Origin: Paracoccaceae bacterium
GTDB lineage: Bacteria > Pseudomonadota > Alphaproteobacteria > Rhodobacterales > Rhodobacteraceae
Reading direction: 5' to 3'
NCBI GenBank assembly: GCA_041397205.1
Contig: JAWKXC010000007.1
Location: 131,753-195,752, forward strand
Length of the DNA: 64,000 bases
Under the pieces are notes generated by a model that worked only from the letters and a program-made list of their open reading frames with translations, did no database searches and was not told the origin of the DNA. Positions 1-64,000 of this stretch are shown here, one piece after another. Made by a program: the position numbers and the translations under genes. Within the stretch, counting starts at the first letter, position 1. Each line of letters begins with the position of its first letter.

Positions 1-1
1 G

Positions 2-1351
2 GTGCGCATGGTGCTGCTCACCAACTGCACCTTCGATGGCCTCGTCTACAACGTCCAGCGGGTCATGGAAGAATGCCTCGCGATCAAGAAGGACCTCGTG
101 TTCCTCTGGGACGAGGCCTGGTTCGCCTTCGCCCGCTTCAACCCGACCTATCGCCAGCGCACCGGCATGGACGTCGCCAACACGCTACGCGAGAGCCTGC
201 GCACGCCCGAGACAGCGGCGGCCTGGGAAAAGCAGCTCAAGAAGCTCGACGGCGCCGACGACGAGACCTGGCTCAAGACAAGGCTGGTGCCGCCGCCCGA
301 TGCCCGCGTCCGGGTCTACTCCACCCAGTCGACCCACAAGACGCTGACCTCGCTCCGGCAGGGCTCGATGATCCACGTCAACGACCAGGATTTCAAAGGC
401 GAAGTCGAGCAGGCCTTCCACGAGGCCTATTTCACCCATACCTCGACCTCGCCGAACTATCAGATCATCGCGTCCCTCGACGTCGGGCGGCGGCAGGTCG
501 AGCTCGAAGGCTTCGAGTTCGTCCAGCGCCAGATCGAAAGCGCAATGGCGATCCGCCGCGCGGTCTCGACCCACCCGCTCCTGCAGAAGTACTTCACCGT
601 GCTCGCCGCCGGCGACATGATCCCGGAGAGCTTCCGCGAAAGCGGGGTCGAGAGCTACTACGACCCGGAGGCGGGCTGGACCGATTTGTGGGAGGCCTGG
701 AACAAGGACGAGTTCGTGCTCGATCCCACCCGCGTCACCCTCGCGGTCGGCGGCACCGGCTGGGACGGCGACACGTTCAAGACCAAGATCCTGATGGACA
801 AGTACGGGATCCAGATCAACAAGACCTCGCGCAACACCGTGCTGTTCATGACCAATATCGGCACCACGCGCTCCTCGGTCGCCTACCTGATCGAGGTGCT
901 GGTCGAGATCGCCAAGGAGATCGACGACCTGCTCGACGACGCCTCCAAGATGGAGCTGCGCTCGTTCCAGAACCGGGTCTCGGCGCTGGTCGAACACGTC
1001 CCGCCGCTGCCGGATTTCAGCTATTTCCACGAGGCGTTCCGGTTCGGCACCGAGACCTCCGAGGGCGACATCCGCCGCGCCTTCTTCCTCGCCTACGACG
1101 AGGACAAGTGCGATTACCTGCCGCTCGACGCCACGCTGATGGAGCGTCTCAAGGCGGGCGAGGAGCTGGTCTCGACCTCCTTCATCATCCCCTACCCGCC
1201 CGGCTTCCCGATCCTGGTGCCGGGTCAGGTCATCAGCCCCGAGATCATGAGCTTCATGATGGCGCTCGATGTGAGCGAGATCCACGGCTACCGCGCCGAT
1301 CTCGGGCTCAGGGTGTTCACCGAGGAGGCGCTGGACGCCGAAACCTCTTGA
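2..1351 (+). CDS. Orn/Lys/Arg decarboxylase family PLP enzyme, C-terminal part (5' end outside window)
   Basis: Motifs LTNCTFDG, WDEAWFAF, TQSTHKTL (PLP lysine), HTSTSPNY, IPYPPGFP. Confidence 0.9.
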   Translation: MRMVLLTNCTFDGLVYNVQRVMEECLAIKKDLVFLWDEAWFAFARFNPTYRQRTGMDVANTLRESLRTPETAAAWEKQLKKLDGADDETWLKTRLVPPPDARVRVYSTQSTHKTLTSLRQGSMIHVNDQDFKGEVEQAFHEAYFTHTSTSPNYQIIASLDVGRRQVELEGFEFVQRQIESAMAIRRAVSTHPLLQKYFTVLAAGDMIPESFRESGVESYYDPEAGWTDLWEAWNKDEFVLDPTRVTLAVGGTGWDGDTFKTKILMDKYGIQINKTSRNTVLFMTNIGTTRSSVAYLIEVLVEIAKEIDDLLDDASKMELRSFQNRVSALVEHVPPLPDFSYFHEAFRFGTETSEGDIRRAFFLAYDEDKCDYLPLDATLMERLKAGEELVSTSFIIPYPPGFPILVPGQVISPEIMSFMMALDVSEIHGYRADLGLRVFTEEALDAETS

Positions 1352-1420
1352 TATTCAAGGGAAACAGACAAGTTCCAAAACCGATAAAACAGGACGACCA
1401 ACAGGAAGGATGGAGCCGAC

Positions 1421-2873
1421 ATGGCCAAGAAGACCTTGAAGAACATCTCCGAGATCCGGCGGTACTTCCACACCAACGACGACCCGATCTATTTCGTCTC
1501 GGCGACCAATTTCAACCTGCTCGGGCTCGACGAATGGGTGAAGAACTTCAAGTACATCTGTTACATGGACTGTTTCGACGGGCGCCATCCCAACGTGCTT
1601 TGCCCCTCCGAGATGCCGCATGACGAGTTCCAGTCGATCGAGGACATCAACAACTACCTGCTCCAGCACAAGGAGGTGATCGACTACGTCAAGGCACGCG
1701 GCGGCAAGCCGAAATTCGTCTTCCTGATGTTCGACGAGAAGACCGAGGCGCTGGTCAAGGAACTTGGCGGCGAGGTCTGGTTCCCCAAGGCCAAGCTGCG
1801 CCAGGCGATGGACAACAAGATCGAGACCGTGCGGGTGGGCAACAAGGCGGGCGTTCCCTCGGTGCCGAATACGCTTTCGGAGGTCACCAGCTACGCCCAG
1901 CTCCAGGAGGTCTGCGCGGCGGCCGGGCTCGGCGACGACCTGGTGCTGCAATCGGCCTTCGGCGACAGCGGCCACACCACCTTTTTCATCAAGTCCGAGG
2001 CCGATTTCCGCAAGCATGAGCACGAGATCGTCGGCGAGGGCGAGATCAAGATCATGAAGCGGATCGACTGCCGCGGCTCGGCGATCGAGGCCTGCGCCAC
2101 CTCCGAGGGCACCATCGTCGGCCCGCTGATGACCGAGCTCGTCGGCTTCAAGGAACTGACCCCCTATCGCGGCGGCTGGTGCGGCAACGAGATCTTCTCG
2201 ACCGCCTTTCCGCCGAAATCCCGCCAGCAGGCCCGCGAGCCTGACCTTCAAGTTCGGCGAGCAGCTGCGCAAGGAAGGGTATCGCGGCTATTTCGAGCTG
2301 GATTTCCTGATCGACAAGAAGACCGGCGAGATCTGGCTGGGCGAGCTCAACCCGCGGATCACCGGCGCCAGCTCGATGACCAACCACGCGGCCTTTGCGC
2401 ATGCCGACGCGCCCCTGTTCCTGTTCCACCTGCTCGAATTCTCGAAGAAGGATTTCGCCCTCGACATCGAGGAGCTGAACGCCCGCTGGGCGGACCCGGA
2501 GATGATCGACAGCTGGTCGCAGATGGTCATCAAGCACACCGAGGACAATGTCGACATCATCACCCAGGCGCCGCAATCGGGGATCTACCGCATGCTGCCC
2601 GATGGCAAGGTGGTCTACGACCGGTTCGACTACCACCGCCGCGCGGTCGAGAACGAGGACGAGGCGTTTTTCCTGCGCATTTCCAACGTCGGCGACTACT
2701 GCTACGAGGGCGCCGATCTCGGCATCCTGGTCACCCGCGGCCGGTCGATGACCAAGAATTTCGCGCTCACCGAGAAGTCGAAGCAATGGATCGCCGGGAT
2801 CAAGTCGGCCTATTACGCAAGGCCGCTGCCGTCCGCGCAGGTGATGGAGGAGCCGGCGTTCAAGATCATGTAG
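1421..2873 (+). CDS. ATP-grasp (biotin carboxylase-like) ligase, one frameshift near 2240
   Basis: ORF 1421 (MDNKIET, FGDSGHTT, WCGNE) continues after one extra base as GYRGYFELDFL...GELNPRITG into ORF 2376-2873; GGAG RBS upstream. Confidence 0.8.
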
Positions 2874-3069
2874 GCCGCTTCGCCCGGGCGCAGGGCGCGC
2901 GCGGACGCGCGCGGCACCCCGGGCGGCGCGCCCGGGACCGCCTGAAAGATTAGTTAGCGATATCATGAGTGATTTCAACGACCTGATCCCCGTCCGAGTT
3001 CGCCCATCCCTCGCCCGCGCCCGTCGCGCCCCTCTTGCGACGGCGCCCGTTAAGGTCCATTCCTGCGCC

Positions 3070-4068
3070 ATGAGCCTGACCTTCCGCGCCATATCCGAGG
3101 ACCGGCCGGGCCCGAAATGGGCCGGGCTGTTTGCCGGGTACTGGCTGGCCTACGGCGCCTGGTGGGCGAGCGAAGGGCTGTCGGCCCGGCCGACCTATCT
3201 CGAATGCCGCCGCGCGCTCAAGACGCACATGCCCGAGATGGTGCCGCTCTGGGAGGAACTCACCGAGCTTGCCGGCGGCGGCGACATGGAGGCGCGTTTC
3301 CTGAGCTTCTACGGGCCGCCCGCCTACCTGTCCGGCTGCAGCCAGGCGGTCTGGCCCGGCGACACGCCGCTGCTCGTGCGCAATTACGACTACGACCCCC
3401 ACGCCTTCGACGCCGTCCTGCTCAAGACCCGCTGGCAGGGCCGCGGCGTGATCGGGCTCACCGACGGGCTGTTCGGGCTGGTCGACGGCATGAACGATGC
3501 CGGGCTCGCGGTGTCGCTCACCTTCGGCGGCCGGCGCGCGGTCGGCGAGGGGTTTGGCGTGCCGCTGATCCTGCGCTACGTGTTGCAGACCTGCGAAACC
3601 GTGGCCGAGGCCGGCGCGGTGCTGGCGCGCGTCCCCTGCCACATGAGCTACAACGTCACCGTGCTCGATGCCGCGCGCAACTACCTGACTGCGCTGCTCG
3701 CCCTCGACCGCCCGGCCGTGCTCTCGCACGCCCCGGTCGCGACCAACCACCAGGAACGGGTCGAATGGACCCGCCACGCCCGCTTCACCGCCACGGTCGA
3801 ACGCGAGCGCTTCCTGCTGCAGCAGCTCACCCTGCACCCGATGGCCGAGGACAAGTTCATCGCCACCTTCCTGCAGCCCCCGCTCTACTCGACCAACTTC
3901 CGCGACGGTTTCGGCACGCTCTACACCGCGGCCTACCGCCCGGCCGAAGGCCGGATGGAGCTGCACTGGCCGGGCCGGACCTGGGCCCAGAGCTTCGCCG
4001 ATTTCCGCGAAGGGTCGGTCGCGCTGGTCATACCCGACGCCGCCGTTCCGGCGCCGCGCTGGAGCTGA
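3070..4068 (+). CDS. C45 family Ntn-hydrolase (autoproteolytic acyltransferase/peptidase)
   Basis: SG/CSQ nucleophile site, LLVRNYDY, DGMNDAGL, ATNHQ. Confidence 0.85.
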   Translation: MSLTFRAISEDRPGPKWAGLFAGYWLAYGAWWASEGLSARPTYLECRRALKTHMPEMVPLWEELTELAGGGDMEARFLSFYGPPAYLSGCSQAVWPGDTPLLVRNYDYDPHAFDAVLLKTRWQGRGVIGLTDGLFGLVDGMNDAGLAVSLTFGGRRAVGEGFGVPLILRYVLQTCETVAEAGAVLARVPCHMSYNVTVLDAARNYLTALLALDRPAVLSHAPVATNHQERVEWTRHARFTATVERERFLLQQLTLHPMAEDKFIATFLQPPLYSTNFRDGFGTLYTAAYRPAEGRMELHWPGRTWAQSFADFREGSVALVIPDAAVPAPRWS

Positions 4069-4070
4069 TC

Positions 4071-4095
4071 CCTGCGCCCAAGGCAGGGCGCAAGG
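4071..4095. terminator. hairpin between convergent genes
   Basis: cctgcgccc...gggcgcaagg inverted repeat. Confidence 0.4.
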
Positions 4096-4102
4096 CCGGG
4101 CG

Positions 4103-4945
4103 TCAGCCGTCGATCCAGTCGGGCTTCGCCACCATGATCGACCCGAACTTGTCGGTGAGCGCGCGCAGGATCTCGTCCGAGATCGCCCGTTTCGGCCCGC
4201 CCGCCGACAGCACCCTCCGGTGGATCGACGCGGCCTTTTCGACGGTTTCGACCAGGCCGAAGATCTTGTCGGGGCTCTCTTCGCTCACGAAGATCCCGTG
4301 ATGGCTCCAGGAGATCACCCGGCTTTTCTCGAGCTCCACTGCCGAGGCTTCGGCGATCTCCACCGTGCCGGGCAGCAAGAGCGGCACCACCCGCACCCCG
4401 TCGGGAAAGATCACTATGCATTCGGGCATCTTCTCCCACAGCGCCCGGGTGAGCGCGCGGCTGTCGAGCGCTTCGAGGAACGACAACGCGATGAACTCCG
4501 GCGGGTGCGCGTGCAGGATCATCCGCTCGCGCCCGCCCGACAGCCGCTTGCGCACGGCGTCTGCTACAAGGTGCGTGGCGAATTCCGAGGTCGGCTTGGC
4601 GCCCGAGCTGAAGCCCCAGACCTGCCGCCAGCCGGTGCCGCCGTCGACGATCTGGACGATGCCGAACACCTGGTTCGGGCGTTCCAGCGCGTGGCGGAAG
4701 AACTGGCCCGAGCCGGTGACGAGGAAATACTCGCCGTCGAGATCGGGCTCGTCGATCGGCATCGGCACCGCGGGGCCGGGCTGAAGCTCGGCATAGTGAC
4801 GGGCGAGGCTGCCCTCGATCTCGTGGGTCGGCAGGCGCCAGGAGAAGTTGCCGCCATTGGCTTCGTTCCAGCCCATCTTCCAGCACAGGTGGATGAAGGG
4901 GGCGGCTTCCTTGACGAAGCTGATCGGGTGAGTGAAGGCGGCCAT
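4103..4945 (-). CDS. rhaD: rhamnulose-1-phosphate aldolase
   Basis: GWNEANGGNFS, TGSGQFFR, PTSEFATH, LHAHP, WSHHG; directly downstream of rhaA. Confidence 0.9.
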   Translation of the reverse strand: MAAFTHPISFVKEAAPFIHLCWKMGWNEANGGNFSWRLPTHEIEGSLARHYAELQPGPAVPMPIDEPDLDGEYFLVTGSGQFFRHALERPNQVFGIVQIVDGGTGWRQVWGFSSGAKPTSEFATHLVADAVRKRLSGGRERMILHAHPPEFIALSFLEALDSRALTRALWEKMPECIVIFPDGVRVVPLLLPGTVEIAEASAVELEKSRVISWSHHGIFVSEESPDKIFGLVETVEKAASIHRRVLSAGGPKRAISDEILRALTDKFGSIMVAKPDWIDG

Positions 4946-4946
4946 G

Positions 4947-6191
4947 CTATCCCCTCCCCGCGACCGAGGCCTGGTAGGCATCGAGTTCGGCGGCGAGCGC
5001 CTGACCCACCGGCACCTCGTTGCGGTCGCAGAACTCGGCCCAGACCGCAGCAAACGGCAGGTCCTTCAGCTCCTCGGTCAGCACCAGGCGGGTGGTGAAG
5101 TCGAGCTTTTCCTCTGCGGCCTTGAGTTGCGCCTGCGGCAAGAGCAACGCCCTCAGCAGGGCCTTCTGCATGTTGCGGGTGCCGATCACCCAGGCGGCGG
5201 TGCGGCTGATGGTGGCGTCGAAGAAATCGAGCCCGATATGGGTGCGGCCGAGCAGGTCGGCAAAGACCAGCTCCTGCGCCATCTGCAGGATGCTGTCATC
5301 GAGCAGGATCACGTGGTCCGAGTCCCAGCGCATCGGGCGCGACACATGCAGCAGCAGCTCGTCCACCGACAGCGCCACCGAGGACAGCTTGTCGGCGATG
5401 TTCTCGGTCGGGTGGAAATGGCCCATGTCGAGGCACAGGAGCGTGCCCTTGCGGATCGCGTAGCCGAGGTAGAACTCGTGGCTACCCACGGTCATCGCCT
5501 CGACCCCGATGCCGAAGAGCTTCGATTCCACCGCGTCCAGCATGTGCGCCTTGTCGAAGGGCGTGGCGATCATCTCGTCGAGCGAGGCCTCCAGCCGCCG
5601 CCGCGCTGCCATCCGGTCGACGGGCACGTCCTTCGAGCCGTCCGGCACCCAGATGTTGTTGACCGCCGGGCTGCCCAGCGCCTTGCCGATCCCGGCGGCG
5701 ATTTCGCGGCTGCGCTTGCCGTGTTCGATCCAGAACTCGCGGATGCCCCTGTCGGGGTGGGAGAGCGTGAGGTTGTCGTCGGCCTTGGCATGGGCAAAGA
5801 AGGTCGGGTTGAAATCGAGCCCGATCCCCTGCGCCTTCGCCCAGTCGACCCAGGGCGCGAAATGGCGGTATTCGATCTCGTCTCGGTCCGGCGTTTCGTC
5901 GGTATCCATGTAGAAGGCGTGCAGGTTCAGCCGGTGCTTGCCAGGGATCTGGGCATAGGCAAATTCCAGATCGGCGCGCAGTTCGTCGGGGGTGCGGGCA
6001 CGGCCGGGGTGGTTGCCGGTGGCCTGGATGCCGCCGCCGGAGCTGCCGGATTGGCCCTCGAAGCCGACCACGTCGTCGCCCTGCCAGCAATGCATCGAGA
6101 TCGGGATCGTCCCGAGCGCGGTCATCGCCGCTTCGGTGTCGACGCCCCAATCGGCGAATACCGCGCGCGCGGCTTCATAGGATCTGCTCAT
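4947..6191 (-). CDS. rhaA: L-rhamnose isomerase (RhaA type)
   Basis: ISMHCWQGDDVVGFE, GLDFNPT, WVPDGSKD, VESKLFGIG, HVSRPMRWDSDHV, GLDFFDA. Confidence 0.95.
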   Translation of the reverse strand: MSRSYEAARAVFADWGVDTEAAMTALGTIPISMHCWQGDDVVGFEGQSGSSGGGIQATGNHPGRARTPDELRADLEFAYAQIPGKHRLNLHAFYMDTDETPDRDEIEYRHFAPWVDWAKAQGIGLDFNPTFFAHAKADDNLTLSHPDRGIREFWIEHGKRSREIAAGIGKALGSPAVNNIWVPDGSKDVPVDRMAARRRLEASLDEMIATPFDKAHMLDAVESKLFGIGVEAMTVGSHEFYLGYAIRKGTLLCLDMGHFHPTENIADKLSSVALSVDELLLHVSRPMRWDSDHVILLDDSILQMAQELVFADLLGRTHIGLDFFDATISRTAAWVIGTRNMQKALLRALLLPQAQLKAAEEKLDFTTRLVLTEELKDLPFAAVWAEFCDRNEVPVGQALAAELDAYQASVAGRG

Positions 6192-6514
6192 CTCTTCTCT
6201 CCTTTCCCGCGGTCATCGAAACCGCCGATTGTCACGGCCGGGATCGGCCACCCTGGCCGCGCCCGTCGGTCGCATGTCTCGGGGCACCGCCTTGCGGAGG
6301 CTCGGCATGTGTTCGGTCCCGGCAGCCGGCAGCGGCGAGCTCCCGGAAATCGTGGACATCATGGCATCGGCCCAGGCGCATGCGCCCGCCTCCGTTGACC
6401 GCCACCGGCCGACGCGCTAGGCTCGCCGGGCCGACGCGGCAGACGGTCCCACGACCCGTCCCCCGTGCCGGACACTTCCGGATTCCAACCAGCCTCCCGA
6501 AAAGGGGAAACGCC

Positions 6515-6775
6515 ATGTCCGAATGGCTTGTGAACGGGATCGGCGCCGTCGCCGGCGTGCTCGGCACGCTGGTCTGGCTGCCGCAACTCTCCAAGATCTG
6601 GCGCTCGCGCGAGACCCGCGACCTGTCGCTCGCGTCGAACCTGCTGCTGTTCGCCACGATCTCGATGTGGACCGTATATGCCTTCGCCATCGGCGCGGTG
6701 CCGATGATCGTGTCGAACCTCGTGGGCGGAGCGATCGTGGCGGTCATCATCGGGTTCAAGCTGCGTTACGGCTAG
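6515..6775 (+). CDS. SemiSWEET / PQ-loop sugar transporter
   Basis: 86 aa, three hydrophobic segments, WLPQ...K.W...ETRDLSL, PMIVSN; RBS aagggg before ATG 6515. Confidence 0.85.
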   Translation: MSEWLVNGIGAVAGVLGTLVWLPQLSKIWRSRETRDLSLASNLLLFATISMWTVYAFAIGAVPMIVSNLVGGAIVAVIIGFKLRYG

Positions 6776-8866
6776 CGGGTGAACGCTTCCTTGTTGCCGG
6801 CATCGACGTTGAGGATGTTGCCGGTCGACTTGGCGGAGAGGTCGGAGGCGAGGAAATAGGCCGCCTCGGCGATGTCCTCGGGGAAGACCGAGCGCTTCAG
6901 CATCGAGCGGTTGCGGTACATCTCTTCGAGCCCTTCCTTGTCGGTCTTGTAGGTCGAGGCGCGCTGTTCGAGCCATTCGCCCTCCCAGATCTTCGAGCCC
7001 CTCAGTACCGCGTCGGGATTGACCACGTTGACCCTTATGCCCGCCTCGGCGCCTTCCAGCGCGAGGCAGCGGGCAAGGTGGATTTCCGAGGCCTTGGCGG
7101 TGCAATAGGCCGCCGCGTTCGGCGAGGCGGCGAGGCCGTTCTTCGAGGCGACGAAGACTACCGCGCCGCCCATGTCCTGGGCGCGCAGGAGCTTGAAGGC
7201 TTCGCGCGAGACCAGGAAATAGCCCGTCGACAGGATGTCCATGTTGCGGTTCCACAGCTCCAGCGAGGTCTCCTCGACCGGGGCGGAGCTGGCGATGCCG
7301 GCATTCGACACCAGGATGTCGAGCCCGCCGAATTCCACTGCGACCTCTTCGTAGGCGCGGGCCACGGCGGCTTCGTCGGTGACGTTCATAGCGACGGTGC
7401 GCACCACGTCCCTGCCGTAGCGCTGGACCAGGCCCGCAGCGGTCGCGGCCAGGCTGTCTTCGTTGATGTCGGCGAGCATCACGCAGGCGCCTTCCGAGAG
7501 GTATTTCCCGGCCACCGCCGCGCCGATCCCCCCTGCCCCGCCTGTGACCAGCGCCACCCGGCCGGCCAGGCTTTTCGGTTTCGGCATCCGCTGCAGCTTG
7601 GCCTCTTCGAGTAGCCAGTACTCGATGTCGAAGGCCTCCTGCTCGGGCAGGCCGACATAGGTGCTGACCGCGGAAGCACCGCGCATCACGTTGATCGCGT
7701 TGACGTAGAACTCGCCCGAGATCCGCGCCGTCGCCTTGTCCTTGGCGAAGGTGATCATACCGACGCCGGGCACCAGCCAGACCACCGCGTTGGGGTCGCG
7801 CAGAGCGGGTGAATCGTCATGCTTGCAGCGCTCGTAATAGGCCGTGTAATCGGCGCGGTAGGCCGCGACCTGCTCGGGCAGCCCGGCCAGCACCTCGTCG
7901 ATATTGCCCTTCGCCGGGTCGAAAGCGACGACCAGCGGCCGGATCTTGGTGCGCAGGAAATGGTCCGGGCAGGAGGTGCCCAGCGCCGCCAGCGGCGACA
8001 GGTCGTTCGAATTGACGAAGTCCAGCACTTCCGGCTGGTCGTTGAAATGGCCGACCATGTGCTGCAGCCCCGAGACCATGCCGCGGGCCGCCGGCATCAG
8101 CTTTGCCGCGACGGCGCGGCGGGCGTCGGCCCCGAGGCTCTCGTGCCGCGCGCCACCGAAGGCGGGCTTGCCCGCGGTCTTCGCTGCAAACCAGTCGGTG
8201 GCCTTCTGGATGATCTCCAGCGTCAGTTCGTAGCACGCCTTGGCGTCGTCGGCCCAGGTGAACAGCCCGTGGCTTTCCAGGACAACGCCCTTGGCGTCGG
8301 GGTTGTCGAGGCAGAACTTCTCCAGCCACAGCCCCAGCTCGTAGCCCGGCCGCTTCCACGGCAGCCAGCCGATTTCGCCCCCGTAGATCTCGGCCGTGAG
8401 CTCCTTCGAGTTCTGCGCCGCCGCAATGGCGATCACCGCGTCGGGGTGCATGTGGTCGACGTGTTTCTTAGGCACATAGGCATGCAGCGGGGTATCGATC
8501 GAGGCGGCGCGCGGGTTGAGGTTGAAGGTGCAATGGGGGAGGAAGCCCACCATCTCGTCTTCATATTCCACCCCGCGATAGATGGTCTTCAGCGCCCGCA
8601 GCTTGTCCATGTAGAGCGTGGCGAAGCCGTCGAGCTTCATCGAGCCGACATCGCCGCCCGAGCCCTTGACCCAGAGCACCTCGACCGCCTCGCCGGTCAC
8701 CGGGTCGCGCTCCATCACCTTGGCCGAGGTGTTGCCGCCGCCGTAATTGGTGATGCGCATGTCGGAGCCGAGCAGGTTGGACCGGTAGAGCAGCTTTTCC
8801 GACTCGCTCATCGCCGCCGCGCGGGCGTCGTCCCAACCGTTCGCAAGACGCTGGTTTGCAGCGGTA
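6772..8866 (-). CDS. bifunctional rhamnulose-phosphate aldolase/SDR dehydrogenase (RhaEW/YuxG type); native start removed by IS
   Basis: NYGGGNTS, KGSGGD, HVDHMHPD, GTSCPDHFLRTK, EYWLLEEAK, TGGAGGIG, YCTAK; frame stays open upstream of Met 8811 (..LANGWDDARAAAM) up to the IS end at 8867. Confidence 0.9.
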
Positions 8867-9703
8867 TGTCCTCCGTCAGCGCTCTTGGGACATCTGAGTT
8901 GATTTTGTAACGGAGGGTTTCTGGCTCATCGTAACCACCAAGGAGTGAAGATGAGACAGAAACCCGGAACAGCGAAGCCGACGGCGGAGTCGATGGTGAA
9001 GGACATCCGCCGGCGCACGCGGAAGCATCATTCGGCCGAAGAGAAGATCCGGATCGTGTTGGATGGGCTACGCGGCGAGGATAGCATTGCCGAGCTCTGC
9101 CGACGCGAGGGGATCGCCACGAGCCTCTACTATAGCTGGTCGAAGGAGTTCCTCGAGGCGGGCAAGAAGCGGCTCGCGGGCGACACGGCCCGCCAGGCGA
9201 CGAGCCCCGAGGTCAAGGATCTGCGGCAGGAGGCGGCGGCACTGAAGGAGGCGGTGGCTGATCTCACGCTCGAGAACCGGCTGCTCAAAAAAAGCATGCT
9301 CGGGGATGGGGACGAAGAGGCATGAGGTATCCCGCATCCGAGAAGCTCGAGATCATCCGGCAGGTCGAGCAATCGCACCTCCCAGCGAAACGGACACTGG
9401 ACATGTTGGGCATCCCGCGCACGACTTTCTACCGCTGGTATGACCGCTACCTGTCGCTCGGCGCCGTCGGGCTCGAAGACCGGCCCTCGCAGCCGGGTCG
9501 GGTCTGGAACCGGATCCCCGACAAGGTGCGCAAGCAGATCGTTGATCTGGCCCTCGACGAGTCCGATCTGTCGCCGCGGGAACTCGCCGTCCGGTTCACT
9601 GACACCCGGCGCTACTTCGTGTCGGAAGCCAGCGTCTACAGGGTTCTGAAGGCGCATGACCTGGTCACCAGCCCGGCCTTCGTGGTGATCAAGGCAGCCG
9701 ACG
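8867..9703 (+). mobile_element. IS3-family element A, left part (orfA 8951-9325, start of orfB 9322)
   Basis: Left IR TGTCCTCCGTCAG matches right end CTGACGACGGACA at 12994-13006; HTH orfA (EEKIRIVLDGLRGEDSIAELCRREGI). Confidence 0.9.
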
Positions 9704-10642
9704 TGATCCTCCCCCAATGAAGTGGTCGGCCGTTATGTTTAGGAAAACGGAGGATCAGAATGGCTACGAAACGACACAAGCCCGAGGAAATTGTCACGAA
9801 GCTGCGGCAGGTTGAGGTGCTTGTCGGGCAAGGCATGGCACGGGTGGATGCGATCCGCGAGGTTCGCATTACCGAGCAGACCTATTATCGCTGGCGCAAG
9901 CAGTATGGCGGTATGGGAACCGACCAACTCAGGGAACTGAAGCGTCTCCAGAAAGAGAACGAACGACTGAGGAAAGCCGTGTCGGATCTGACGCTGGACA
10001 AGCTCATCCTGGCGGAGGCAGCAAAGGGAAACTTCTGAGCCCCGCTCGTCGTCGTGCCTGCATTGACCATGTTCGCAACGAGCTGGGCATCTCGGAACGT
10101 CGAGCCTGCCGAGTATTGCACCAGCATCGCTCGACGCAGCGCAAGCTACCGAGGGGGCGGGCTGATGAAGAGCGCCTGGTTGCCGACATGATCGAACTGG
10201 CTCGCCAGTATGGACGCTACGGCTATCGTCGGATCGCGGCTCTGCTGAGAGATGCGGGCTGGGAGGTCAACGACAAGCGTGTCGAACGGCTGTGGCGGCG
10301 AGAGGGGCTGAAGGTACCCATGAAGCAACCGAAAAAAGCCGGCTCTGGCTGAACGATGGATCCTGCGTCCGGCTTCGGCCGGAAGTATCGGAACCACGTC
10401 TGGAGCTATGACTTCGTGCATTACCGGACGGAGGACGGAAAGGTCTTCAGGACGCTCAACATCCTGGACGAGCACAGCCGGGAGTGCCTGGCGATCAGGG
10501 TGAAGCGTAAACTGAACTCAGGTGACGTGATCGACGCCCTGAGTGACCTGTTCATCATGCGGGGCGTGCCGGCTTACATCCGGTCAGACAATGGCCCGGG
10601 TTCGTGGCGCAGGCAGTTCAGGACTGGATTGCCGCCGTCGGC
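9704..10642 (+). mobile_element. IS3-family element B, 3'-truncated, inserted in element A
   Basis: Starts TGATCCTCCCCC; orfA 9760-10038 ending in slippery AAAGGGAAAC; orfB motifs YGYRRI, WSYDF, IRSDNGP. Confidence 0.9.
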
Positions 10643-12011
10643 GAGAGTGTCAGATCTTCTGTGTATGAATGATCCGGTCCATGCTTCTTCGAAAGGAAGC
10701 ATGCATGACGATTTCAAGGAACTGCTGGACGAACTACTGAAGGGCGTGGAGCGCCCTGAGGACCTGCTCGGCGAGGCCGGGCTGATGAAAGAGCTGAAGA
10801 TCAAGCTCATGGAGCGGATGCTGGGCGCCGAGCTGACCGCGCATTTGGGCTATGAAGAGGGCAAGGAGGTTCCACCGGGACAGGGCAACCGCCGGAACGG
10901 CACCTCGACCAAGGTGCTGAAGGGACAGGACGGAGAGATGCCGGTGGCGGTGCCCCGCGACCGCGACAGCAGCTTCGAGCCCGAACTGGTGAAGAAGGGC
11001 CAGACCCGGATCGACGGGATGGACGACAAGATCATCCATTGCCCGGCAGGCGATTTGCAACGCAAATCTGCCGAGAGGGGGGCTCTATGCCGCCGGGCTG
11101 ACGGTGCGGGATATCCAGGCCCATCTGCTCGATCTCTACGGCCTGAAGGTCTCGCCCGACCTGATCAGCCGCGTGACCGACGCCGTTCTGGACGAGGTCC
11201 GGGAATGGCAGAGCCGGGCGCTGGAACGGATGTATCCGATCGTGATCTTCGACGCGCTGCGGGTGAAGATCCGCGATGCCGACAGCCGGACGGTGAAGAA
11301 CAAGGCCGTGTATGTCGCCTTGGGCGTTACCCGCGATGGCCAGCGCGAGGTTCTTGGCCTCTGGATCGCCGAAAATGAAGGCGCCAAATTCTGGCTTTCG
11401 GTGATGAGCGAGCTGAAGAACCGCGGCACCCAGGACATTCTGATCGCGGTCGTGGACGGTCTGAAGGGCTTCCCCCAGGCCATCACCGCCGCCTTCCCGG
11501 AGGCCATGGTCCAGACCTGCATCGTGCATCTGGTGCGCCACAGCCTGAACTTCTGTTCCTGGAAGGACCGGAAGGTGGTGGCTGCCGACCTGCGCCGGAT
11601 TTACAGCGCCCCGACCGCCGATATGGCCGAGACCGAGCTCGATGCCTTCGAGGAGAAATGGGCCGGGAAATACGCCTCCATTGCCCCGGCCTGGCGCCGG
11701 GCATGGCAGGAGGTGATCCCGTTCTTTGGTTTCGATCCCGCGATCCGCAAGATCATCTACACCACGAATGCCATAGAAAGTCTGAACCGCGTGATCCGCA
11801 AATCGATCAGACCAGAGGCTCGTTCCCGACCGACGAGGCCGCGACCAAGCTGATCTACCTCGCAATCCGCAAATTCGAAAAGGATGGCCGAAATGTCCGG
11901 GAATGGTTTGCCGCCCGCAATCAGTTCGCCATAATGTTCGGCGAGCGCTTCGACAGCAGTTATCCCAAACCGCATGGACCGGCCCAGATACACAAAGTTC
12001 AGGACACCCCC
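10643..12011 (+). mobile_element. IS256-family element with disrupted transposase
   Basis: Imperfect IRs GAGAGTGTCAGATCTTCTGTGTAT / GGGGGTGTCCTGAACTTTGTGTAT; motifs PRDRDSSFEP, FDALRVKIR, VDGLKGF, QTCIVHL, YTTNAIES. Confidence 0.92.
11037..11079. repeat. 43-bp palindromic insertion inside the IS256 transposase
   Basis: Removing cattgcccggcaggcgatttgcaacgcaaatctgccgagaggg restores DDKII-GLYAAGL; internal hairpin ggcag..gatttgc-aac-gcaaatc-tgcc. Confidence 0.85.
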
Positions 12012-13006
12012 ACCTCCCAGCGAAACGGACACTGGACATGTTGGGCATCCCGCGCACGACTTTCTACCGCTGGTATGACCGCTACCTGTCGCTCGGCGCC
12101 GTCGGGCTCGAAGACCGGCCCTCGCAGCCGGGTCAGGTCTGGAACCGGATCCCCGACAAGGTGCGCAAGCAGATCGTTGATCTGGCCCTCGACGAGTCCG
12201 ATCTGTCGCCGCGGGAACTCGCCGTCCGGTTCACTGACACCCGGCGCTACTTCGTGTCGGAAGCCAGCGTCTACAGGGTTCTGAAGGCGCATGACCTGGT
12301 CACCAGCCCGGCCTTCGTGGTGATCAAGGCAGCCGACGAGTTCCATGAGAAGACCGTGCGGCCGAACCGGCTCTGGCAGACCGACTTTACCTACCTGAAG
12401 GTCGTCGGCTGGGGCTGGTTCTACCTGTCGACGATCCTCGACGACTACAGTCGCTACGTCATCGCCTGGCGGCTCTGCACCACGATGAAGGCGTCGGATG
12501 TGACCGCCACGCTGGAAGATGCCTTGGTCGCCTCGGGCTGCGACCGCGCCACGATCGCCCACCGGCCTCGGCTGCTCAGCGACAATGGCAGCAGCTACAT
12601 CTCCGGCGAACTGGCCGACTGGCTCGCGGACGAAGGCATGGATCACGTCCGTGGCGCTCCCCGGCACCCTCAGACCCAGGGCAAGATCGAGCGCTGGCAC
12701 CAGACCCTGAAGAACCGCATCCTGCTCGAAAACTACTACTTGCCCGGCGCCCTCGAAGGCCGTCGCGACCTTCATCGACGACTACAACCATCACCGCTAC
12801 CACGAGAGCCTCAATCTCCACCCCAGCCGACGTCTATCACGGCAGGGCGGAAACGATCCTGCAACGACGAAGGGAGATCAAAGCCAGGACCATCGAGAAA
12901 CGCCGCTTGCTGCATCGCCAGAACGCGGCATAGACTGAAAACCCAACGAGCCAGACCCTCCGTTCCAGATCAGGCGCTCGTGTTCCAAATCATCTGACGA
13001 CGGACA
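12012..13006 (+). mobile_element. IS3-family element A, second copy, right part (orfB DDE core and right IR)
   Basis: 12012-12338 duplicates 9377-9703 with one difference seen; WQTDFTY, SDNGSSY, TQGKIERWH; ends ...GACGGACA. Confidence 0.9.
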
Positions 13007-13090
13007 CAGGAGGAACGGCGCAATGAACACCCCGGCCGTCAGAACGACGGCCGGAGCGACAAGCAGTCTTGCGCTTTTGTTGGTGAGCAT
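13007..13090 (-). pseudogene. ABC permease N-terminus truncated by the IS
   Basis: MLTNKSARLLVAPAVVLTAGVFIAPFLL runs into the IS end; follows a binding-protein gene. Confidence 0.7.
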
Positions 13091-13102
13091 CGGGCCTTCG
13101 GC

Positions 13103-14130
13103 CTATTGTCCGAGGATCTCCATGTTCCACCGTTCAGTCCAATCGGCCCGTTGTTCAATCAGCCAGGGCCAGTCGAGCTGGAGCAGGCTGGCGACCTCTT
13201 CAGGCGAGTTGATCGTGTCGGCGGCGGCACTTTCCGACAATTCGACATTGGAGTTGGTCGGCCCGAAATAGATCTCTTCGGAATAGGCCTTCTGGGTGTC
13301 GGTCGAGAGCGCGTAGTCGATGAACATCTTGGCGAGTTCCGGGTTCGGGCTACCGGCGACCTGGCAGACCATGTCGCGGATCAGAACCGGACCGGGATCG
13401 GTCGGGAAGGAAAAGCCGATACCTTCCCAGTCCTTCAAGCCAGCGAGCACATAGCCCGAGATCATCGGCGCCATGGCGACTTCGCCGGCATCCATCAGCG
13501 CAAAGACCTCGTCGAGGCTGGTATAGTTGAGCGCCGGTGCGCCGAGCTTCGGCGACCTTGGCGAAGGCCACGTCCGGGTTGTGCTCGTCGGTACCTTCGA
13601 GCCGCGCGGCCACACCGAGCAAGCCATCGCCTTCCGAGCTCGGATAGGGCGCCATTGCGATCATACCCTTGTACTCGGGGTTCCACATGTCGGCCCATTC
13701 CGGCGGCTCGCTGACCAGCGCCTTGGAATAGGCGATGCCAGGCCGGCCAGCGACATCGCATAGCAGCCCTCGTTCATGCCCTCCCAGATGGCCTTGTACA
13801 TGTCGCTTTCGGGGTCCGGAGCCACCACGAGGCCATCGGCCAGAGCTGGGGCGCTTCGTAGATATTCTGGAAGGTCACGTCCATCGTCGGGTTTTCGCGC
13901 TCGGCATAGATCTTCGACATCCGGTCGCCCGAGCCGCCGAGCAGAAACTCGACTTTGGCACCGGTCGCTTCCATCAGCGGTTCGGCGGCATGTTCGCGCA
14001 GGAGACGTTCGATATCGCCTCCCCAGGTGCCGACGACGAGCGTTTGCCCACTAAAATCCTGAGCCACGGCGCCGGTCACCCAGACAGCCGCGAGAGCTCC
14101 GATCACCACCGGTTTGTGCAGTTTCCTCAC
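13103..14130 (-). CDS. PotD/PotF-like ABC substrate-binding protein (frameshifted)
   Basis: Signal peptide, LVVGTWGG, MWNPEYKG, AKMFIDYALS, YFGPTN, WTERWN spread over several frames. Confidence 0.75.
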
Positions 14131-14740
14131 CTGTCATTCTCCATTCTTTGGGGCGCAGTCCGGTTCCGTGATTCCTTTGGCCGAAACGGGAGATGCGCAG
14201 CGTTTGCACCTGATGATCCGGGGCCCCTCCGGGAGCCGCAACTCAGGCCCGCCGAATTCTCGACCGCCTTGGGACAATGCCCGCCCACCGGGCAGAAACC
14301 AAAGCGGCGGCACATTTCGGAGGCGGCACCAGAAACGGCTCACCCTCGGACTGCGTAGAATCACACGGAGGCTATGCGCAGGAACAGCTCACGGCGCCGC
14401 ACGCGAAAACGAAACCGGCCATGGCGGGCTCCGTCACAGGCACGGAACCTCCATTGGCTCTCATGCCGCCCGGTTTCCCGGGACCCTTTCAGCTCACGGG
14501 TCGCGATCTTTCGGCGCTCCTGCAGGTCAGCTCGGAATGCGTTCCAGTTTGGATCATGCGCCACGTCGCAGGGGTGAGCGCTGGAGCACTTCTCCACCCG
14601 AATGATTTGGCTCAGATACAGCGTTGCATCGACGTGCAACGCGGTCCTTCGGATGTTTCCCGGCAACCGGACCACCTGCGGGATCCGATGCCGCGCCCGG
14701 CCGCGAGGGCGAGGCGCGACGTTCACTTTCGGTTCGGGCC

Positions 14741-15618
14741 TCAGCCCTGGCTCTTCAGATCGTTGTACATCTGGAACGCTTCCGGGTTTTTCGAGCTCGT
14801 GCACGACCTTCGACACCGCCTGGATCATCGCAACGGGGTCTTCGGCCTGGAAGATGTTGCGGCCCATGTCGACCCCGAGGCGCCCTGGTCGATGGCTCTG
14901 TAGGCCATGTCGAGCGCGTCGAGTTCGGGCAGCTTCTTGCCGCCGGCGATGACGATCGGCACCGGGCAGCCTGCGGTCACGCGTTCGAAGCCTTCTTCCA
15001 CGAAATAGGTCTTCACATATTGCGCGCCGATCTCGGCAGCGATCCGGCTCGACAGGCCGAAATAGCGCGCGTCGCGGGCCATGTCTTTGCCGACACCGGT
15101 GACCGCGAGCGTCGGCATGCCATAGCGCAGTCCGGCGTCGATCAGCTTGATGACGTTCTTGATCGACTGATGCTGAAAATCGGCGCCGATATAGACCTGC
15201 GCGGCCATGGCTACGGCGTTCATCCGGAGACCGTCCTCGATATCGACGGCCACCGTCTCCTCGGAGAGATCCCCGAGGATCGAGTTGCCGCCCGAGGCGC
15301 GCAGCACCAGGGGTTTCTGCGTCGTCGGCGAGATCGACGAGCGCATCGCGCCGCGGGTCGCCATCAACACGTCGGCATGTTCGGCCAGCGGCGCGATATG
15401 CAGATCGATCCGCTCGAGCCCGGTGGTCGGCCCTGAAAATAGCCGTGGTCGAAGGCGAGCATGACGGTGCGCCCGGTCTTCGGGTTGAAGATGCGGCTGA
15501 GGCGGTTCTTCATGCCCCAGTCGAGATGGTTCGAGCCCTTGAGGAAGAACCCCGAGGTGTCTGCCGGCCGGTCCAGTCCGAAGTCTTTTCCGTCCTTGAT
15601 GTCGTCCAAATCGGCCAT
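14741..15618 (-). CDS. lsrF: LsrF thiolase / class I aldolase-like (frameshifted)
   Basis: [50 protein letters not shown]. Confidence 0.9.
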
Positions 15619-15682
15619 GTGAGATCCTTTCGCGTGGCGCGTTTCGGCCGGCGCGTGCGGCGCCGGCCCTTGAAGCTTGGTG

Positions 15683-15712
15683 CCCGCCGCCCCCGAAGGG
15701 GCGACAGGCGGG
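15683..15712 (-). other. stem-loop after lsrB (possible mRNA stabiliser or attenuator)
   Basis: cccgcc-gcccc-gaa-ggggc-..-ggcggg. Confidence 0.4.
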
Positions 15713-15722
15713 GAGGAACCGC

Positions 15723-16754
15723 TCAGAAGTCGAAGTTGTCGATGTTTTCGGCGGTGAACACGGTGCGTTCCGGCAGCAGGATGATGCCGTTGTTTTCGGC
15801 TTCGTAGTCATAGCCCTGCACCGCGTTCGGGCTCACTTCGACGGTGCCGACGCCCGGCACTTCGATCTTGTCGCCTTTTTCCCAGACGGCGCCCTTGACG
15901 AGTTCGTTGGCGATGAAGACCGAGAGCTTGCCCTGCATCACGACATCCCACAGGCCGAACTGGCCGACGGTGCCCGACTTGACGTATTGCCGCATGGTGT
16001 TCGGGGTCGAGAAGCCGGTGACGATCAGATCGCCGGCGATGCCGAGGTTCTCAGCCGCCTGCGCCGAGCCCGGAAGGGCGTTGGCGTCGGGGCAGATGAT
16101 CGCGTCGAGATCGGGGTAGGTCTGGTAGAGCGCGGTCGGCACCTGCACCGCTTTCTGCGCGTCCTGGTTCGAGAACTCGGTCGCGACGATTTCCCAGCTC
16201 GGGTATTGCTCGCCGATGATCGCCTTGGCGACTTCGGCCCACTGGTTCTGGTCGGTCACGGTCGGCGAGGAGTAGTGGAAGGCGACCTGCTGCGGTGCGG
16301 TCGGGTCTTCCATCTGGTCGGCCGTCATCTGCACCAAAAGCGCGCCGAGCTGTTCGGCAGTGCCCTGGTTGATGTAGTAGCTGCGGCACTCGGGGCTGAC
16401 GTCGCTATCCCAGGTCAGGACCTTGACGCCTTTCTCCTGCGCGCGGTTCAGCGACTCGCAGAGCCCGTCGGGCGACAGCGACGAAATCGCGATGGCGTTG
16501 TAGCCTTGGTTGACGAAGTTGTTGATGAATTCGACCTGACCGGACACCGAGGCTTCCGACGGGCCGTCATATTTCACTTCGATGCCCAGCTCTTCGCCCA
16601 TCGCCACCGCGCCGGCGCCGCCGCTTTCAAAGAAGCCGACCCCGGTGAGTTTCGGGATGAAGGCGACCTTGGCATCCTGGGCCATCGCCATCCCGGCCGA
16701 GAGACCGACCGTCAGCGCGGTCGCGATCCCGAGGGTTTTGGTTACGAGTTTCAT
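15723..16754 (-). CDS. lsrB: AI-2 ABC transporter substrate-binding protein
   Basis: [66 protein letters not shown]. Confidence 0.95.
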
Positions 16755-16824
16755 GGTAGTTCCTCCACTTTGGTAAGGGTTGTCGACGTTCCGTAGTCCG
16801 GCCTTCTGGGCGGGGGGCATCGGC

Positions 16825-17881
16825 TCACCCGCCATTTTGCGTGACCGCCATCCGCTCGGTTTCGTAGGCGGCGCGGTTGGCACGTTTGACGTGCAGCACC
16901 CCCATGCCGATCTTCAGCGCAACGGAGCCGATCAGCAGGAGGCCGACGATCACCGGCACCACGTCCGAGCTGATGCCGAGCGCGAGCAGGCCCTGGCGCA
17001 GGAAGCCGAGGACCAGGCCGGCGAGGAAGGTGCCGAGCACCGAGCCCTGGCCGCCGTAGATCGACGAGCCCCCCAGGACCACGGCGGTGATGATGTTGAG
17101 CAGCGCCTCGGCCCCGAGGTCGGAGCGGGCGGATGTGAAATAGGCGGTCAGCACCAGCCCGGCGACAGCGGCGGCGAAACCGTTCAGCGCATAGACCGTG
17201 ACCAGGGTGCGCCTGACCGGAACGCCGGTGAAGCGGGCAACCTCGGCGCTCACGCCGATGAGCTTGAGATAGCGGCCAAAGCGGGTGCGGCTCATCAGGT
17301 AGCCCGCGCCGAGCGCCATCACCACGGTGACGATGAGCGGCATGGGGATCCAGCCGATGCTGCCGGTGCCGACCCAGGTGAAGCTTTTCGGCAGGCCGCC
17401 GATGCCTTCGTACTGGTAGGCCTCGAAACCGCCGGCAAGACCCGCGCCGGAGCCCAGCATGTCAAGCAGCGTCGGCAGGCCGGTGGCGATCCCGGCATAG
17501 AGGAAGAGCATCGCCAGCGTCACCACCAGAGGGTTGATGTCGGTCTTGGCGATCACCGTGCCGTTGAAGGCGCCGGCACCGAAGCCGACGGCCAGGGCGG
17601 CGATCACGGCAAAGCCGATCGGCACGCCGGCCACGAACATCAGGCCGAGCACGATCGAGGCGAGCCCCATGATCGAGACACCCGAGATGTCCATGCCGCC
17701 GGTCATGATGACGAGGGTGAGCCCCACCGCCGCGATGATGACGTGGACGAAATCCGAGGTCGAGAACAAGAGGTTCTCGATGTTGAGGAAGGCGGTTGAT
17801 CAGCCCGAGCACGATCAGCTCGACCACCAGAACCACGGCCAGCATCGCTTCCCAGCTCTTGAACATGCTCATGAGTTTCAT
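16825..17881 (-). CDS. lsrD: AI-2 ABC permease (frameshift near 17790)
   Basis: [28 protein letters not shown]; position between lsrC and lsrB. Confidence 0.85.
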
Positions 17882-18915
17882 GACGTCGCCTCCGTGGTCT
17901 GGCCGTGCACAGGCGCGGCGCCGGTGTCCTGTTCGGTTTCGGAGTTCTGCATTTCGGCGGCGCGGGCGGCGAGCCGGCGGTTGCGCACGGTGCGACGGAT
18001 CAGGAAGTCGAACACCACCACGGCGAGCAGCACGAAGCCCGCGACCGCGTTGTTCCAGGAGCCCGGCACCTTGAGGAAGATCATCATCGAGTCGACCGTG
18101 GTCAGGAACAGCGCGCCGATGACGGCGGACCAGATCGAACCGGTGCCGCCCATCAGGCTCACCCCGCCCAGAACCACGGCGGCGATTGCCTTGAGCTCCT
18201 GGCCGTTGCCGGTCTGCATCGGCACGAAGCCGATCTGGCCGACGAAGACGATGGCGGCGGCGCCGGCGAAAAAGCCCGAGAGCGCAAAGGCCCAGAAACG
18301 GGTCATCTTGACGTTGATACCGAGCAGGTAGGCGCCGTCGTAATTGTCGCCGACCGCGTAGAAATAGCGCGCGGGCTTGAGCTTCCACAAAAGGAGCGCG
18401 ACCACGATCACCACCACCACCATGGCCCAGACCATGAGCGGGACGGAGAGATAGCGGGTAACGGCAAAGGATTTGATGTTCTGCGGGATCGACTCGATCC
18501 AGCTGCCGCCGGTAAGCACCCGCATGAGCCCGCGATAGGCGCCGAGGGTGCCCAGCGTCATGATGATCGGCGGGATGCCGACCCAGGCGACCCCGACCCC
18601 GTTGACCATGCCGCCCGCAAGACCCGTAAGGAGCGCCAGGATCATCGACAGGGGCAGCGGGATCCCGGCGTTGAGCGCAAAGCCGAAGATCACCGCGGCG
18701 AGGCCCGCGATCGCCCCGACCGACACGTCGATGCCGCGGGTCAGGACAACGAACATCTGGCCGATGGCGAGCAGCATCAGGAACAGCGAGGAATTGACGA
18801 TGTTGATGAGCGTCATCGGGCGCAGCACGGCCTTGTTGACCGTCGCCACGGCGAGGATCATCGCCACCAGCAGCACCAATACGAGAAATTCGCGTGATTT
18901 GAGGATCCGCATCAT
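17878..18915 (-). CDS. lsrC: AI-2 ABC permease
   Basis: LTRGIDVSVG, GGSWIESIP, QIGFVPMQTG, ELKAIAAVVLGG. Confidence 0.85.
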   Translation of the reverse strand: MMRILKSREFLVLVLLVAMILAVATVNKAVLRPMTLINIVNSSLFLMLLAIGQMFVVLTRGIDVSVGAIAGLAAVIFGFALNAGIPLPLSMILALLTGLAGGMVNGVGVAWVGIPPIIMTLGTLGAYRGLMRVLTGGSWIESIPQNIKSFAVTRYLSVPLMVWAMVVVVIVVALLLWKLKPARYFYAVGDNYDGAYLLGINVKMTRFWAFALSGFFAGAAAIVFVGQIGFVPMQTGNGQELKAIAAVVLGGVSLMGGTGSIWSAVIGALFLTTVDSMMIFLKVPGSWNNAVAGFVLLAVVVFDFLIRRTVRNRRLAARAAEMQNSETEQDTGAAPVHGQTTEATS

Positions 18916-20414
18916 GCCGTCACCCCGTTGTTTGTGTCGAAGGCGGCCGCCGAGATTTGTTCGACGCTCCGGATCCCGGGCGCGAGTTCGACGAGACGGC
19001 CGCGTTTCATCACCATGATCCGGTCACTCACCTCGGCGATCTCTCCCACTTCGGACGAGATCACCACCACACCCACACCATCGGCAGTGAGTTCGCGGAT
19101 GATCCGGTAGACGTCCTGCCGCGCGCGGGCGTCGATCCCGCGCGTGGGCTCGTCGAGGATCACCACCCGCGGTTCGGGCGCGAGCGTCTTGGCCAGCACG
19201 ATTTTCTGCTGGTTGCCGCCCGACAGTGTGCGGGCGTATTGCATCGGCGAGGCGAGCTTGATCCGCAACCGGTCGACGAAGGTCTGGGCCAACTCGGTTT
19301 CCTTGGCCGCCCCCATGAACCGCGACCGGCCCAGCGCCATCAGCCCCGACGAGATCGTGTGCGCACTCGGCAGGTCGAGGAAGATGCCATGCGCGTGGCG
19401 GTCTTCCGGCACATAGGACAGCCCCATCTCCTGGCAGGCCTGCGGCGAGCGGTTCACCGCCGGTTTGCCGTTGATCAGCACCTCGCCAGTCGCGTCGCCG
19501 TCGATCCCGAAGATTGCTTCGGCAAGCTCCGTCCGGCCCGCCCCGACCACGCCCGAGATCCCGACCACCTCGCCGGGATAGACGTCGAAACAAGCGTCGC
19601 GGAACACCAGGCTGGTCAGGTGGCGCACCTCCAGGACCGGCGTTGTGCCGCGTTCGACCGTCACCGCCGCGTGTTCGGCGGGACCCGAGAAATCGGCGGG
19701 CAGCATCGCTTCGACGAGCTTGTCGGCGGTCAGGTCGGCGGTGTCGTCGGCCAGCACGAAATTACCGTCCCGCAGCACGCTCACCCGGTCGGACAAGTCG
19801 ATCACTTCGTTCAGACGGTGCGAAATGAACAGGATGCCGATTCCGCGCGCGGTCAGCGCCGACATCTGCGCAGCCAGGCTGGCCACTTCGCGCCGGGTCA
19901 GAGACGAGGTCGGCTCGTCGAGGATCAGCACTTTCGCATTGCGCAAAAGCCCGCGGACGATCTCGACAAGCTGCTGGTTGGCGATGGACAGCTCGCCACC
20001 AGGAGCGGCGAAGTCGGACGCAAGCCCGATCTCGGCTGCAATCCCGCGGGCGCGTTTCGCGTTGGCCGCGGGATCACCCGCAAGCCCCATGAGCAGGTTT
20101 TCCTGCACCGAAAGGTTGGGGAAGATATGCGGCTCCTGCGGCACCATGTAGATGCCCTGAGCATGGGCGTCGGAGGGGCGCGAAAAGCTCTGCGCGACGC
20201 CGCCCACCTCGATCGTGCCGGCGGTCGGCTTGTAGGCGCCCGAAATGATCTTCACGATGGTCGACTTGCCCGAGCCGTTGCCGCCAAGGAGCGCATGCAC
20301 TTCGCCGGGGCGGATATCGAAGTCGATCCCACGCAGCACGGTCACGCTGGCGAAGACTTTCCAGATGCCGCGCAGGGCGACGAGCGGGGTGGTCTTTGCG
20401 GTGTCTTTAGGCAT
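18912..20414 (-). CDS. lsrA: AI-2 ABC ATP-binding protein (two ABC domains)
   Basis: GGNGSGKST, YMVPQEP, LDEPT twice, LSGGNQQK. Confidence 0.88.
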   Translation of the reverse strand: MPKDTAKTTPLVALRGIWKVFASVTVLRGIDFDIRPGEVHALLGGNGSGKSTIVKIISGAYKPTAGTIEVGGVAQSFSRPSDAHAQGIYMVPQEPHIFPNLSVQENLLMGLAGDPAANAKRARGIAAEIGLASDFAAPGGELSIANQQLVEIVRGLLRNAKVLILDEPTSSLTRREVASLAAQMSALTARGIGILFISHRLNEVIDLSDRVSVLRDGNFVLADDTADLTADKLVEAMLPADFSGPAEHAAVTVERGTTPVLEVRHLTSLVFRDACFDVYPGEVVGISGVVGAGRTELAEAIFGIDGDATGEVLINGKPAVNRSPQACQEMGLSYVPEDRHAHGIFLDLPSAHTISSGLMALGRSRFMGAAKETELAQTFVDRLRIKLASPMQYARTLSGGNQQKIVLAKTLAPEPRVVILDEPTRGIDARARQDVYRIIRELTADGVGVVVISSEVGEIAEVSDRIMVMKRGRLVELAPGIRSVEQISAAAFDTNNGVTA

Positions 20415-21144
20415 TTTCTGTCTCCGCGGTCGCGAAGGGGCGGGCGTGGTCGGCCCAGGTCTTACCGAGGGTGGCGAAAGCGGCCGCCGGGGCGGCGGCA
20501 CGGAAGATCGCGCTGCCCGAGACAATCATGTCGGGTCCCGACGCGGCGGCGTCGGCGATCGTGTCGAGTGTCACCCCGCCGTCGATCGCCATCAGCGGCC
20601 GGTGCGGCGCGACCATCTCGGTCAGCGCGGCCAGGCGTTCGCCGGCGCGGGCGAGGTTCGCCGGCGCGCCGTCGCGCGGGTCGAGCGCGAGCACCAGGAT
20701 CAGGTCGGGCATCGGATCGAGGAGCGGCGCGAGGCTGTCGAGCGGCGTGCCCGGCATCACCGCGAGCCCGGCGAGGATCGGACGGCCCAGCCGGTCCGAG
20801 GCTGCGCGAACGGCATCGAGCGCGGCGCCTGCCGTCGGGGCCTCGGCATGGAGGGTCAGGATGTCGGCGCCAGCCTCTGCAAAGGCGTCGATCTGCGCGG
20901 CGGGGTCGGACACCATCAGGTGCACGTCGCGCAGCATCTCCGTGTCGAGCGCCTTCACGAAGCCCGGCCCGGCGGTGATCTGCGGCACGAAGACCCCGTC
21001 CATCACGTCGAAATGCACGATCCCGGCACCCCAGCCGGCCATGTCGCGCGCGGCCTCCGCGAGCGCGCCGAGGGGTGCGGCGAAGAGACCCACGCTTATC
21101 CCGCGGGCCCGCTCGCGAAGGCTTTGGCGCGACGCGCTCGTCAT
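20407..21144 (-). CDS. lsrE: ribulose-phosphate 3-epimerase-like protein (LsrE)
   Basis: HFDVMDG, DVHLM, IDGGV, VSGSAIF; inside lsr cluster. Confidence 0.75.
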   Translation of the reverse strand: MTSASRQSLRERARGISVGLFAAPLGALAEAARDMAGWGAGIVHFDVMDGVFVPQITAGPGFVKALDTEMLRDVHLMVSDPAAQIDAFAEAGADILTLHAEAPTAGAALDAVRAASDRLGRPILAGLAVMPGTPLDSLAPLLDPMPDLILVLALDPRDGAPANLARAGERLAALTEMVAPHRPLMAIDGGVTLDTIADAAASGPDMIVSGSAIFRAAAPAAAFATLGKTWADHARPFATAETENA

Positions 21145-21148
21145 CGGA

Positions 21149-21469
21149 TCACTTCCCTCCGAGAGCGGCGGCGTGATCCGGCATCACCATGCGGAAGAAA
21201 TCCTTCTCCCGGGTGGCGGTGGTCATCAGGTCGTTGAGACCCTCGACGGTGCGCTTGTAGTGCTCGGTCTGGCGATGGGCATCTACCGCGGCTTCATCGA
21301 CGAAGGCCTCGTAGATCACGAAGTGGCTTTCATCTTCGGGATCCTGGAGGACGTCGAAACGGTAGTTGCCGGGTTCGGCGCGGGTGCCCTCGAAATTATC
21401 GCGAAACACTTCGAAAAATTCATCCGTACGCCCCGGTTTGACGCGGATATGAACCAGTTGAACGAACAT
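21149..21469 (-). CDS. lsrG: phospho-AI-2 isomerase (ABM-like fold)
   Basis: EPGNYRFDVLQD, YEAF, AHRQTEHY; GGAGG RBS. Confidence 0.9.
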   Translation of the reverse strand: MFVQLVHIRVKPGRTDEFFEVFRDNFEGTRAEPGNYRFDVLQDPEDESHFVIYEAFVDEAAVDAHRQTEHYKRTVEGLNDLMTTATREKDFFRMVMPDHAAALGGK

Positions 21470-21678
21470 GGAGACCTCCCAGTCTTGAGCCTGCCACCAG
21501 ATGAGTAGGCCGATCATTTGCTCTATCCAAATACTTTTGTTCACCACTGTCAAGATTTTCACGGTGGGGTGCGTCAATAAAAACAGGATTCTATGCTGCG
21601 ACTGCAGTATCCATTGACATAAGTCGCAACAAATGTTCGACTTTGCCGTGACGGTGAACAGTTGGACAGGCGGGCGTT
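21470..21678. promoter_or_regulatory. divergent lsrG/lsrR promoter region with TGTTCA/TGAACA-like boxes
   Basis: AT-rich; TTGACA near 21615; tgttca near 21538 and tgaaca near 21655. Confidence 0.5.
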
Positions 21679-22623
21679 ATGTATCAAGATCCTGCGGAGC
21701 TTTCCGATCTCGACGAGACCGAACAAATCACCCGTGCGGCATGGCACTACTACAATGATGGCCTGACCCAGAATCAGATCGCCGACATGCTGGGCGTGTC
21801 ACGCATCAAGGTGTCGCGGCTCCTGGAGAAGGGTCGTCAGTCGGGGCTGATAGAACTCCGGATCAATTCGTCCTATGGCGGCTGCCTGATCCAGCAGAAG
21901 GAACTCGTCGAAGCCTTCGGGCTGGTCGATGCCAGGGTCGTCCCCACTGCGCCGGACCTTCCGGCGGCGCCGCGGATCGGGCGCGCGGCTGCGTCGCTCC
22001 TGATGCAGAAGCTCGACCCCAACGACCTGCTCGCGATCGGCTGGGGCGAGGCGACGACGACCACGCTGCGCTACATGGCGCCGGTGTTTCCGCAGTCCAA
22101 TATCTCCATCGTCAGTTTGACCGGCGGGGTTTCGGCCTATATCGGCACCACCGGCCTCTACGGCCCTCAGAACAATGCGCATCTGATCCCGACGCCGTTG
22201 CGCGTCTCGTCGGAGGACCTGGCGGAAATGCTGAGGGTGGAACCCTATGTGCGCAACGTACTCGACATGGCGGCAACTGCCCGGTTCGGCCTCATTGGCG
22301 TCGGCGCGGTGACGAGCGCCGCGACGCTGGTACGCTACGGCTATTGCTCGGCGGCCGAAATCGAACTGTTCAAGCGGCGCGGGGCGGTCGGCGACGTGCT
22401 GGGTTACTTCTACGATGCCGATGGCGAGATTCTCGATCTCGACCTGCATCGCCACGTGGTCGCCGTGCGCCCCGACGATCTGCGCAAGATCCCCAATGTC
22501 GCGGCCGCCGCGGCCGGACCACACAAGATCGACGCGATCCTCGGGATGTTGCGCGGCAAGCTCGCAAACATCCTTGTCACCGACGAGGACACCGCCACGG
22601 AATTGCTCAGGAGGCATGGATGA
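21679..22623 (+). CDS. lsrR: SorC-family repressor LsrR
   Basis: AWHYYNDGLTQNQIA, SRIKVSRLL, AIGWGE, SLTGG, LVTDE. Confidence 0.92.
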   Translation: MYQDPAELSDLDETEQITRAAWHYYNDGLTQNQIADMLGVSRIKVSRLLEKGRQSGLIELRINSSYGGCLIQQKELVEAFGLVDARVVPTAPDLPAAPRIGRAAASLLMQKLDPNDLLAIGWGEATTTTLRYMAPVFPQSNISIVSLTGGVSAYIGTTGLYGPQNNAHLIPTPLRVSSEDLAEMLRVEPYVRNVLDMAATARFGLIGVGAVTSAATLVRYGYCSAAEIELFKRRGAVGDVLGYFYDADGEILDLDLHRHVVAVRPDDLRKIPNVAAAAAGPHKIDAILGMLRGKLANILVTDEDTATELLRRHG

Positions 22624-24185
22624 GCACGCATCTTCTCGTACTCGACGCGGGCACCGGCTCGGGCCGGGCGGTGATCTTCGACCGTGACGGCCGTCAGATC
22701 GGCATGGCGCAGGAGGAATGGCTGCATCTGCCCGAAGAGGGCATCGCCGGGTCGATGCGGTTCGACGTCGAGGGCGGCTGGGCGCTCCTGCGCCGCTGCA
22801 TCGGCAAGGCGCTCAAGACCACCGGTCTCACTGGCGCCGACATCGCCGCGATCTCGGCCACGTCGATGCGCGAAGCGATCGTGCTATATGACGGCGACGG
22901 TCGTGAGATCTGGGCCGTTGCCAATGTCGACGGGCGGTCCAGCGCCGAAGTGAGCGAGCTGAAGGCGAAAGGCCCGGGTTACGAGCGCGAATTCTATGAT
23001 GTCTCCGGTGAAACCTTCGCCCTCGGTGCGCTCCCGCGGTTGAACTGGTTGCGCAAGCATCAGCCCGAGACCTTCGCCAAGGTGCGGGCGCTGTCGATGA
23101 TCAACGACTGGATCGGCGCGCGGCTCACCGGCGAGATTACCGTCGAGCCGACCAACGGCTCGACCAACGGCCTGATCGACCTCGCCACCCGCGACTGGTC
23201 GGATGCGCTGATCGCCAAGGCCGGTCTGGAGCGGTCGATGTTCCCGCGCGTGGTCGAACCCGGCGAGGTCGTCGGCCAGGTCACCGCCTCGGCGGCAGCC
23301 GACACCGGTCTCGCCGAGGGCACGCCTTTCGTCGCCGGCGGTGGCGACGTGCAGATGGGCGCACTCGGGCTCGGGCTCGTCGAGGCGGGTGAGGCCGCGG
23401 TCCTGGGCGGAACCTTCTGGCAACAGGTGGTCAATATCCCCACCGGCCTGGTCGACGAGACCATGCGGCTCCGGGTCAATTCGGCCGCGCTTCCACAGAT
23501 GAACCAGGCCGAGGCAATCAGCTTCTTCGTCGGCCTCACCGCGCGGTGGTTCCGCGACGCCTTCTGCCAGCAAGAGATCGCGCGCGCCGCCGTCGAGGGG
23601 CGCGATGCCTATGAGCTTATGGAGGATCTCGCGATGCAGGCGCCGGTTGGCGCAAACGGGATCATCCCGGTGTTCTCCGATGCAATGGATTTCGGAAATT
23701 GGTACCACGCGGCGCCCTCGTTCCTGAATCTCTCGATCGACCCCGCCATCGCCAACAAAGGCTCGATGTTTCGCGCCATCCAGGAAAACGCAGCCATTGT
23801 CGCGGCCATCAATCTGGACCGGGTCGAATCCTTTGCACAGGTCGACAGCACCGGGCCGCTGACACTCGCGGGCGGGGCGTCGAAGGGGCGTCTCTGGCCC
23901 CAGATTCTCGCCGACGTGACCGGGCGCGAGCTGCGCATCCCAGTCGTGCGCGAGGCCACCGCGCTCGGAGGCGCTGCCGCTGCCGCCAAAGGGGTCGGCC
24001 AGTTCGCGTCGCTCCGAGAGGCCGGCAGTGCCTTCGTCGCCTGGGAGCGTTCGGTCGAGCCCGACCTCGCCAACAAGCCGATCTACGATGAGGCGCGGGC
24101 ACGCTGGCAAGAGGCCTACGTCGCTCAGAAGTCCCTCGTGGACAAGGGCGTGACGACATCCATGTGGCGCGCGCCAGGGACCTGA
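22620..24185 (+). CDS. lsrK: AI-2 kinase (FGGY family)
   Basis: LDAGTGSGRAVIFD, SATSMRE, GGGDVQ, GGTFWQQ, WYHAAPSF, TTSMWRAPG; ATGA overlap with lsrR. Confidence 0.93.
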   Translation: MSTHLLVLDAGTGSGRAVIFDRDGRQIGMAQEEWLHLPEEGIAGSMRFDVEGGWALLRRCIGKALKTTGLTGADIAAISATSMREAIVLYDGDGREIWAVANVDGRSSAEVSELKAKGPGYEREFYDVSGETFALGALPRLNWLRKHQPETFAKVRALSMINDWIGARLTGEITVEPTNGSTNGLIDLATRDWSDALIAKAGLERSMFPRVVEPGEVVGQVTASAAADTGLAEGTPFVAGGGDVQMGALGLGLVEAGEAAVLGGTFWQQVVNIPTGLVDETMRLRVNSAALPQMNQAEAISFFVGLTARWFRDAFCQQEIARAAVEGRDAYELMEDLAMQAPVGANGIIPVFSDAMDFGNWYHAAPSFLNLSIDPAIANKGSMFRAIQENAAIVAAINLDRVESFAQVDSTGPLTLAGGASKGRLWPQILADVTGRELRIPVVREATALGGAAAAAKGVGQFASLREAGSAFVAWERSVEPDLANKPIYDEARARWQEAYVAQKSLVDKGVTTSMWRAPGT

Positions 24186-24199
24186 ATGGCCTCATGCTC

Positions 24200-24450
24200 C
24201 TCAAGGCGGTCGCATCGGCGAACGGCGTGGCAGAACCGCGGAGGCGTAGGTGGTGCCAACAGATGGCGCGCGATCTCTGAAGTCGGCGATCCGGTCGCGT
24301 TTGCAGGCGACCCGGACGCAGGATAGCGATGTGCCGACCACGGTGACTGGGCATTCCCGGCTACTGTCGTCCATTACGCAAAGAAGGCGAAATCGGCGGC
24401 TTTGATCCGTTTGGGCGCCTGACAATTTCAGAGCTTCTTCGGAGTGCGCA
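24200..24450 (-). pseudogene. degenerate IS3 integrase-core fragment
   Basis: RRFRLLCVMDDSSREC..VVGTSLS..RVA resembles IS3 orfB. Confidence 0.55.
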
Positions 24451-24603
24451 GTCGCAAGACAACGATGGCAGCAGGTCTGCATGACACTGCAAGCAGCGCG
24501 CCGGCTTCCGATACCAGGGAAGCGCCGGCCTGTGTCTGCTCGCGCGCCCGTAGAAAAAACAGTGGGGCAAGGCATTCTGCAATCCCCACATGACGATCGC
24601 GAG

Positions 24604-24925
24604 GGTCCGTCGGCCAACGATTTTGGACTAGCGAGCCTGATCTTGAACAGAAGGTCTGGCTCGTTTGGGTTTCAGTCTTTGCCGCTGTCTGGCGAACCAT
24701 CCGGCGGCGCTTCTCGATGGTCCCGGCTTTGATCTCCTTACGTCGTCGCAGGCTGGACTCGGCCCGGTCGAGGTAGACATCGGCAGGGGGCAGGTTGCCG
24801 AGGTTCTCGTGGTTGTGGCGGTGGTTGCAGTGGTTGACGAAACCGTCGATCGCCTGTTCGAGCGCTCCGGGCAGGTCGGATGCCTCAGGCAGGACCCGGT
24901 TCTTGAGGGTCTGATGCCAGCGTTA
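24604..24925 (-). mobile_element. degenerate inverted right end of IS3 element A
   Basis: Reverse complement aligns by eye with about 12690-13006, including gactgaaacccaaacgagccagacc and the IR. Confidence 0.8.
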
Positions 24926-24968
24926 CGCTGGCCGCCATAGCCTTGCGCAGCAATGTCCCGAGAGGCGA

Positions 24969-25260
24969 TGACGTGCTCCCCCGAGAGTCCGCGTTTATGG
25001 GTTCGCCCTGTGCAGGGTTTGGCCCTGTCTTGACCGGTGGTGATACTCCCACGGGGTGAGCCCGTCGAGGCACGTGTGGGGGGCGGTGATGATTGCAGTC
25101 GTTGCGCCAGGCCCGGATCAGGTGGCGGGCGTGGCGCAGGTTGGCGACCAGGTGCTCGTTGAGGCACTCGTCCCTCAGGCGTCCGTTGAAGCTCTCGACG
25201 ATCCCGTTCTGCATGGGTTTCCCCGGCGCAATGTAGCGCCATTCAACGCGGCGCTCTTCC
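24969..25260 (-). mobile_element. IS3-family orfB 3' remnant with IR
   Basis: [32 protein letters not shown]; end TGACGTGCTCCCCC. Confidence 0.75.
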
Positions 25261-25715
25261 TGCCCCCCTCCAGAACCCGGAGCGGAGGCCACGTCGGCGA
25301 CAGAATGGCGGAAGCCCTGGGACGGTTCCGCGGACGGAACTCGACCAGGGCCACCCTTCCGTCGGACAGGCTTGCACGCCGCCCGACCGGTCGAATCCGA
25401 GCGAAAGATCACTCCGGCTGCCAGGTGCCGGCTGCGACCTGCATGACCGGCGAACGACGCCGGCGGCTCGAACCGCCCGACTTCCGGGCTGAAGGGAAGG
25501 TCCGACGGGCAACGTCGCGGCAGAGACTGGCCCGGGAACGGGCAACGATGGCGCAGACCGCGCTGATGGGCAGGAGGACGTCGTGGGCATCGTTTTCGTG
25601 GTTGATCACTTTTCTCCAGTTGAGTTGAACTGGTGGGTAAATGATGCGGACTTTCGCCGGCCGGAAACGCAAGCGCGAAAACGCCGGAAATTTCCACGGA
25701 TCAAAGGAGAGCAGT

Positions 25716-25737
25716 CTGTCGTCCCGCTGTCGTCCCG
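25716..25737. repeat. tandem 11-mer CTGTCGTCCCG x2 (possible integrase arm site)
   Basis: Exact direct repeat about 70 bp left of the att core. Confidence 0.5.
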
Positions 25738-25806
25738 ACTAAGAACCGGACAAGGCCGAGATATCCATGGAAACACAAACTTTCCATACCTATCAGTGGC
25801 TTATAG

Positions 25807-25823
25807 TGGTGCCCGGGGGCGGA
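25807..25823 (-). mobile_element. att core: 17-nt tRNA 3' end (TCCGCCCCCGGGCACCA, Leu-like)
   Basis: T-stem 3' strand, acceptor strand and CCA only; about 140 bp from the integrase start. Confidence 0.75.
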
Positions 25824-25922
25824 ACCACCCGGAGGGAAGACCCATAGGGCACCTCGCCATAATAACATGTTTTAACATACTTTTTCCACACGATCGCCTT
25901 GACGGAGACCGTTCCGTGGGAG

Positions 25923-25945
25923 AAATGTGATACAAAATGTGATAC
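25923..25945. repeat. direct repeat AAATGTGATAC x2 (possible integrase arm site)
   Basis: Exact repeats at 25923-25933 and 25935-25945, just upstream of the integrase. Confidence 0.55.
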
Positions 25946-25965
25946 GGTTATGGGCGAGTTCCGGC

Positions 25966-27399
25966 ATGTCGAACACCTGGCTTCGAGGGAATACCTACTG
26001 GTTCCGGATGCGCCGCCCGAAGCGGTATGCGGGGGTCCACGGCGCCACGCACATCACGATGTCTCTCAAGACAGACAGTCTGCAAGAAGCGAAGGCGCTG
26101 GCAACCGTTCTGAAACGCCAGGTCATGCTGGACCTCGATGCCCGCCTGGCAGGCACAGCGGAGGCGACGGACCGGGAGGCATACGAGTCGAACCTTGCTC
26201 TTGCGAAGGCACACGGTCGCACCCACACAACGGTCGAGGACCTCGCAAACGCCCCCACCCAGCAATTCATGGAGGCGATTTCCTACGTCATGGCGAACGA
26301 CCCCAAGGCCGAGACCGCATTGTTCTCGGCCGTTTTGGGGGGCTACGACCTCCCGGGCACGACCATCTCGGAGCTGGCGGAGGATATGGAACGGCTCCTT
26401 GAGCCCGAGATCCGGGCAAAGAACCAGCGGCAACGCCGGGTCTGGAAAAACAAGTGGGTGCGCGCGGCGGACAGCTTCGTCAAGGAAGTGCAAAACAAGC
26501 CCGTCACCAGCGTGACCAAGGAAGATGCCTACAAGATCCGGCGCCATTGGAAGGATCGGGTGGTCAACAGGGAAGTCGAGACCGCCTACGCCAACAAGCA
26601 CCTCGGCTACCTCGAAACCATGGTCGACGCCTTCTATGACGACCTCGAGATAGATGAATATCCGAACCCATTCGTCGGCATCCGCCTGGAAGAGAAGCAG
26701 CCTTGGGAGGTGAAAGAGAAAGACAATACCAAACCCGAGTTCAAGCCGAACTGGATTCGGGAAACGATCATCACCCCGGGCAAACTCGACATCCTCAATG
26801 ACGAGGCGCGGGACATCCTCATTGTGATGGCAGAAACGGGCTGCCGGGCGTCGGAGGTCTACGACACCCCCGCCGCGTCGATCTACCTGGACCACCCGAT
26901 CCCGCACATTTCGATCAAAGTCGAGGTGTCGGAGATGGAGGGCTCCTCGGAGAACAACCGCGACGTCAAGACCCAAGCGTCGATCCGAAACGTTCCCCTC
27001 ATTGGCGCCGCGCTCGACGCGATGAAACGACATCCGGACGGGTTTCCACGCTATCGCGGGAATGCGAACTTCTCGAATACCGCCATGAAATACTTCCGGG
27101 ACCACAACCTCATGCCCTCGCCCGAGCACAAGATCAGCAGCCTCCGTCACAGCTTCGAGTCGCGAATGCGACGAGGTGGCATCGACAACGAAGAGAGAGG
27201 CCAGTTGATGGGACATTCCCTCAAGAAAATCCGCGGTCGAGAAGTATATGGCGACAAAACGGATCTGCAACTGCGGGCCCTGTTCACGGAAATGGTCGCA
27301 TTCCCGACGGACACCTGGAACCCACGCCCGAAAAAAGTCCTGAGAGCCGAGATCGACAGGATCCTGGAAGAAGAGGGCTACAAGCGCTCGGAAGAATGA
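25966..27399 (+). CDS. tyrosine integrase with DUF6538-like N-terminus
   Basis: RGNTYWFRMRRP; catalytic set TGCRASE, DVKT, SLRHSF, LMGH, VYG. Confidence 0.92.
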   Translation: MSNTWLRGNTYWFRMRRPKRYAGVHGATHITMSLKTDSLQEAKALATVLKRQVMLDLDARLAGTAEATDREAYESNLALAKAHGRTHTTVEDLANAPTQQFMEAISYVMANDPKAETALFSAVLGGYDLPGTTISELAEDMERLLEPEIRAKNQRQRRVWKNKWVRAADSFVKEVQNKPVTSVTKEDAYKIRRHWKDRVVNREVETAYANKHLGYLETMVDAFYDDLEIDEYPNPFVGIRLEEKQPWEVKEKDNTKPEFKPNWIRETIITPGKLDILNDEARDILIVMAETGCRASEVYDTPAASIYLDHPIPHISIKVEVSEMEGSSENNRDVKTQASIRNVPLIGAALDAMKRHPDGFPRYRGNANFSNTAMKYFRDHNLMPSPEHKISSLRHSFESRMRRGGIDNEERGQLMGHSLKKIRGREVYGDKTDLQLRALFTEMVAFPTDTWNPRPKKVLRAEIDRILEEEGYKRSEE

Positions 27400-27788
27400 G
27401 TTTCGGGCCGGTCCGGATCGCGTCAAATCCAAGCCGTAGACACTGGATGGAGCGAAGCGACCGACCGAACATGCTCCCCAATAGCCTCTGACACCATGTT
27501 CGCCCATGGCGACAATGAGAGGGTGTCGATCTGAACTGGACGTTGAAGGGACGGGACGGGGGCTTCCGGGGCGATTTCGGAGGGTCTGCGTGAAGGCGTC
27601 AAGACGAGGTGGATCCGCTGCCGGACGGTGACGCGGCTTTTTCGGTGAAGCCGCGCCACCAACCGGAGCGCACCCGAACCTGGAAAAGAAGGAGGTTGCG
27701 CTGGGACCGCGATAGGGTCTGCAAACATGAAATGGGCCTACTTGACGCGACCTCAGTCCGAGGCCGCACTTAACAGAGAGGTGCCCAG

Positions 27789-28187
27789 ATGAGGCATATT
27801 CCCGAGGCCCATTCCCTCGCCCGCCACGCGAACATCACCAGCGAGTTTATCCGCTGGCTTCGAGTCGAAGGCCATTCATTGGTCGCCGCTGCCCGCCTGC
27901 TCGGCGGTTCTGCATGGGCCAAGCGTGCCGAGGATGTCGTCAAGACAGCACGCGCCGGTCACGACGTGGCCGCGCGACGCGCCGACCTTCTCGCGCTCCG
28001 CAAGCTGCTGCACCTCGAGTTCACCTCCCAGCTCGAGAGCGGCGAAGCGCTGCGGTTTGCGTTGCCGGACCCTGATGACCCCCGAGCGGAAGAAGCGCAA
28101 CTCTGTGCCGAGGCGCTGGACCGCGGCGTTCGGGCGCTCGAAGCGCTTCGCCTGGTCGGCGTCGTGAACCTGAGGGAGACAGCATGA
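27789..28187 (+). CDS. hypothetical protein
   Basis: GAGG RBS; ATGA overlap with next ORF. Confidence 0.65.
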   Translation: MRHIPEAHSLARHANITSEFIRWLRVEGHSLVAAARLLGGSAWAKRAEDVVKTARAGHDVAARRADLLALRKLLHLEFTSQLESGEALRFALPDPDDPRAEEAQLCAEALDRGVRALEALRLVGVVNLRETA

Positions 28188-28570
28188 TGCCGACTTCGAA
28201 CATCCTTCAACCAGCCCAAGCTTGGGATGACCTCCGACTCGCGGGGCAGTGGCTCGCGCTGCTCGGCTTCAAGGTGAACGTGGCCGCCCCAACCTTCTCG
28301 CCGCTGATCTCGACATATCACGAAGTGCTGGACCCCTCCGGCGAAGAGGCCATCCGCCTGGAGGCTGCAAGCACAATGCTCTTGCACGTGCGGCGACAGC
28401 TTGTCCGCGAAGAACTTCGCGGGCAGGACGATTACGCACAGAAGCGACCGTCCGACCCCTACGGTCTCATCTGGCAAACAACCGAACGGGGCGCCGCACT
28501 CTTCATGATCGGGCGCTTACTGTCCGAGGCGATCGAGTCCATCGATGGCTCTCTGAATCCTGCCAACTGA
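28184..28570 (+). CDS. hypothetical protein
   Basis: GGGAG RBS; coupled to previous ORF. Confidence 0.65.
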   Translation: MMPTSNILQPAQAWDDLRLAGQWLALLGFKVNVAAPTFSPLISTYHEVLDPSGEEAIRLEAASTMLLHVRRQLVREELRGQDDYAQKRPSDPYGLIWQTTERGAALFMIGRLLSEAIESIDGSLNPAN

Positions 28571-28830
28571 AGGTGGCAGCCAGCGGAGACAACATGAGGT
28601 CTCCGCTGGCCATCAAGTGAGACAGATACTGATAGAGCCACGGCGCTACGTCACCGAAGCCGTCCGAACCAATGGTTGCTGAACCGTGAGTGCGGCCCTC
28701 AGTCTGTGTTTTCACTGCTCTCGTCCAAGTATAGACACTACCCTTCACCCAGGGGATATCATTGATGCTCGGCGACGCGCATGGCATATTTGACCGGCGC
28801 ACTGTGCGTTTCTCGCGTTGAGGAGCAACG

Positions 28831-29548
28831 ATGAAAGGCTTTGGCGACTATTCGGATCAGCGTCACAAGACTTGGTGCATTCACTGTGGGGGAGGTCCTG
28901 GCAAGCACTGAAACCAATCTCGATCATGTTCCATCAAAGAGTTTACTGGACCGGCCACTGCCCGATAACCTCCGACCGTTCGCATATGCCGCAAGTGCAA
29001 TGCGTCTTTCTCAAGAGATGAAGAGTATTTCGTGGCATTTATGGGGTCGCTCCTGGCAGGAACGACCGATCCGGAAAAGCAAATTGTTGGGCGGTCTGGA
29101 AGGATCTTAAGCTCAAACCACAAGCTTCAAAATGAAATAAACGCCCAACTTGTGGTTGAGAAAGGCGCAGATGGCAAAGATCGGGTAGCTCCTCATTCCG
29201 GACTTGGAACGCATCCACAATGTCGTTACCAAGAACGCGCGTGGCCACGTTCTATTCGAACACGGCCAACGAGCACAGGACGATCCAGCTCACATCTTTG
29301 TTCACCCGCTTATCACTTTGCCGCCGGACATACGCTCGGAATTCGAGACAGTAGACTATGGACCTGCCTGGCCCGAGGTGGGGAGCCGTCTAATGCAAAG
29401 GCTGGTCACCGGTGAAGACATGCGCAGCGATGGCTGGGTAATAGTTCAACCGGGAATCTACCGTTTCGCGGTCATGGACATAGGGCAGTTCGTCGTTCGG
29501 ACCGTGATCCGCGAGTATTTGGCGACGGAAGTCATCTGGAACTACTGA
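28831..29548 (+). CDS. HNH-like Zn-finger endonuclease (about 3 frameshifts)
   Basis: Reconstruction: MKGFGDYSDQRHKTWCIHCG..NLDHVPSK..TVRICRKCN..FSRDEEY..WPEVGSR..YRFAV; AGGAG RBS. Confidence 0.7.
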
Positions 29549-29960
29549 TGGCGCCGCACAAGGACGGTTGCCAATTGGCACTCGAACGACATCTTTTGAG
29601 GGCTACATCTGCCAAACTGAACCGATGTCCGACCGCCGCTCAACCGCGGTCGAAACGTAAACGTTCCTTGATGGTCCGACTACATTCCGCCCCGGGGCCT
29701 GAGAAATCCGCGTGCCACACCCATTAGACAGTCGCCGGATCAGCGCGCGATCGTCCCGGTCCAGCAATCTGTGCGGTTGCGCCAATGTCTCTGGCATTCT
29801 TGAGGAATTCCATATCGTCCTCACAGCTGCTGCTGCGGGACCCTTGTTCATTCGGATCCACGGCTCAAAGGCTACAGTTCGGCAAAGAACTGCCACGCTG
29901 CCGCCATCAAGGCAAAGCACAAAAGGGCAGATCTGGAATCCCGAAACCCTGACCAACGTA

Positions 29961-30443
29961 ATGATTGAACAAGTATCGTGCCCACATTGCGGCTCGGCAT
30001 TCACCCCAAAACGGACGAACATGAAATATTGCTCACGGCGATGCAAGAATAATCGCTGGCAGAATGAGGACCGACAAAAACAGCGCGCGAATTTAGCCAT
30101 CGCGGGGAAATCGTCAAAGAACCGCATCAATTATGAGCTCTTTGAGTCGACGATAGAATTGACTCTGCTATTCCACAGGACCCATCCGCGGGAGCGTCTC
30201 GGATATATCAAGGACTTGGTAGACGATGCGCGAAATGGCAACGCGAAGTTGCGACAGATCCTTTCCAATAAGCAACTACAGTATCCTGAAGCCGCTTCAC
30301 TCAAAAGGATGATGCGAAAGAACAACCTGGACTTGACAGTCTGTCGACGCGCAGATGCTTATTGCCGGCATTTCTGGGACGCGCCCGTTCGCGATGTGGT
30401 CTACAACAAGGTCGCAGAACCAGCGACGGGTGAAGTAATCTGA
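29961..30443 (+). CDS. hypothetical protein with N-terminal Zn finger
   Basis: CPHCGSAF....YCSRRC. Confidence 0.6.
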   Translation: MIEQVSCPHCGSAFTPKRTNMKYCSRRCKNNRWQNEDRQKQRANLAIAGKSSKNRINYELFESTIELTLLFHRTHPRERLGYIKDLVDDARNGNAKLRQILSNKQLQYPEAASLKRMMRKNNLDLTVCRRADAYCRHFWDAPVRDVVYNKVAEPATGEVI

Positions 30444-30959
30444 CCCCAGATCCGTCTGCGACCGACTCAGTTCTCGGAGTTTCAACTCAGGCACTGCTGT
30501 CTGGCCATTCCAGATCAAATCGGGTCTGCTCTAACCGTCGGAGTTGTTCAGGACATTCGGCAGCCGCCAGGTTCAATTGGCACTGTTGCGCAGAGGGAGT
30601 AGTGTGCGGGCGATGAAGAGTTGCCGCTTCGTCGAGCCGGTCCTCCATCGCTGTCAGTTGGAGTTCAGAATCGGCAAGGGGCTGGAAGCCGCGCACGCGA
30701 TGCGTTTTGTTGGTGTTGTAGTCCGCGACACTCCCACACCAACAGCCGACACCACTGTGGTGGCTCGACGGCGCCGCTTGATCGCGCCATGCTGTTGCTA
30801 CTCGGTGATCACTGCTCAAGAGCCTCAGCCATCCCCTGGAAGTCTGTTTGTGGTGTCGAGGACGGATCTCCACTTCCTCTCTCGGTTGAACCGGGTATGG
30901 CTTCTTGTGCAACACCCTGCGCCATGGACGCCGCCACGAAAACGGATAACCCAAACTCG

Positions 30960-32039
30960 ATGAATGGTTCGGGAGACACCGGAAGAGATGAACAACAGAC
31001 TGGAAAAGGGATCGTCGCCGTCGATCTCTTCTGCGGTGTTGGCGGGCTGACGCACGGACTGTCCAGTAGCGGCGTCGACGTCAGACTTGGAGTCGACCTC
31101 GATCCTGGATGTCGCTACCCATACGAACAAAACAATGATGCGGCATTCATGGAGGCCGACGTCTCCTCGCTTGATGCCGAACTGATTAGGGATCAGTTTG
31201 ATCCGTCTCGGCCCAGCCTTCTTGCAGGCTGCGCTCCGTGTCAGCCATTCTCGACCTATTCCCGGCGCAAGGACAAGACCCATCCCTCCGAAGATTGGAA
31301 ACTCGTTCATCGCTTCGGCGAACTCGTTCGCCAGACCCAACCCGATCTCGTCACAATGGAGAACGTTCCACCTCTTGCTCAACAGGGCGTGTTCCAAGAA
31401 TTGCTCGACGAACTCGAAGGCTACTCGGTGGACTGGCGGGTATTGAACTGCGACGAACTCGGCACTCCGCAGACCCGCAGTCGGCTCGTCCTCGTCGCTT
31501 CTCGTTTGGGGCCGATTTCGATCCCCGAGTTCGATCTGCCTGTGGTGACGGTGAGAGATACGATAGGCGGCCTTCCATCTGTGGCGGCTGGCGAGAAGAA
31601 CGATGACGATCCACTCCATTGTGCGAGTGGTCTAAGTGAAACGAATCTCCGCCGCATCAGGGCGTCGCGTCCCGGTGGAACTTGGCGTGATTGGCCGGAG
31701 GATCTTCGCGCCGCTTGTCACAGAAGGGATACCGGGACGAGCTATCCTTCCGTGTATGGCCGCATGGATTGGGACGCACCAGCTCCAACCATGACAACAC
31801 AGTGCTTCGGATACGGGAACGGTCGTTTCGGACATCCTGAGCAGGATCGGGCCATTACGCTCAGGGAAGCAGCCATGTTACAGGGGTTTCCGCGCGACTA
31901 CGCCTTCCTTCAAGAGGGCGAGAAGGTGAATTTCTCGCAGTTGGGACGCCTAATAGGAAACGCCGTGCCAGTTTCCCTTGGTCGCGCAATCGGTAGTATA
32001 CTTGTCGACCACGTTGCCAAATGCACCACGCAAATGTGA
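30960..32039 (+). CDS. DNA (cytosine-5) methyltransferase
   Basis: DLFCGVGG (motif I), PCQPFS (IV), ENV (VI), QTRSR (VIII), REAAMLQGFP, IGNAV. Confidence 0.95.
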   Translation: MNGSGDTGRDEQQTGKGIVAVDLFCGVGGLTHGLSSSGVDVRLGVDLDPGCRYPYEQNNDAAFMEADVSSLDAELIRDQFDPSRPSLLAGCAPCQPFSTYSRRKDKTHPSEDWKLVHRFGELVRQTQPDLVTMENVPPLAQQGVFQELLDELEGYSVDWRVLNCDELGTPQTRSRLVLVASRLGPISIPEFDLPVVTVRDTIGGLPSVAAGEKNDDDPLHCASGLSETNLRRIRASRPGGTWRDWPEDLRAACHRRDTGTSYPSVYGRMDWDAPAPTMTTQCFGYGNGRFGHPEQDRAITLREAAMLQGFPRDYAFLQEGEKVNFSQLGRLIGNAVPVSLGRAIGSILVDHVAKCTTQM

Positions 32040-32458
32040 AAGAAGAAGTCGATCCTGCGCGGTCCCGTCTGATGTCCCGTGTCGGGCCAAAAGACACGAA
32101 ACCTGAGATGATTGTCCGTCGGCTCCTCCACGCCGCCGGATACCGGTATCGTCTTCACGTGAAATCCCTCCCTGGCAGTCCCGATCTGGTGTTTCCGTCG
32201 CGACGTGCGGTGATCATGGTTCATGGTTGCTTCTGGCATCGACACGAGGGTTGCAGGAAAGCGACAACGCCAAAGACCCGCGTCGAATTCTGGAAAAACA
32301 AGTTCACCGCCAATCAGGCGCGCGATGAACGTCAGCTCGCCGAACTGCGAGAGTTAGGGTGGCGAACCTTGGTCGTCTGGGAGTGTTGGACCGAAGCCCC
32401 AAACGAACTTGAGAGGCGGCTTGTGGACTTTCTCGGTGAGCCGGGTGGCGCAGTTTGA
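32021..32458 (+). CDS. vsr: very short patch repair endonuclease
   Basis: MSRV..KDTKPE, LPGSPDLVF, HGCFWHRH, FWKNK, VVWEC. Confidence 0.95.
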   Translation: MHHANVKEEVDPARSRLMSRVGPKDTKPEMIVRRLLHAAGYRYRLHVKSLPGSPDLVFPSRRAVIMVHGCFWHRHEGCRKATTPKTRVEFWKNKFTANQARDERQLAELRELGWRTLVVWECWTEAPNELERRLVDFLGEPGGAV

Positions 32459-32546
32459 GGGGTGGTATTCGATGTGAACGATCAGGCCGAAGGAAACTCG
32501 AAAGCGCTTGGAATAAAAAGTGATTTCGCCCATTCTTTGGACATGG

Positions 32547-33710
32547 ATGGTCGCGAAACTCATCTTGGGACCCAAACGCCGCCCACAGGACATTTCTGAG
32601 CGAGTTCAAGATGCGATAGAAGACCTTTTGGGCGATGCCCAACGGCTTGGCGGAACCCTTGAGAGATCGTCGATCGACAACTACTACCTCGACCGGAAGA
32701 TCCGGCCGCAGGAAGCGAGTGCCGTAGAACGTGCCATCAAGGATGCTGGCGTCGCTATCCTTGAAGAACCACCGCCCGCAGCTGCAACCTTCGCACCGGG
32801 AGCCGGGGATGCCCTCGAGGCTCTCCTCCGGACAATCAGGACATCTACTGAATGGCTCAACGAAGATGAAGAGAAGGCATGTGGTCATGCCATTCGGAGG
32901 CACCTCGAATACTCCTCGTCCGAGGACCAAGACCCAGAACTGTTGAAACGCCTCGAAAGCGCATCAATGGCTGCCAGAGAGCGACTTGTCGTATCTAATG
33001 TGTTTCGGGCATTGAAGATTGCCCGTGAACACAGGAAGGGTTCGGGTCTTAGCCTGGAAGACCGGGTCCAAGAAGGCGTTGTCGGCTTGATGCGGGCCGC
33101 CGAGAAATTCGACCCTTCCCTTGAAACCAGGTTTGCGACTTACGCACACTACTGGATTCGCCAATCAATCGAACGTGCTGCCGCCGACAAAGGGGCGACA
33201 ATCCGTATTCCGGTCCACAGGCGGTCGCAAATGTCCCAATATCGGAGAGCTCGAAGAGCGGTTGGCATCGAGGGCGCTTACCGACCGAGCGAGATCCCGA
33301 TCATCGCTGAAAAACTCGGGTGGACCAACGACTTCACGCACATGATCGCCATGCTATTGGAAATGCGGACAAATTCTCTGGATTTGCCGTTGACCGAAGA
33401 CGGTTCTGCAAAGATTGCGGACGTAATTCCGTCCGAAGAGCCCAACCCCGAGGATGCCGTGCTCGCGAATGATTTTCGTCGCATCGTGCATGCGCTCGTG
33501 GCCTCACTTCGAGACGCGCGTCAACGGGACATTCTGGCCCGACGGTTCGGGCTCAATGATCTCGGTGAAGGGCAAACTCTGGAAGAGATCGGTCAGATCT
33601 ATGGCGTGACCAGAGAGCGAATTCGGCAGATCGAAGCGAAGGCGCTCAAGAAACTACTGATCAAGGCGAAGAACCAGAAGCTTCATCGTCTCTTGGAGGA
33701 TCGCACATGA
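32547..33710 (+). CDS. RpoD/RpoS-like sigma-70 factor
   Basis: Region 2 QEGVVGLMRAAEKFDP..RFATYAHYWIRQSI..IRIPVH; region 4 TLEEIGQIYGVTRERIRQIEAKAL. Confidence 0.92.
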   Translation: MVAKLILGPKRRPQDISERVQDAIEDLLGDAQRLGGTLERSSIDNYYLDRKIRPQEASAVERAIKDAGVAILEEPPPAAATFAPGAGDALEALLRTIRTSTEWLNEDEEKACGHAIRRHLEYSSSEDQDPELLKRLESASMAARERLVVSNVFRALKIAREHRKGSGLSLEDRVQEGVVGLMRAAEKFDPSLETRFATYAHYWIRQSIERAAADKGATIRIPVHRRSQMSQYRRARRAVGIEGAYRPSEIPIIAEKLGWTNDFTHMIAMLLEMRTNSLDLPLTEDGSAKIADVIPSEEPNPEDAVLANDFRRIVHALVASLRDARQRDILARRFGLNDLGEGQTLEEIGQIYGVTRERIRQIEAKALKKLLIKAKNQKLHRLLEDRT

Positions 33711-36700
33711 CCGCGACGGAATCGGAACGCTACGACGCGGCGCAAAAGTTCGTCGGTTGGCTTGAAGGACGCATTCAGTCAGCGGCCACAGGGTCAGCTG
33801 AGACGACAAGAGAGAATGATCCTTTGGCTTCCCTTTGGCTTGGGCGATTGGCGCCTGCAAGGGAGATCGCCAATTCGGATCTCGGCGACAGAGCCGAGCG
33901 ACTCGAACCTTGTGCAATTGGCATGCGCCTTGCACCGGCGACGGAAACTGGAAACAGGTCGTGCACCGCTCGTGTCCGTTTCTTCCTCTGGCACCGGACC
34001 CAGAACGGCTACGAGAAGATCGGCCCCGTGGAAGCAGATGTGCACATTGAGGTCGGAAATGAAGTAGTTGTCGACAACCGCTCAATCGAGGAAGCACTCG
34101 CGGCTGTCGCGCCCAACACGGGGTTGGCCGCCCGGGTCAAAGCGGAACTCCGTCGAATGCGGAAAGGCCCGAGCATCCTTGAGGTTACGTTCGTAAATGA
34201 GAGCGAACCCTCATCCAAGGATGCCGACCGGACTTGGTGCCGACTGCGCCTATTCGAGTGCGAACTCCAATTGAAAGGCCTTATGACAATTCCATTCGTG
34301 CTCGAGGCGCTGCCGGACGGCTTTCGATATGACCGCGACGTGCCTGCATGGGGTATCAACTGCGGCGTGGATGCTGATGAAGACACCTTCCGAACCGTCG
34401 ATCTTCCAAAAAAAGTTCGGATGCGCCCCACTTTTTGGACAGTTGACGAACCGGAACCAGATTTTCGCTTCGATAGCCTTGCGGACGACCCATCGCCTCC
34501 TTTGGATGCTCTTATTTCGGCCGCACGAAAATGGGGCGAGGTCGCCTGGTCCGAGAAGTCGATTCGGCACCATATTCCCGAATGGACCGACGACATAGCC
34601 ACGCATTTCGCCGGGGAGCGGGCAGGTTTCCACGAGGAATTGGTGCGTTTGGAGCGCGGCCTCGACGCCATAAGAACAGACGAAACCTTGGGTCGAGCGT
34701 TTCGTTTGATGAACAAAGCGATTGGCATGTCCGCACGCGGTCGCTACGACCAGTGGCGTCCGTTCCAGCTCGGCTTCATGCTCGCAAATATAGTCGCATG
34801 CCGAGGCGAGGAGGATGACCTCGTCGATATTGTATGGTTTCCAACTGGTGGCGGGAAGACGGAAACGTATCTCGGGCTCGTCTTGACGACTGCATTCTAT
34901 GACAGACTGCGAGGGAAAATGACGGGCGTCAGTGCTTGGGCGCGGTTCCCACTCAGGCTTCTCTCACTTCAACAAACCCAACGTTTTGCAAATGCATTGG
35001 CGGCAGCCGAGTTGGTCCGACAAGAAGAGGGCATCGAAGGGGACCCATTCGGCCTTGGATTTCTGATCGGAGGATCAGCTACACCCAATAGCATTCAAGA
35101 CGCATCTCCCGATTGGATCGCTGGGAATGGACGGCAAACGATCCAGCAGGAGGGGGCGGTGTCGACAATTGACGGTCTGCCCGTTCTGTCGTGAGCCTTC
35201 CATCAAGACCAAGATGAACCGTGCGCTTTGGCGAATGGAACATCGTTGCCGCAACCCGGAATGCCCGTGGCCCAGTGGAACCGCACTTCCTATATGGGTA
35301 GTAGACGACGATGTCTGGCGTTTCTTCCGACCGTAGTGGTAGGAACCCTCGACAAGGCCGCAAACGTCTCGCGACAGGCGAGTATGAGGGGGCTCTTTTC
35401 TGCTCCATTGGGTTTCTGTTCGAGCCCGGGCCATGGCCATACCTATGCAACTCGCTCGAAACGCCCGAAGGAATGCCTCGTTCCCGGATGCACCGCGAAC
35501 ACAGGACCCGTTCCCCAAGACGAGCGGTTCGGCCCGACGCTCGATCTCCAAGACGAAAGTTTGCACTTATTGCGCGATAGTCTGGGAGCCGTGGATGCGC
35601 ACTACGAAGCGATTTTGGACGATCTCCAAACCCACTTCACGGGGACGCGCGCAAAGATCTTGGCATCGTCGGCAACGTTGACAGGATATGAACGGCAAGC
35701 AGATGTGCTCTATCGCCGAAAAGCACGCGTTTTTCCGCATCCAGAGCCTCGAGTTGGGCGTGGCTTTTGGATTGGAGAGACCGAACGAGAGATGCGTCGC
35801 TACCTCGCTGCTGCGCCACGGGGCGTCACGATAGAATACGCTCTGGACCGAACCGTCGTGGCCCTTCAGACCGCAATCCGGGACGTTCTTGCGGACCCGG
35901 TTGGAATGGCTGCCGAGATCAATGTAGATCCGTCCCTTGTGCCTTTCCTAATAGACCTCTACGGAACGAATGTCGTCTACGGCAACACGATCCGGGACCT
36001 GGATGCAGTTGCACGATCTGCCGAAACCCAATGGGGCGATATCCCGGCACCTGACCCCCAGGTGACCTCAATGACCGGAAGGACGTCGCAAATGGACGTA
36101 GCCGGGACGTTGGAACGCCTCGAAAAGCCCGAAGAGGATTTCGCGGACAGGCTGCACGTCGTCACAGCGTCTTCTATGATGTCTCACAGGTTGACATTGA
36201 CCGGCTGAACGTCATGGCGGTCTTAGGTCTGCCACTCACGACCGCCGAGTTCATTCAAGCTACGGCTCGTGTGGGACGACGTTAGCCCTCGCTCGTTCTC
36301 GTCCTCCACAAGATCAGGCGCGAGCAGGATGCGAGCGTGTATCGAGCTTTTCGAAGTGGGTGGAACAGGGAGACCGATTCGTCGAGCCAATTCCGATCAC
36401 GGCAACCAGCCGGCGAGTTCTGGAGCGGACCATGCCGGGTCTCGTATTTGCACGCCTCTTGGCGATCCATGAACCACAATATGGTAGGACCCTGTGGCGT
36501 GGCGTCGACGTCCGGACGCGCATGGGTCAGGTCGACGACTTCTGCGGAGGAAGTCGGCATGCTTTGATCGCGGCCCTTGACCTTGATCGGAGGGTCGCGA
36601 AGCGCTGCGCCGCGATGTCGAAGCTTGGTATGAGCAGTTCGCGCGCAACGCGCTTCATCGGCTGCGTCAAACGAAGGGCATCCAGACCTTTCGCAACCGG

Positions 36701-36766
36701 CCCTCCCATGTTGTCGCTTAGGGACGTCGAAGAGCAGGTAGAAGTCTGGGAAGGGATCCCTCATGA
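33707..36766 (+). CDS. DrmA-like SF2 helicase (multiple frameshifts)
   Basis: WRPFQL, WFPTGGGKTETY, PLRLLSLQQ, CPFC..C..C, GTLDK, QDE-LHLL, SSATL, SMMSH.VDIDRLN, EFIQATARVGR, SLRDVE. Confidence 0.85.
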
Positions 36767-38440
36767 AAGAGCAAAGAAGCGCCTCTCAGATTCTCTTCGG
36801 ACTACTACCCGAACAAACAATCGACATACGATCAGGGATTTGGAAAGTCGCGAAGTGGAACACGAACCCGGTCAACGACGTCGATGAAGAGGCCCTCAGA
36901 ACTGAGTTGATCCGCGTCGCAACACCTGGGAACTCAGGCCGGGGACGGTAACTACGTCCGGGATCTGCGTGCCGGACGGCGGGTGAGGTCGCATCTTTGG
37001 ATCGAGACAAAGGGGTAGTCGTCTCATCCTTCCCACAAACATGGCGTTGTTGTCGCACGTGTGGCAGATTGCATGACAGTCCCAACGTGAAGTACCAGAT
37101 GCCGGAAGACCGAACGCACGACCCATTTCGCCATCACGTTCTTCTTCCACTTGGCCTGCAGGAACTTGCGGCGGCGTAACAACACGGAGTGTCCCGAACT
37201 GCAAGCTCGCGCACCATCTTCCGTCAGCCACCGGCTGGAAGATGCCTCGCCTGGTGTTCCGTCAACCTTGGTTAATTCCGCATCGTCAAGTGCGATTGCG
37301 GTAGAAGCAGGCGCCGCGGCGAGCATGGAGTATGCCGTCCACAGGAGCGCCATGGTCTACACGCCGCGGTCGGTAGTTATCGTTAACACAACCGGGCCGA
37401 ACGGGTGAAGCTGGACAATGCCGGCGGGCCCGATACGGCCTGCGGTGGGTGCTCGGCGGTCTTCAGAACGGTGGGTCGACGGTCTGCGGGACGTCGGCAG
37501 CGAAGTCCGGGCCGGACTCATTTCAAGCGGGCTCGACGCCGGCGATCGAACGGATGATGGCGCAGATGGGGGGTGACGACGCTGCTCCAGATGATCTTTC
37601 CCTGCCGGCGTCGATAGGCGAGCGAGCACGCAGAGAAGCGGTCTCGATCACCCTTGCCATGTCCAAGACGGGTTCAAGGGTGACGGTGGCCGATCTCGTT
37701 CGCGATGGGCCAAACTCTCAAAACAGACTGGACGTCGAATACCCGGAACGAATGAACGACGCGGGGCTTCAAGTCGACTTGATAGACAAGTTCCCATCTT
37801 AGAAAGGAATGTTCGGCTATACACGCGGAGATCACGAACCTGGACAATCCTGCCTCAAACCGTTCTGAGAAGGATGGAACCTACATCGTCTATGGGGATC
37901 GTGCAGGAGACCGAGGCCTTGTTTCTCCGCCTCCGTCCGTCAGTTGTGTCTGATTGGCTTCAAAAGAGAGGCATCGACGTAGGAGTGCCTGCCGACGCTG
38001 ATGAAGCGACGATCCATCGGTCCATTCTCACGAGCATTCACCACGATGTTGAGACTGATGAGGTTTTTCGCAACATAGAGACCTTGATACATAGCCTGTC
38101 GCATCGGACGATACGGCAAGCGTCTTTGTATGCAGGCATCGACAGGAATTCTCTGTCCGAACTCCTCTTTCCTACCGCACTGTCATTCGTAGTCTACGCG
38201 GAGCCGAGAGGTGGCTTCGTCCTCGGGGGCCTCCAGGCCCTGTTCGAAGGCGATCTCCATCTCCTGCTGGACCGCTTGGTCAACGACGACCCCAGATGCG
38301 CCCTCGATCCAGGTTGCGGGCAAGCGGAGGAAGCAGCGTGCGCCGTGTGTCTCCACCTCGGAGAACCGTCATGTCGCCTCTTCAACACACGCCTTGATCG
38401 ACGGACTATGTTCGGCCCCGAAGGTTATCTCGCACCCTGA
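36763..38440 (+). CDS. DrmB-like DUF1998 protein (multiple frameshifts)
   Basis: RSASQILFGLLP, WRCCRTC, HSLSH, C-terminal CALDPGC..ACAVCLHLGEPSC..FN..LDR. Confidence 0.85.
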
Positions 38441-38443
38441 GGT

Positions 38444-38889
38444 TCACACATCCCAACGAGTTCGGCTACGGCGGCGTTTTGACCCAAGCACGCGAAGAAA
38501 TGAGCGGGCCCTGCTGAAACCTACGTAGGCAGGCCGATCATGGCCTTCCAGCACTGTGCCATCCAACGCAAGGACAACCGCGTCGGCTTCAAGACCCTTG
38601 AAGCGCCCAATCGTCTCGAGCACGACGCCCTGCCCGCCATATTCTGTGAACACGGTGCCCGGCAAAGCACGGCTGCCGAGATCATTCCGTAGGGCCGCGG
38701 TTTCACATAGGACCGCAATTTCGTTGGGCGCGAACCCCTCGAATAGTAGTTCGGCCGCCGCGTCTACGACGGCCTCGGTCATCCGACCAACCGAAGCAAC
38801 GTCAGTCCAGATCGGCTCGGGTCCAACAGCTGCGATACTGTCGGACCGGGTCTCGGCAACCGCCGCGACACGATTTGCGATTTGTTGGT
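38444..38889 (-). pseudogene. UvrD-like SF1 helicase C-terminus, truncated by IS21
   Basis: IAVL, ETIGRFKGLEADAVVL, YVGFSRARS; upstream part replaced by the IS end. Confidence 0.8.
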
Positions 38890-41355
38890 TGTGGATAGGC
38901 ATGCAAGATTGACCCCCATCGAGGGGTGATCGGCGTCCAAAAGTGACCCCCTGACAATTCTGTTCAGAAGCTTCCCAAAAGCATGGGGGAGCAGTTCGAG
39001 GATGTTGGTTGTGGAGACGATCGCGAAGATCAGGCGTGCGCATTTCGTCGACGGCAAGTCGATCAAGCAGATCTGCCGGGAGAGTTTTGCAGGTATCGCG
39101 TAACACACGGTGCGCAGGTCATCCGCTCGGGCGCGACCGAGTTCACCTATGATCGCGCAACGCAGCCCGGCCGAAGATCGATCCCTGGCGCTCGGAGAGC
39201 GTTTGGACGAGATGCTGGCCGAGAATGCCCGGCGGCCGAAGCGCGAACGTCTGACGCTGGTGCGGATCTACGAGGAGCTGCGCAACCGCGGCTACGGTGG
39301 CGGCCTATGATGCGGTGCGGCGCTAGCCGGCCAGTTGGTCGAAGCGACCCGGGAGGCGTCTGCGGCGGCCTATGTGCCGCTGAGCTTCCGACCCGGGCGA
39401 GGCCTACCAGTTCGACTGGAGCCATGAGATCGTGATCCTCGATGGCGCGACCGTGACAGTGAAGGTCGCCCATGTCCGCCTGAGCCACAGCCGGATGCTG
39501 TTCGTGCGCTGCCGCGCGAGACCAGGAGATGGTCTTCGATGCCCACGACAAGGCGTTCGCCTTCTTTGGCGGCGCCTGCGCCCGCAGGATCTATGACAAC
39601 ATGAAGACGGCAGTGGACGCGATCTTCGTCGGCAAGGATCGGGCCTACAACCGGCGGTTCGAGCAGATGTGCGGCCATTACCTCGTCAGACCGTCGCCTG
39701 CACGCCCGCTTCGGGCTGGGAGAAGGGCCAGGTCGAGAACCAGGTGGGCGTGATCCGGCGCCGGTTCTTCGTGCCGCGCCCGAGGTTCAAATCCTATACC
39801 GAAATTTGAACGCCTGGCTCGAAGACCGCTGCCTGGCCTACGCACAGGCAAACGCATCCGGAGAGTACGCGGGGAGAAGACGATCTGGGAGGTGTTCGAG
39901 GACAGGCGCCCGGGCCTCGATGCCCTATGTCAGCCCCTTCGACGGGTTCCACGCCGGCCTGCCGGCGTCGGTGTCCAGACCTGCCTCGTCCGGTTCGACA
40001 ACAACCGCTACTCGGTCGATGCCCGCGCCGTGGGGCGGCCGGTCGAGATCCGGGCCTATGCCGATCAGCTCGAATGCTGGCAGGACGGCCGGATCGTCAG
40101 TCCGCACGTGCCTTCGGGCGCGGCAAGACCATCTACGATCCGCTTCATTACATCCCCGTATTGGCCCGCAAACCCGGTGCTCTGCGCAACGGCGCGCCAT
40201 TCAAGGAATGGGATCTGCCGATCGCGATCCGACGCGTGCAGCGCAAGCTGGAGCGTCAGCCCGGCGGCGACCGGCAGACGGTCGAGATCCTGGCCTCGAT
40301 AGCGACGGACCGGATCGAGGGCCGTCGAGGCCGCCCTGCGCCGGGCGCTGTCGCACAACGTCCATTCCGCCGGTGTGGTGCTGAACATCTGGCCTGCCAT
40401 CGCGAGCCGCCACCGCCCCTGACGATCACGACCCCGGACGCGCTGAAGCTCGCGTGCGAACCGGCCCGCCGATTGCGACCGCTATGACAGCCTGAGGAGA
40501 CAGACAGATGGAACGTTCCGACGTGTTGGACGCGATGGGGAAGCTGAAGCTCTACGGCATGAGGGCGTCCTACGACGAGATCATCACCACCGCCCGCAAG
40601 CGCCAGCACGAGCCACAGCAGATCATCGGCGACCTGCTGACCGCCGAGATCAGTGAAGCAGGCGCGCTCGATCAAATACCAGATGACCATCGCCAAGCTC
40701 CCGCTGGCAAGGAACTCGGAGTTCGACTTCGACGCGGCCGAGGTCAACGAGACCCTGGTCCGCGACCTGGCCACCGGTATTCCTCGATCACCAGCGCAAC
40801 CTCGTGCTGATCGGCGGCACCGGAACCGGCAAGACCCCACCTGGCCGTCAGCGTCGCCCGCGCCTGCATCGGGCCGGGCGCCGGGGGCAGTTCTTCAACG
40901 TCGTCGACCTGGTGAACAAGCTGGACGCAGAGGCCCGTGCCGAACGGCAGGGCCGGACCGCAGAGGGCCCGATCTCCCGCCTCGACTTCCTGATCCTCGA
41001 CTTGAACCGGTTACCTCCCCTTCGCCCAGACCGGCGGCCGTTCCTGTTCCACCTGATCAGCAAGCTCTACGAGCGAACTTCCATCATCGTCACGACCAAC
41101 CTGGCGTTCGGCGAATGGCCCAGCGTCTTTGGCGACGCCAAGATGACAACCGCGCTGCTCGACCGCCTGGCCCATCACTGCGAGATCGTCGAGACCGGCA
41201 ACAGCTGGCCTTCAAAGACCGAGCCTGACGCCCGGCATCACCCCCCGCTGGCCTGCCGCTGCGTTAACTGGAACTACGCAGCGCCGGGCCAGGCTCAATC
41301 CAACGGGGTCAATGTTGGATGCTGAAAGGGGGTCAGCATTGGATGCCGTTTGACA
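38890..41355 (+). mobile_element. IS21-family element (istA ~39002-40495, istB 40508-~41228, frameshifted)
   Basis: IRs TGTGGATAGGCATGCAAGATTGACCCC / TGTCAAACGGCATCCAATGCTGACCCC with internal repeats; [37 protein letters not shown]. Confidence 0.93.
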
Positions 41356-42098
41356 CTCTGGCCTGAGAACCACCGTTTTCTCGACGCCCTCGTCGTTCTC
41401 GATACCCCCGGCGGCAGGCTATGGGCCGCCTACGACGCCAAGCACGACACGCCGATCTTCTCATGCGACTTCGGCGTTTCCGAGCCCTACCGATACTGGC
41501 CATCGCGTTGCTGGCCGCCACTTCAATGTTGGAGAACACATGGTCCGCTCGCTCTGGCACAGCATGCTGTTCGAAAGTGAATGCGACCAGCAGTGGTCGC
41601 CTTGGCTCTGTGCGGTCAGGGCAACGGCCGCACAGCGCAGAATATCTTCTCGAAGGCGCGAAAAAGAAGCGCGCAAGCCGGCCCGGCGGGCGTCGGGAGC
41701 ATCGCGAACGGCTGGGAATGCCCGAAGAAAACGAGTGAATCAACTGCATTTCAAGTGATCTCCAATGAAATACTCTCTTTGAGAAAGGAGCAATTCGGAG
41801 CCGACGCCCATTGCCTGTTTTCTCGCAAAAACCTTCACTGCGATATATCGAGCCAGCGGCCTTTCCGGAGCAAAGGGCTCGTCTCCTGAACCGGATCAGG
41901 GACCGACGCTATTGCGGTCATAACAATTTTGAGGCCGCCCATGAGCATTCGGAATAAGCCCCGTGCAGTCCGGGCTGCTACCTGGCTGGAAGTGGCGGAG
42001 CTAACCTGCCTACGGCCAGATCGACCGCGCCGGCATTGCAAGCGTGGTCGAGCATTGAGTCCGCAGGCCCTTGCCTGCCCCACACCAGGAAGGAAAAC

Positions 42099-42948
42099 AT
42101 GACAGACTACAGACTTACACTGAGCTGCGCCAACACGCCAGGCATCGTCGCCAAGGTCGCGGGCGCCATCGCCGCGCAAAGGCGGGAATATCACCGAGGC
42201 GCAGCAATTCGACGATCTCGCCTCTGGTCTGTTCTTCATGCGGGTCGCGTTCTCGTCGGACGCCGAACGCGCCGAGCTCGAAGGCGGCCTTCGCGCCGGT
42301 GGCAGCCGAGCATGCTATGGACCTGAACCTCACACCCGCGGACGCGCGCAAGAAAAGTGCTCGTCCTGGTCTCGAAGTTCGACCATTGCATGGGCGACCT
42401 GCTCTACCGACAGCGGATCGGCGAGGCTCAACATGGAGGTGGTCAGGATCGTCTCGAACCACCCGAGCGAGGCGCTGGCGCTCAGCACTGACGCCGGCAT
42501 CCCCTTACCACCACCTGCCGATCACAAAGGACACCAAGCCCGCGCAGGAGGCCCGGATCAAGGCAATCATCGAGGAGACCAGGGCCGAGTTTGGTGGTGT
42601 TGGCGCGCTACATGCAGGTGCTGTCGGACGACTTTTCGCGGTATCTCTCTGGCCGCTGCATCAGCATCCATCATTCCTTCCTGCCCGGCTTCAAGGGCGC
42701 GAAGCCCCTGCCACCAGGCCTATGAGCGCGGCGTGAAGATGATCGGCGCCACCGCGCATTTCGTCACTGGCGATCTCGACGAGGGCGATCATCGCCCAGG
42801 ACGTCGAGAACGTGACCACGCCGACACGCCCGACACGCTGGTCCGCAAGGGCCGCGACATCGAGCGGCGGTGCTGGCCAGGCCCGTCGCCTGGTATCTCG
42901 ACGACCACATTTCATGAACCGGACCAAGACGGTGATATTCCCGACTGA
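42099..42948 (+). CDS. purU: formyltetrahydrofolate deformylase (frameshifted)
   Basis: N-terminal ACT domain, [56 protein letters not shown]. Confidence 0.88.
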
Positions 42949-42997
42949 GCGCCGCCGACCCGCAGACTTTCAGACAACGACCGGAGAGGAGACCAAC

Positions 42998-44265
42998 ATG
43001 GCACGCATCATCGGAGGCCTCGGCGCCTCGCATTCGCCCACTATCGGGTTTGCCAAGGACACGAACAAGCACAACGACCCGGCCTGGAAGCCGATCTTCG
43101 ACGGCTTCGACGTGCTGCGCAAATGGGTGCAGGACAAGGAGATCGACGTGATTTCCTGATCTACAACGACCATGTCACCTCGTTCTGCTTCGACCACTAC
43201 CCGTTCTTCTCGCTCGGCATCGACGACACCTACCACACCGCCGACGAGGGCGGCGGCCCGCGAGATGTGGCGCCCGCGAAGGGGCATCTGGGGCTCTCGC
43301 AGCACATTGCCATGGCGCTGACGGCGGACGAGTTCGACATGTCGTTCTTCCAGGGCAAGCCGGTCGACCACGGCCTCCTGTCGCCGCTCAGCATGCTGGC
43401 CGATGCCGACGGACCCTGGCCCGGCAAGGTGGTGCCGCTGCATTGCGGGCTCCTGCAACTGCCGATCCCCTCGCCGAAGCGGATGTGGAAGCTGGGCCAG
43501 TGCTCAGGAAGGCGATCGAGAGTTACCGAGGACCTGAACGTCGCGGTGATGGCCACCGGCGGTCCTCAGCCACCAGGTGCACGGCGAACGCGCCGGGTTC
43601 ATCAATGAGGACTGGGACAACGAGTTCCTTGGTACCATCGAGACCGACCCGGAAAAGCTCGCGAACATGCGGCTCGCCGAGTATGTCGTCAAAAGGCGGC
43701 ATGGAAGGTGCCGAGGTGATCATGTGGCTCATCATGCGCGGCGCGCTGTCGGATCACGTGACGCTGAAGCACAAGACGACCTACGCCCCCTCGGTGACCA
43801 ACATCGCCACCATGATCCTCGAAGACGAGGCGCCCCCGCGACCGAGGCCGAGAGCAGGCCACCGGGAGCACATGGGCTACCATCTCGCCGGCGCCGAGAA
43901 GGTGGAGGGGCACCCATCCCACAGCCCATGCGCGCTCGCAGGCGGCGTTCCGCATCAACAGCTTCCCTGCGACCTGATCAAGCCGGAGCACGCAGGCGGT
44001 TCAAATCCGACTTCAACGCGCTGGCCGCTGAACGGGGGCTGACAGACGAGGAAATCGCGCTGATAAACGGCCGCAAATGGATCGAGATCGATCCACTACG
44101 GCGTTTCGTTTTTCATGCTGGAGAAGATGGCTGCCGTGATCGGCGTGCCGAACCCTGCCGTCTATGCCGCCTTCGCGGCGAGACGCTCGAAGAGTTCAGA
44201 AGAGCCGCAAGGTCGCCCTCACCTATGGCGTCGGCGGTGGCGACAGGCAGCTGGACGGGGCGTGA
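42998..44265 (+). CDS. gallate dioxygenase (GalA/DesB-like; frameshifted)
   Basis: MARIIGGLGASHSPTIGFA, YNDHVTSF.FDHY, ADEGGGPR, DHGLLSP, HQVHGERAGF, EGAEVIMW, plus LigA-like C-terminal domain (FFMLEKMAAV). Confidence 0.85.
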
Positions 44266-44349
44266 CACCGGACGCCCCAGCACAGTGGAAGACCGCCCTC
44301 GGGCGGCCCTGCTTGTCTACGCTGGCCAGTCGCTCTGGGCTCTGACAGG

Positions 44350-45435
44350 TCACAACCGCGTTTCGTCCCTCGCGTCGAACAGACTCGCCGCGGCCATGTC
44401 GATGCCGATCTCCATCCGGTCGCCCTCTTGCGCATTGAACTTCCCGTCAGCCCGCGCAGAACGGCTCGCCAGCGAGTTTCACCCAGATCAGGGTATCCGA
44501 TCCCATCGGCTCGACCAGGCTCGACCACGACCTCCACCTTCGTCCCGGCATCCGCGAGGTCGCGGCCTGTCAGGACGTGTTCGGGACGAAGGCCAAGGAT
44601 CACCTCGCCCGCACCCGGCATCTGGTGAACTCGTAGCCGCGAGCGGCACACGGAAGTCGCCCGACAGGAACTGGCCGTCAGCAATACGCCGCGCAAGGTG
44701 TTCATCGTCGGGCTGCCAATGAACTGCGCGACGAACAGGTTGGTCGGACGTATAGACATCGTCCGGCGTGCCGAGTTGCTGGATCTTGCCGTCCTTCATA
44801 ACGCGATCCGGTCGGCCAGTGTCATCGCCTCGACCTGGTCGTGGGTGACGTAGATGTCGTGTTGGTCGCAAGTTGCTGGTGCAACCGCTTGAGTTCGATG
44901 CGGAGCGCGCCCCGCAGTTTGGCATCGAGGTTCGACAGCGGCTCGTCGAACGGGAAGACGTCGACGTCGCGCACCAGGGCCCGTCCGATCGCCACGCGCT
45001 GCCGCTGGCCACCAGAGAGCTGCGCAGGCTTGCGGTCGAGGAACGGCGCGGTCTGGAGCACCTTGGCGGTGCGCCGCACCGCGCTCTTCGATATCCGCCT
45101 TGGGATGGCCCGCGTTGCACCTTGAACTCGAGATTGCCGCGCACGCTCATCTGCGGATAGAGCGCGTAGGACTGGAACACCATGCCGATCCCGCGCTCCG
45201 ACGGCTCGGCGGAGTCGCGTTCCGGTCGCCGATGAACACCTGGCCAGTGGTCGGGTCGGTGAGCCCGGCGATGCAGTTCAAGAGCGTGGACTTGCCGCAG
45301 CCGGACGAGCCGAGCAGGACGTAGGAACTCGCCCCGGTAGATCTCGATATTGAGATCCTTCAGCACCTCGACCGCGCCGTAATTGAGCGACAGATCGCGA
45401 GTTTCGACGGAGACCTGTTGTACGGGATGGGACAT
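44350..45435 (-). CDS. sugar ABC ATPase, MalK-type (frameshifted)
   Basis: [50 protein letters not shown]. Confidence 0.85.
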
Positions 45436-45439
45436 CGGA

Positions 45440-46369
45440 TCAGCCTTTCACGGCGCCGGCAGCGATGCCGCGCACGAAGAGTTTGCCGGAAGAAATACAC
45501 CGCGAGCGGGACGACCCGGTAATGATCGTCGCGGCCATGTTGACGTTGTATTCCCGCACGCCCAGCGAATTGACAATGTTGTTGAAATGCACCGAAATCA
45601 TCGGGTAGTTGGCGGGCGTGGTGAAGACGACGCCGAACAGGAAGTCGTTCCAGATGCCGGTGACTTGCAGGATCATGGAAACCACCGCGATCGGGATCGA
45701 GAGCGGCAGCATGATCCTGAAGAAGATCCGCCAGAACCCGGCCCCGTCGACCCGCGCTGCCTTGAAGATCTCGTCCGGCAGGCTCGCGAAGTAGTTGCGG
45801 AACAGGAGCGTGTTGATCGGCATCCCGAACAGGGTGTGCACGATCACCAGCCCCCAGAGCGACCCGTAGAGCCCGAGGCCGCTGATCAGCATCACCATCG
45901 GGTAGAGCGCGACCTGGTGCGGGATGAAGGCACCCACCAGCAGAAGCGAGAAGAAGGTCTCGGAGCCTCTGAACTTCCACTGCGCGAAAACGTAGCCGGA
46001 AAGGCTCGCAACGGCGACGGAGATGAGCACCGAGGGGACGAGGATGAACACCGAGTTGAGGAAGCCCGCCGAGAGCCCCTTGCAGGTGAGCCCGGTGCAG
46101 GCCCCGGCCCAGGCCTTGGCCCAGGGCTCGAAGGTGACCTCGACCGGCGGGGCGAAAATGTTGCCCATGCGGATTTCCGGCATACCCTTCAGCGAGGTCA
46201 CCACCATGACCCACAGCGGGATGAGGTAGTAGACCGCAAGCACGAAGAGCGTGCCGTAGAGCATGATGTTGCCCCGGGTGAGCCACTTGGTGGGTCGCGG
46301 GCCTTGCGGGCCTTCGAGTGACCGCTTGCCGCGGGGAGTGGCCGTCGGATCGAAGTCAGTGGTGTGCAT
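45440..46369 (-). CDS. carbohydrate ABC permease
   Basis: FRNYFASLPDEIFKAARVDGAG EAA loop, IWNDFLFG. Confidence 0.88.
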   Translation of the reverse strand: MHTTDFDPTATPRGKRSLEGPQGPRPTKWLTRGNIMLYGTLFVLAVYYLIPLWVMVVTSLKGMPEIRMGNIFAPPVEVTFEPWAKAWAGACTGLTCKGLSAGFLNSVFILVPSVLISVAVASLSGYVFAQWKFRGSETFFSLLLVGAFIPHQVALYPMVMLISGLGLYGSLWGLVIVHTLFGMPINTLLFRNYFASLPDEIFKAARVDGAGFWRIFFRIMLPLSIPIAVVSMILQVTGIWNDFLFGVVFTTPANYPMISVHFNNIVNSLGVREYNVNMAATIITGSSRSRCISSGKLFVRGIAAGAVKG

Positions 46370-47240
46370 TTCGCCGCTCCGCGCGTTGCATGTAGAACCA
46401 TGGGATCAGGATGATCACGACCGCGATGAGCATCACTGTCGACGCGGCAAAGGCCTGGCCGAGGTTCTGCGAGGTGAACATCGCGTCGATCACGTATTTT
46501 GCGGGCACCTCCGACGAGCCCCCGGGGCCGCCGTTGGTCATGGCAACAACGAGGTCATACATCTTCACGATGTTGACGCCGGTCATCACTACCGCTGTCG
46601 CGATCGCCGGCTTCATCATCGGCAACACGATCCGGATGTAGACCTTCCACGCCGGGATACCGTCGATCCTGGTCGCTTTCCAGATCTCGCCGTCGATCCC
46701 ACGGAGCCCGGCCAGCATCACCACCATGTTGAGCCCCGTCCCCTGCCATAGCCCGGCGGCGATGATGCCGAAAATGACGATGTTTTGGTTGAAAAGCGGG
46801 TCGAAGGCGAAGCTCTCCCACCCAAGCCCGCGCACCACCGACTGGATGCCCAGGTCGGGGTTGAGGATCCATTGCCAGGCCAACCCGACGACAATGAAAG
46901 AAAGTGCGAACGGGTAGAGGAAGATCGTCCTGAGTATGCCCTCGCCGCGGATTTTCTGGTCGAGGAGCGTTGCGAGGAAGAAGCCGAAAGTGAGCGACAG
47001 CACCATCACGAACAGCCCGTAGATGGCGATGTTCTCGATCGCCACATACCACTTGTGGGTGCTCCACAGGCGTTCGTATTGGGCGAGCCCAACCCAGCTC
47101 TCGCGCGGCAGCAGCTTCGAATTGGTGAAGGAATAGACGATCGTCAGAGCGTGCAGCCGATGGTCACGACCAGCACCTTGATCATCACCGGCAGCGCCGC
47201 GGTGCGCTGAGATCTTCAGTCTTTTGATCCTGCGATCGAC
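46356..47240 (-). CDS. carbohydrate ABC permease (start uncertain)
   Basis: WVGLAQY, LRTIFLYP, LAGLRGID.EIWKATRIDG, MTNGGPG. Confidence 0.8.
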   Translation of the reverse strand, partial: VDRRIKRLKISAHRGAAGDDQGAGRDHRLHALTIVYSFTNSKLLPRESWVGLAQYERLWSTHKWYVAIENIAIYGLFVMVLSLTFGFFLATLLDQKIRGEGILRTIFLYPFALSFIVVGLAWQWILNPDLGIQSVVRGLGWESFAFDPLFNQNIVIFGIIAAGLWQGTGLNMVVMLAGLRGIDGEIWKATRIDGIPAWKVYIRIVLPMMKPAIATAVVMTGVNIVKMYDLVVAMTNGGPGGSSEVPAKYVIDAMFTSQNLGQAFAASTVMLIAVVIILIPWFYMQRAERRNAHH

Positions 47241-47289
47241 GAGAATAATCCTGCGGACGCGGACGGCCGGGCCGTTCGCGTTGGAGGTG

Positions 47290-47315
47290 TCCCCGCGGCG
47301 CAAGGGCCGCGGGGA
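47290..47315 (-). other. stem-loop after binding-protein gene
   Basis: tccccgcggc-gcaagg-gccgcgggga. Confidence 0.45.
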
Positions 47316-47328
47316 GCCGGTCGTTGGC

Positions 47329-48564
47329 TTACTCGGCCTGCTCGATGATCGACGCAAACTCTTCCTGCGCCGCCTCGGCCGACATGCTGTCGTCAGCGAG
47401 GAAGCGGGAGGCGAGATCACGCAGAGAGGCCAGCGTATCGGCGGTCACGTATTGCTCGACGCCGGGGATGATGTTGCCCGCGGCGAGGATCTCGAGGCCC
47501 TTCTGCATGCAGGCGTTCGCGCTATCCATGTTGATGTCGCCGCGCACCGGCAGCGAACCCTTGGCGAGGTTGAAGCCCACCTGCGCTTCCGGCGAGATCA
47601 TCACCGAGGCCAGTTCGAGCTGGGCTGCCGAGGCCTCCTCGTCGTCGAGCACCGGGAAATAGAAGGCGTTGCCGCCGGTGTTGACGATCGGGTTGACGCC
47701 GAGGCCGGGAAGGCATTCGTAGTCGGTGCCTGCCGTCTGGCCGGCAACGGCAAACTCCGCCTGCGCCCAGTCGCCCATGATCTGGCCACCGGCCTTGCCG
47801 GTGATGACCAGGTTAGTCGCCTCGTTCCAGCCACCGACATTGGAGCCGGCAGAGAGCTCGCGCACGTTGGCGAGCGCCTGGAACATCTCGGCGACCTTGG
47901 GCCCGCGCACGACGTCCATGTCGCGGTCGCCGTAGATCGTCTTGTAGAGCTCGGGTCCACCGAGCGACCCGATGATCGTGTTGAACGTGAGGTAGTGCTG
48001 GAACCCATCGTTGCCCATCGCCATCGGCACAAGGCCGGCCTCGCGCAGCGCGGGTGCTGCGGCGACGAACGCGTTCCAGTCGGTGGGCACGTCAACGCCG
48101 GCCGCGTCGTAGGCCGCGTGCGACAGCCACATCCACTGCTGCGAATGGATGTTGGTCGGCACACAGTAGATCTTGCCGTCGTAGGTGCAGGCATCGAGCA
48201 GCGAAGCGGGCTGGACGAGGTCCGCCCAGCCTTCTTCCTCGGCAAGTTCGGTGAGATCGCGCATCAGGCCGGCTTCGACGAGTTCCTCGGCCTGGCGGCC
48301 ATGAACCATGACGGTAGCCCCCATCGGGTTGCCACCGACGATCCGGCTGATGATCGCGGGGATCGCGGTGCCGCCGCCGCCGGCGATGGCGCCATCGACC
48401 CAGGTGTTGCCGGTCGAGTTGAAGGCGTCCGCAAAGGCGCCCAGCGCGGCAGCTTCGCCGGCCGAGGTCCACCAATGGGTCACTTCCAGCTCCGCGGCCA
48501 TCGCCGATCCGGTGATCCCGCCGACGAGGGCCGTGGTGGCGGCCAGGTAAGTCAGTCGTTTCAT
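47329..48564 (-). CDS. carbohydrate ABC substrate-binding protein (glucose/GtsA-like)
   Basis: Signal peptide, EVTHWWTSAGEAAA, PTNIH, QIMGDWA, FNLAKGSLPVR. Confidence 0.88.
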   Translation of the reverse strand: MKRLTYLAATTALVGGITGSAMAAELEVTHWWTSAGEAAALGAFADAFNSTGNTWVDGAIAGGGGTAIPAIISRIVGGNPMGATVMVHGRQAEELVEAGLMRDLTELAEEEGWADLVQPASLLDACTYDGKIYCVPTNIHSQQWMWLSHAAYDAAGVDVPTDWNAFVAAAPALREAGLVPMAMGNDGFQHYLTFNTIIGSLGGPELYKTIYGDRDMDVVRGPKVAEMFQALANVRELSAGSNVGGWNEATNLVITGKAGGQIMGDWAQAEFAVAGQTAGTDYECLPGLGVNPIVNTGGNAFYFPVLDDEEASAAQLELASVMISPEAQVGFNLAKGSLPVRGDINMDSANACMQKGLEILAAGNIIPGVEQYVTADTLASLRDLASRFLADDSMSAEAAQEEFASIIEQAE

Positions 48565-48801
48565 GTGTTCTCCTCCTGTCGGATCTCATTCATCCCGTCC
48601 CGGGATGCTCGCTTTCCAAAATCGTTCCGGGTGATACTGGCGCCAGGCCCTCGCCCCCTCCTCCGGGTGCCGGCGGCGAAACCTGGTCCGCCAGCGCCGA
48701 GTTCAAGTAGACCGGGCGGCGGCTCTCCGCTCTATTGCGAAAATCGAATACCGGGCCTCATTTATGTCATTTCCCGGCGGCGTCAGTCGCCGGGTCCGGT
48801 C

Positions 48802-50085
48802 TCAATTGAACATCGACTGCGGAATCAGCAGCGCGATCTCGGGGACCGCGACGATCAGCAACAGGCAAACCAGCATCGCGATCCAGAACGGCAACACACC
48901 GCGGAAGATGTCGAGCATCGGCACATCGGCCGCCACGCCCTTGACGACGAACACGTTCAAACCGACCGGTGGCGTGATCATCCCCATCTCGATCACGATC
49001 ACCGCGATCACGCCGAACCAGATCGGGTCGAAGCCCATCGCCGTCACGATCGGGAAGAAGATCGGGATCGTGACGACCAGCATGGCGAGCCCGTCGAGGA
49101 ACATGCCGAGCACGAGGTAAGCGACGACGATCATCGCCAGCACGCCGTAGGGGCCGAAGCCCGCGGAGGTCATCGCCTGAGGCCGGCAGGTGGGTGAGCG
49201 CGAGGGAATGGGTTCAGCACGTTCGCGCCGATCACGATCAGGAACAACATCGCGGTGGTGCGCACGGTGTCGGCGGTGCCTCGCCTTGATCGTTGCCCGT
49301 CGAGCTTGCGGGCGATCGCCGCCATGACGATGACCAGGGCCGCGCCGACGCCCGCCGCTTCGACCGGGGTGAAGACGCCAAGGTAGATGCCACCGATCGA
49401 AGCAACGATGACGATCACGAGCGGCAATGCGCCGGCAGCGCCGCGAGCTTCTCGAACGACGTCCGCTTGCCGCGCGGGCCCATCTCCAGGTTCACCAGCG
49501 TGGCCAGCAGGATCGTCGCCATGAACAGCGCAGTCAGAAGCAGGCCCGGCAGGATCCCCGCCATGAACAGCTGGCCGATGCTCTCCTCTGTAAGGATCGC
49601 GTAGAGCACGAAACCGGTCGAGGGTGGGATCGAGTAAGCGTGCCGCCCGCCGCAATGGCGCCTGTGGCGAGACGGTCCGAATAGCCGAAGCGCTTCATCT
49701 CCAGCAAGGCCACCCGGCCGATGGTGACGGCGGTCGCCACCGACGAGCCGCTCACCGCCGCGAAGGCAGCGCAGTAACGCAGAGAAGCCGTCGCCAGCCC
49801 GCCGCGGAACGCATGCCGACCAAGCGAAAGCGGCATCGTGAAGCTGCGGCTGAACCCCGGCGGCCGAGGCGATGTTGCCCATGAGGATGAACAGGGGCAC
49901 GACGGTCAGCAGTAGTTGGTGGCCGAATAAGTTTCGGTCATCAGGGCGTCGGCCGAGCGTGCGCCGTTCATCACCCAGGTGCCGAAGTAGCCGACGACCA
50001 GCATCGCCATGCCGACGGGCATCCGGAAGATCATCAGCCAGAACATGGCCACGAGGCCGGTGACACCGATCATCGCATCAGACAT
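48802..50085 (-). CDS. TRAP large permease DctM (frameshifted)
   Basis: PLFILMG, SGSSVATA, IPPS, FTPVEAAG, GFDPIWFG, ITPPVGLN. Confidence 0.85.
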
Positions 50086-50533
50086 GGTCGTGCGCACTCC
50101 CCTGCCGAGCCGGTCGATGGCCTGGAGGACGAGCACGGCGCATAGAGCGCCGCCCCCAGCACGATGAGCCCGTAGAAAGGCCAGAGCGGGATCGACAGCA
50201 TGTTGGTTGCATCGCCGAACTCCAACGCGTCGCCGGCTTGTCTCCACGACCGGAGCGCAAGCTTGACCAGCACGAAGACGGCGAGACCCCGGGTCAACAC
50301 GTCGCCCGCGAAGCGTCCCCAGGCGCCGATAGCCTCGTCCAGCACGTCGACCCGGATATGGATCTCGCGCTGCGCCGTCGGGCCGAGCGAGCGTCACAAG
50401 CGACCGAGGCAAGCTGTGATCTCGTTGCTGCCGAGAAGCGGGTGAGCATGTACAGGATCACGCTCACCGCCGTGGTCGCCAGGAGCACGGCCAGCGCGAC
50501 GGTCGCGGCAGTGTCAGGTAGCGGACGGCCCAT
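50082..50533 (-). CDS. TRAP small permease DctQ (frameshifted)
   Basis: Hydrophobic, HIRVDVL, LSIPLWPFY; between DctP and DctM. Confidence 0.7.
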
Positions 50534-50588
50534 TCAACGGGTGCGGAACGGGCCATCCCGGCGACCGCTTTGCCACGGTCGCCTGCGG

Positions 50589-51575
50589 TCATTTCTGGAG
50601 CGCCTCGACGTATGCGGTCGCTTCCAGGCCCTCGGCATCGGCCTCAGCGAGGACGGCCTTGGTCACCTCGTCGGACGCGGCGTCAAACTTCGCCGCTTCT
50701 TCCGGAGAGAGCGTGATGACCTCCTTGCCCTCGGTGGCCGCGAAGGCTTCGAGGTTGGCCGCCGCGCCGCCGAGCTGCACCGCGTTGGCAGCCTTGGAAG
50801 CCTTCTTTCCGGCCTCGAGAACAGCAGCCTGCGCCTCGTCCGACAGGTCCGCGAAGCTGTCGCGGTTCATGACGAGGAAGAAGCTCGACACCGTCGGGTT
50901 CATGCCCTCGACGACGTATTTGGTCACCTCGGCGAGTTTGAAGGTGCGCAGTGTCGTCGCGTCGATCATCGCGCCGTCGATCACGCCGGTCTGCATCGAG
51001 TTGTAGATCTCCGGCGCCGGCATCGAAACCGGGGTTGCGCCCCAGGCCTCGACGATGAGACCGGCGTTGCGCGACGGCACCCGGATCTTGAGACCGGCCA
51101 ATTCATCGAGGGAACGCACCGGCTTTTCGGCCATCAGCAGCAGGTTCGGCGCGTTGTTCCAAAGCCCGAGCAGGGCCACCCTGCGATACTCGCCCGACAG
51201 CATGTCGATATTGGCCAGCACCTTTTCGGTGCCGGTGTCGGCGTCGATAACGCCCGGCAGCTCAGTGAGCAGGGTCTTGGGGAAGTTCGCCGCGGTGTAG
51301 CCGGGCAGGCTGAAGGCGATGTCGGCCACGCCGTTGACGGCACGGTTGTATTGCTCGGCCGGGCCCGGGCCCAATTCACCGCCCATGAACACCGTCACGG
51401 TGACGTCGCCGTTCGTCGCCGCAGCGATCTCGTCGGCGAAAGGCGCATAGACCTTTTCGACATAGGGGTGCGTCGCCGGCTGGAAGTCGGCGAGCTTGAG
51501 CTCGGTGGCCTGCGCCGCCACGGCGGTCAGGCCCGCGGCCAGAGCGAGGCCGATGGTTTTCAGTTTCAGGTTCAT
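50589..51575 (-). CDS. TRAP substrate-binding protein DctP
   Basis: Signal peptide, GGELG, GVADIA, LAGLKIRVP, EIYNSMQTGVIDG. Confidence 0.9.
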   Translation of the reverse strand: MNLKLKTIGLALAAGLTAVAAQATELKLADFQPATHPYVEKVYAPFADEIAAATNGDVTVTVFMGGELGPGPAEQYNRAVNGVADIAFSLPGYTAANFPKTLLTELPGVIDADTGTEKVLANIDMLSGEYRRVALLGLWNNAPNLLLMAEKPVRSLDELAGLKIRVPSRNAGLIVEAWGATPVSMPAPEIYNSMQTGVIDGAMIDATTLRTFKLAEVTKYVVEGMNPTVSSFFLVMNRDSFADLSDEAQAAVLEAGKKASKAANAVQLGGAAANLEAFAATEGKEVITLSPEEAAKFDAASDEVTKAVLAEADAEGLEATAYVEALQK

Positions 51576-51597
51576 GGTGTCTCCTCCCGAGAGTTGG

Positions 51598-52970
51598 TTA
51601 CTTCTGCGCCCGATAGCTTGCGCGCGCTGCGGCGTGGATTGGCCAGGGATGCACTTCGGCGCCCACTTCCATCTGCACGTGACGCTCGACATGCGGCTTC
51701 TTCGTGCCGCCGTCCTTCTCGCCCCAGAGGATCGAGAGCTTTGTGCCTTGCTCTGCGAGATCGCCGCGCACCATGGCGAGCGAGATCCAGGCGCGTTCGT
51801 TGGCTGAGTAGACCGGGTAGGTCGACACGCCGACGAGGTCGCCGTCGAGCAGCACCTGGTCATACGGGTGCGCCGCGTAATGTCCGGCGGGCATTTCCAT
51901 GAGCTTCGGCCCCGGAAACTCGCCCATCAGCCCGTCGAAGATCTTCAGCACGTCTTCGCGGTCCCAGACCAGCGTCACCTTGGTGCGGTGTTCCTGTTCG
52001 GCCATCTCCTCCAGCGCTTCGCGGCCGATGAAGTCGTGGTCGAACTTCACCACCCGGCCGTAGTCGAGATCCCAAGGCGTGAGGTAGTAGTCCTCGACAT
52101 TCTCCGGCTGGAAGCTGCCGCCCACCGAGCAGGTGGCGAGGAAGTTGTCGGCGGGCAGCCACTCCCGGAAGGCTTTCATCGCCTCGCCGGTGTAGATCGC
52201 CGGCAGCGGCGACGGGATCCAGCCCGACTCCATCGCGGCGCAGGAATAGGCGCGCGCCCAGGCGCGCAGCATCCCGTATTTCTCGCCCACTTCGAGGAGA
52301 CGGTCGTAGACCTTATTGCCCTCCTCGTAGGGGCCCCAGAGCTCGAGCCCCTGCGCGCCGCCCATGCCGTGGCTGAGGGTGCGGGCCTTGCAGCCGGCAA
52401 CGGTGATCTCGCCCATATTGAAGAACTTGGTGGTCAGCGGACCGCCCTCGTTCACCTCTTCGAGGATCTTCAGCGCGTCCGGCCCCTGCACCTCGTAGCG
52501 GTAGAGCTTGCGCGGTTTCTCGGCGTTCTCGAGTGCCCGGATATCGAACTCGGTCGTCACGTCGAAATCGGAGATCTCGGCCTGGTAGGCGAGCCAGTAG
52601 GCGAGCGGCGGGCGCCCGACGTAGAGGATCTGTCGTCTTCCAGACCGAAGATGATGCCGTCGCCGATGACGAACCCATCATGGTTCACGCAGATAAGCTG
52701 CTTGGCCTTGTCGCGGCCGAACTTGTTGAAGCTGTTCACGCCGACATGCGACATGAAGGCCACCGCGTCGGGGCCCCGCACGTAGAGGTCGGTCATGTGG
52801 TAGGACTGGTTGAGCAGCACCGCGCCATTGCGCCAGGCCCGGACCTCTTCCATCCAGTTGGTGTATTGCGGCGCGATCGGGAACACGTAGGCGCCCACTT
52901 GCGCGTTCTGCAACATTTCGGACGGGCTCGCCCAATCCTTCAGCCGGTCTTCAAGGGTCTTCTGTGCCAT
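51598..52970 (-). CDS. THF-dependent aryl O-demethylase (LigM/DesA family; frameshifted near 52570-52630)
   Basis: GAYVFP, TNW..E.RAWR, NQSYHM, GDGI, ESGWIPSPLPAIY, LTPWDLDYG, KFDHDFIGR, WGE..GG..K..VERH.Q. Confidence 0.9.
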
Positions 52971-53121
52971 TAAAAATCCTCCCATGGGGTCGTTTGGGAG
53001 ACCTTAGGCAAGCCGGCCGGCGCCGGCTCATTCAGAATCCGAATTGCCACGTTCAGTTTTGCCATGCCGACCCGAACGGGTTATAACAGATCGAGCGGGA
53101 TGGCTCAGGAGCGGCTATATC

Positions 53122-54329
53122 TTGGACGGTGCAAACGGGATCGAGCTTGAAGTGCGCGAGATGGTCGCCATCGACGCGGTGGCGCGGACACGCAGCTTCA
53201 AGATCGCGGCCGAGGCGCTCAACACCACCCAACCGACGCTGTCGCGCCTGATCGCTTCGTCGGAACGCAAGCTCGACACCACCTGTTCAACCGCGGCTGG
53301 TCGGGGTCGGACACAACCTCCCAGGGCGACGCCGTGGCCCGGATGTGCCGCACCGCCATCGTCGCGATCGAGGCCGCCGAGGCCGAGCTGTTCGGCGGAA
53401 GGACAGGCGCGCCGAAGTTCACGCTCAACCTGCGGACCGCGCATCTCAACGCCATCGAGGCGGTCACCCGCGACGGCAGTGTCACGATCGCTGCAAAACG
53501 CTTGGGTCGCAGCCAGCCCGACCTGAGCAGGACCCTGTCGGACTTTTCCAAGCGGTTCGGGATCGAGCTGTTTCAACGCGCCACGGCAGGGATGCGTCCC
53601 CTACCCCCGGCCCAGGCTCTCACCGCCCTCTGCGGCACGCTGAGTTACCTACAGGACAGGCTGGCCGAGCAACTCCACCAGCTTGAAGGCGACATCGTCG
53701 GTCGGGTGTCGATCGGCATGCTGCCGTTCTCGGGTCAGGACCTGGTCTCACGCGCTTTCGCGCGGCTCACCAATCGCCACCCGAACGTCCGCCTCACCTG
53801 CGTGACCGGCAGCTATCTCGGTTTGGTTGAGGCGCTGCGACGGCGCGAGATCGACCGGATTGTCGGCATCCAACGTCAGGACGCCTGCCCGGAGGGGATC
53901 GCGGAAGCCTTCCTGTTCGACGAATGGTTCACTGTCGTCGCCAGAGCCGACCACCCGATCCAGACCACCGGCCGCGACGTGGACGTGCTGGCAGCGACCA
54001 ACTGGATCGTCGCGCCGCACGGCACACCGGTGCGGGCGCATTTCGAAACGGTGTTCTCCGGTCTCGACGCGACGCCGCCGACGCAGACCTGCGAGATGCT
54101 CTCGTTCGCAGCCGCCGAACAGATGCTGGTCGAGAGCCATTCGGTGGCGATGCTGACCTACAGCAAGCGCAAACTCGGCAGCCTGCGTCCGGAGCTCAAG
54201 GTGGTCGAGACCCTGTTTCCCGACACCTCCGCGCCGATCGGGATGTCGAAGCTGCGCGACGCGCCCGATGACCCGGCGTTGGCCGAGTTCGAGGCGATCC
54301 TGAAAGAGCTGGTGGCCTCCGGCGCCTGA
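53122..54329 (+). CDS. LysR regulator with two tandem HTH domains (GalR-like; frameshift near 53280)
   Basis: SFKIAAEALNTTQPTLSR and SVTIAAKRLGRSQPDLSR, then effector domain GRVSIGMLPF. Confidence 0.85.
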
Positions 54330-54445
54330 AGCTGCGTCCCCCGGCAATTGCGGGAATTGCATCCGGCCATGCGCCAACTGAATGCAGCTCCAGCGCACCA
54401 GCTGCGCTAAGGTCGGCCCAACTCGACACATCAGGGGACGCACGC

Positions 54446-55024
54446 ATGTATCGCGTCAGGCTGTATTCGATCGCGAAATCGCGGCGGATGGAATGGATCT
54501 ACAGACGGCTCGAAGACCTGCTGGTCTCGCTCGACCCGATGTTCACCCGCATCGGCTACAACCGTCTGGAACGCCCCTTCGCTTTCGTCGAGCGCCACCT
54601 CAAGGGGTTCTTCTTCGACTGCAAAATGTGCGGCCAATGCGTGCTGTCGTCCACGGGAATGTCCTGCCCGATGAACTGCCCGAAACAGCTGCGCAACGGC
54701 CCCTGCGGCGGCGTGCGCCCGGGCGGGTTCTGCGAGGTGAAGCCCGAGATGCGCTGTGTCTGGGCGCTCGCCTGGGACGGCGCGACGCGGATGCGCGACG
54801 GCGACCGGATCAAGGCGGTGCTACCGCCGGTCGACCGACAACTCCAAGGCTCGTCGGCCTGGCTGCGCGCAAGCCGCGAAAAGGCGGCGCATCTGAAGGA
54901 GGCCCGCGAGGCCGAGCGTTCGGCCCTGGCCCAAGCCTTCCCGAAGGCCCGTGAAAACGAGCCCGCCTCGGCACCGCTCGCGGAAGAACCCGCGCGCGCA
55001 ACCCAGAACGGAGGCCGGTCATGA
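54446..55024 (+). CDS. MTHFR C-terminal-domain (MetV-like) Cys-rich protein
   Basis: CKMCGQC, CPMNCPKQLRNGPCGG, CEV....CVW; ATGA overlap with metF. Confidence 0.88.
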   Translation: MYRVRLYSIAKSRRMEWIYRRLEDLLVSLDPMFTRIGYNRLERPFAFVERHLKGFFFDCKMCGQCVLSSTGMSCPMNCPKQLRNGPCGGVRPGGFCEVKPEMRCVWALAWDGATRMRDGDRIKAVLPPVDRQLQGSSAWLRASREKAAHLKEAREAERSALAQAFPKARENEPASAPLAEEPARATQNGGRS

Positions 55025-55998
55025 GCCTGTTTCTGAGCGACCCGAACGCGATCCGCCCCTACGAGGAACCACCCGAGGGCATGGTCTCTGGCAGCCTGCT
55101 CGAACGCGCGTTGCGCGCGGGGCATTTCGCTGTCACTTCCGAGCTCAACCCGCCCGACAGTGCTGACCCGGAGGATGTATTCGCCGCCGCGGAGCCGCTC
55201 GCCGCGGTCACCGACGCGATCAATGCCACCGACGCGTCCGGCGCCAATTGCCATATGTCGTCGATCGGCATCTGCGGGCTGCTGACCCGGCGCGGCCTCG
55301 GCACCGTCTACCAGATCTCGTGCCGAGATCGGAACCGGATCGCCATCCAGGGCGACGTGCTGGGCGCGGCCGCGATGGGCGTGCGCAACGTCCTCTGCCT
55401 CACAGGCGACGACGTCGGCGCCGGCGACCAACCGGGGGCGAAGCCGGTGTTCGACCTCGACAGCGTGAGCACCATCCGCACCATCCGCACGATGCGCGAC
55501 GAGGGCGTTTTTCTCTCGGGTCGCAAGATCACCAAGCCGCCGCACCTGTTCATCGGGGCGGCCGAAAACCCCTGCGTCGACCCGGTCGAATGGCGTCCCG
55601 AACGGCTCGCCAAGAAGGTCGAGGCCGGCGCCGAGTTCATCCAGACCAACTACATCTTCGACATGCCCCGCTTCGAAGCCTTCATGACCCGCGTCCGCGA
55701 TCTCGGGCTCGACAGGAAGGTCTACATCCTCGCCGGCGTCGGACCCCTTGCCTCCGGCAAGGCCGCCCGCTGGATGCGGTCGAATGTGCCCGGCATCCAC
55801 ATCCCCGATGCCGTGATCGAACGGATGGAAAAGGCCGAAAAGCCCGGCGACGAGGGGCGCAAGATCTGCGTCGAGCTCATCCAACAGATTCGCGAGATCG
55901 CCGGGGTCGCCGGCGTGCACATCATGGCCTACCGTCGCGAGCACCTGGTGGCGGACATTGTCGAAGAAGCGGGGATCGGTCGCGACCAGCGCGCCTGA
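55021..55998 (+). CDS. metF: methylenetetrahydrofolate reductase
   Basis: SELNPP, NATD, CRDRNR, LCLTGD, KKVEAGAEFIQT, GVHIM. Confidence 0.9.
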   Translation: MSLFLSDPNAIRPYEEPPEGMVSGSLLERALRAGHFAVTSELNPPDSADPEDVFAAAEPLAAVTDAINATDASGANCHMSSIGICGLLTRRGLGTVYQISCRDRNRIAIQGDVLGAAAMGVRNVLCLTGDDVGAGDQPGAKPVFDLDSVSTIRTIRTMRDEGVFLSGRKITKPPHLFIGAAENPCVDPVEWRPERLAKKVEAGAEFIQTNYIFDMPRFEAFMTRVRDLGLDRKVYILAGVGPLASGKAARWMRSNVPGIHIPDAVIERMEKAEKPGDEGRKICVELIQQIREIAGVAGVHIMAYRREHLVADIVEEAGIGRDQRA

Positions 55999-56063
55999 CA
56001 AGGCGGCGGGTTCGGGCGAAACGGAAACGGTTCATCAAGAGAAGATGCCACAGGGCAGAAAGA

Positions 56064-56089
56064 GGCCGGCCGGGTTGTCCCGGCCGGCC
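56064..56089. terminator. hairpin between convergent genes
   Basis: ggccggccggg-ttgt-cccggccggcc, with a T-rich tail on the minus strand. Confidence 0.6.
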
Positions 56090-56115
56090 GCGCGCATCAC
56101 ATCAGTAGCGTTGAA

Positions 56116-57089
56116 TCAGTCGCACTGCGGCTTGTAGATGTAGTCGGCGTTTGCCGCGTCATCGACGTTGTCGGCGGTCAGCAGGCGCTGCGGGATGCCG
56201 ACGAACTCGTCGCTCGCCGGGACCGCACCGGTGTTGCCGGCCTGGAGGTAGTCGACGATCGCCTGAACCGATTCCGCGCCGATCTGCGCGGGCGACTGGG
56301 CGATCAGCGCGGTGATGACACCTTCTTTCAGCCCGTCGATCTCCGGCGGCACCGCGTCGAAGGCAACTACGGTGACCTGACCCGCGAGGCCCGCGGCTTT
56401 CACGGCCGCCGCTGCACCAATGCCATCGGGCCCGTTCGAGGCGACGATCAGCTTCAGGTCCGGGTTGGCGATCAGAGCCGCGGAGACCGCGGAGGTTGCC
56501 GCGTTGACGTCGAAGAAGGAGTAGATGCGCTCAAGCTCGGTGAACCCCGGCCGTGCCGCGAGCACCGCGTCGACCATCGGCACGTAGCGCATTTCGAGCG
56601 GGGAAGGCCTTGGACGCCGCCGAGCACCAGCATTGTGCCTTCCTCGTCCGGGATCATCGGCAGCAGCTCGTCGATGTAGGGCGCCGTGTCGCCCGAAGAC
56701 CATACGATGCGGTATTGTGCGGCCGGGTCGGTGCCGTTGCCGGTGACGACCGGCACGCCATTCGCCATCAACTCGCCGAACTGGGTGACGAACTGGTTGG
56801 GCGCGGTAGAAGTGCCGAAGAGGCCGTCGGGCTGCGACAGGATGGCCGCGTCGAAGGCGGCGGTCATCTGGGCCGCGTCCATGTTCGGGATCGAGTAGAG
56901 TTCAAGCGTCGCGCCGAGCTCTTTGGCCCGCGCATCCGCGCCGCAGCCGATCGAGGTCCAGAACGGGTCCTGGGTGTTGATCAGCACGCCCGCGATAGTG
57001 ATGTCGTCCTGGGCCAGGGCGACGGAGCTGGCGCCCGACAGGAGCATGGCCAAGGCCGTGCCCAGCATGGTCTTTCCGGTAGCTTTCAT
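56116..57089 (-). CDS. ribose-type (CUT2) ABC substrate-binding protein (frameshift near 56600)
   Basis: Signal peptide, DPFWTSIGCGA, VVAFDA, ALIAQSP. Confidence 0.8.
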
Positions 57090-57197
57090 GGTTCTCTCCC
57101 TTGTAGTTCCGCGGCCCAATCACGGACCGCCTGTGGCGTTTGATTCAGGCTGCGCCGGTCGCCAGCCGGCGCAGGTATTCCTTGGGCCTGGGCCCGT

Positions 57198-58232
57198 TCA
57201 ACTTGCCTCGCGGCGGTTGAAGCTCACCCGGTCGAGCCCGACGGCGATGACGAGGATCGCGCCGACGGCCATCAGCTGGTAGGCCGAAGAGACGCCGATG
57301 ATGACGAGGCCGTTCTGGAGGATCACCGCCAGGGCTACGCCCCATATCGTGCCGATGATCGAGATCCGGCCGCCTTCCATCAGCGTGCCGCCGATCACGA
57401 CCGCGGCGACAGCCTGGAGTGCATCGTTCGCATGCCCAGTGATGACCGTGGTCTGGTAGCGGGCGATGTCGATGAAGCCCGCAAGTCCTGCGAGAACCCC
57501 GGTCAGCACGAAGAGGCTGAACAGGTGCCGCTCCACCCGAAGCCCCACCCGCTCGGCGGCCAGTTTCGACGAGCCGATGGCGAGCGTATGGCGGCCGTAG
57601 GCGGTTTCGTGGATGACCAGCGCAAGGATGCCCGCGATGACCAAAGCGACGAGGGCCGGTGCCGGCATGAAACCGAAGGTCTTCAGACCGAAATGCGACT
57701 GGAGCTCGATCGGGAAGCCGATGACGTTCTGGCCGTTGTTCGACACCACCAGCGCGACACCGCTGCCGACTCCGAGCATCCCGAGAGTGGCGATCAGCGA
57801 GTTGATCTGGAACCGGGCGACCAGCACGCCGTTGATCGCGCCCATGATCGCACCCGTGGCGAGACAGCCGATGAGCCCCGCAAAGATCGTGACGCCAACA
57901 CCGGCACCCGACGATTTGAGACCGACCATGATCAGAGCACCGATCACGGAAGAGAGCACGAGGTTGGCGCCAAGCGAGAGGTCGAACTTGCCGGCGCCGA
58001 GCAGCATGGCGAGGCCGAGCGAGAGCAGCAGCATCTCGGTCCCGCTCAGGAGCAGGGATTTCAGGTTCAGCACCGAGAGGAAAACCCCGTTGCGCGACAG
58101 CGACGTGAACAGGATGACCAGAACGATGTCGAGCAGGAAGATCCAGGTCGCCCGCGACGACATCAGGCGCTGCAAAGGGCTCTTCGTCCGGGCGCGCGTA
58201 TCGACGGGCGCGGTGTTTGTCGTGGCGGTCAT
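57198..58232 (-). CDS. CUT2 ABC permease
   Basis: FDLSLG, IATLGM, YGRHTLAIGS, AAVVIGGT. Confidence 0.88.
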   Translation of the reverse strand: MTATTNTAPVDTRARTKSPLQRLMSSRATWIFLLDIVLVILFTSLSRNGVFLSVLNLKSLLLSGTEMLLLSLGLAMLLGAGKFDLSLGANLVLSSVIGALIMVGLKSSGAGVGVTIFAGLIGCLATGAIMGAINGVLVARFQINSLIATLGMLGVGSGVALVVSNNGQNVIGFPIELQSHFGLKTFGFMPAPALVALVIAGILALVIHETAYGRHTLAIGSSKLAAERVGLRVERHLFSLFVLTGVLAGLAGFIDIARYQTTVITGHANDALQAVAAVVIGGTLMEGGRISIIGTIWGVALAVILQNGLVIIGVSSAYQLMAVGAILVIAVGLDRVSFNRREAS

Positions 58233-59026
58233 CAGGCGGCCTCGTTCACTTTGTGGCCGACCATCGTCGCCCCAAGGTCGGGAACTGTGAGATCTTTCGC
58301 AGGCGCGTTCAGCACCGTGCGTCCGTGCCAGAGCACGACCACGCGGTCGGCAACCTCGAGGACGCTGGGCAGGTCGTGGCTCACGAGCAGGACACCGAGC
58401 CCCCGGTTCGCCACCGTCCGCATGAGATCGCAGACGATCCCCGACTGCTTGGCAGCGAGCGCCGCGGTGGGTTCGTCGAGCAGCACGGCGGTCGACGACC
58501 ACATTACCGCGCGAGCGATGGCCACCGCCTGTCGCTGTCCGCCGGAGAGTTCGCGCACCGGGACCGTCAGCGACGGAAGCGCGATGGACAGCTCGCGCAG
58601 TGCGGCGTCGGCCTGTTCGGTCATCTGCCGCTTGTTCAGCATGCCGAGGCTGCCGAGCACACCGCTGCGCCGGGTTTCGTGTCCGAGGAAGACGTTCTCG
58701 ACGGTGGAAAGGTCCGGCGCCATGGCGAGGTCCTGGTGCACTGTATCCACCCCGAGGCCCTGGGCGTCGCGCACGGACGACATGGTGACTTCTTTGCCGT
58801 CGATGATAACCCGGCCGGCATCGGGGCGGTGGATCCCCTGGAGCACCCGGAGAAAGGTGGATTTGCCCGCGCCGTTGTCGCCGCAAAGGGCGACGATCTC
58901 GCCGCGATGAACGGAGATCGAAGCGTCGCGGAGCGCAGTGACGTGACCGAATTGCTTTTTGACGTGCTCCGCCCCGATGGCGATCGCGTTGCCGTTTCCG
59001 GGCGCCGTAGTCGAGGTATCGTTCAT
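58232..59026 (-). CDS. CUT2 ABC ATP-binding protein (single domain)
   Basis: GDNGAGKST, LSGGQRQAVAIAR, LDEPTAAL, SHD. Confidence 0.9.
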   Translation of the reverse strand: MNDTSTTAPGNGNAIAIGAEHVKKQFGHVTALRDASISVHRGEIVALCGDNGAGKSTFLRVLQGIHRPDAGRVIIDGKEVTMSSVRDAQGLGVDTVHQDLAMAPDLSTVENVFLGHETRRSGVLGSLGMLNKRQMTEQADAALRELSIALPSLTVPVRELSGGQRQAVAIARAVMWSSTAVLLDEPTAALAAKQSGIVCDLMRTVANRGLGVLLVSHDLPSVLEVADRVVVLWHGRTVLNAPAKDLTVPDLGATMVGHKVNEAA

Positions 59027-59479
59027 GTTCCCATGTGTCCCGTTGTCTCGCGTGACTCAGTCAAGTCGCCACCCATCCATGCCCCTGTCCGGAGCGCCGC
59101 GCGCGGAGGTGAGGAGAGACAGGCCTGCCCAAGCCGCGTGTGCCCTGGCATCGCCGACAGACGCTCCTCCCATGCGCTGCCTTCCGGTCGTTCTATCAGG
59201 CGGCGCCCCGACCGGCTCATGCAATCTACAAATGGAATGCTGCATCGTCGTTATATCGTCGGGTCAGCGACAATCGTCTCGCGGTCTCGGTGCCGGGATT
59301 GTCGGTCGAGCGGATGGTTGTTTGCTGCCCGGAACTGGACCAGCGCCGATGCCCGGAGAGGTTTGACGGAACATGCAGCGCCATGACGGAACCGTAGCGA
59401 CGGACCAGCAATAGACAGGCGTTGTTGAGACGAGGCGCGTTTGCCCCTAACGTGATGCAAACACGGGAAATGTTGCTCG

Positions 59480-60684
59480 ATGCCACGTGCGAAAACCTCA
59501 ATAGATATTCGCGATCTGGTTGGCGTGGCAGAAACTGCGGCCCAGCGCAGTTTCACGGTCGCAGCCGATCAGCTGAACACGACCCAGTCGACCCTCTCCC
59601 GTCAGGTCGCGAGAATCGAGAACGAGCTGAGCGTCACCGTTTTTCGCCGTGGTTGGTCCGGCACCGAAACGACACGCGAGGGCGATCTCGTCTGCCAGCA
59701 CGCGCGCGCCATCCGGACCCTGCTCGCCGCTGCCGAAGGGCGTCTGTATTCCGCGACCGACAAGCACCCGAGGTTCGAGACAAGCCTGACCCTGGCACAG
59801 CTCGAGATCGTGGATGCCGTTCGCCGAACGAGAGGCGCGACGGCCGCCGGGAACGAACTTGGCCGCAACCAGTCATCCGTCAGCCGATCGCTCAGCGACC
59901 TCCAGCAACACCTTGGGCTCACGCTGTTCTCGAGATCCACGCGCGGCCTCGAACCGTTGCCGGCAGCGCTGGAGTTTTGCGACCTGTTCGAGCGCATTTC
60001 CAGGGTGATCGAAACCCTTCGTGCCCAGTTGAAACGCGAGCAAGGCGAGCTTGCCGGCCGCGTGGCCATTGGCATCCTGCCGTTCTCTGCTCAGGGGATC
60101 GTCGCCCGCGCCTTCGCCCAGATCAGCGAGCGCCACCCCAGGCCCGGTTGGTGCTGGTCCCGGGCACCTATCCCAGCTTCGTCCGGGCCCTGCGTCAGGG
60201 CGAAATCGAAGGCGTGATCGGGATCATGCGAAAGGACATGTGCCCGCATGACCTCGTCGAGACCCCGCTTCTGGAAGAGCGCTTCACCATCGTCGCCCGC
60301 GCCGATCATCCCGTTCACGCAACGGCGCGCACAATCAAGGACCTCGCGGATGTTCGTTGGCTGGTTCCGCCTCACGGCAGCCCGGTGCGCGCGTTCATCG
60401 AACGGGTCTTCGTCGAGCACGAGATCACGCCGCACCTGCAAACCTGCGAGATTCAGCAATTCACGGCGGTGGAACAGATGATCGCGAACAGCAACGCCGT
60501 CGGCATCCAGAGCTACAGCCAACGGGGGCTGAAGATGCTCCGCCCGGACCTCAGGCCACTCGACATCTCGCTGCCCGTGGACCCTGCAATGATCGGGCTG
60601 ACCACCTGGCAGGGCATGCAGGACGAGCCGATCTTCGAAGAGTTCCGCACCGTCGTAAAGAAACTCGCGGCCGAGCTCGGTTGA
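59480..60684 (+). CDS. second tandem-HTH LysR (GalR-like) regulator (frameshift near 60140)
   Basis: SFTVAADQLNTTQSTLSR and GATAAGNELGRNQSSVSR; shares RGWSG, GRV.IG.LPF, ARADHP, PHG.PVR, QTCE with 53122-54329. Confidence 0.85.
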
Positions 60685-60969
60685 CAGCTCCCGGTTCAGC
60701 GAAGGCGTGGAGGACGGCTATCTATGCCGCGCCCGCAAACATTCGTGCAAAAACAGAATAGCCCGCTGCGTCTATGTCATATCGCCTTCTCGACCGCGGA
60801 ATGCTCGCTTAGTCAGATCGAGCGGGGGTCACACGATCCCGGGCGGTCCGGCCTCCTGTGTGGGAGGCCCCTCCGCCAAGATAGGGACGTCACGGCTCTG
60901 CACACGGCACGGCGCGTCGATCCAAGACGTCATTGTGTCCGCATGGGTTCGAAAGGGAGGTGGACGAAC

Positions 60970-61440
60970 ATGTTCGACAGGTTTTTCGTGCGCGAGGACA
61001 GTCTCGTGAACGACATCGAGAACGGCGAGGTCGTCGGCTTCTCGCTCGCCGTTCGCAACGCGAACTACCGCGGCGTCTACCTCTCGCTGCACAATGGCTA
61101 CTACCTTTCGATCGACGGGGTCGAATATGGTCGAGACGTCCAGACCTTCGAGATCAACGGCGCGGCCCCGCGTGACTTCGAAGAGATCAAGACCGCCGTC
61201 CATGAGCACTGGGACTACGACGACGAGGGGATCCTGCATGTGCGCAAGCCGGGGGGGCTGGCCCCGGGTGAGCATAACCTGCGCATCCAGCAATCCGTTC
61301 TCGCCGCCTATGGCTACCGTCCAACCGACGAGGAATGGGTCAGGAACCCGCCCGTGCCGGGGTCTGGCGCCGGGTCGGACAAGGCGCCCGACATCTCGGA
61401 GTTCACCCTGACGCTCAGCGATGAGGAGCCGACCCGATGA
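60970..61440 (+). CDS. C-glycoside deglycosidase beta subunit (DUF6379-like)
   Basis: MFD..., GFSLAVR.ANYRGVYLS, HWDY, KPGGLAPGEH; GGAGG RBS; ATGA overlap with alpha subunit. Confidence 0.85.
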   Translation: MFDRFFVREDSLVNDIENGEVVGFSLAVRNANYRGVYLSLHNGYYLSIDGVEYGRDVQTFEINGAAPRDFEEIKTAVHEHWDYDDEGILHVRKPGGLAPGEHNLRIQQSVLAAYGYRPTDEEWVRNPPVPGSGAGSDKAPDISEFTLTLSDEEPTR

Positions 61441-62553
61441 GCATCAAGCGTGGCGTTTCGCTCTACAGCTACCAGCAGTCGCAGTTCTTCAAGGAGCTCA
61501 TGCTCGACGACCAGATCGCCGAGGTGGGCAGCATCCCCGGCTGTGAGGGGATCGAGATCGTCGACGAAATGTCGCTGCGCTACCCGGATCCGGGCGCCGA
61601 GTTCATCGACCATTGGTTCGCGATGATGGAACGCCACGGCACCGTCCCGGTGGCCATGGATGTGGGCATGGACGTGCTCCAGTTCCGCGACCACGTGATG
61701 ACCATCGAGGAAAACGCCGAACGTCTGCGCCACGACATCCGGTTGGCGAAGCGTCTCGGGTTCACCAACGTCCGAGTGCTCTCGACGACCCCGCTCGAGG
61801 TGATACTGGGGCGCTCGGCGAGGCCGAAAAGCACGATATCCGGCTCGGCAAGGAGGTCCACCAGCCTATGGCCCTCGAAGGCCCGCAGGTAACCGAGATC
61901 CTCGACCACGCGGCGCGCACCGGCACCATGCATCTCGGCATCGTCCCCGACCTCGGCATCTACCAGTATCGACCCTCGGAGGCGCTCTTGAAGTGGTTCG
62001 AGCGCAAGGGGGCAAAGTCCGAGGCCACCGCCGCTGCGACCCGGCTGTCGGAGCCTGATCCGCGCCGGCGAGATGGGCGACACGTTCGACGTCTCGCTGC
62101 ACACCGCGGGCAACATCCGCTCGGATTTCCGTCGGTTCCTTACCAGCGGCGAGGCTCCCGACATCTGCGCCGCCGCGTTCGAAGGCATCCGGGCGTTCAC
62201 AAATGAACACGTGCCGACACCGGCCGAAGTCGACTACCTGGTCGTCGGCGAAGCGCTGACCTCTCGAAAACCTCGCCCGAAACGCTCCGGCAGATGGCGG
62301 GCCACGTCACCCACGTGCACGCCAAGTTCTACGAAATGTCGGAGATTGACGGCCAGCCGGGAGTGTTCCACGACCGCTCGATCGACACCGCCGCGGCCAT
62401 GGGCGCGCTCAGGGCGGGCGGGTTCTCTCGGGCTACGTCAACTCGGAATACGAGGGCCAGCGCTACTACCAGGATCGGACCCGGGCCGACCTGATGAGCG
62501 AGGTCGACCAGGTGCGCAAGCATCAGTCGATGCTGGCACGGCTGTTGGGCTGA
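61437..62553 (+). CDS. C-glycoside deglycosidase alpha subunit (xylose-isomerase-like TIM barrel; frameshifted)
   Basis: IKRGVSLYSYQ, GKEVH, GIVPDLG, HVHAKFYEM, NSEYEGQR, EVDQVRKHQ.ML. Confidence 0.85.
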
Positions 62554-62564
62554 GGGTGAGAGAC

Positions 62565-63737
62565 ATGTGGGCGCTGGTCGGAAGCTATTCCTCGGACGAC
62601 ACTCCGGGCGGGTTAACCGCCTTCCGGTTCGACGCGGAGGCAGGGACGCTGGAACACGTGGGCCGCGCCGACCGTGACCTTGAGGCGGGCTACCTCGTCT
62701 TCGACCCGGCGACGGCCACGCTCTACGCGGTCGATGAGCGCAAGACCGACGGCCGCGGCCCGGTCGGTCCCGCTGCCGCCGTTCACGCCTTCGGATTCAA
62801 TGCCTCCACCGGCGCGCTCGCCTGGCGCAACAGCCATGTCGCCCCGGGGCCGTTCCCGACTTTCCTCGATTACGACGCAGGCCGGAACCTGCTCGTCAGC
62901 GCGAGCCACGGCAGCTTCGACCATGTCGAGCGCGTCGTGCAGGACGCGGCCGGCAATTGGACGGTCGAATACATTTACGACGCCTCCACCGTGGCCCTGT
63001 ATCGGTTGGCGAACGCTGGCGGGATCGCCGGACTTGCCGACGTCGTCGTCCTCGACGGCCACGGGCTCGACCCGAATGCCTCGCCCCAAGCAGGTGGTCA
63101 TGCCCAGTCCACGGCCCATGCCCATTGCGCCACGCTCGATCCGTCCGGCACCTGGCTCGTTGTCTGCGACAAGGGCACCGATACGATCCTCACCTACCGG
63201 ATGGGGGACCGGCTGGAGCGCGCCTCCCGCTACCAGTTCCCGCCCGAGACCGCGCCGCGCCACGTCGCCTTCACCGCCGACAGCACGCGGATGTTCGTCA
63301 CGCTGGAACTCGCCTCGGGCCTCGCTTCAATGGGATTCGACCCGGAGACCGGCGAGCTGACCCTGATCGACCGGGTTTCGGCCACCGACGGCGACTGCGG
63401 CCGGGTAAACGAACCGGCCGAGCTGCGCCTGCATCCGAACGAGCGCTTCGTCTACCTCAACAACCGCGGCGAGGACTCGCTCGCGTGGTTCTCGGTCGCA
63501 CCGGACGGGACGCTCACCCGCGAGGGGCACGTCTGCGTCGCGGCGTCGATCCACCCAGGGCTGGCCGCGCGCAACTTCATGTTCGCGACCTCCGGCCGGT
63601 TCCTGCTGTTCGCGGATCGCCCTGCCGACTGCATCCGCATCTATGCCGTCGACCCCGAGACAGGCACGCCGACCGAAGTCGGTCAGGCGCCGGTCTCGCA
63701 GCCTGCCTACGTCGCCATCGTGGAGGACAAAGAATGA
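62565..63737 (+). CDS. lactonase, 6-phosphogluconolactonase-type beta-propeller
   Basis: VGSYS, LYAVDE, AHAHCA..DPSG, DKGTD, PRHVAF, FVYLNNRGEDSL, ARNF. Confidence 0.85.
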   Translation: MWALVGSYSSDDTPGGLTAFRFDAEAGTLEHVGRADRDLEAGYLVFDPATATLYAVDERKTDGRGPVGPAAAVHAFGFNASTGALAWRNSHVAPGPFPTFLDYDAGRNLLVSASHGSFDHVERVVQDAAGNWTVEYIYDASTVALYRLANAGGIAGLADVVVLDGHGLDPNASPQAGGHAQSTAHAHCATLDPSGTWLVVCDKGTDTILTYRMGDRLERASRYQFPPETAPRHVAFTADSTRMFVTLELASGLASMGFDPETGELTLIDRVSATDGDCGRVNEPAELRLHPNERFVYLNNRGEDSLAWFSVAPDGTLTREGHVCVAASIHPGLAARNFMFATSGRFLLFADRPADCIRIYAVDPETGTPTEVGQAPVSQPAYVAIVEDKE

Positions 63738-64000
63738 CCGCCCCGCAATTCGACGCCATCGTCGTCGGCTCCGGCGCCTCCGGCAGCTTCGCCGCGAAGG
63801 AACTTACCGAGCGGGGCCTCAAGGTCGCACTGATCGAGGCCGGCCGCACGATCGGACCCGAGGATTTCGCCAACGCCCCGAAAGGACCGGTCGAAAAGGG
63901 CATCCAGCTGCCGAAGCGCGCCATCGCGACGCTCCTCGGCCAGCCGGTGCAGGCCAAGGTCGCGATGTATGGCCACCAGTTTCGACACCTCTTCGTCAAC
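63734..64000 (+). CDS. GMC-family FAD oxidoreductase, N-terminus (runs off window)
   Basis: MTAPQFDAIVVGSGASGSFAAKELTERGLKVALIEAG; ATGA overlap with lactonase. Confidence 0.85.
   Translation, partial: MTAPQFDAIVVGSGASGSFAAKELTERGLKVALIEAGRTIGPEDFANAPKGPVEKGIQLPKRAIATLLGQPVQAKVAMYGHQFRHLFVN

Follow-up and report, generated by a model that had tools for sequence, protein, structure and literature searches.

Bergenin, described in PMC11053098 as an antitussive in clinical use, is given there as the lactone of a 4-O-methylgallate 2-C-glucoside. Bacterial cleavage of its C-glucosyl bond, the reaction predicted here, has been in print since 1989 according to the record of Hattori et al. (1989, Phytochemistry 28:1289). 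The question raised by positions 42099-64000 of a 64,000-nucleotide stretch of Paracoccaceae DNA (the window) is whether the genes found there encode this degradation. The bergenin literature covered, chiefly main texts from outside subscription journals, yielded no bergenin-degradation genes and no such cluster. Erwinia herbicola is reported, in 1972, to grow on bergenin, which we do not use as evidence. We place the probability that the window cluster degrades bergenin at roughly 0.65.

Gene content of the window

An earlier note had listed a GMC oxidoreductase, a C-deglycosidase (CGD), a lactonase, an O-demethylase, MetV/MetF, PurU, a gallate dioxygenase, two regulators, a TRAP transporter and two sugar ABC importers, and this list proves real. 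Every family is matched by Pfam within 42099-64000 except CGD alpha, which is recognised through its intact ortholog in locus L003, itself a match to CGD structures in the PDB. CGD beta occurs in 0/60 relatives and in 1/400 genomes of the class, so that more distant orthologs serve as intact references. Frame breaks affect purU, galA, the CUT1 ATPase, dctM and dctQ, the demethylase, both LysR genes, the CUT2 binding protein and CGD alpha.

The segment opens with purU (42099..42948, plus strand, ATG at 42099), encoding a formyl-THF deformylase of C1 recycling; it matches Pfam Formyl_trans_N, carries at least four frameshifts, and its pieces match the PurU of locus L033, which itself passes TIGR00655. 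A probable gallate dioxygenase of the GalA/DesB type with fused LigB and LigA Pfam domains follows (42998..44260, end approximate, plus strand), interrupted by about eight frameshifts. Contig C5 of the same genome holds an intact paralog, to which the pieces show 58-94% identity; this paralog, scored in place of the frameshifted window gene, which cannot be scored whole, reaches 696 on PRK13367 (cut-off 412).

Two transporters identified by Pfam lie next on the minus strand. The CUT1 sugar ABC importer (44350..48564) comprises a binding protein (47329-48564), permeases (46356-47212 and 45440-46369) and a frameshifted MalK-like ATPase; it also adjoins the module in L003 (66-78% identity), the only locus where it was found with the module. 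The TRAP transporter (48802..51575; Pfam DctPQM), with dctP intact and dctQ and dctM frameshifted, likely takes up aromatic acids. A dctP ortholog (70%) stands beside the module in L003, and a paralogous dctPQM set follows galA on contig C5.

A THF-dependent aryl O-demethylase of the LigM/DesA family (51598..52970, minus strand; Pfam GCV_T; one frameshift near 52632) is divergent from a LysR regulator with two HTH domains (53100..54329, start approximate, plus strand; Pfam; one frameshift) that is 60% identical to its L002 and L003 orthologs. Next, an intact methylene-THF reductase pair (54446..55998, plus strand; Pfam DUF5981 and MTHFR above cut-off) consists of a MetV-like protein (54446-55024) and a MetF-like protein (55021-55998), 71% and 85% identical to their L003 counterparts. 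The CUT2 sugar ABC importer (56116..59026, minus strand; Pfam), made up of an ATPase, a permease and a binding protein with one frameshift, is likely the importer of the glycoside; close homologs of its ATPase and permease (52-82%) lie beside the module in 7/80 loci, and an MFS transporter takes its place at most others. A second double-HTH LysR regulator (59480..60684, plus strand; Pfam HTH_1 twice and LysR_substrate; one frameshift near 60138) is 60-64% identical to that of L002. The Gfo/IolE-like sugar-salvage pair, the usual companion of the module, is absent from the window, and an IolE-like gene (59-69% identity) is found on contig C11. Upstream there are an IS remnant and an island of low GC. 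RNA run X3 yielded short, divergent pieces only, which give no evidence either way.

A core operon of C-deglycosidase, lactonase and oxidoreductase

Four plus-strand genes form the core operon: CGD beta (60970..61440, intact), CGD alpha (61437..62553, four frame breaks), a seven-bladed beta-propeller lactonase (62565..63737, intact) and a GMC oxidoreductase (from 63734). ATGA overlaps join beta to alpha and lactonase to GMC. CGD beta scores 111 bits on PF19906 against a cut-off of 27.6, and its C-terminal loop (residues ~112-140), near-invariant in 32 homologs, has no match in the solved beta subunits. The pieces of the TIM-barrel alpha subunit are 62-83% identical to L003, whose ortholog finds 8QVC as its best PDB match (E=6.6e-53). 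Alignment to 8QVC and 9M3B places all seven catalytic and metal residues in the window protein, within EVH, PD, HAK and EYE motifs; in AgCGD2 numbering these are the ligands E147, D179, H269, K271 and E305 and the catalytic H149 and E307 (PMC8563793). C-C bond cleavage by the window CGD is predicted from sequence.

The adjacent alpha/beta pair and its seven residues are shared with DgpA-B/C, DfgA/B, CarA-B/C and AgCGD1/2 (PMC8563793; PDB 7EXZ, 7EXB, 7DNN, 8QVC, 9M3B), as are a putative partner sugar oxidoreductase and, in most loci, Gfo/IolE-like salvage genes. The characterised substrates of these systems that we came across are polycyclic. The window clade separates from 90 other alpha subunits with an SH-like support of 99% (groups being defined by HMM score); it further differs in its conserved beta loop, in the lactonase present throughout its aerobic loci, and in being linked to O-demethylation and to the cleavage of gallate.

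The lactonase (PF10282, 219 bits) aligns its His/Arg/Glu/Arg motif positions with PpgL and 3FGB. Its PDB matches are gluconolactonase-family proteins (E 1e-25 to 1e-6), it falls far under the 6-phosphogluconolactonase equivalog cut-offs, and the ESM Atlas returns generic lactonase clusters only. All characterised PF10282 relatives that we found act on sugar lactones; the window enzyme likely opens an aryl lactone.

The GMC oxidoreductase of the earlier list is present but incomplete in the window, which holds its FAD-binding start (63734..64000); the intact 554-residue protein ends at window-equivalent position 65398. It is 72-75% identical to its L002 and L003 counterparts. Its ortholog lies nearest to FAD glucose and fructose dehydrogenases and only distantly from CarA-type oxidases (E about 1e-12 to 7DVE and 7QF8), it lacks the Fe-S Cys cluster of FAD glucose dehydrogenases, and its neighbourhood shows no recurrent small or cytochrome subunit. 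A GMC flavoprotein beside a keto-glycoside eliminase is also the arrangement that PMC10628242 describes for CarA/PsG3Ox/ScPOx and GlycDH, and the window GMC is likely a glycoside 3-oxidase. A pyranose-oxidase-like GMC replaces it in 5/80 loci, and Gfo enzymes do so in gut members.

Recurrent linkage to O-demethylation and gallate cleavage

We compared 80 loci of the window's CGD clade (37 of them aerobic) with 58 control stretches around other CGD clades. A lactonase lies within 10 kb in 37/37 aerobic loci and 47/80 overall, against 0/58 controls. An O-demethylase lies within 25 kb in 28 of the 37 aerobic loci (17 LigM-family, 11 Rieske, never both) and is absent from the other nine; within 10 kb the count is 16/37, against no LigM and four distant Rieske enzymes among the 58 controls. 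Gallate/4-oxalomesaconate genes also lie near many aerobic module loci, and the controls contain no lactonase, no LigM and no gallate dioxygenase while sharing the sugar-salvage genes (Gfo 27/58, IolE-like 24/58). The window operon marks one CGD clade. Complete clusters with GalB/C/D or LigJ/K/U occur on Pantoea piersonii p174224 and Novosphingobium resinovorum pSA2; linked gallate dioxygenases in L052, L064 and L075 score 684-731 on PRK13367; and a clade member from an unbiased Pfam search (L111) likewise carries lactonase, GMC and demethylase. In one anaerobe a corrinoid methyltransferase set adjoins the module. The source genome, 68.9% complete, gave no PrpF, GalB, LigJ or good GalC homolog, and a glucokinase query likewise found no match.

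The earlier note's description of the demethylase as LigM/DesA-type holds for the family, and neither equivalog cut-off is reached. The window enzyme is 80-86% identical to that of L002, which matches LigM (5TL4) at E=8.5e-137 and scores 541 on NF047885 (LigM, cut-off 580) and 579 on NF047633 (DesA, cut-off 800); six other linked enzymes score 513-549 and 548-586. A full-length LigM match, equivalents of Tyr247 and His60, and nearby C1-THF genes place it among THF-dependent aryl O-demethylases. It resembles LigM and DesA of Sphingobium sp. SYK-6, which go with MetF/C1 genes and DesB/GalA, in fold, in the counterparts of Tyr247, His60 and Arg122, and in lying next to THF-recycling genes and a probable gallate dioxygenase; unlike those enzymes it is coupled to a deglycosylation operon, and Phe and Ala replace LigM Tyr31 and Asn250. 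Phe31 is found in 16/16 full-length linked LigM-family enzymes and Ala250 in 17/17 rows, whereas Tyr and Asn are kept in 9/9 LigM/DesA-clade rows; Phe31/Ala250 is seen also in several unlinked paralogs.

The linked demethylases are not one clade (six changes on the tree), nor are they dedicated to the module, as both types occur without the operon. Genomes G063 and G888 retain true LigM and DesA elsewhere besides the linked LigM-family enzyme. In 10/80 metagenome loci the gene of the Rieske enzyme precedes that of another, distinct Rieske oxygenase with its reductase, as complementary regiospecificity would predict, and none of the 120 matches listed for the linked Rieske enzyme is named IvaA (the Comamonas testosteroni isovanillate/para O-demethylase). 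With the linked LigM-family enzymes distinct from LigM and from DesA, and with both of the latter retained elsewhere in two genomes, the aglycone is probably an O-methylgallate without a meta-methyl group, and we infer a para-specificity of the linked demethylases.

Substrate, alternative readings and implications

The earlier note had called for a check that the modules co-occur in other genomes. The two halves of the cluster do recur jointly in many unrelated bacteria of soil and water, from Alpha-, Beta- and Gammaproteobacteria to Actinomycetota; the demethylases and dioxygenases involved are unrelated, and the combination is missing around other CGD clades. For this reason an O-methylgallate C-glycoside lactone is the likely substrate, of which bergenin is the evident natural example. 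In the pathway that we propose, the CUT2 importer would take up the glycoside and the GMC enzyme would oxidise glucose C3. The lactonase would hydrolyse the ester between the aryl carboxyl and glucose O2, either ahead of the oxidation or following it, or indeed once the C-C bond has been cleaved, and the Mn-type CGD would eliminate the aryl group to give 4-O-methylgallate and a 3-keto-glycal, which IolE-like and Gfo enzymes would return to glucose. The para methyl group would pass through the demethylase to THF, with recycling by MetVF and PurU, and GalA would convert gallate to 4-oxalomesaconate. Counting against this proposal are the nine aerobic loci lacking a linked demethylase, the occurrence of both demethylase types apart from the operon, the Phe31/Ala250 pair in unlinked paralogs, the lower gallate genes missing from the incomplete source genome, and the sugar-lactone substrates of the characterised PF10282 relatives. 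The earlier note's step-for-step match to bergenin is partly supported, by gene set and co-occurrence; the lactone opening that it lists first may come later, since a gut enzyme oxidises intact bergenin, and substrate, para-specificity and step order stand as predictions. Dorea sp. MRG-IFC3 cleaves puerarin without converting bergenin, so a distinct CGD clade is to be expected for bergenin.

It is unlikely that the same architecture serves another methoxylated hydroxybenzoate glycoside, be it a methylgallate or syringate O-glucoside, a methylated ellagic-acid glycoside or a di- or tri-O-methyl norbergenin, with the CGD acting as a beta-eliminase. PMC10628242 describes 3-keto O-glycosides as cleavable by CGDs as well, co-occurrence shows only that a methoxy group is present and that gallate is the end product, and a GH3 enzyme lies within the N. 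resinovorum cluster. However, the lactonase of all 37 aerobic loci would find no lactone in a simple O-glucoside; an ellagic-acid glycoside needs biaryl-cleavage genes, of which the annotated recurring neighbours include none; and in G063 and G888 DesA and LigM already deal with syringate and 3-O-methylgallate.

We consider it improbable that the halves are functionally separate, with the CGD operon harvesting C-glycoside sugar, the lactonase acting on a sugar lactone, and the demethylase and gallate genes forming a lignin-monomer unit that shares catabolic islands. A demethylase-LysR unit does stand alone in three genomes (75-78% identical demethylases, yet no CGD beta), the module accompanies the Rieske subfamily in only 1/24 long metagenome loci, galA and TRAP of the window duplicate the C5 unit, and the IS remnant and low-GC island would suit such an island. 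Against this, a search of 52 genomes places all 11 strong Rieske-subfamily matches no more than 17 kb from the module, the linkage recurs in distant taxa with demethylases of two unrelated families and dioxygenases of two unrelated folds, and it is absent around other CGD clades of the same families with the same sugar-salvage genes.

Whatever the function of the clade, the window copy itself could be a decaying pseudogene cluster, to which we give little credence; the frame breaks are most likely assembly errors. At 42-50 kb they are much denser than the 0.2 per kb averaged over the genome, galA has an intact paralog on C5, and short-read contigs span only a minority of them. Yet 21/116 orthologs are frameshifted genome-wide, presumably including DNA polymerase I and RpoH, as recognised by sequence. 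Near-identical short-read contigs show indel differences at 12 places, some of which coincide precisely with breaks in CGD alpha, galA and the first LysR gene (here in a same-strain contig); those at the LysR and CGD alpha genes carry no substitutions, and the catalytic residues are intact.

It is very improbable that the substrate is a methoxylated C-glycoside of a flavone or xanthone, with vanillate or syringate arising from its ring fragments: flavonoid, xanthone and anthraquinone C-glycosides are the substrates of characterised CGDs (PMC8563793), but the annotated recurring neighbours include no flavonoid ring-fission genes, the nameable dioxygenases are gallate-type (PRK13367) rather than protocatechuate-type, and the lactonase is left unexplained.

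For bergenin, the cluster names candidate enzymes for C-C cleavage together with cultured, sequenced strains that carry the module, among them N. resinovorum SA1, R. thermophilum DSM 16684 and A. sacchari DSM 44468. Tannase B at the Rubellimicrobium cluster would suit galloyl-bergenins, and module-bearing gut Bacillota such as Mitsuokella multacida DSM 20544 give the finding a bearing on drug metabolism. We lean, if only slightly, towards the wider proposal that the genes of this clade are what enables bacteria to break down bergenin. The clade would then hold the first C-deglycosidase to act on the lactone of a monocyclic benzoate C-glucoside, an aryl-lactone hydrolase, para-specific O-demethylases recruited several times (LigM-family, Rieske, corrinoid) and, in gut Bacillota, a sugar-only version releasing 4-O-methylgallate from the drug. 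If true, C-deglycosidase chemistry would extend to a small benzoate lactone, a PF10282 enzyme would have a non-sugar lactone as substrate, and the para-selective O-demethylases would be useful for lignin-derived aromatics.

Composition and integrity of the cluster

Every gene family that the earlier note had named was matched by Pfam among 35 window frames. Read from left to right, from the purU start codon (ATG, 42099), the genes encode PurU, a fused LigB-LigA dioxygenase, a CUT1 ABC importer, TRAP DctPQM and a GCV_T-fold demethylase, followed by LysR, MetV/MetF, a CUT2 ABC importer and a second LysR, and at the right end by C-glycoside deglycosidase (CGD) beta, CGD alpha, a PF10282 lactonase and a GMC oxidoreductase. 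We assign the last four genes to one operon, the module, because ATGA overlaps join CGD beta to alpha and lactonase to GMC, and 11 bases separate CGD alpha from the lactonase. The GMC gene runs beyond the window end and is intact (554 aa).

Approximately ten cluster genes are broken by frameshifts. The source genome, whose contig C7 carries the window, is 68.9% complete. A same-genus genome supplied 238 ORFs (400 kb), 116 of which have clear orthologs in the source genome; 21 of these (0.2 per kb) are frameshifted, core genes among them. Two wastewater runs of a single study provide short-read contigs that, placed on the window at 97% likeness, show indels at 12 places. Indels coincide with frame breaks in the first double-HTH LysR gene (53100..54329; break at 53281), CGD alpha (62054) and the gallate dioxygenase gene galA (42998..44260; 44089 and 44173), and the LysR and CGD alpha contigs carry zero substitutions. 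Assembly error is the likely source of the frame breaks, not established for every one since depth is just 2-4 and the majority lie outside coverage.

Immediately upstream of the cluster lies a frameshifted remnant (38900-41330) that we take, from its motifs, to be IS21-like istA/istB. Farther left (25900-38500), an ORF at 25903-27396, presumably integrase-like by motif, is followed by a lower-GC stretch (56-60% versus 63-67%) that suggests a mobile island.

The CGD alpha pieces contain every metal and catalytic residue given in PMC8563793, and the intact ortholog at L003, a module locus of another genome, has matches to eight PDB chains of CGDs, with 8QVC at the top. The near-invariant C-terminal loop of CGD beta has no counterpart among solved beta subunits; since the aglycone site takes its shape from the loop found here (PMC8563793), we reasonably infer a smaller aglycone pocket in window-type CGDs. 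The GMC enzyme, nearest to FAD glucose dehydrogenases, is missing their Cys cluster and resembles CarA-type oxidases only distantly. Pieces of galA share 58-94% identity with an intact paralog on contig C5, which passes the model for gallate dioxygenase. That gene and the dctPQM following it (G000:C5:63561-68900; L289:8487-13923) are close paralogs of the window galA and TRAP genes.

The module in other genomes

Scanning GTDB with an alignment of the beta subunit gave 166 confirmed loci, the best 80 of which underlie our counts. In a FastTree phylogeny of 41 module alphas (every second locus) and 90 other CGD alphas, with groups set by HMM score, the module alphas form one separate branch. Among the best 80 of 166, a lactonase lies within 10 kb at 47, a window-type GMC at 31 and a pyranose-oxidase-like GMC at 5. 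The 36 GMC loci plus L039, interrupted by a contig end, constitute the aerobic set, and all 37 encode the lactonase. Co-occurrence of the modules, which the earlier note had proposed to check, is borne out: whole-genome searches find an O-demethylase no more than 25 kb away, on the module's own contig, at 28 of 37 aerobic loci, 17 of the LigM family and 11 Rieske, never both. PurU and FolD accompany most LigM-linked loci. None lies within 25 kb at L009, L010, L035, L036, L037, L057, L063, L069 and L078; a close homolog in the L009 genome sits on a different contig. At L064, the demethylase has the module on one side and another CGD locus on the other.

Ring cleavage at module loci is assigned to GalA or to a VOC-fold dioxygenase accompanying GalB/C/D-type genes. 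The latter, catechol 2,3-dioxygenase-like and found where GalA is missing (L005:2537-3499, L002:17780-18817, L080:18714-19685, L175:7698-8669), is a candidate gallate dioxygenase of a second type. A CUT1 importer and TRAP alongside the module were found in L003 only.

Sixty control stretches (up to 20 kb) surrounded PF19906 matches in samples drawn without bias from Sphingomonadaceae, Microbacteriaceae and the class. Two proved to be module-clade: L111, with lactonase, GMC and demethylase, and L131, cut short by a contig edge. The remaining 58 yielded no match (E 1e-6) to lactonase, LigM, GalA, PrpF, RraA or PIG-L, and distant matches to Rieske (4 stretches; up to 195 bits versus 515-750) and VOC proteins (14; up to 202 versus >500). 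Over the same range (10 kb), 16 of 37 aerobic loci have a demethylase match, a comparison in which the profiles derive from module loci, many controls are neighbours within one cluster and kin are non-independent.

The module beta subunit occurs on 3 of 72,556 plasmids. Two of these, Pantoea piersonii p174224 and Novosphingobium resinovorum pSA2, carry the entire route down to the 4-oxalomesaconate enzymes, with no gallate dioxygenase annotated in the displayed stretch of p174224; the Niallia plasmid is of the Bacillota type. The Pantoea cluster also holds a methyl-accepting chemotaxis protein between LysR and the Rieske demethylase (L162:5566-6921). A clade beta subunit (P0076, 73% identical) appears on a record from Listeria monocytogenes.

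Bacillota loci, the gut version of the module, carry two Gfo enzymes in place of GMC and mostly lack ring-cleavage genes. Thirteen, none with the lactonase, encode an amidohydrolase, which is absent from all 47 lactonase loci; approximately 20 more have neither within range. This Amidohydro_2 protein (e.g., L031:5779-6540, and 12 other Bacillota loci) is a candidate second, non-homologous lactonase. A corrinoid methyltransferase set occurs at one Spirochaetaceae locus. The Bacillota version comes with an AraC regulator that is fused to a GH39-like domain (L042:16587-19028 and 22 further loci). A sister alpha branch from gut Bacillota (L055, L067, L071-L074, L077), with neither lactonase nor amidohydrolase nearby and thiolase-like genes at two loci, may act on a different substrate.

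Specificity of the linked demethylases

The earlier note had termed the demethylase LigM/DesA-type; family membership stands, but seven linked LigM-family enzymes and that of L005 fall below both the LigM and DesA cut-offs. Genomes G063 and G888 encode true LigM and DesA elsewhere. In a 37-row tree, the LigM/DesA clade (9 rows) retains Tyr31 and Asn250 (LigM numbering), positions occupied by Phe and Ala in every linked row. The presence of a third paralog is best explained if its substrate is not vanillate, 3-O-methylgallate or syringate, which, given gallate as end product, would leave 4-O-methylgallate. In the tree, the linked LigM-family demethylases do not form a single clade.

At 10 of 80 metagenome loci (L215, L216, L219, L222, L223, L226, L227, L233, L258, L282), the module Rieske subfamily is located upstream of another Rieske oxygenase-reductase pair whose N-terminus we take to be VanA-like; six have a protocatechuate 4,5-dioxygenase-like pair in between. 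The arrangement hints at complementary regiospecificity, possibly a para and meta demethylase set for veratrate-type acids. IvaA and VanA are treated in PMC3746432 and PMC9867520; identity of the Rieske subfamily with IvaA could not be established.

The linked demethylases are general tools recruited by the module and not exclusive to it, since three genomes of one genus encode the window demethylase at 75-78% identity and no CGD beta (LysR adjoins it in two), and, of 24 long metagenome loci encoding the Rieske subfamily, just 1 has the module. The source genome has two further LigM-family demethylases, both frameshifted, on either side of a TRAP transporter (G000:C6:123800-130450; L288); a similar pair occurs, with no CGD, in the same-genus genomes G001 and G007.

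Bergenin as the candidate substrate

The breaking of bergenin's C-glucosyl bond by bacteria was reportedly the subject of a 1989 title by Hattori (cited in PMC10539306). The literature searched yielded no bergenin catabolic gene cluster, and a bergenin review (PMC10046151) no match to microbial degradation terms. Structurally, bergenin is 4-O-methylgallate 2-C-glucoside in lactone form (PMC11053098); it is not converted by Dorea MRG-IFC3 (PMC10772555), D3DgpA produces oxo-bergenin (PMC11239390), and CGDs also cleave keto O-glycosides (PMC10628242). No lower gallate pathway is detectable in the source genome at its 68.9% completeness. We consider bergenin the most likely substrate of the cluster, with a probability of roughly two in three. 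The cluster is a variant of the known C-deglycosylation pathway, built on a distinct CGD clade that is fixed to a lactonase and has recurrent links with O-demethylation and gallate cleavage.
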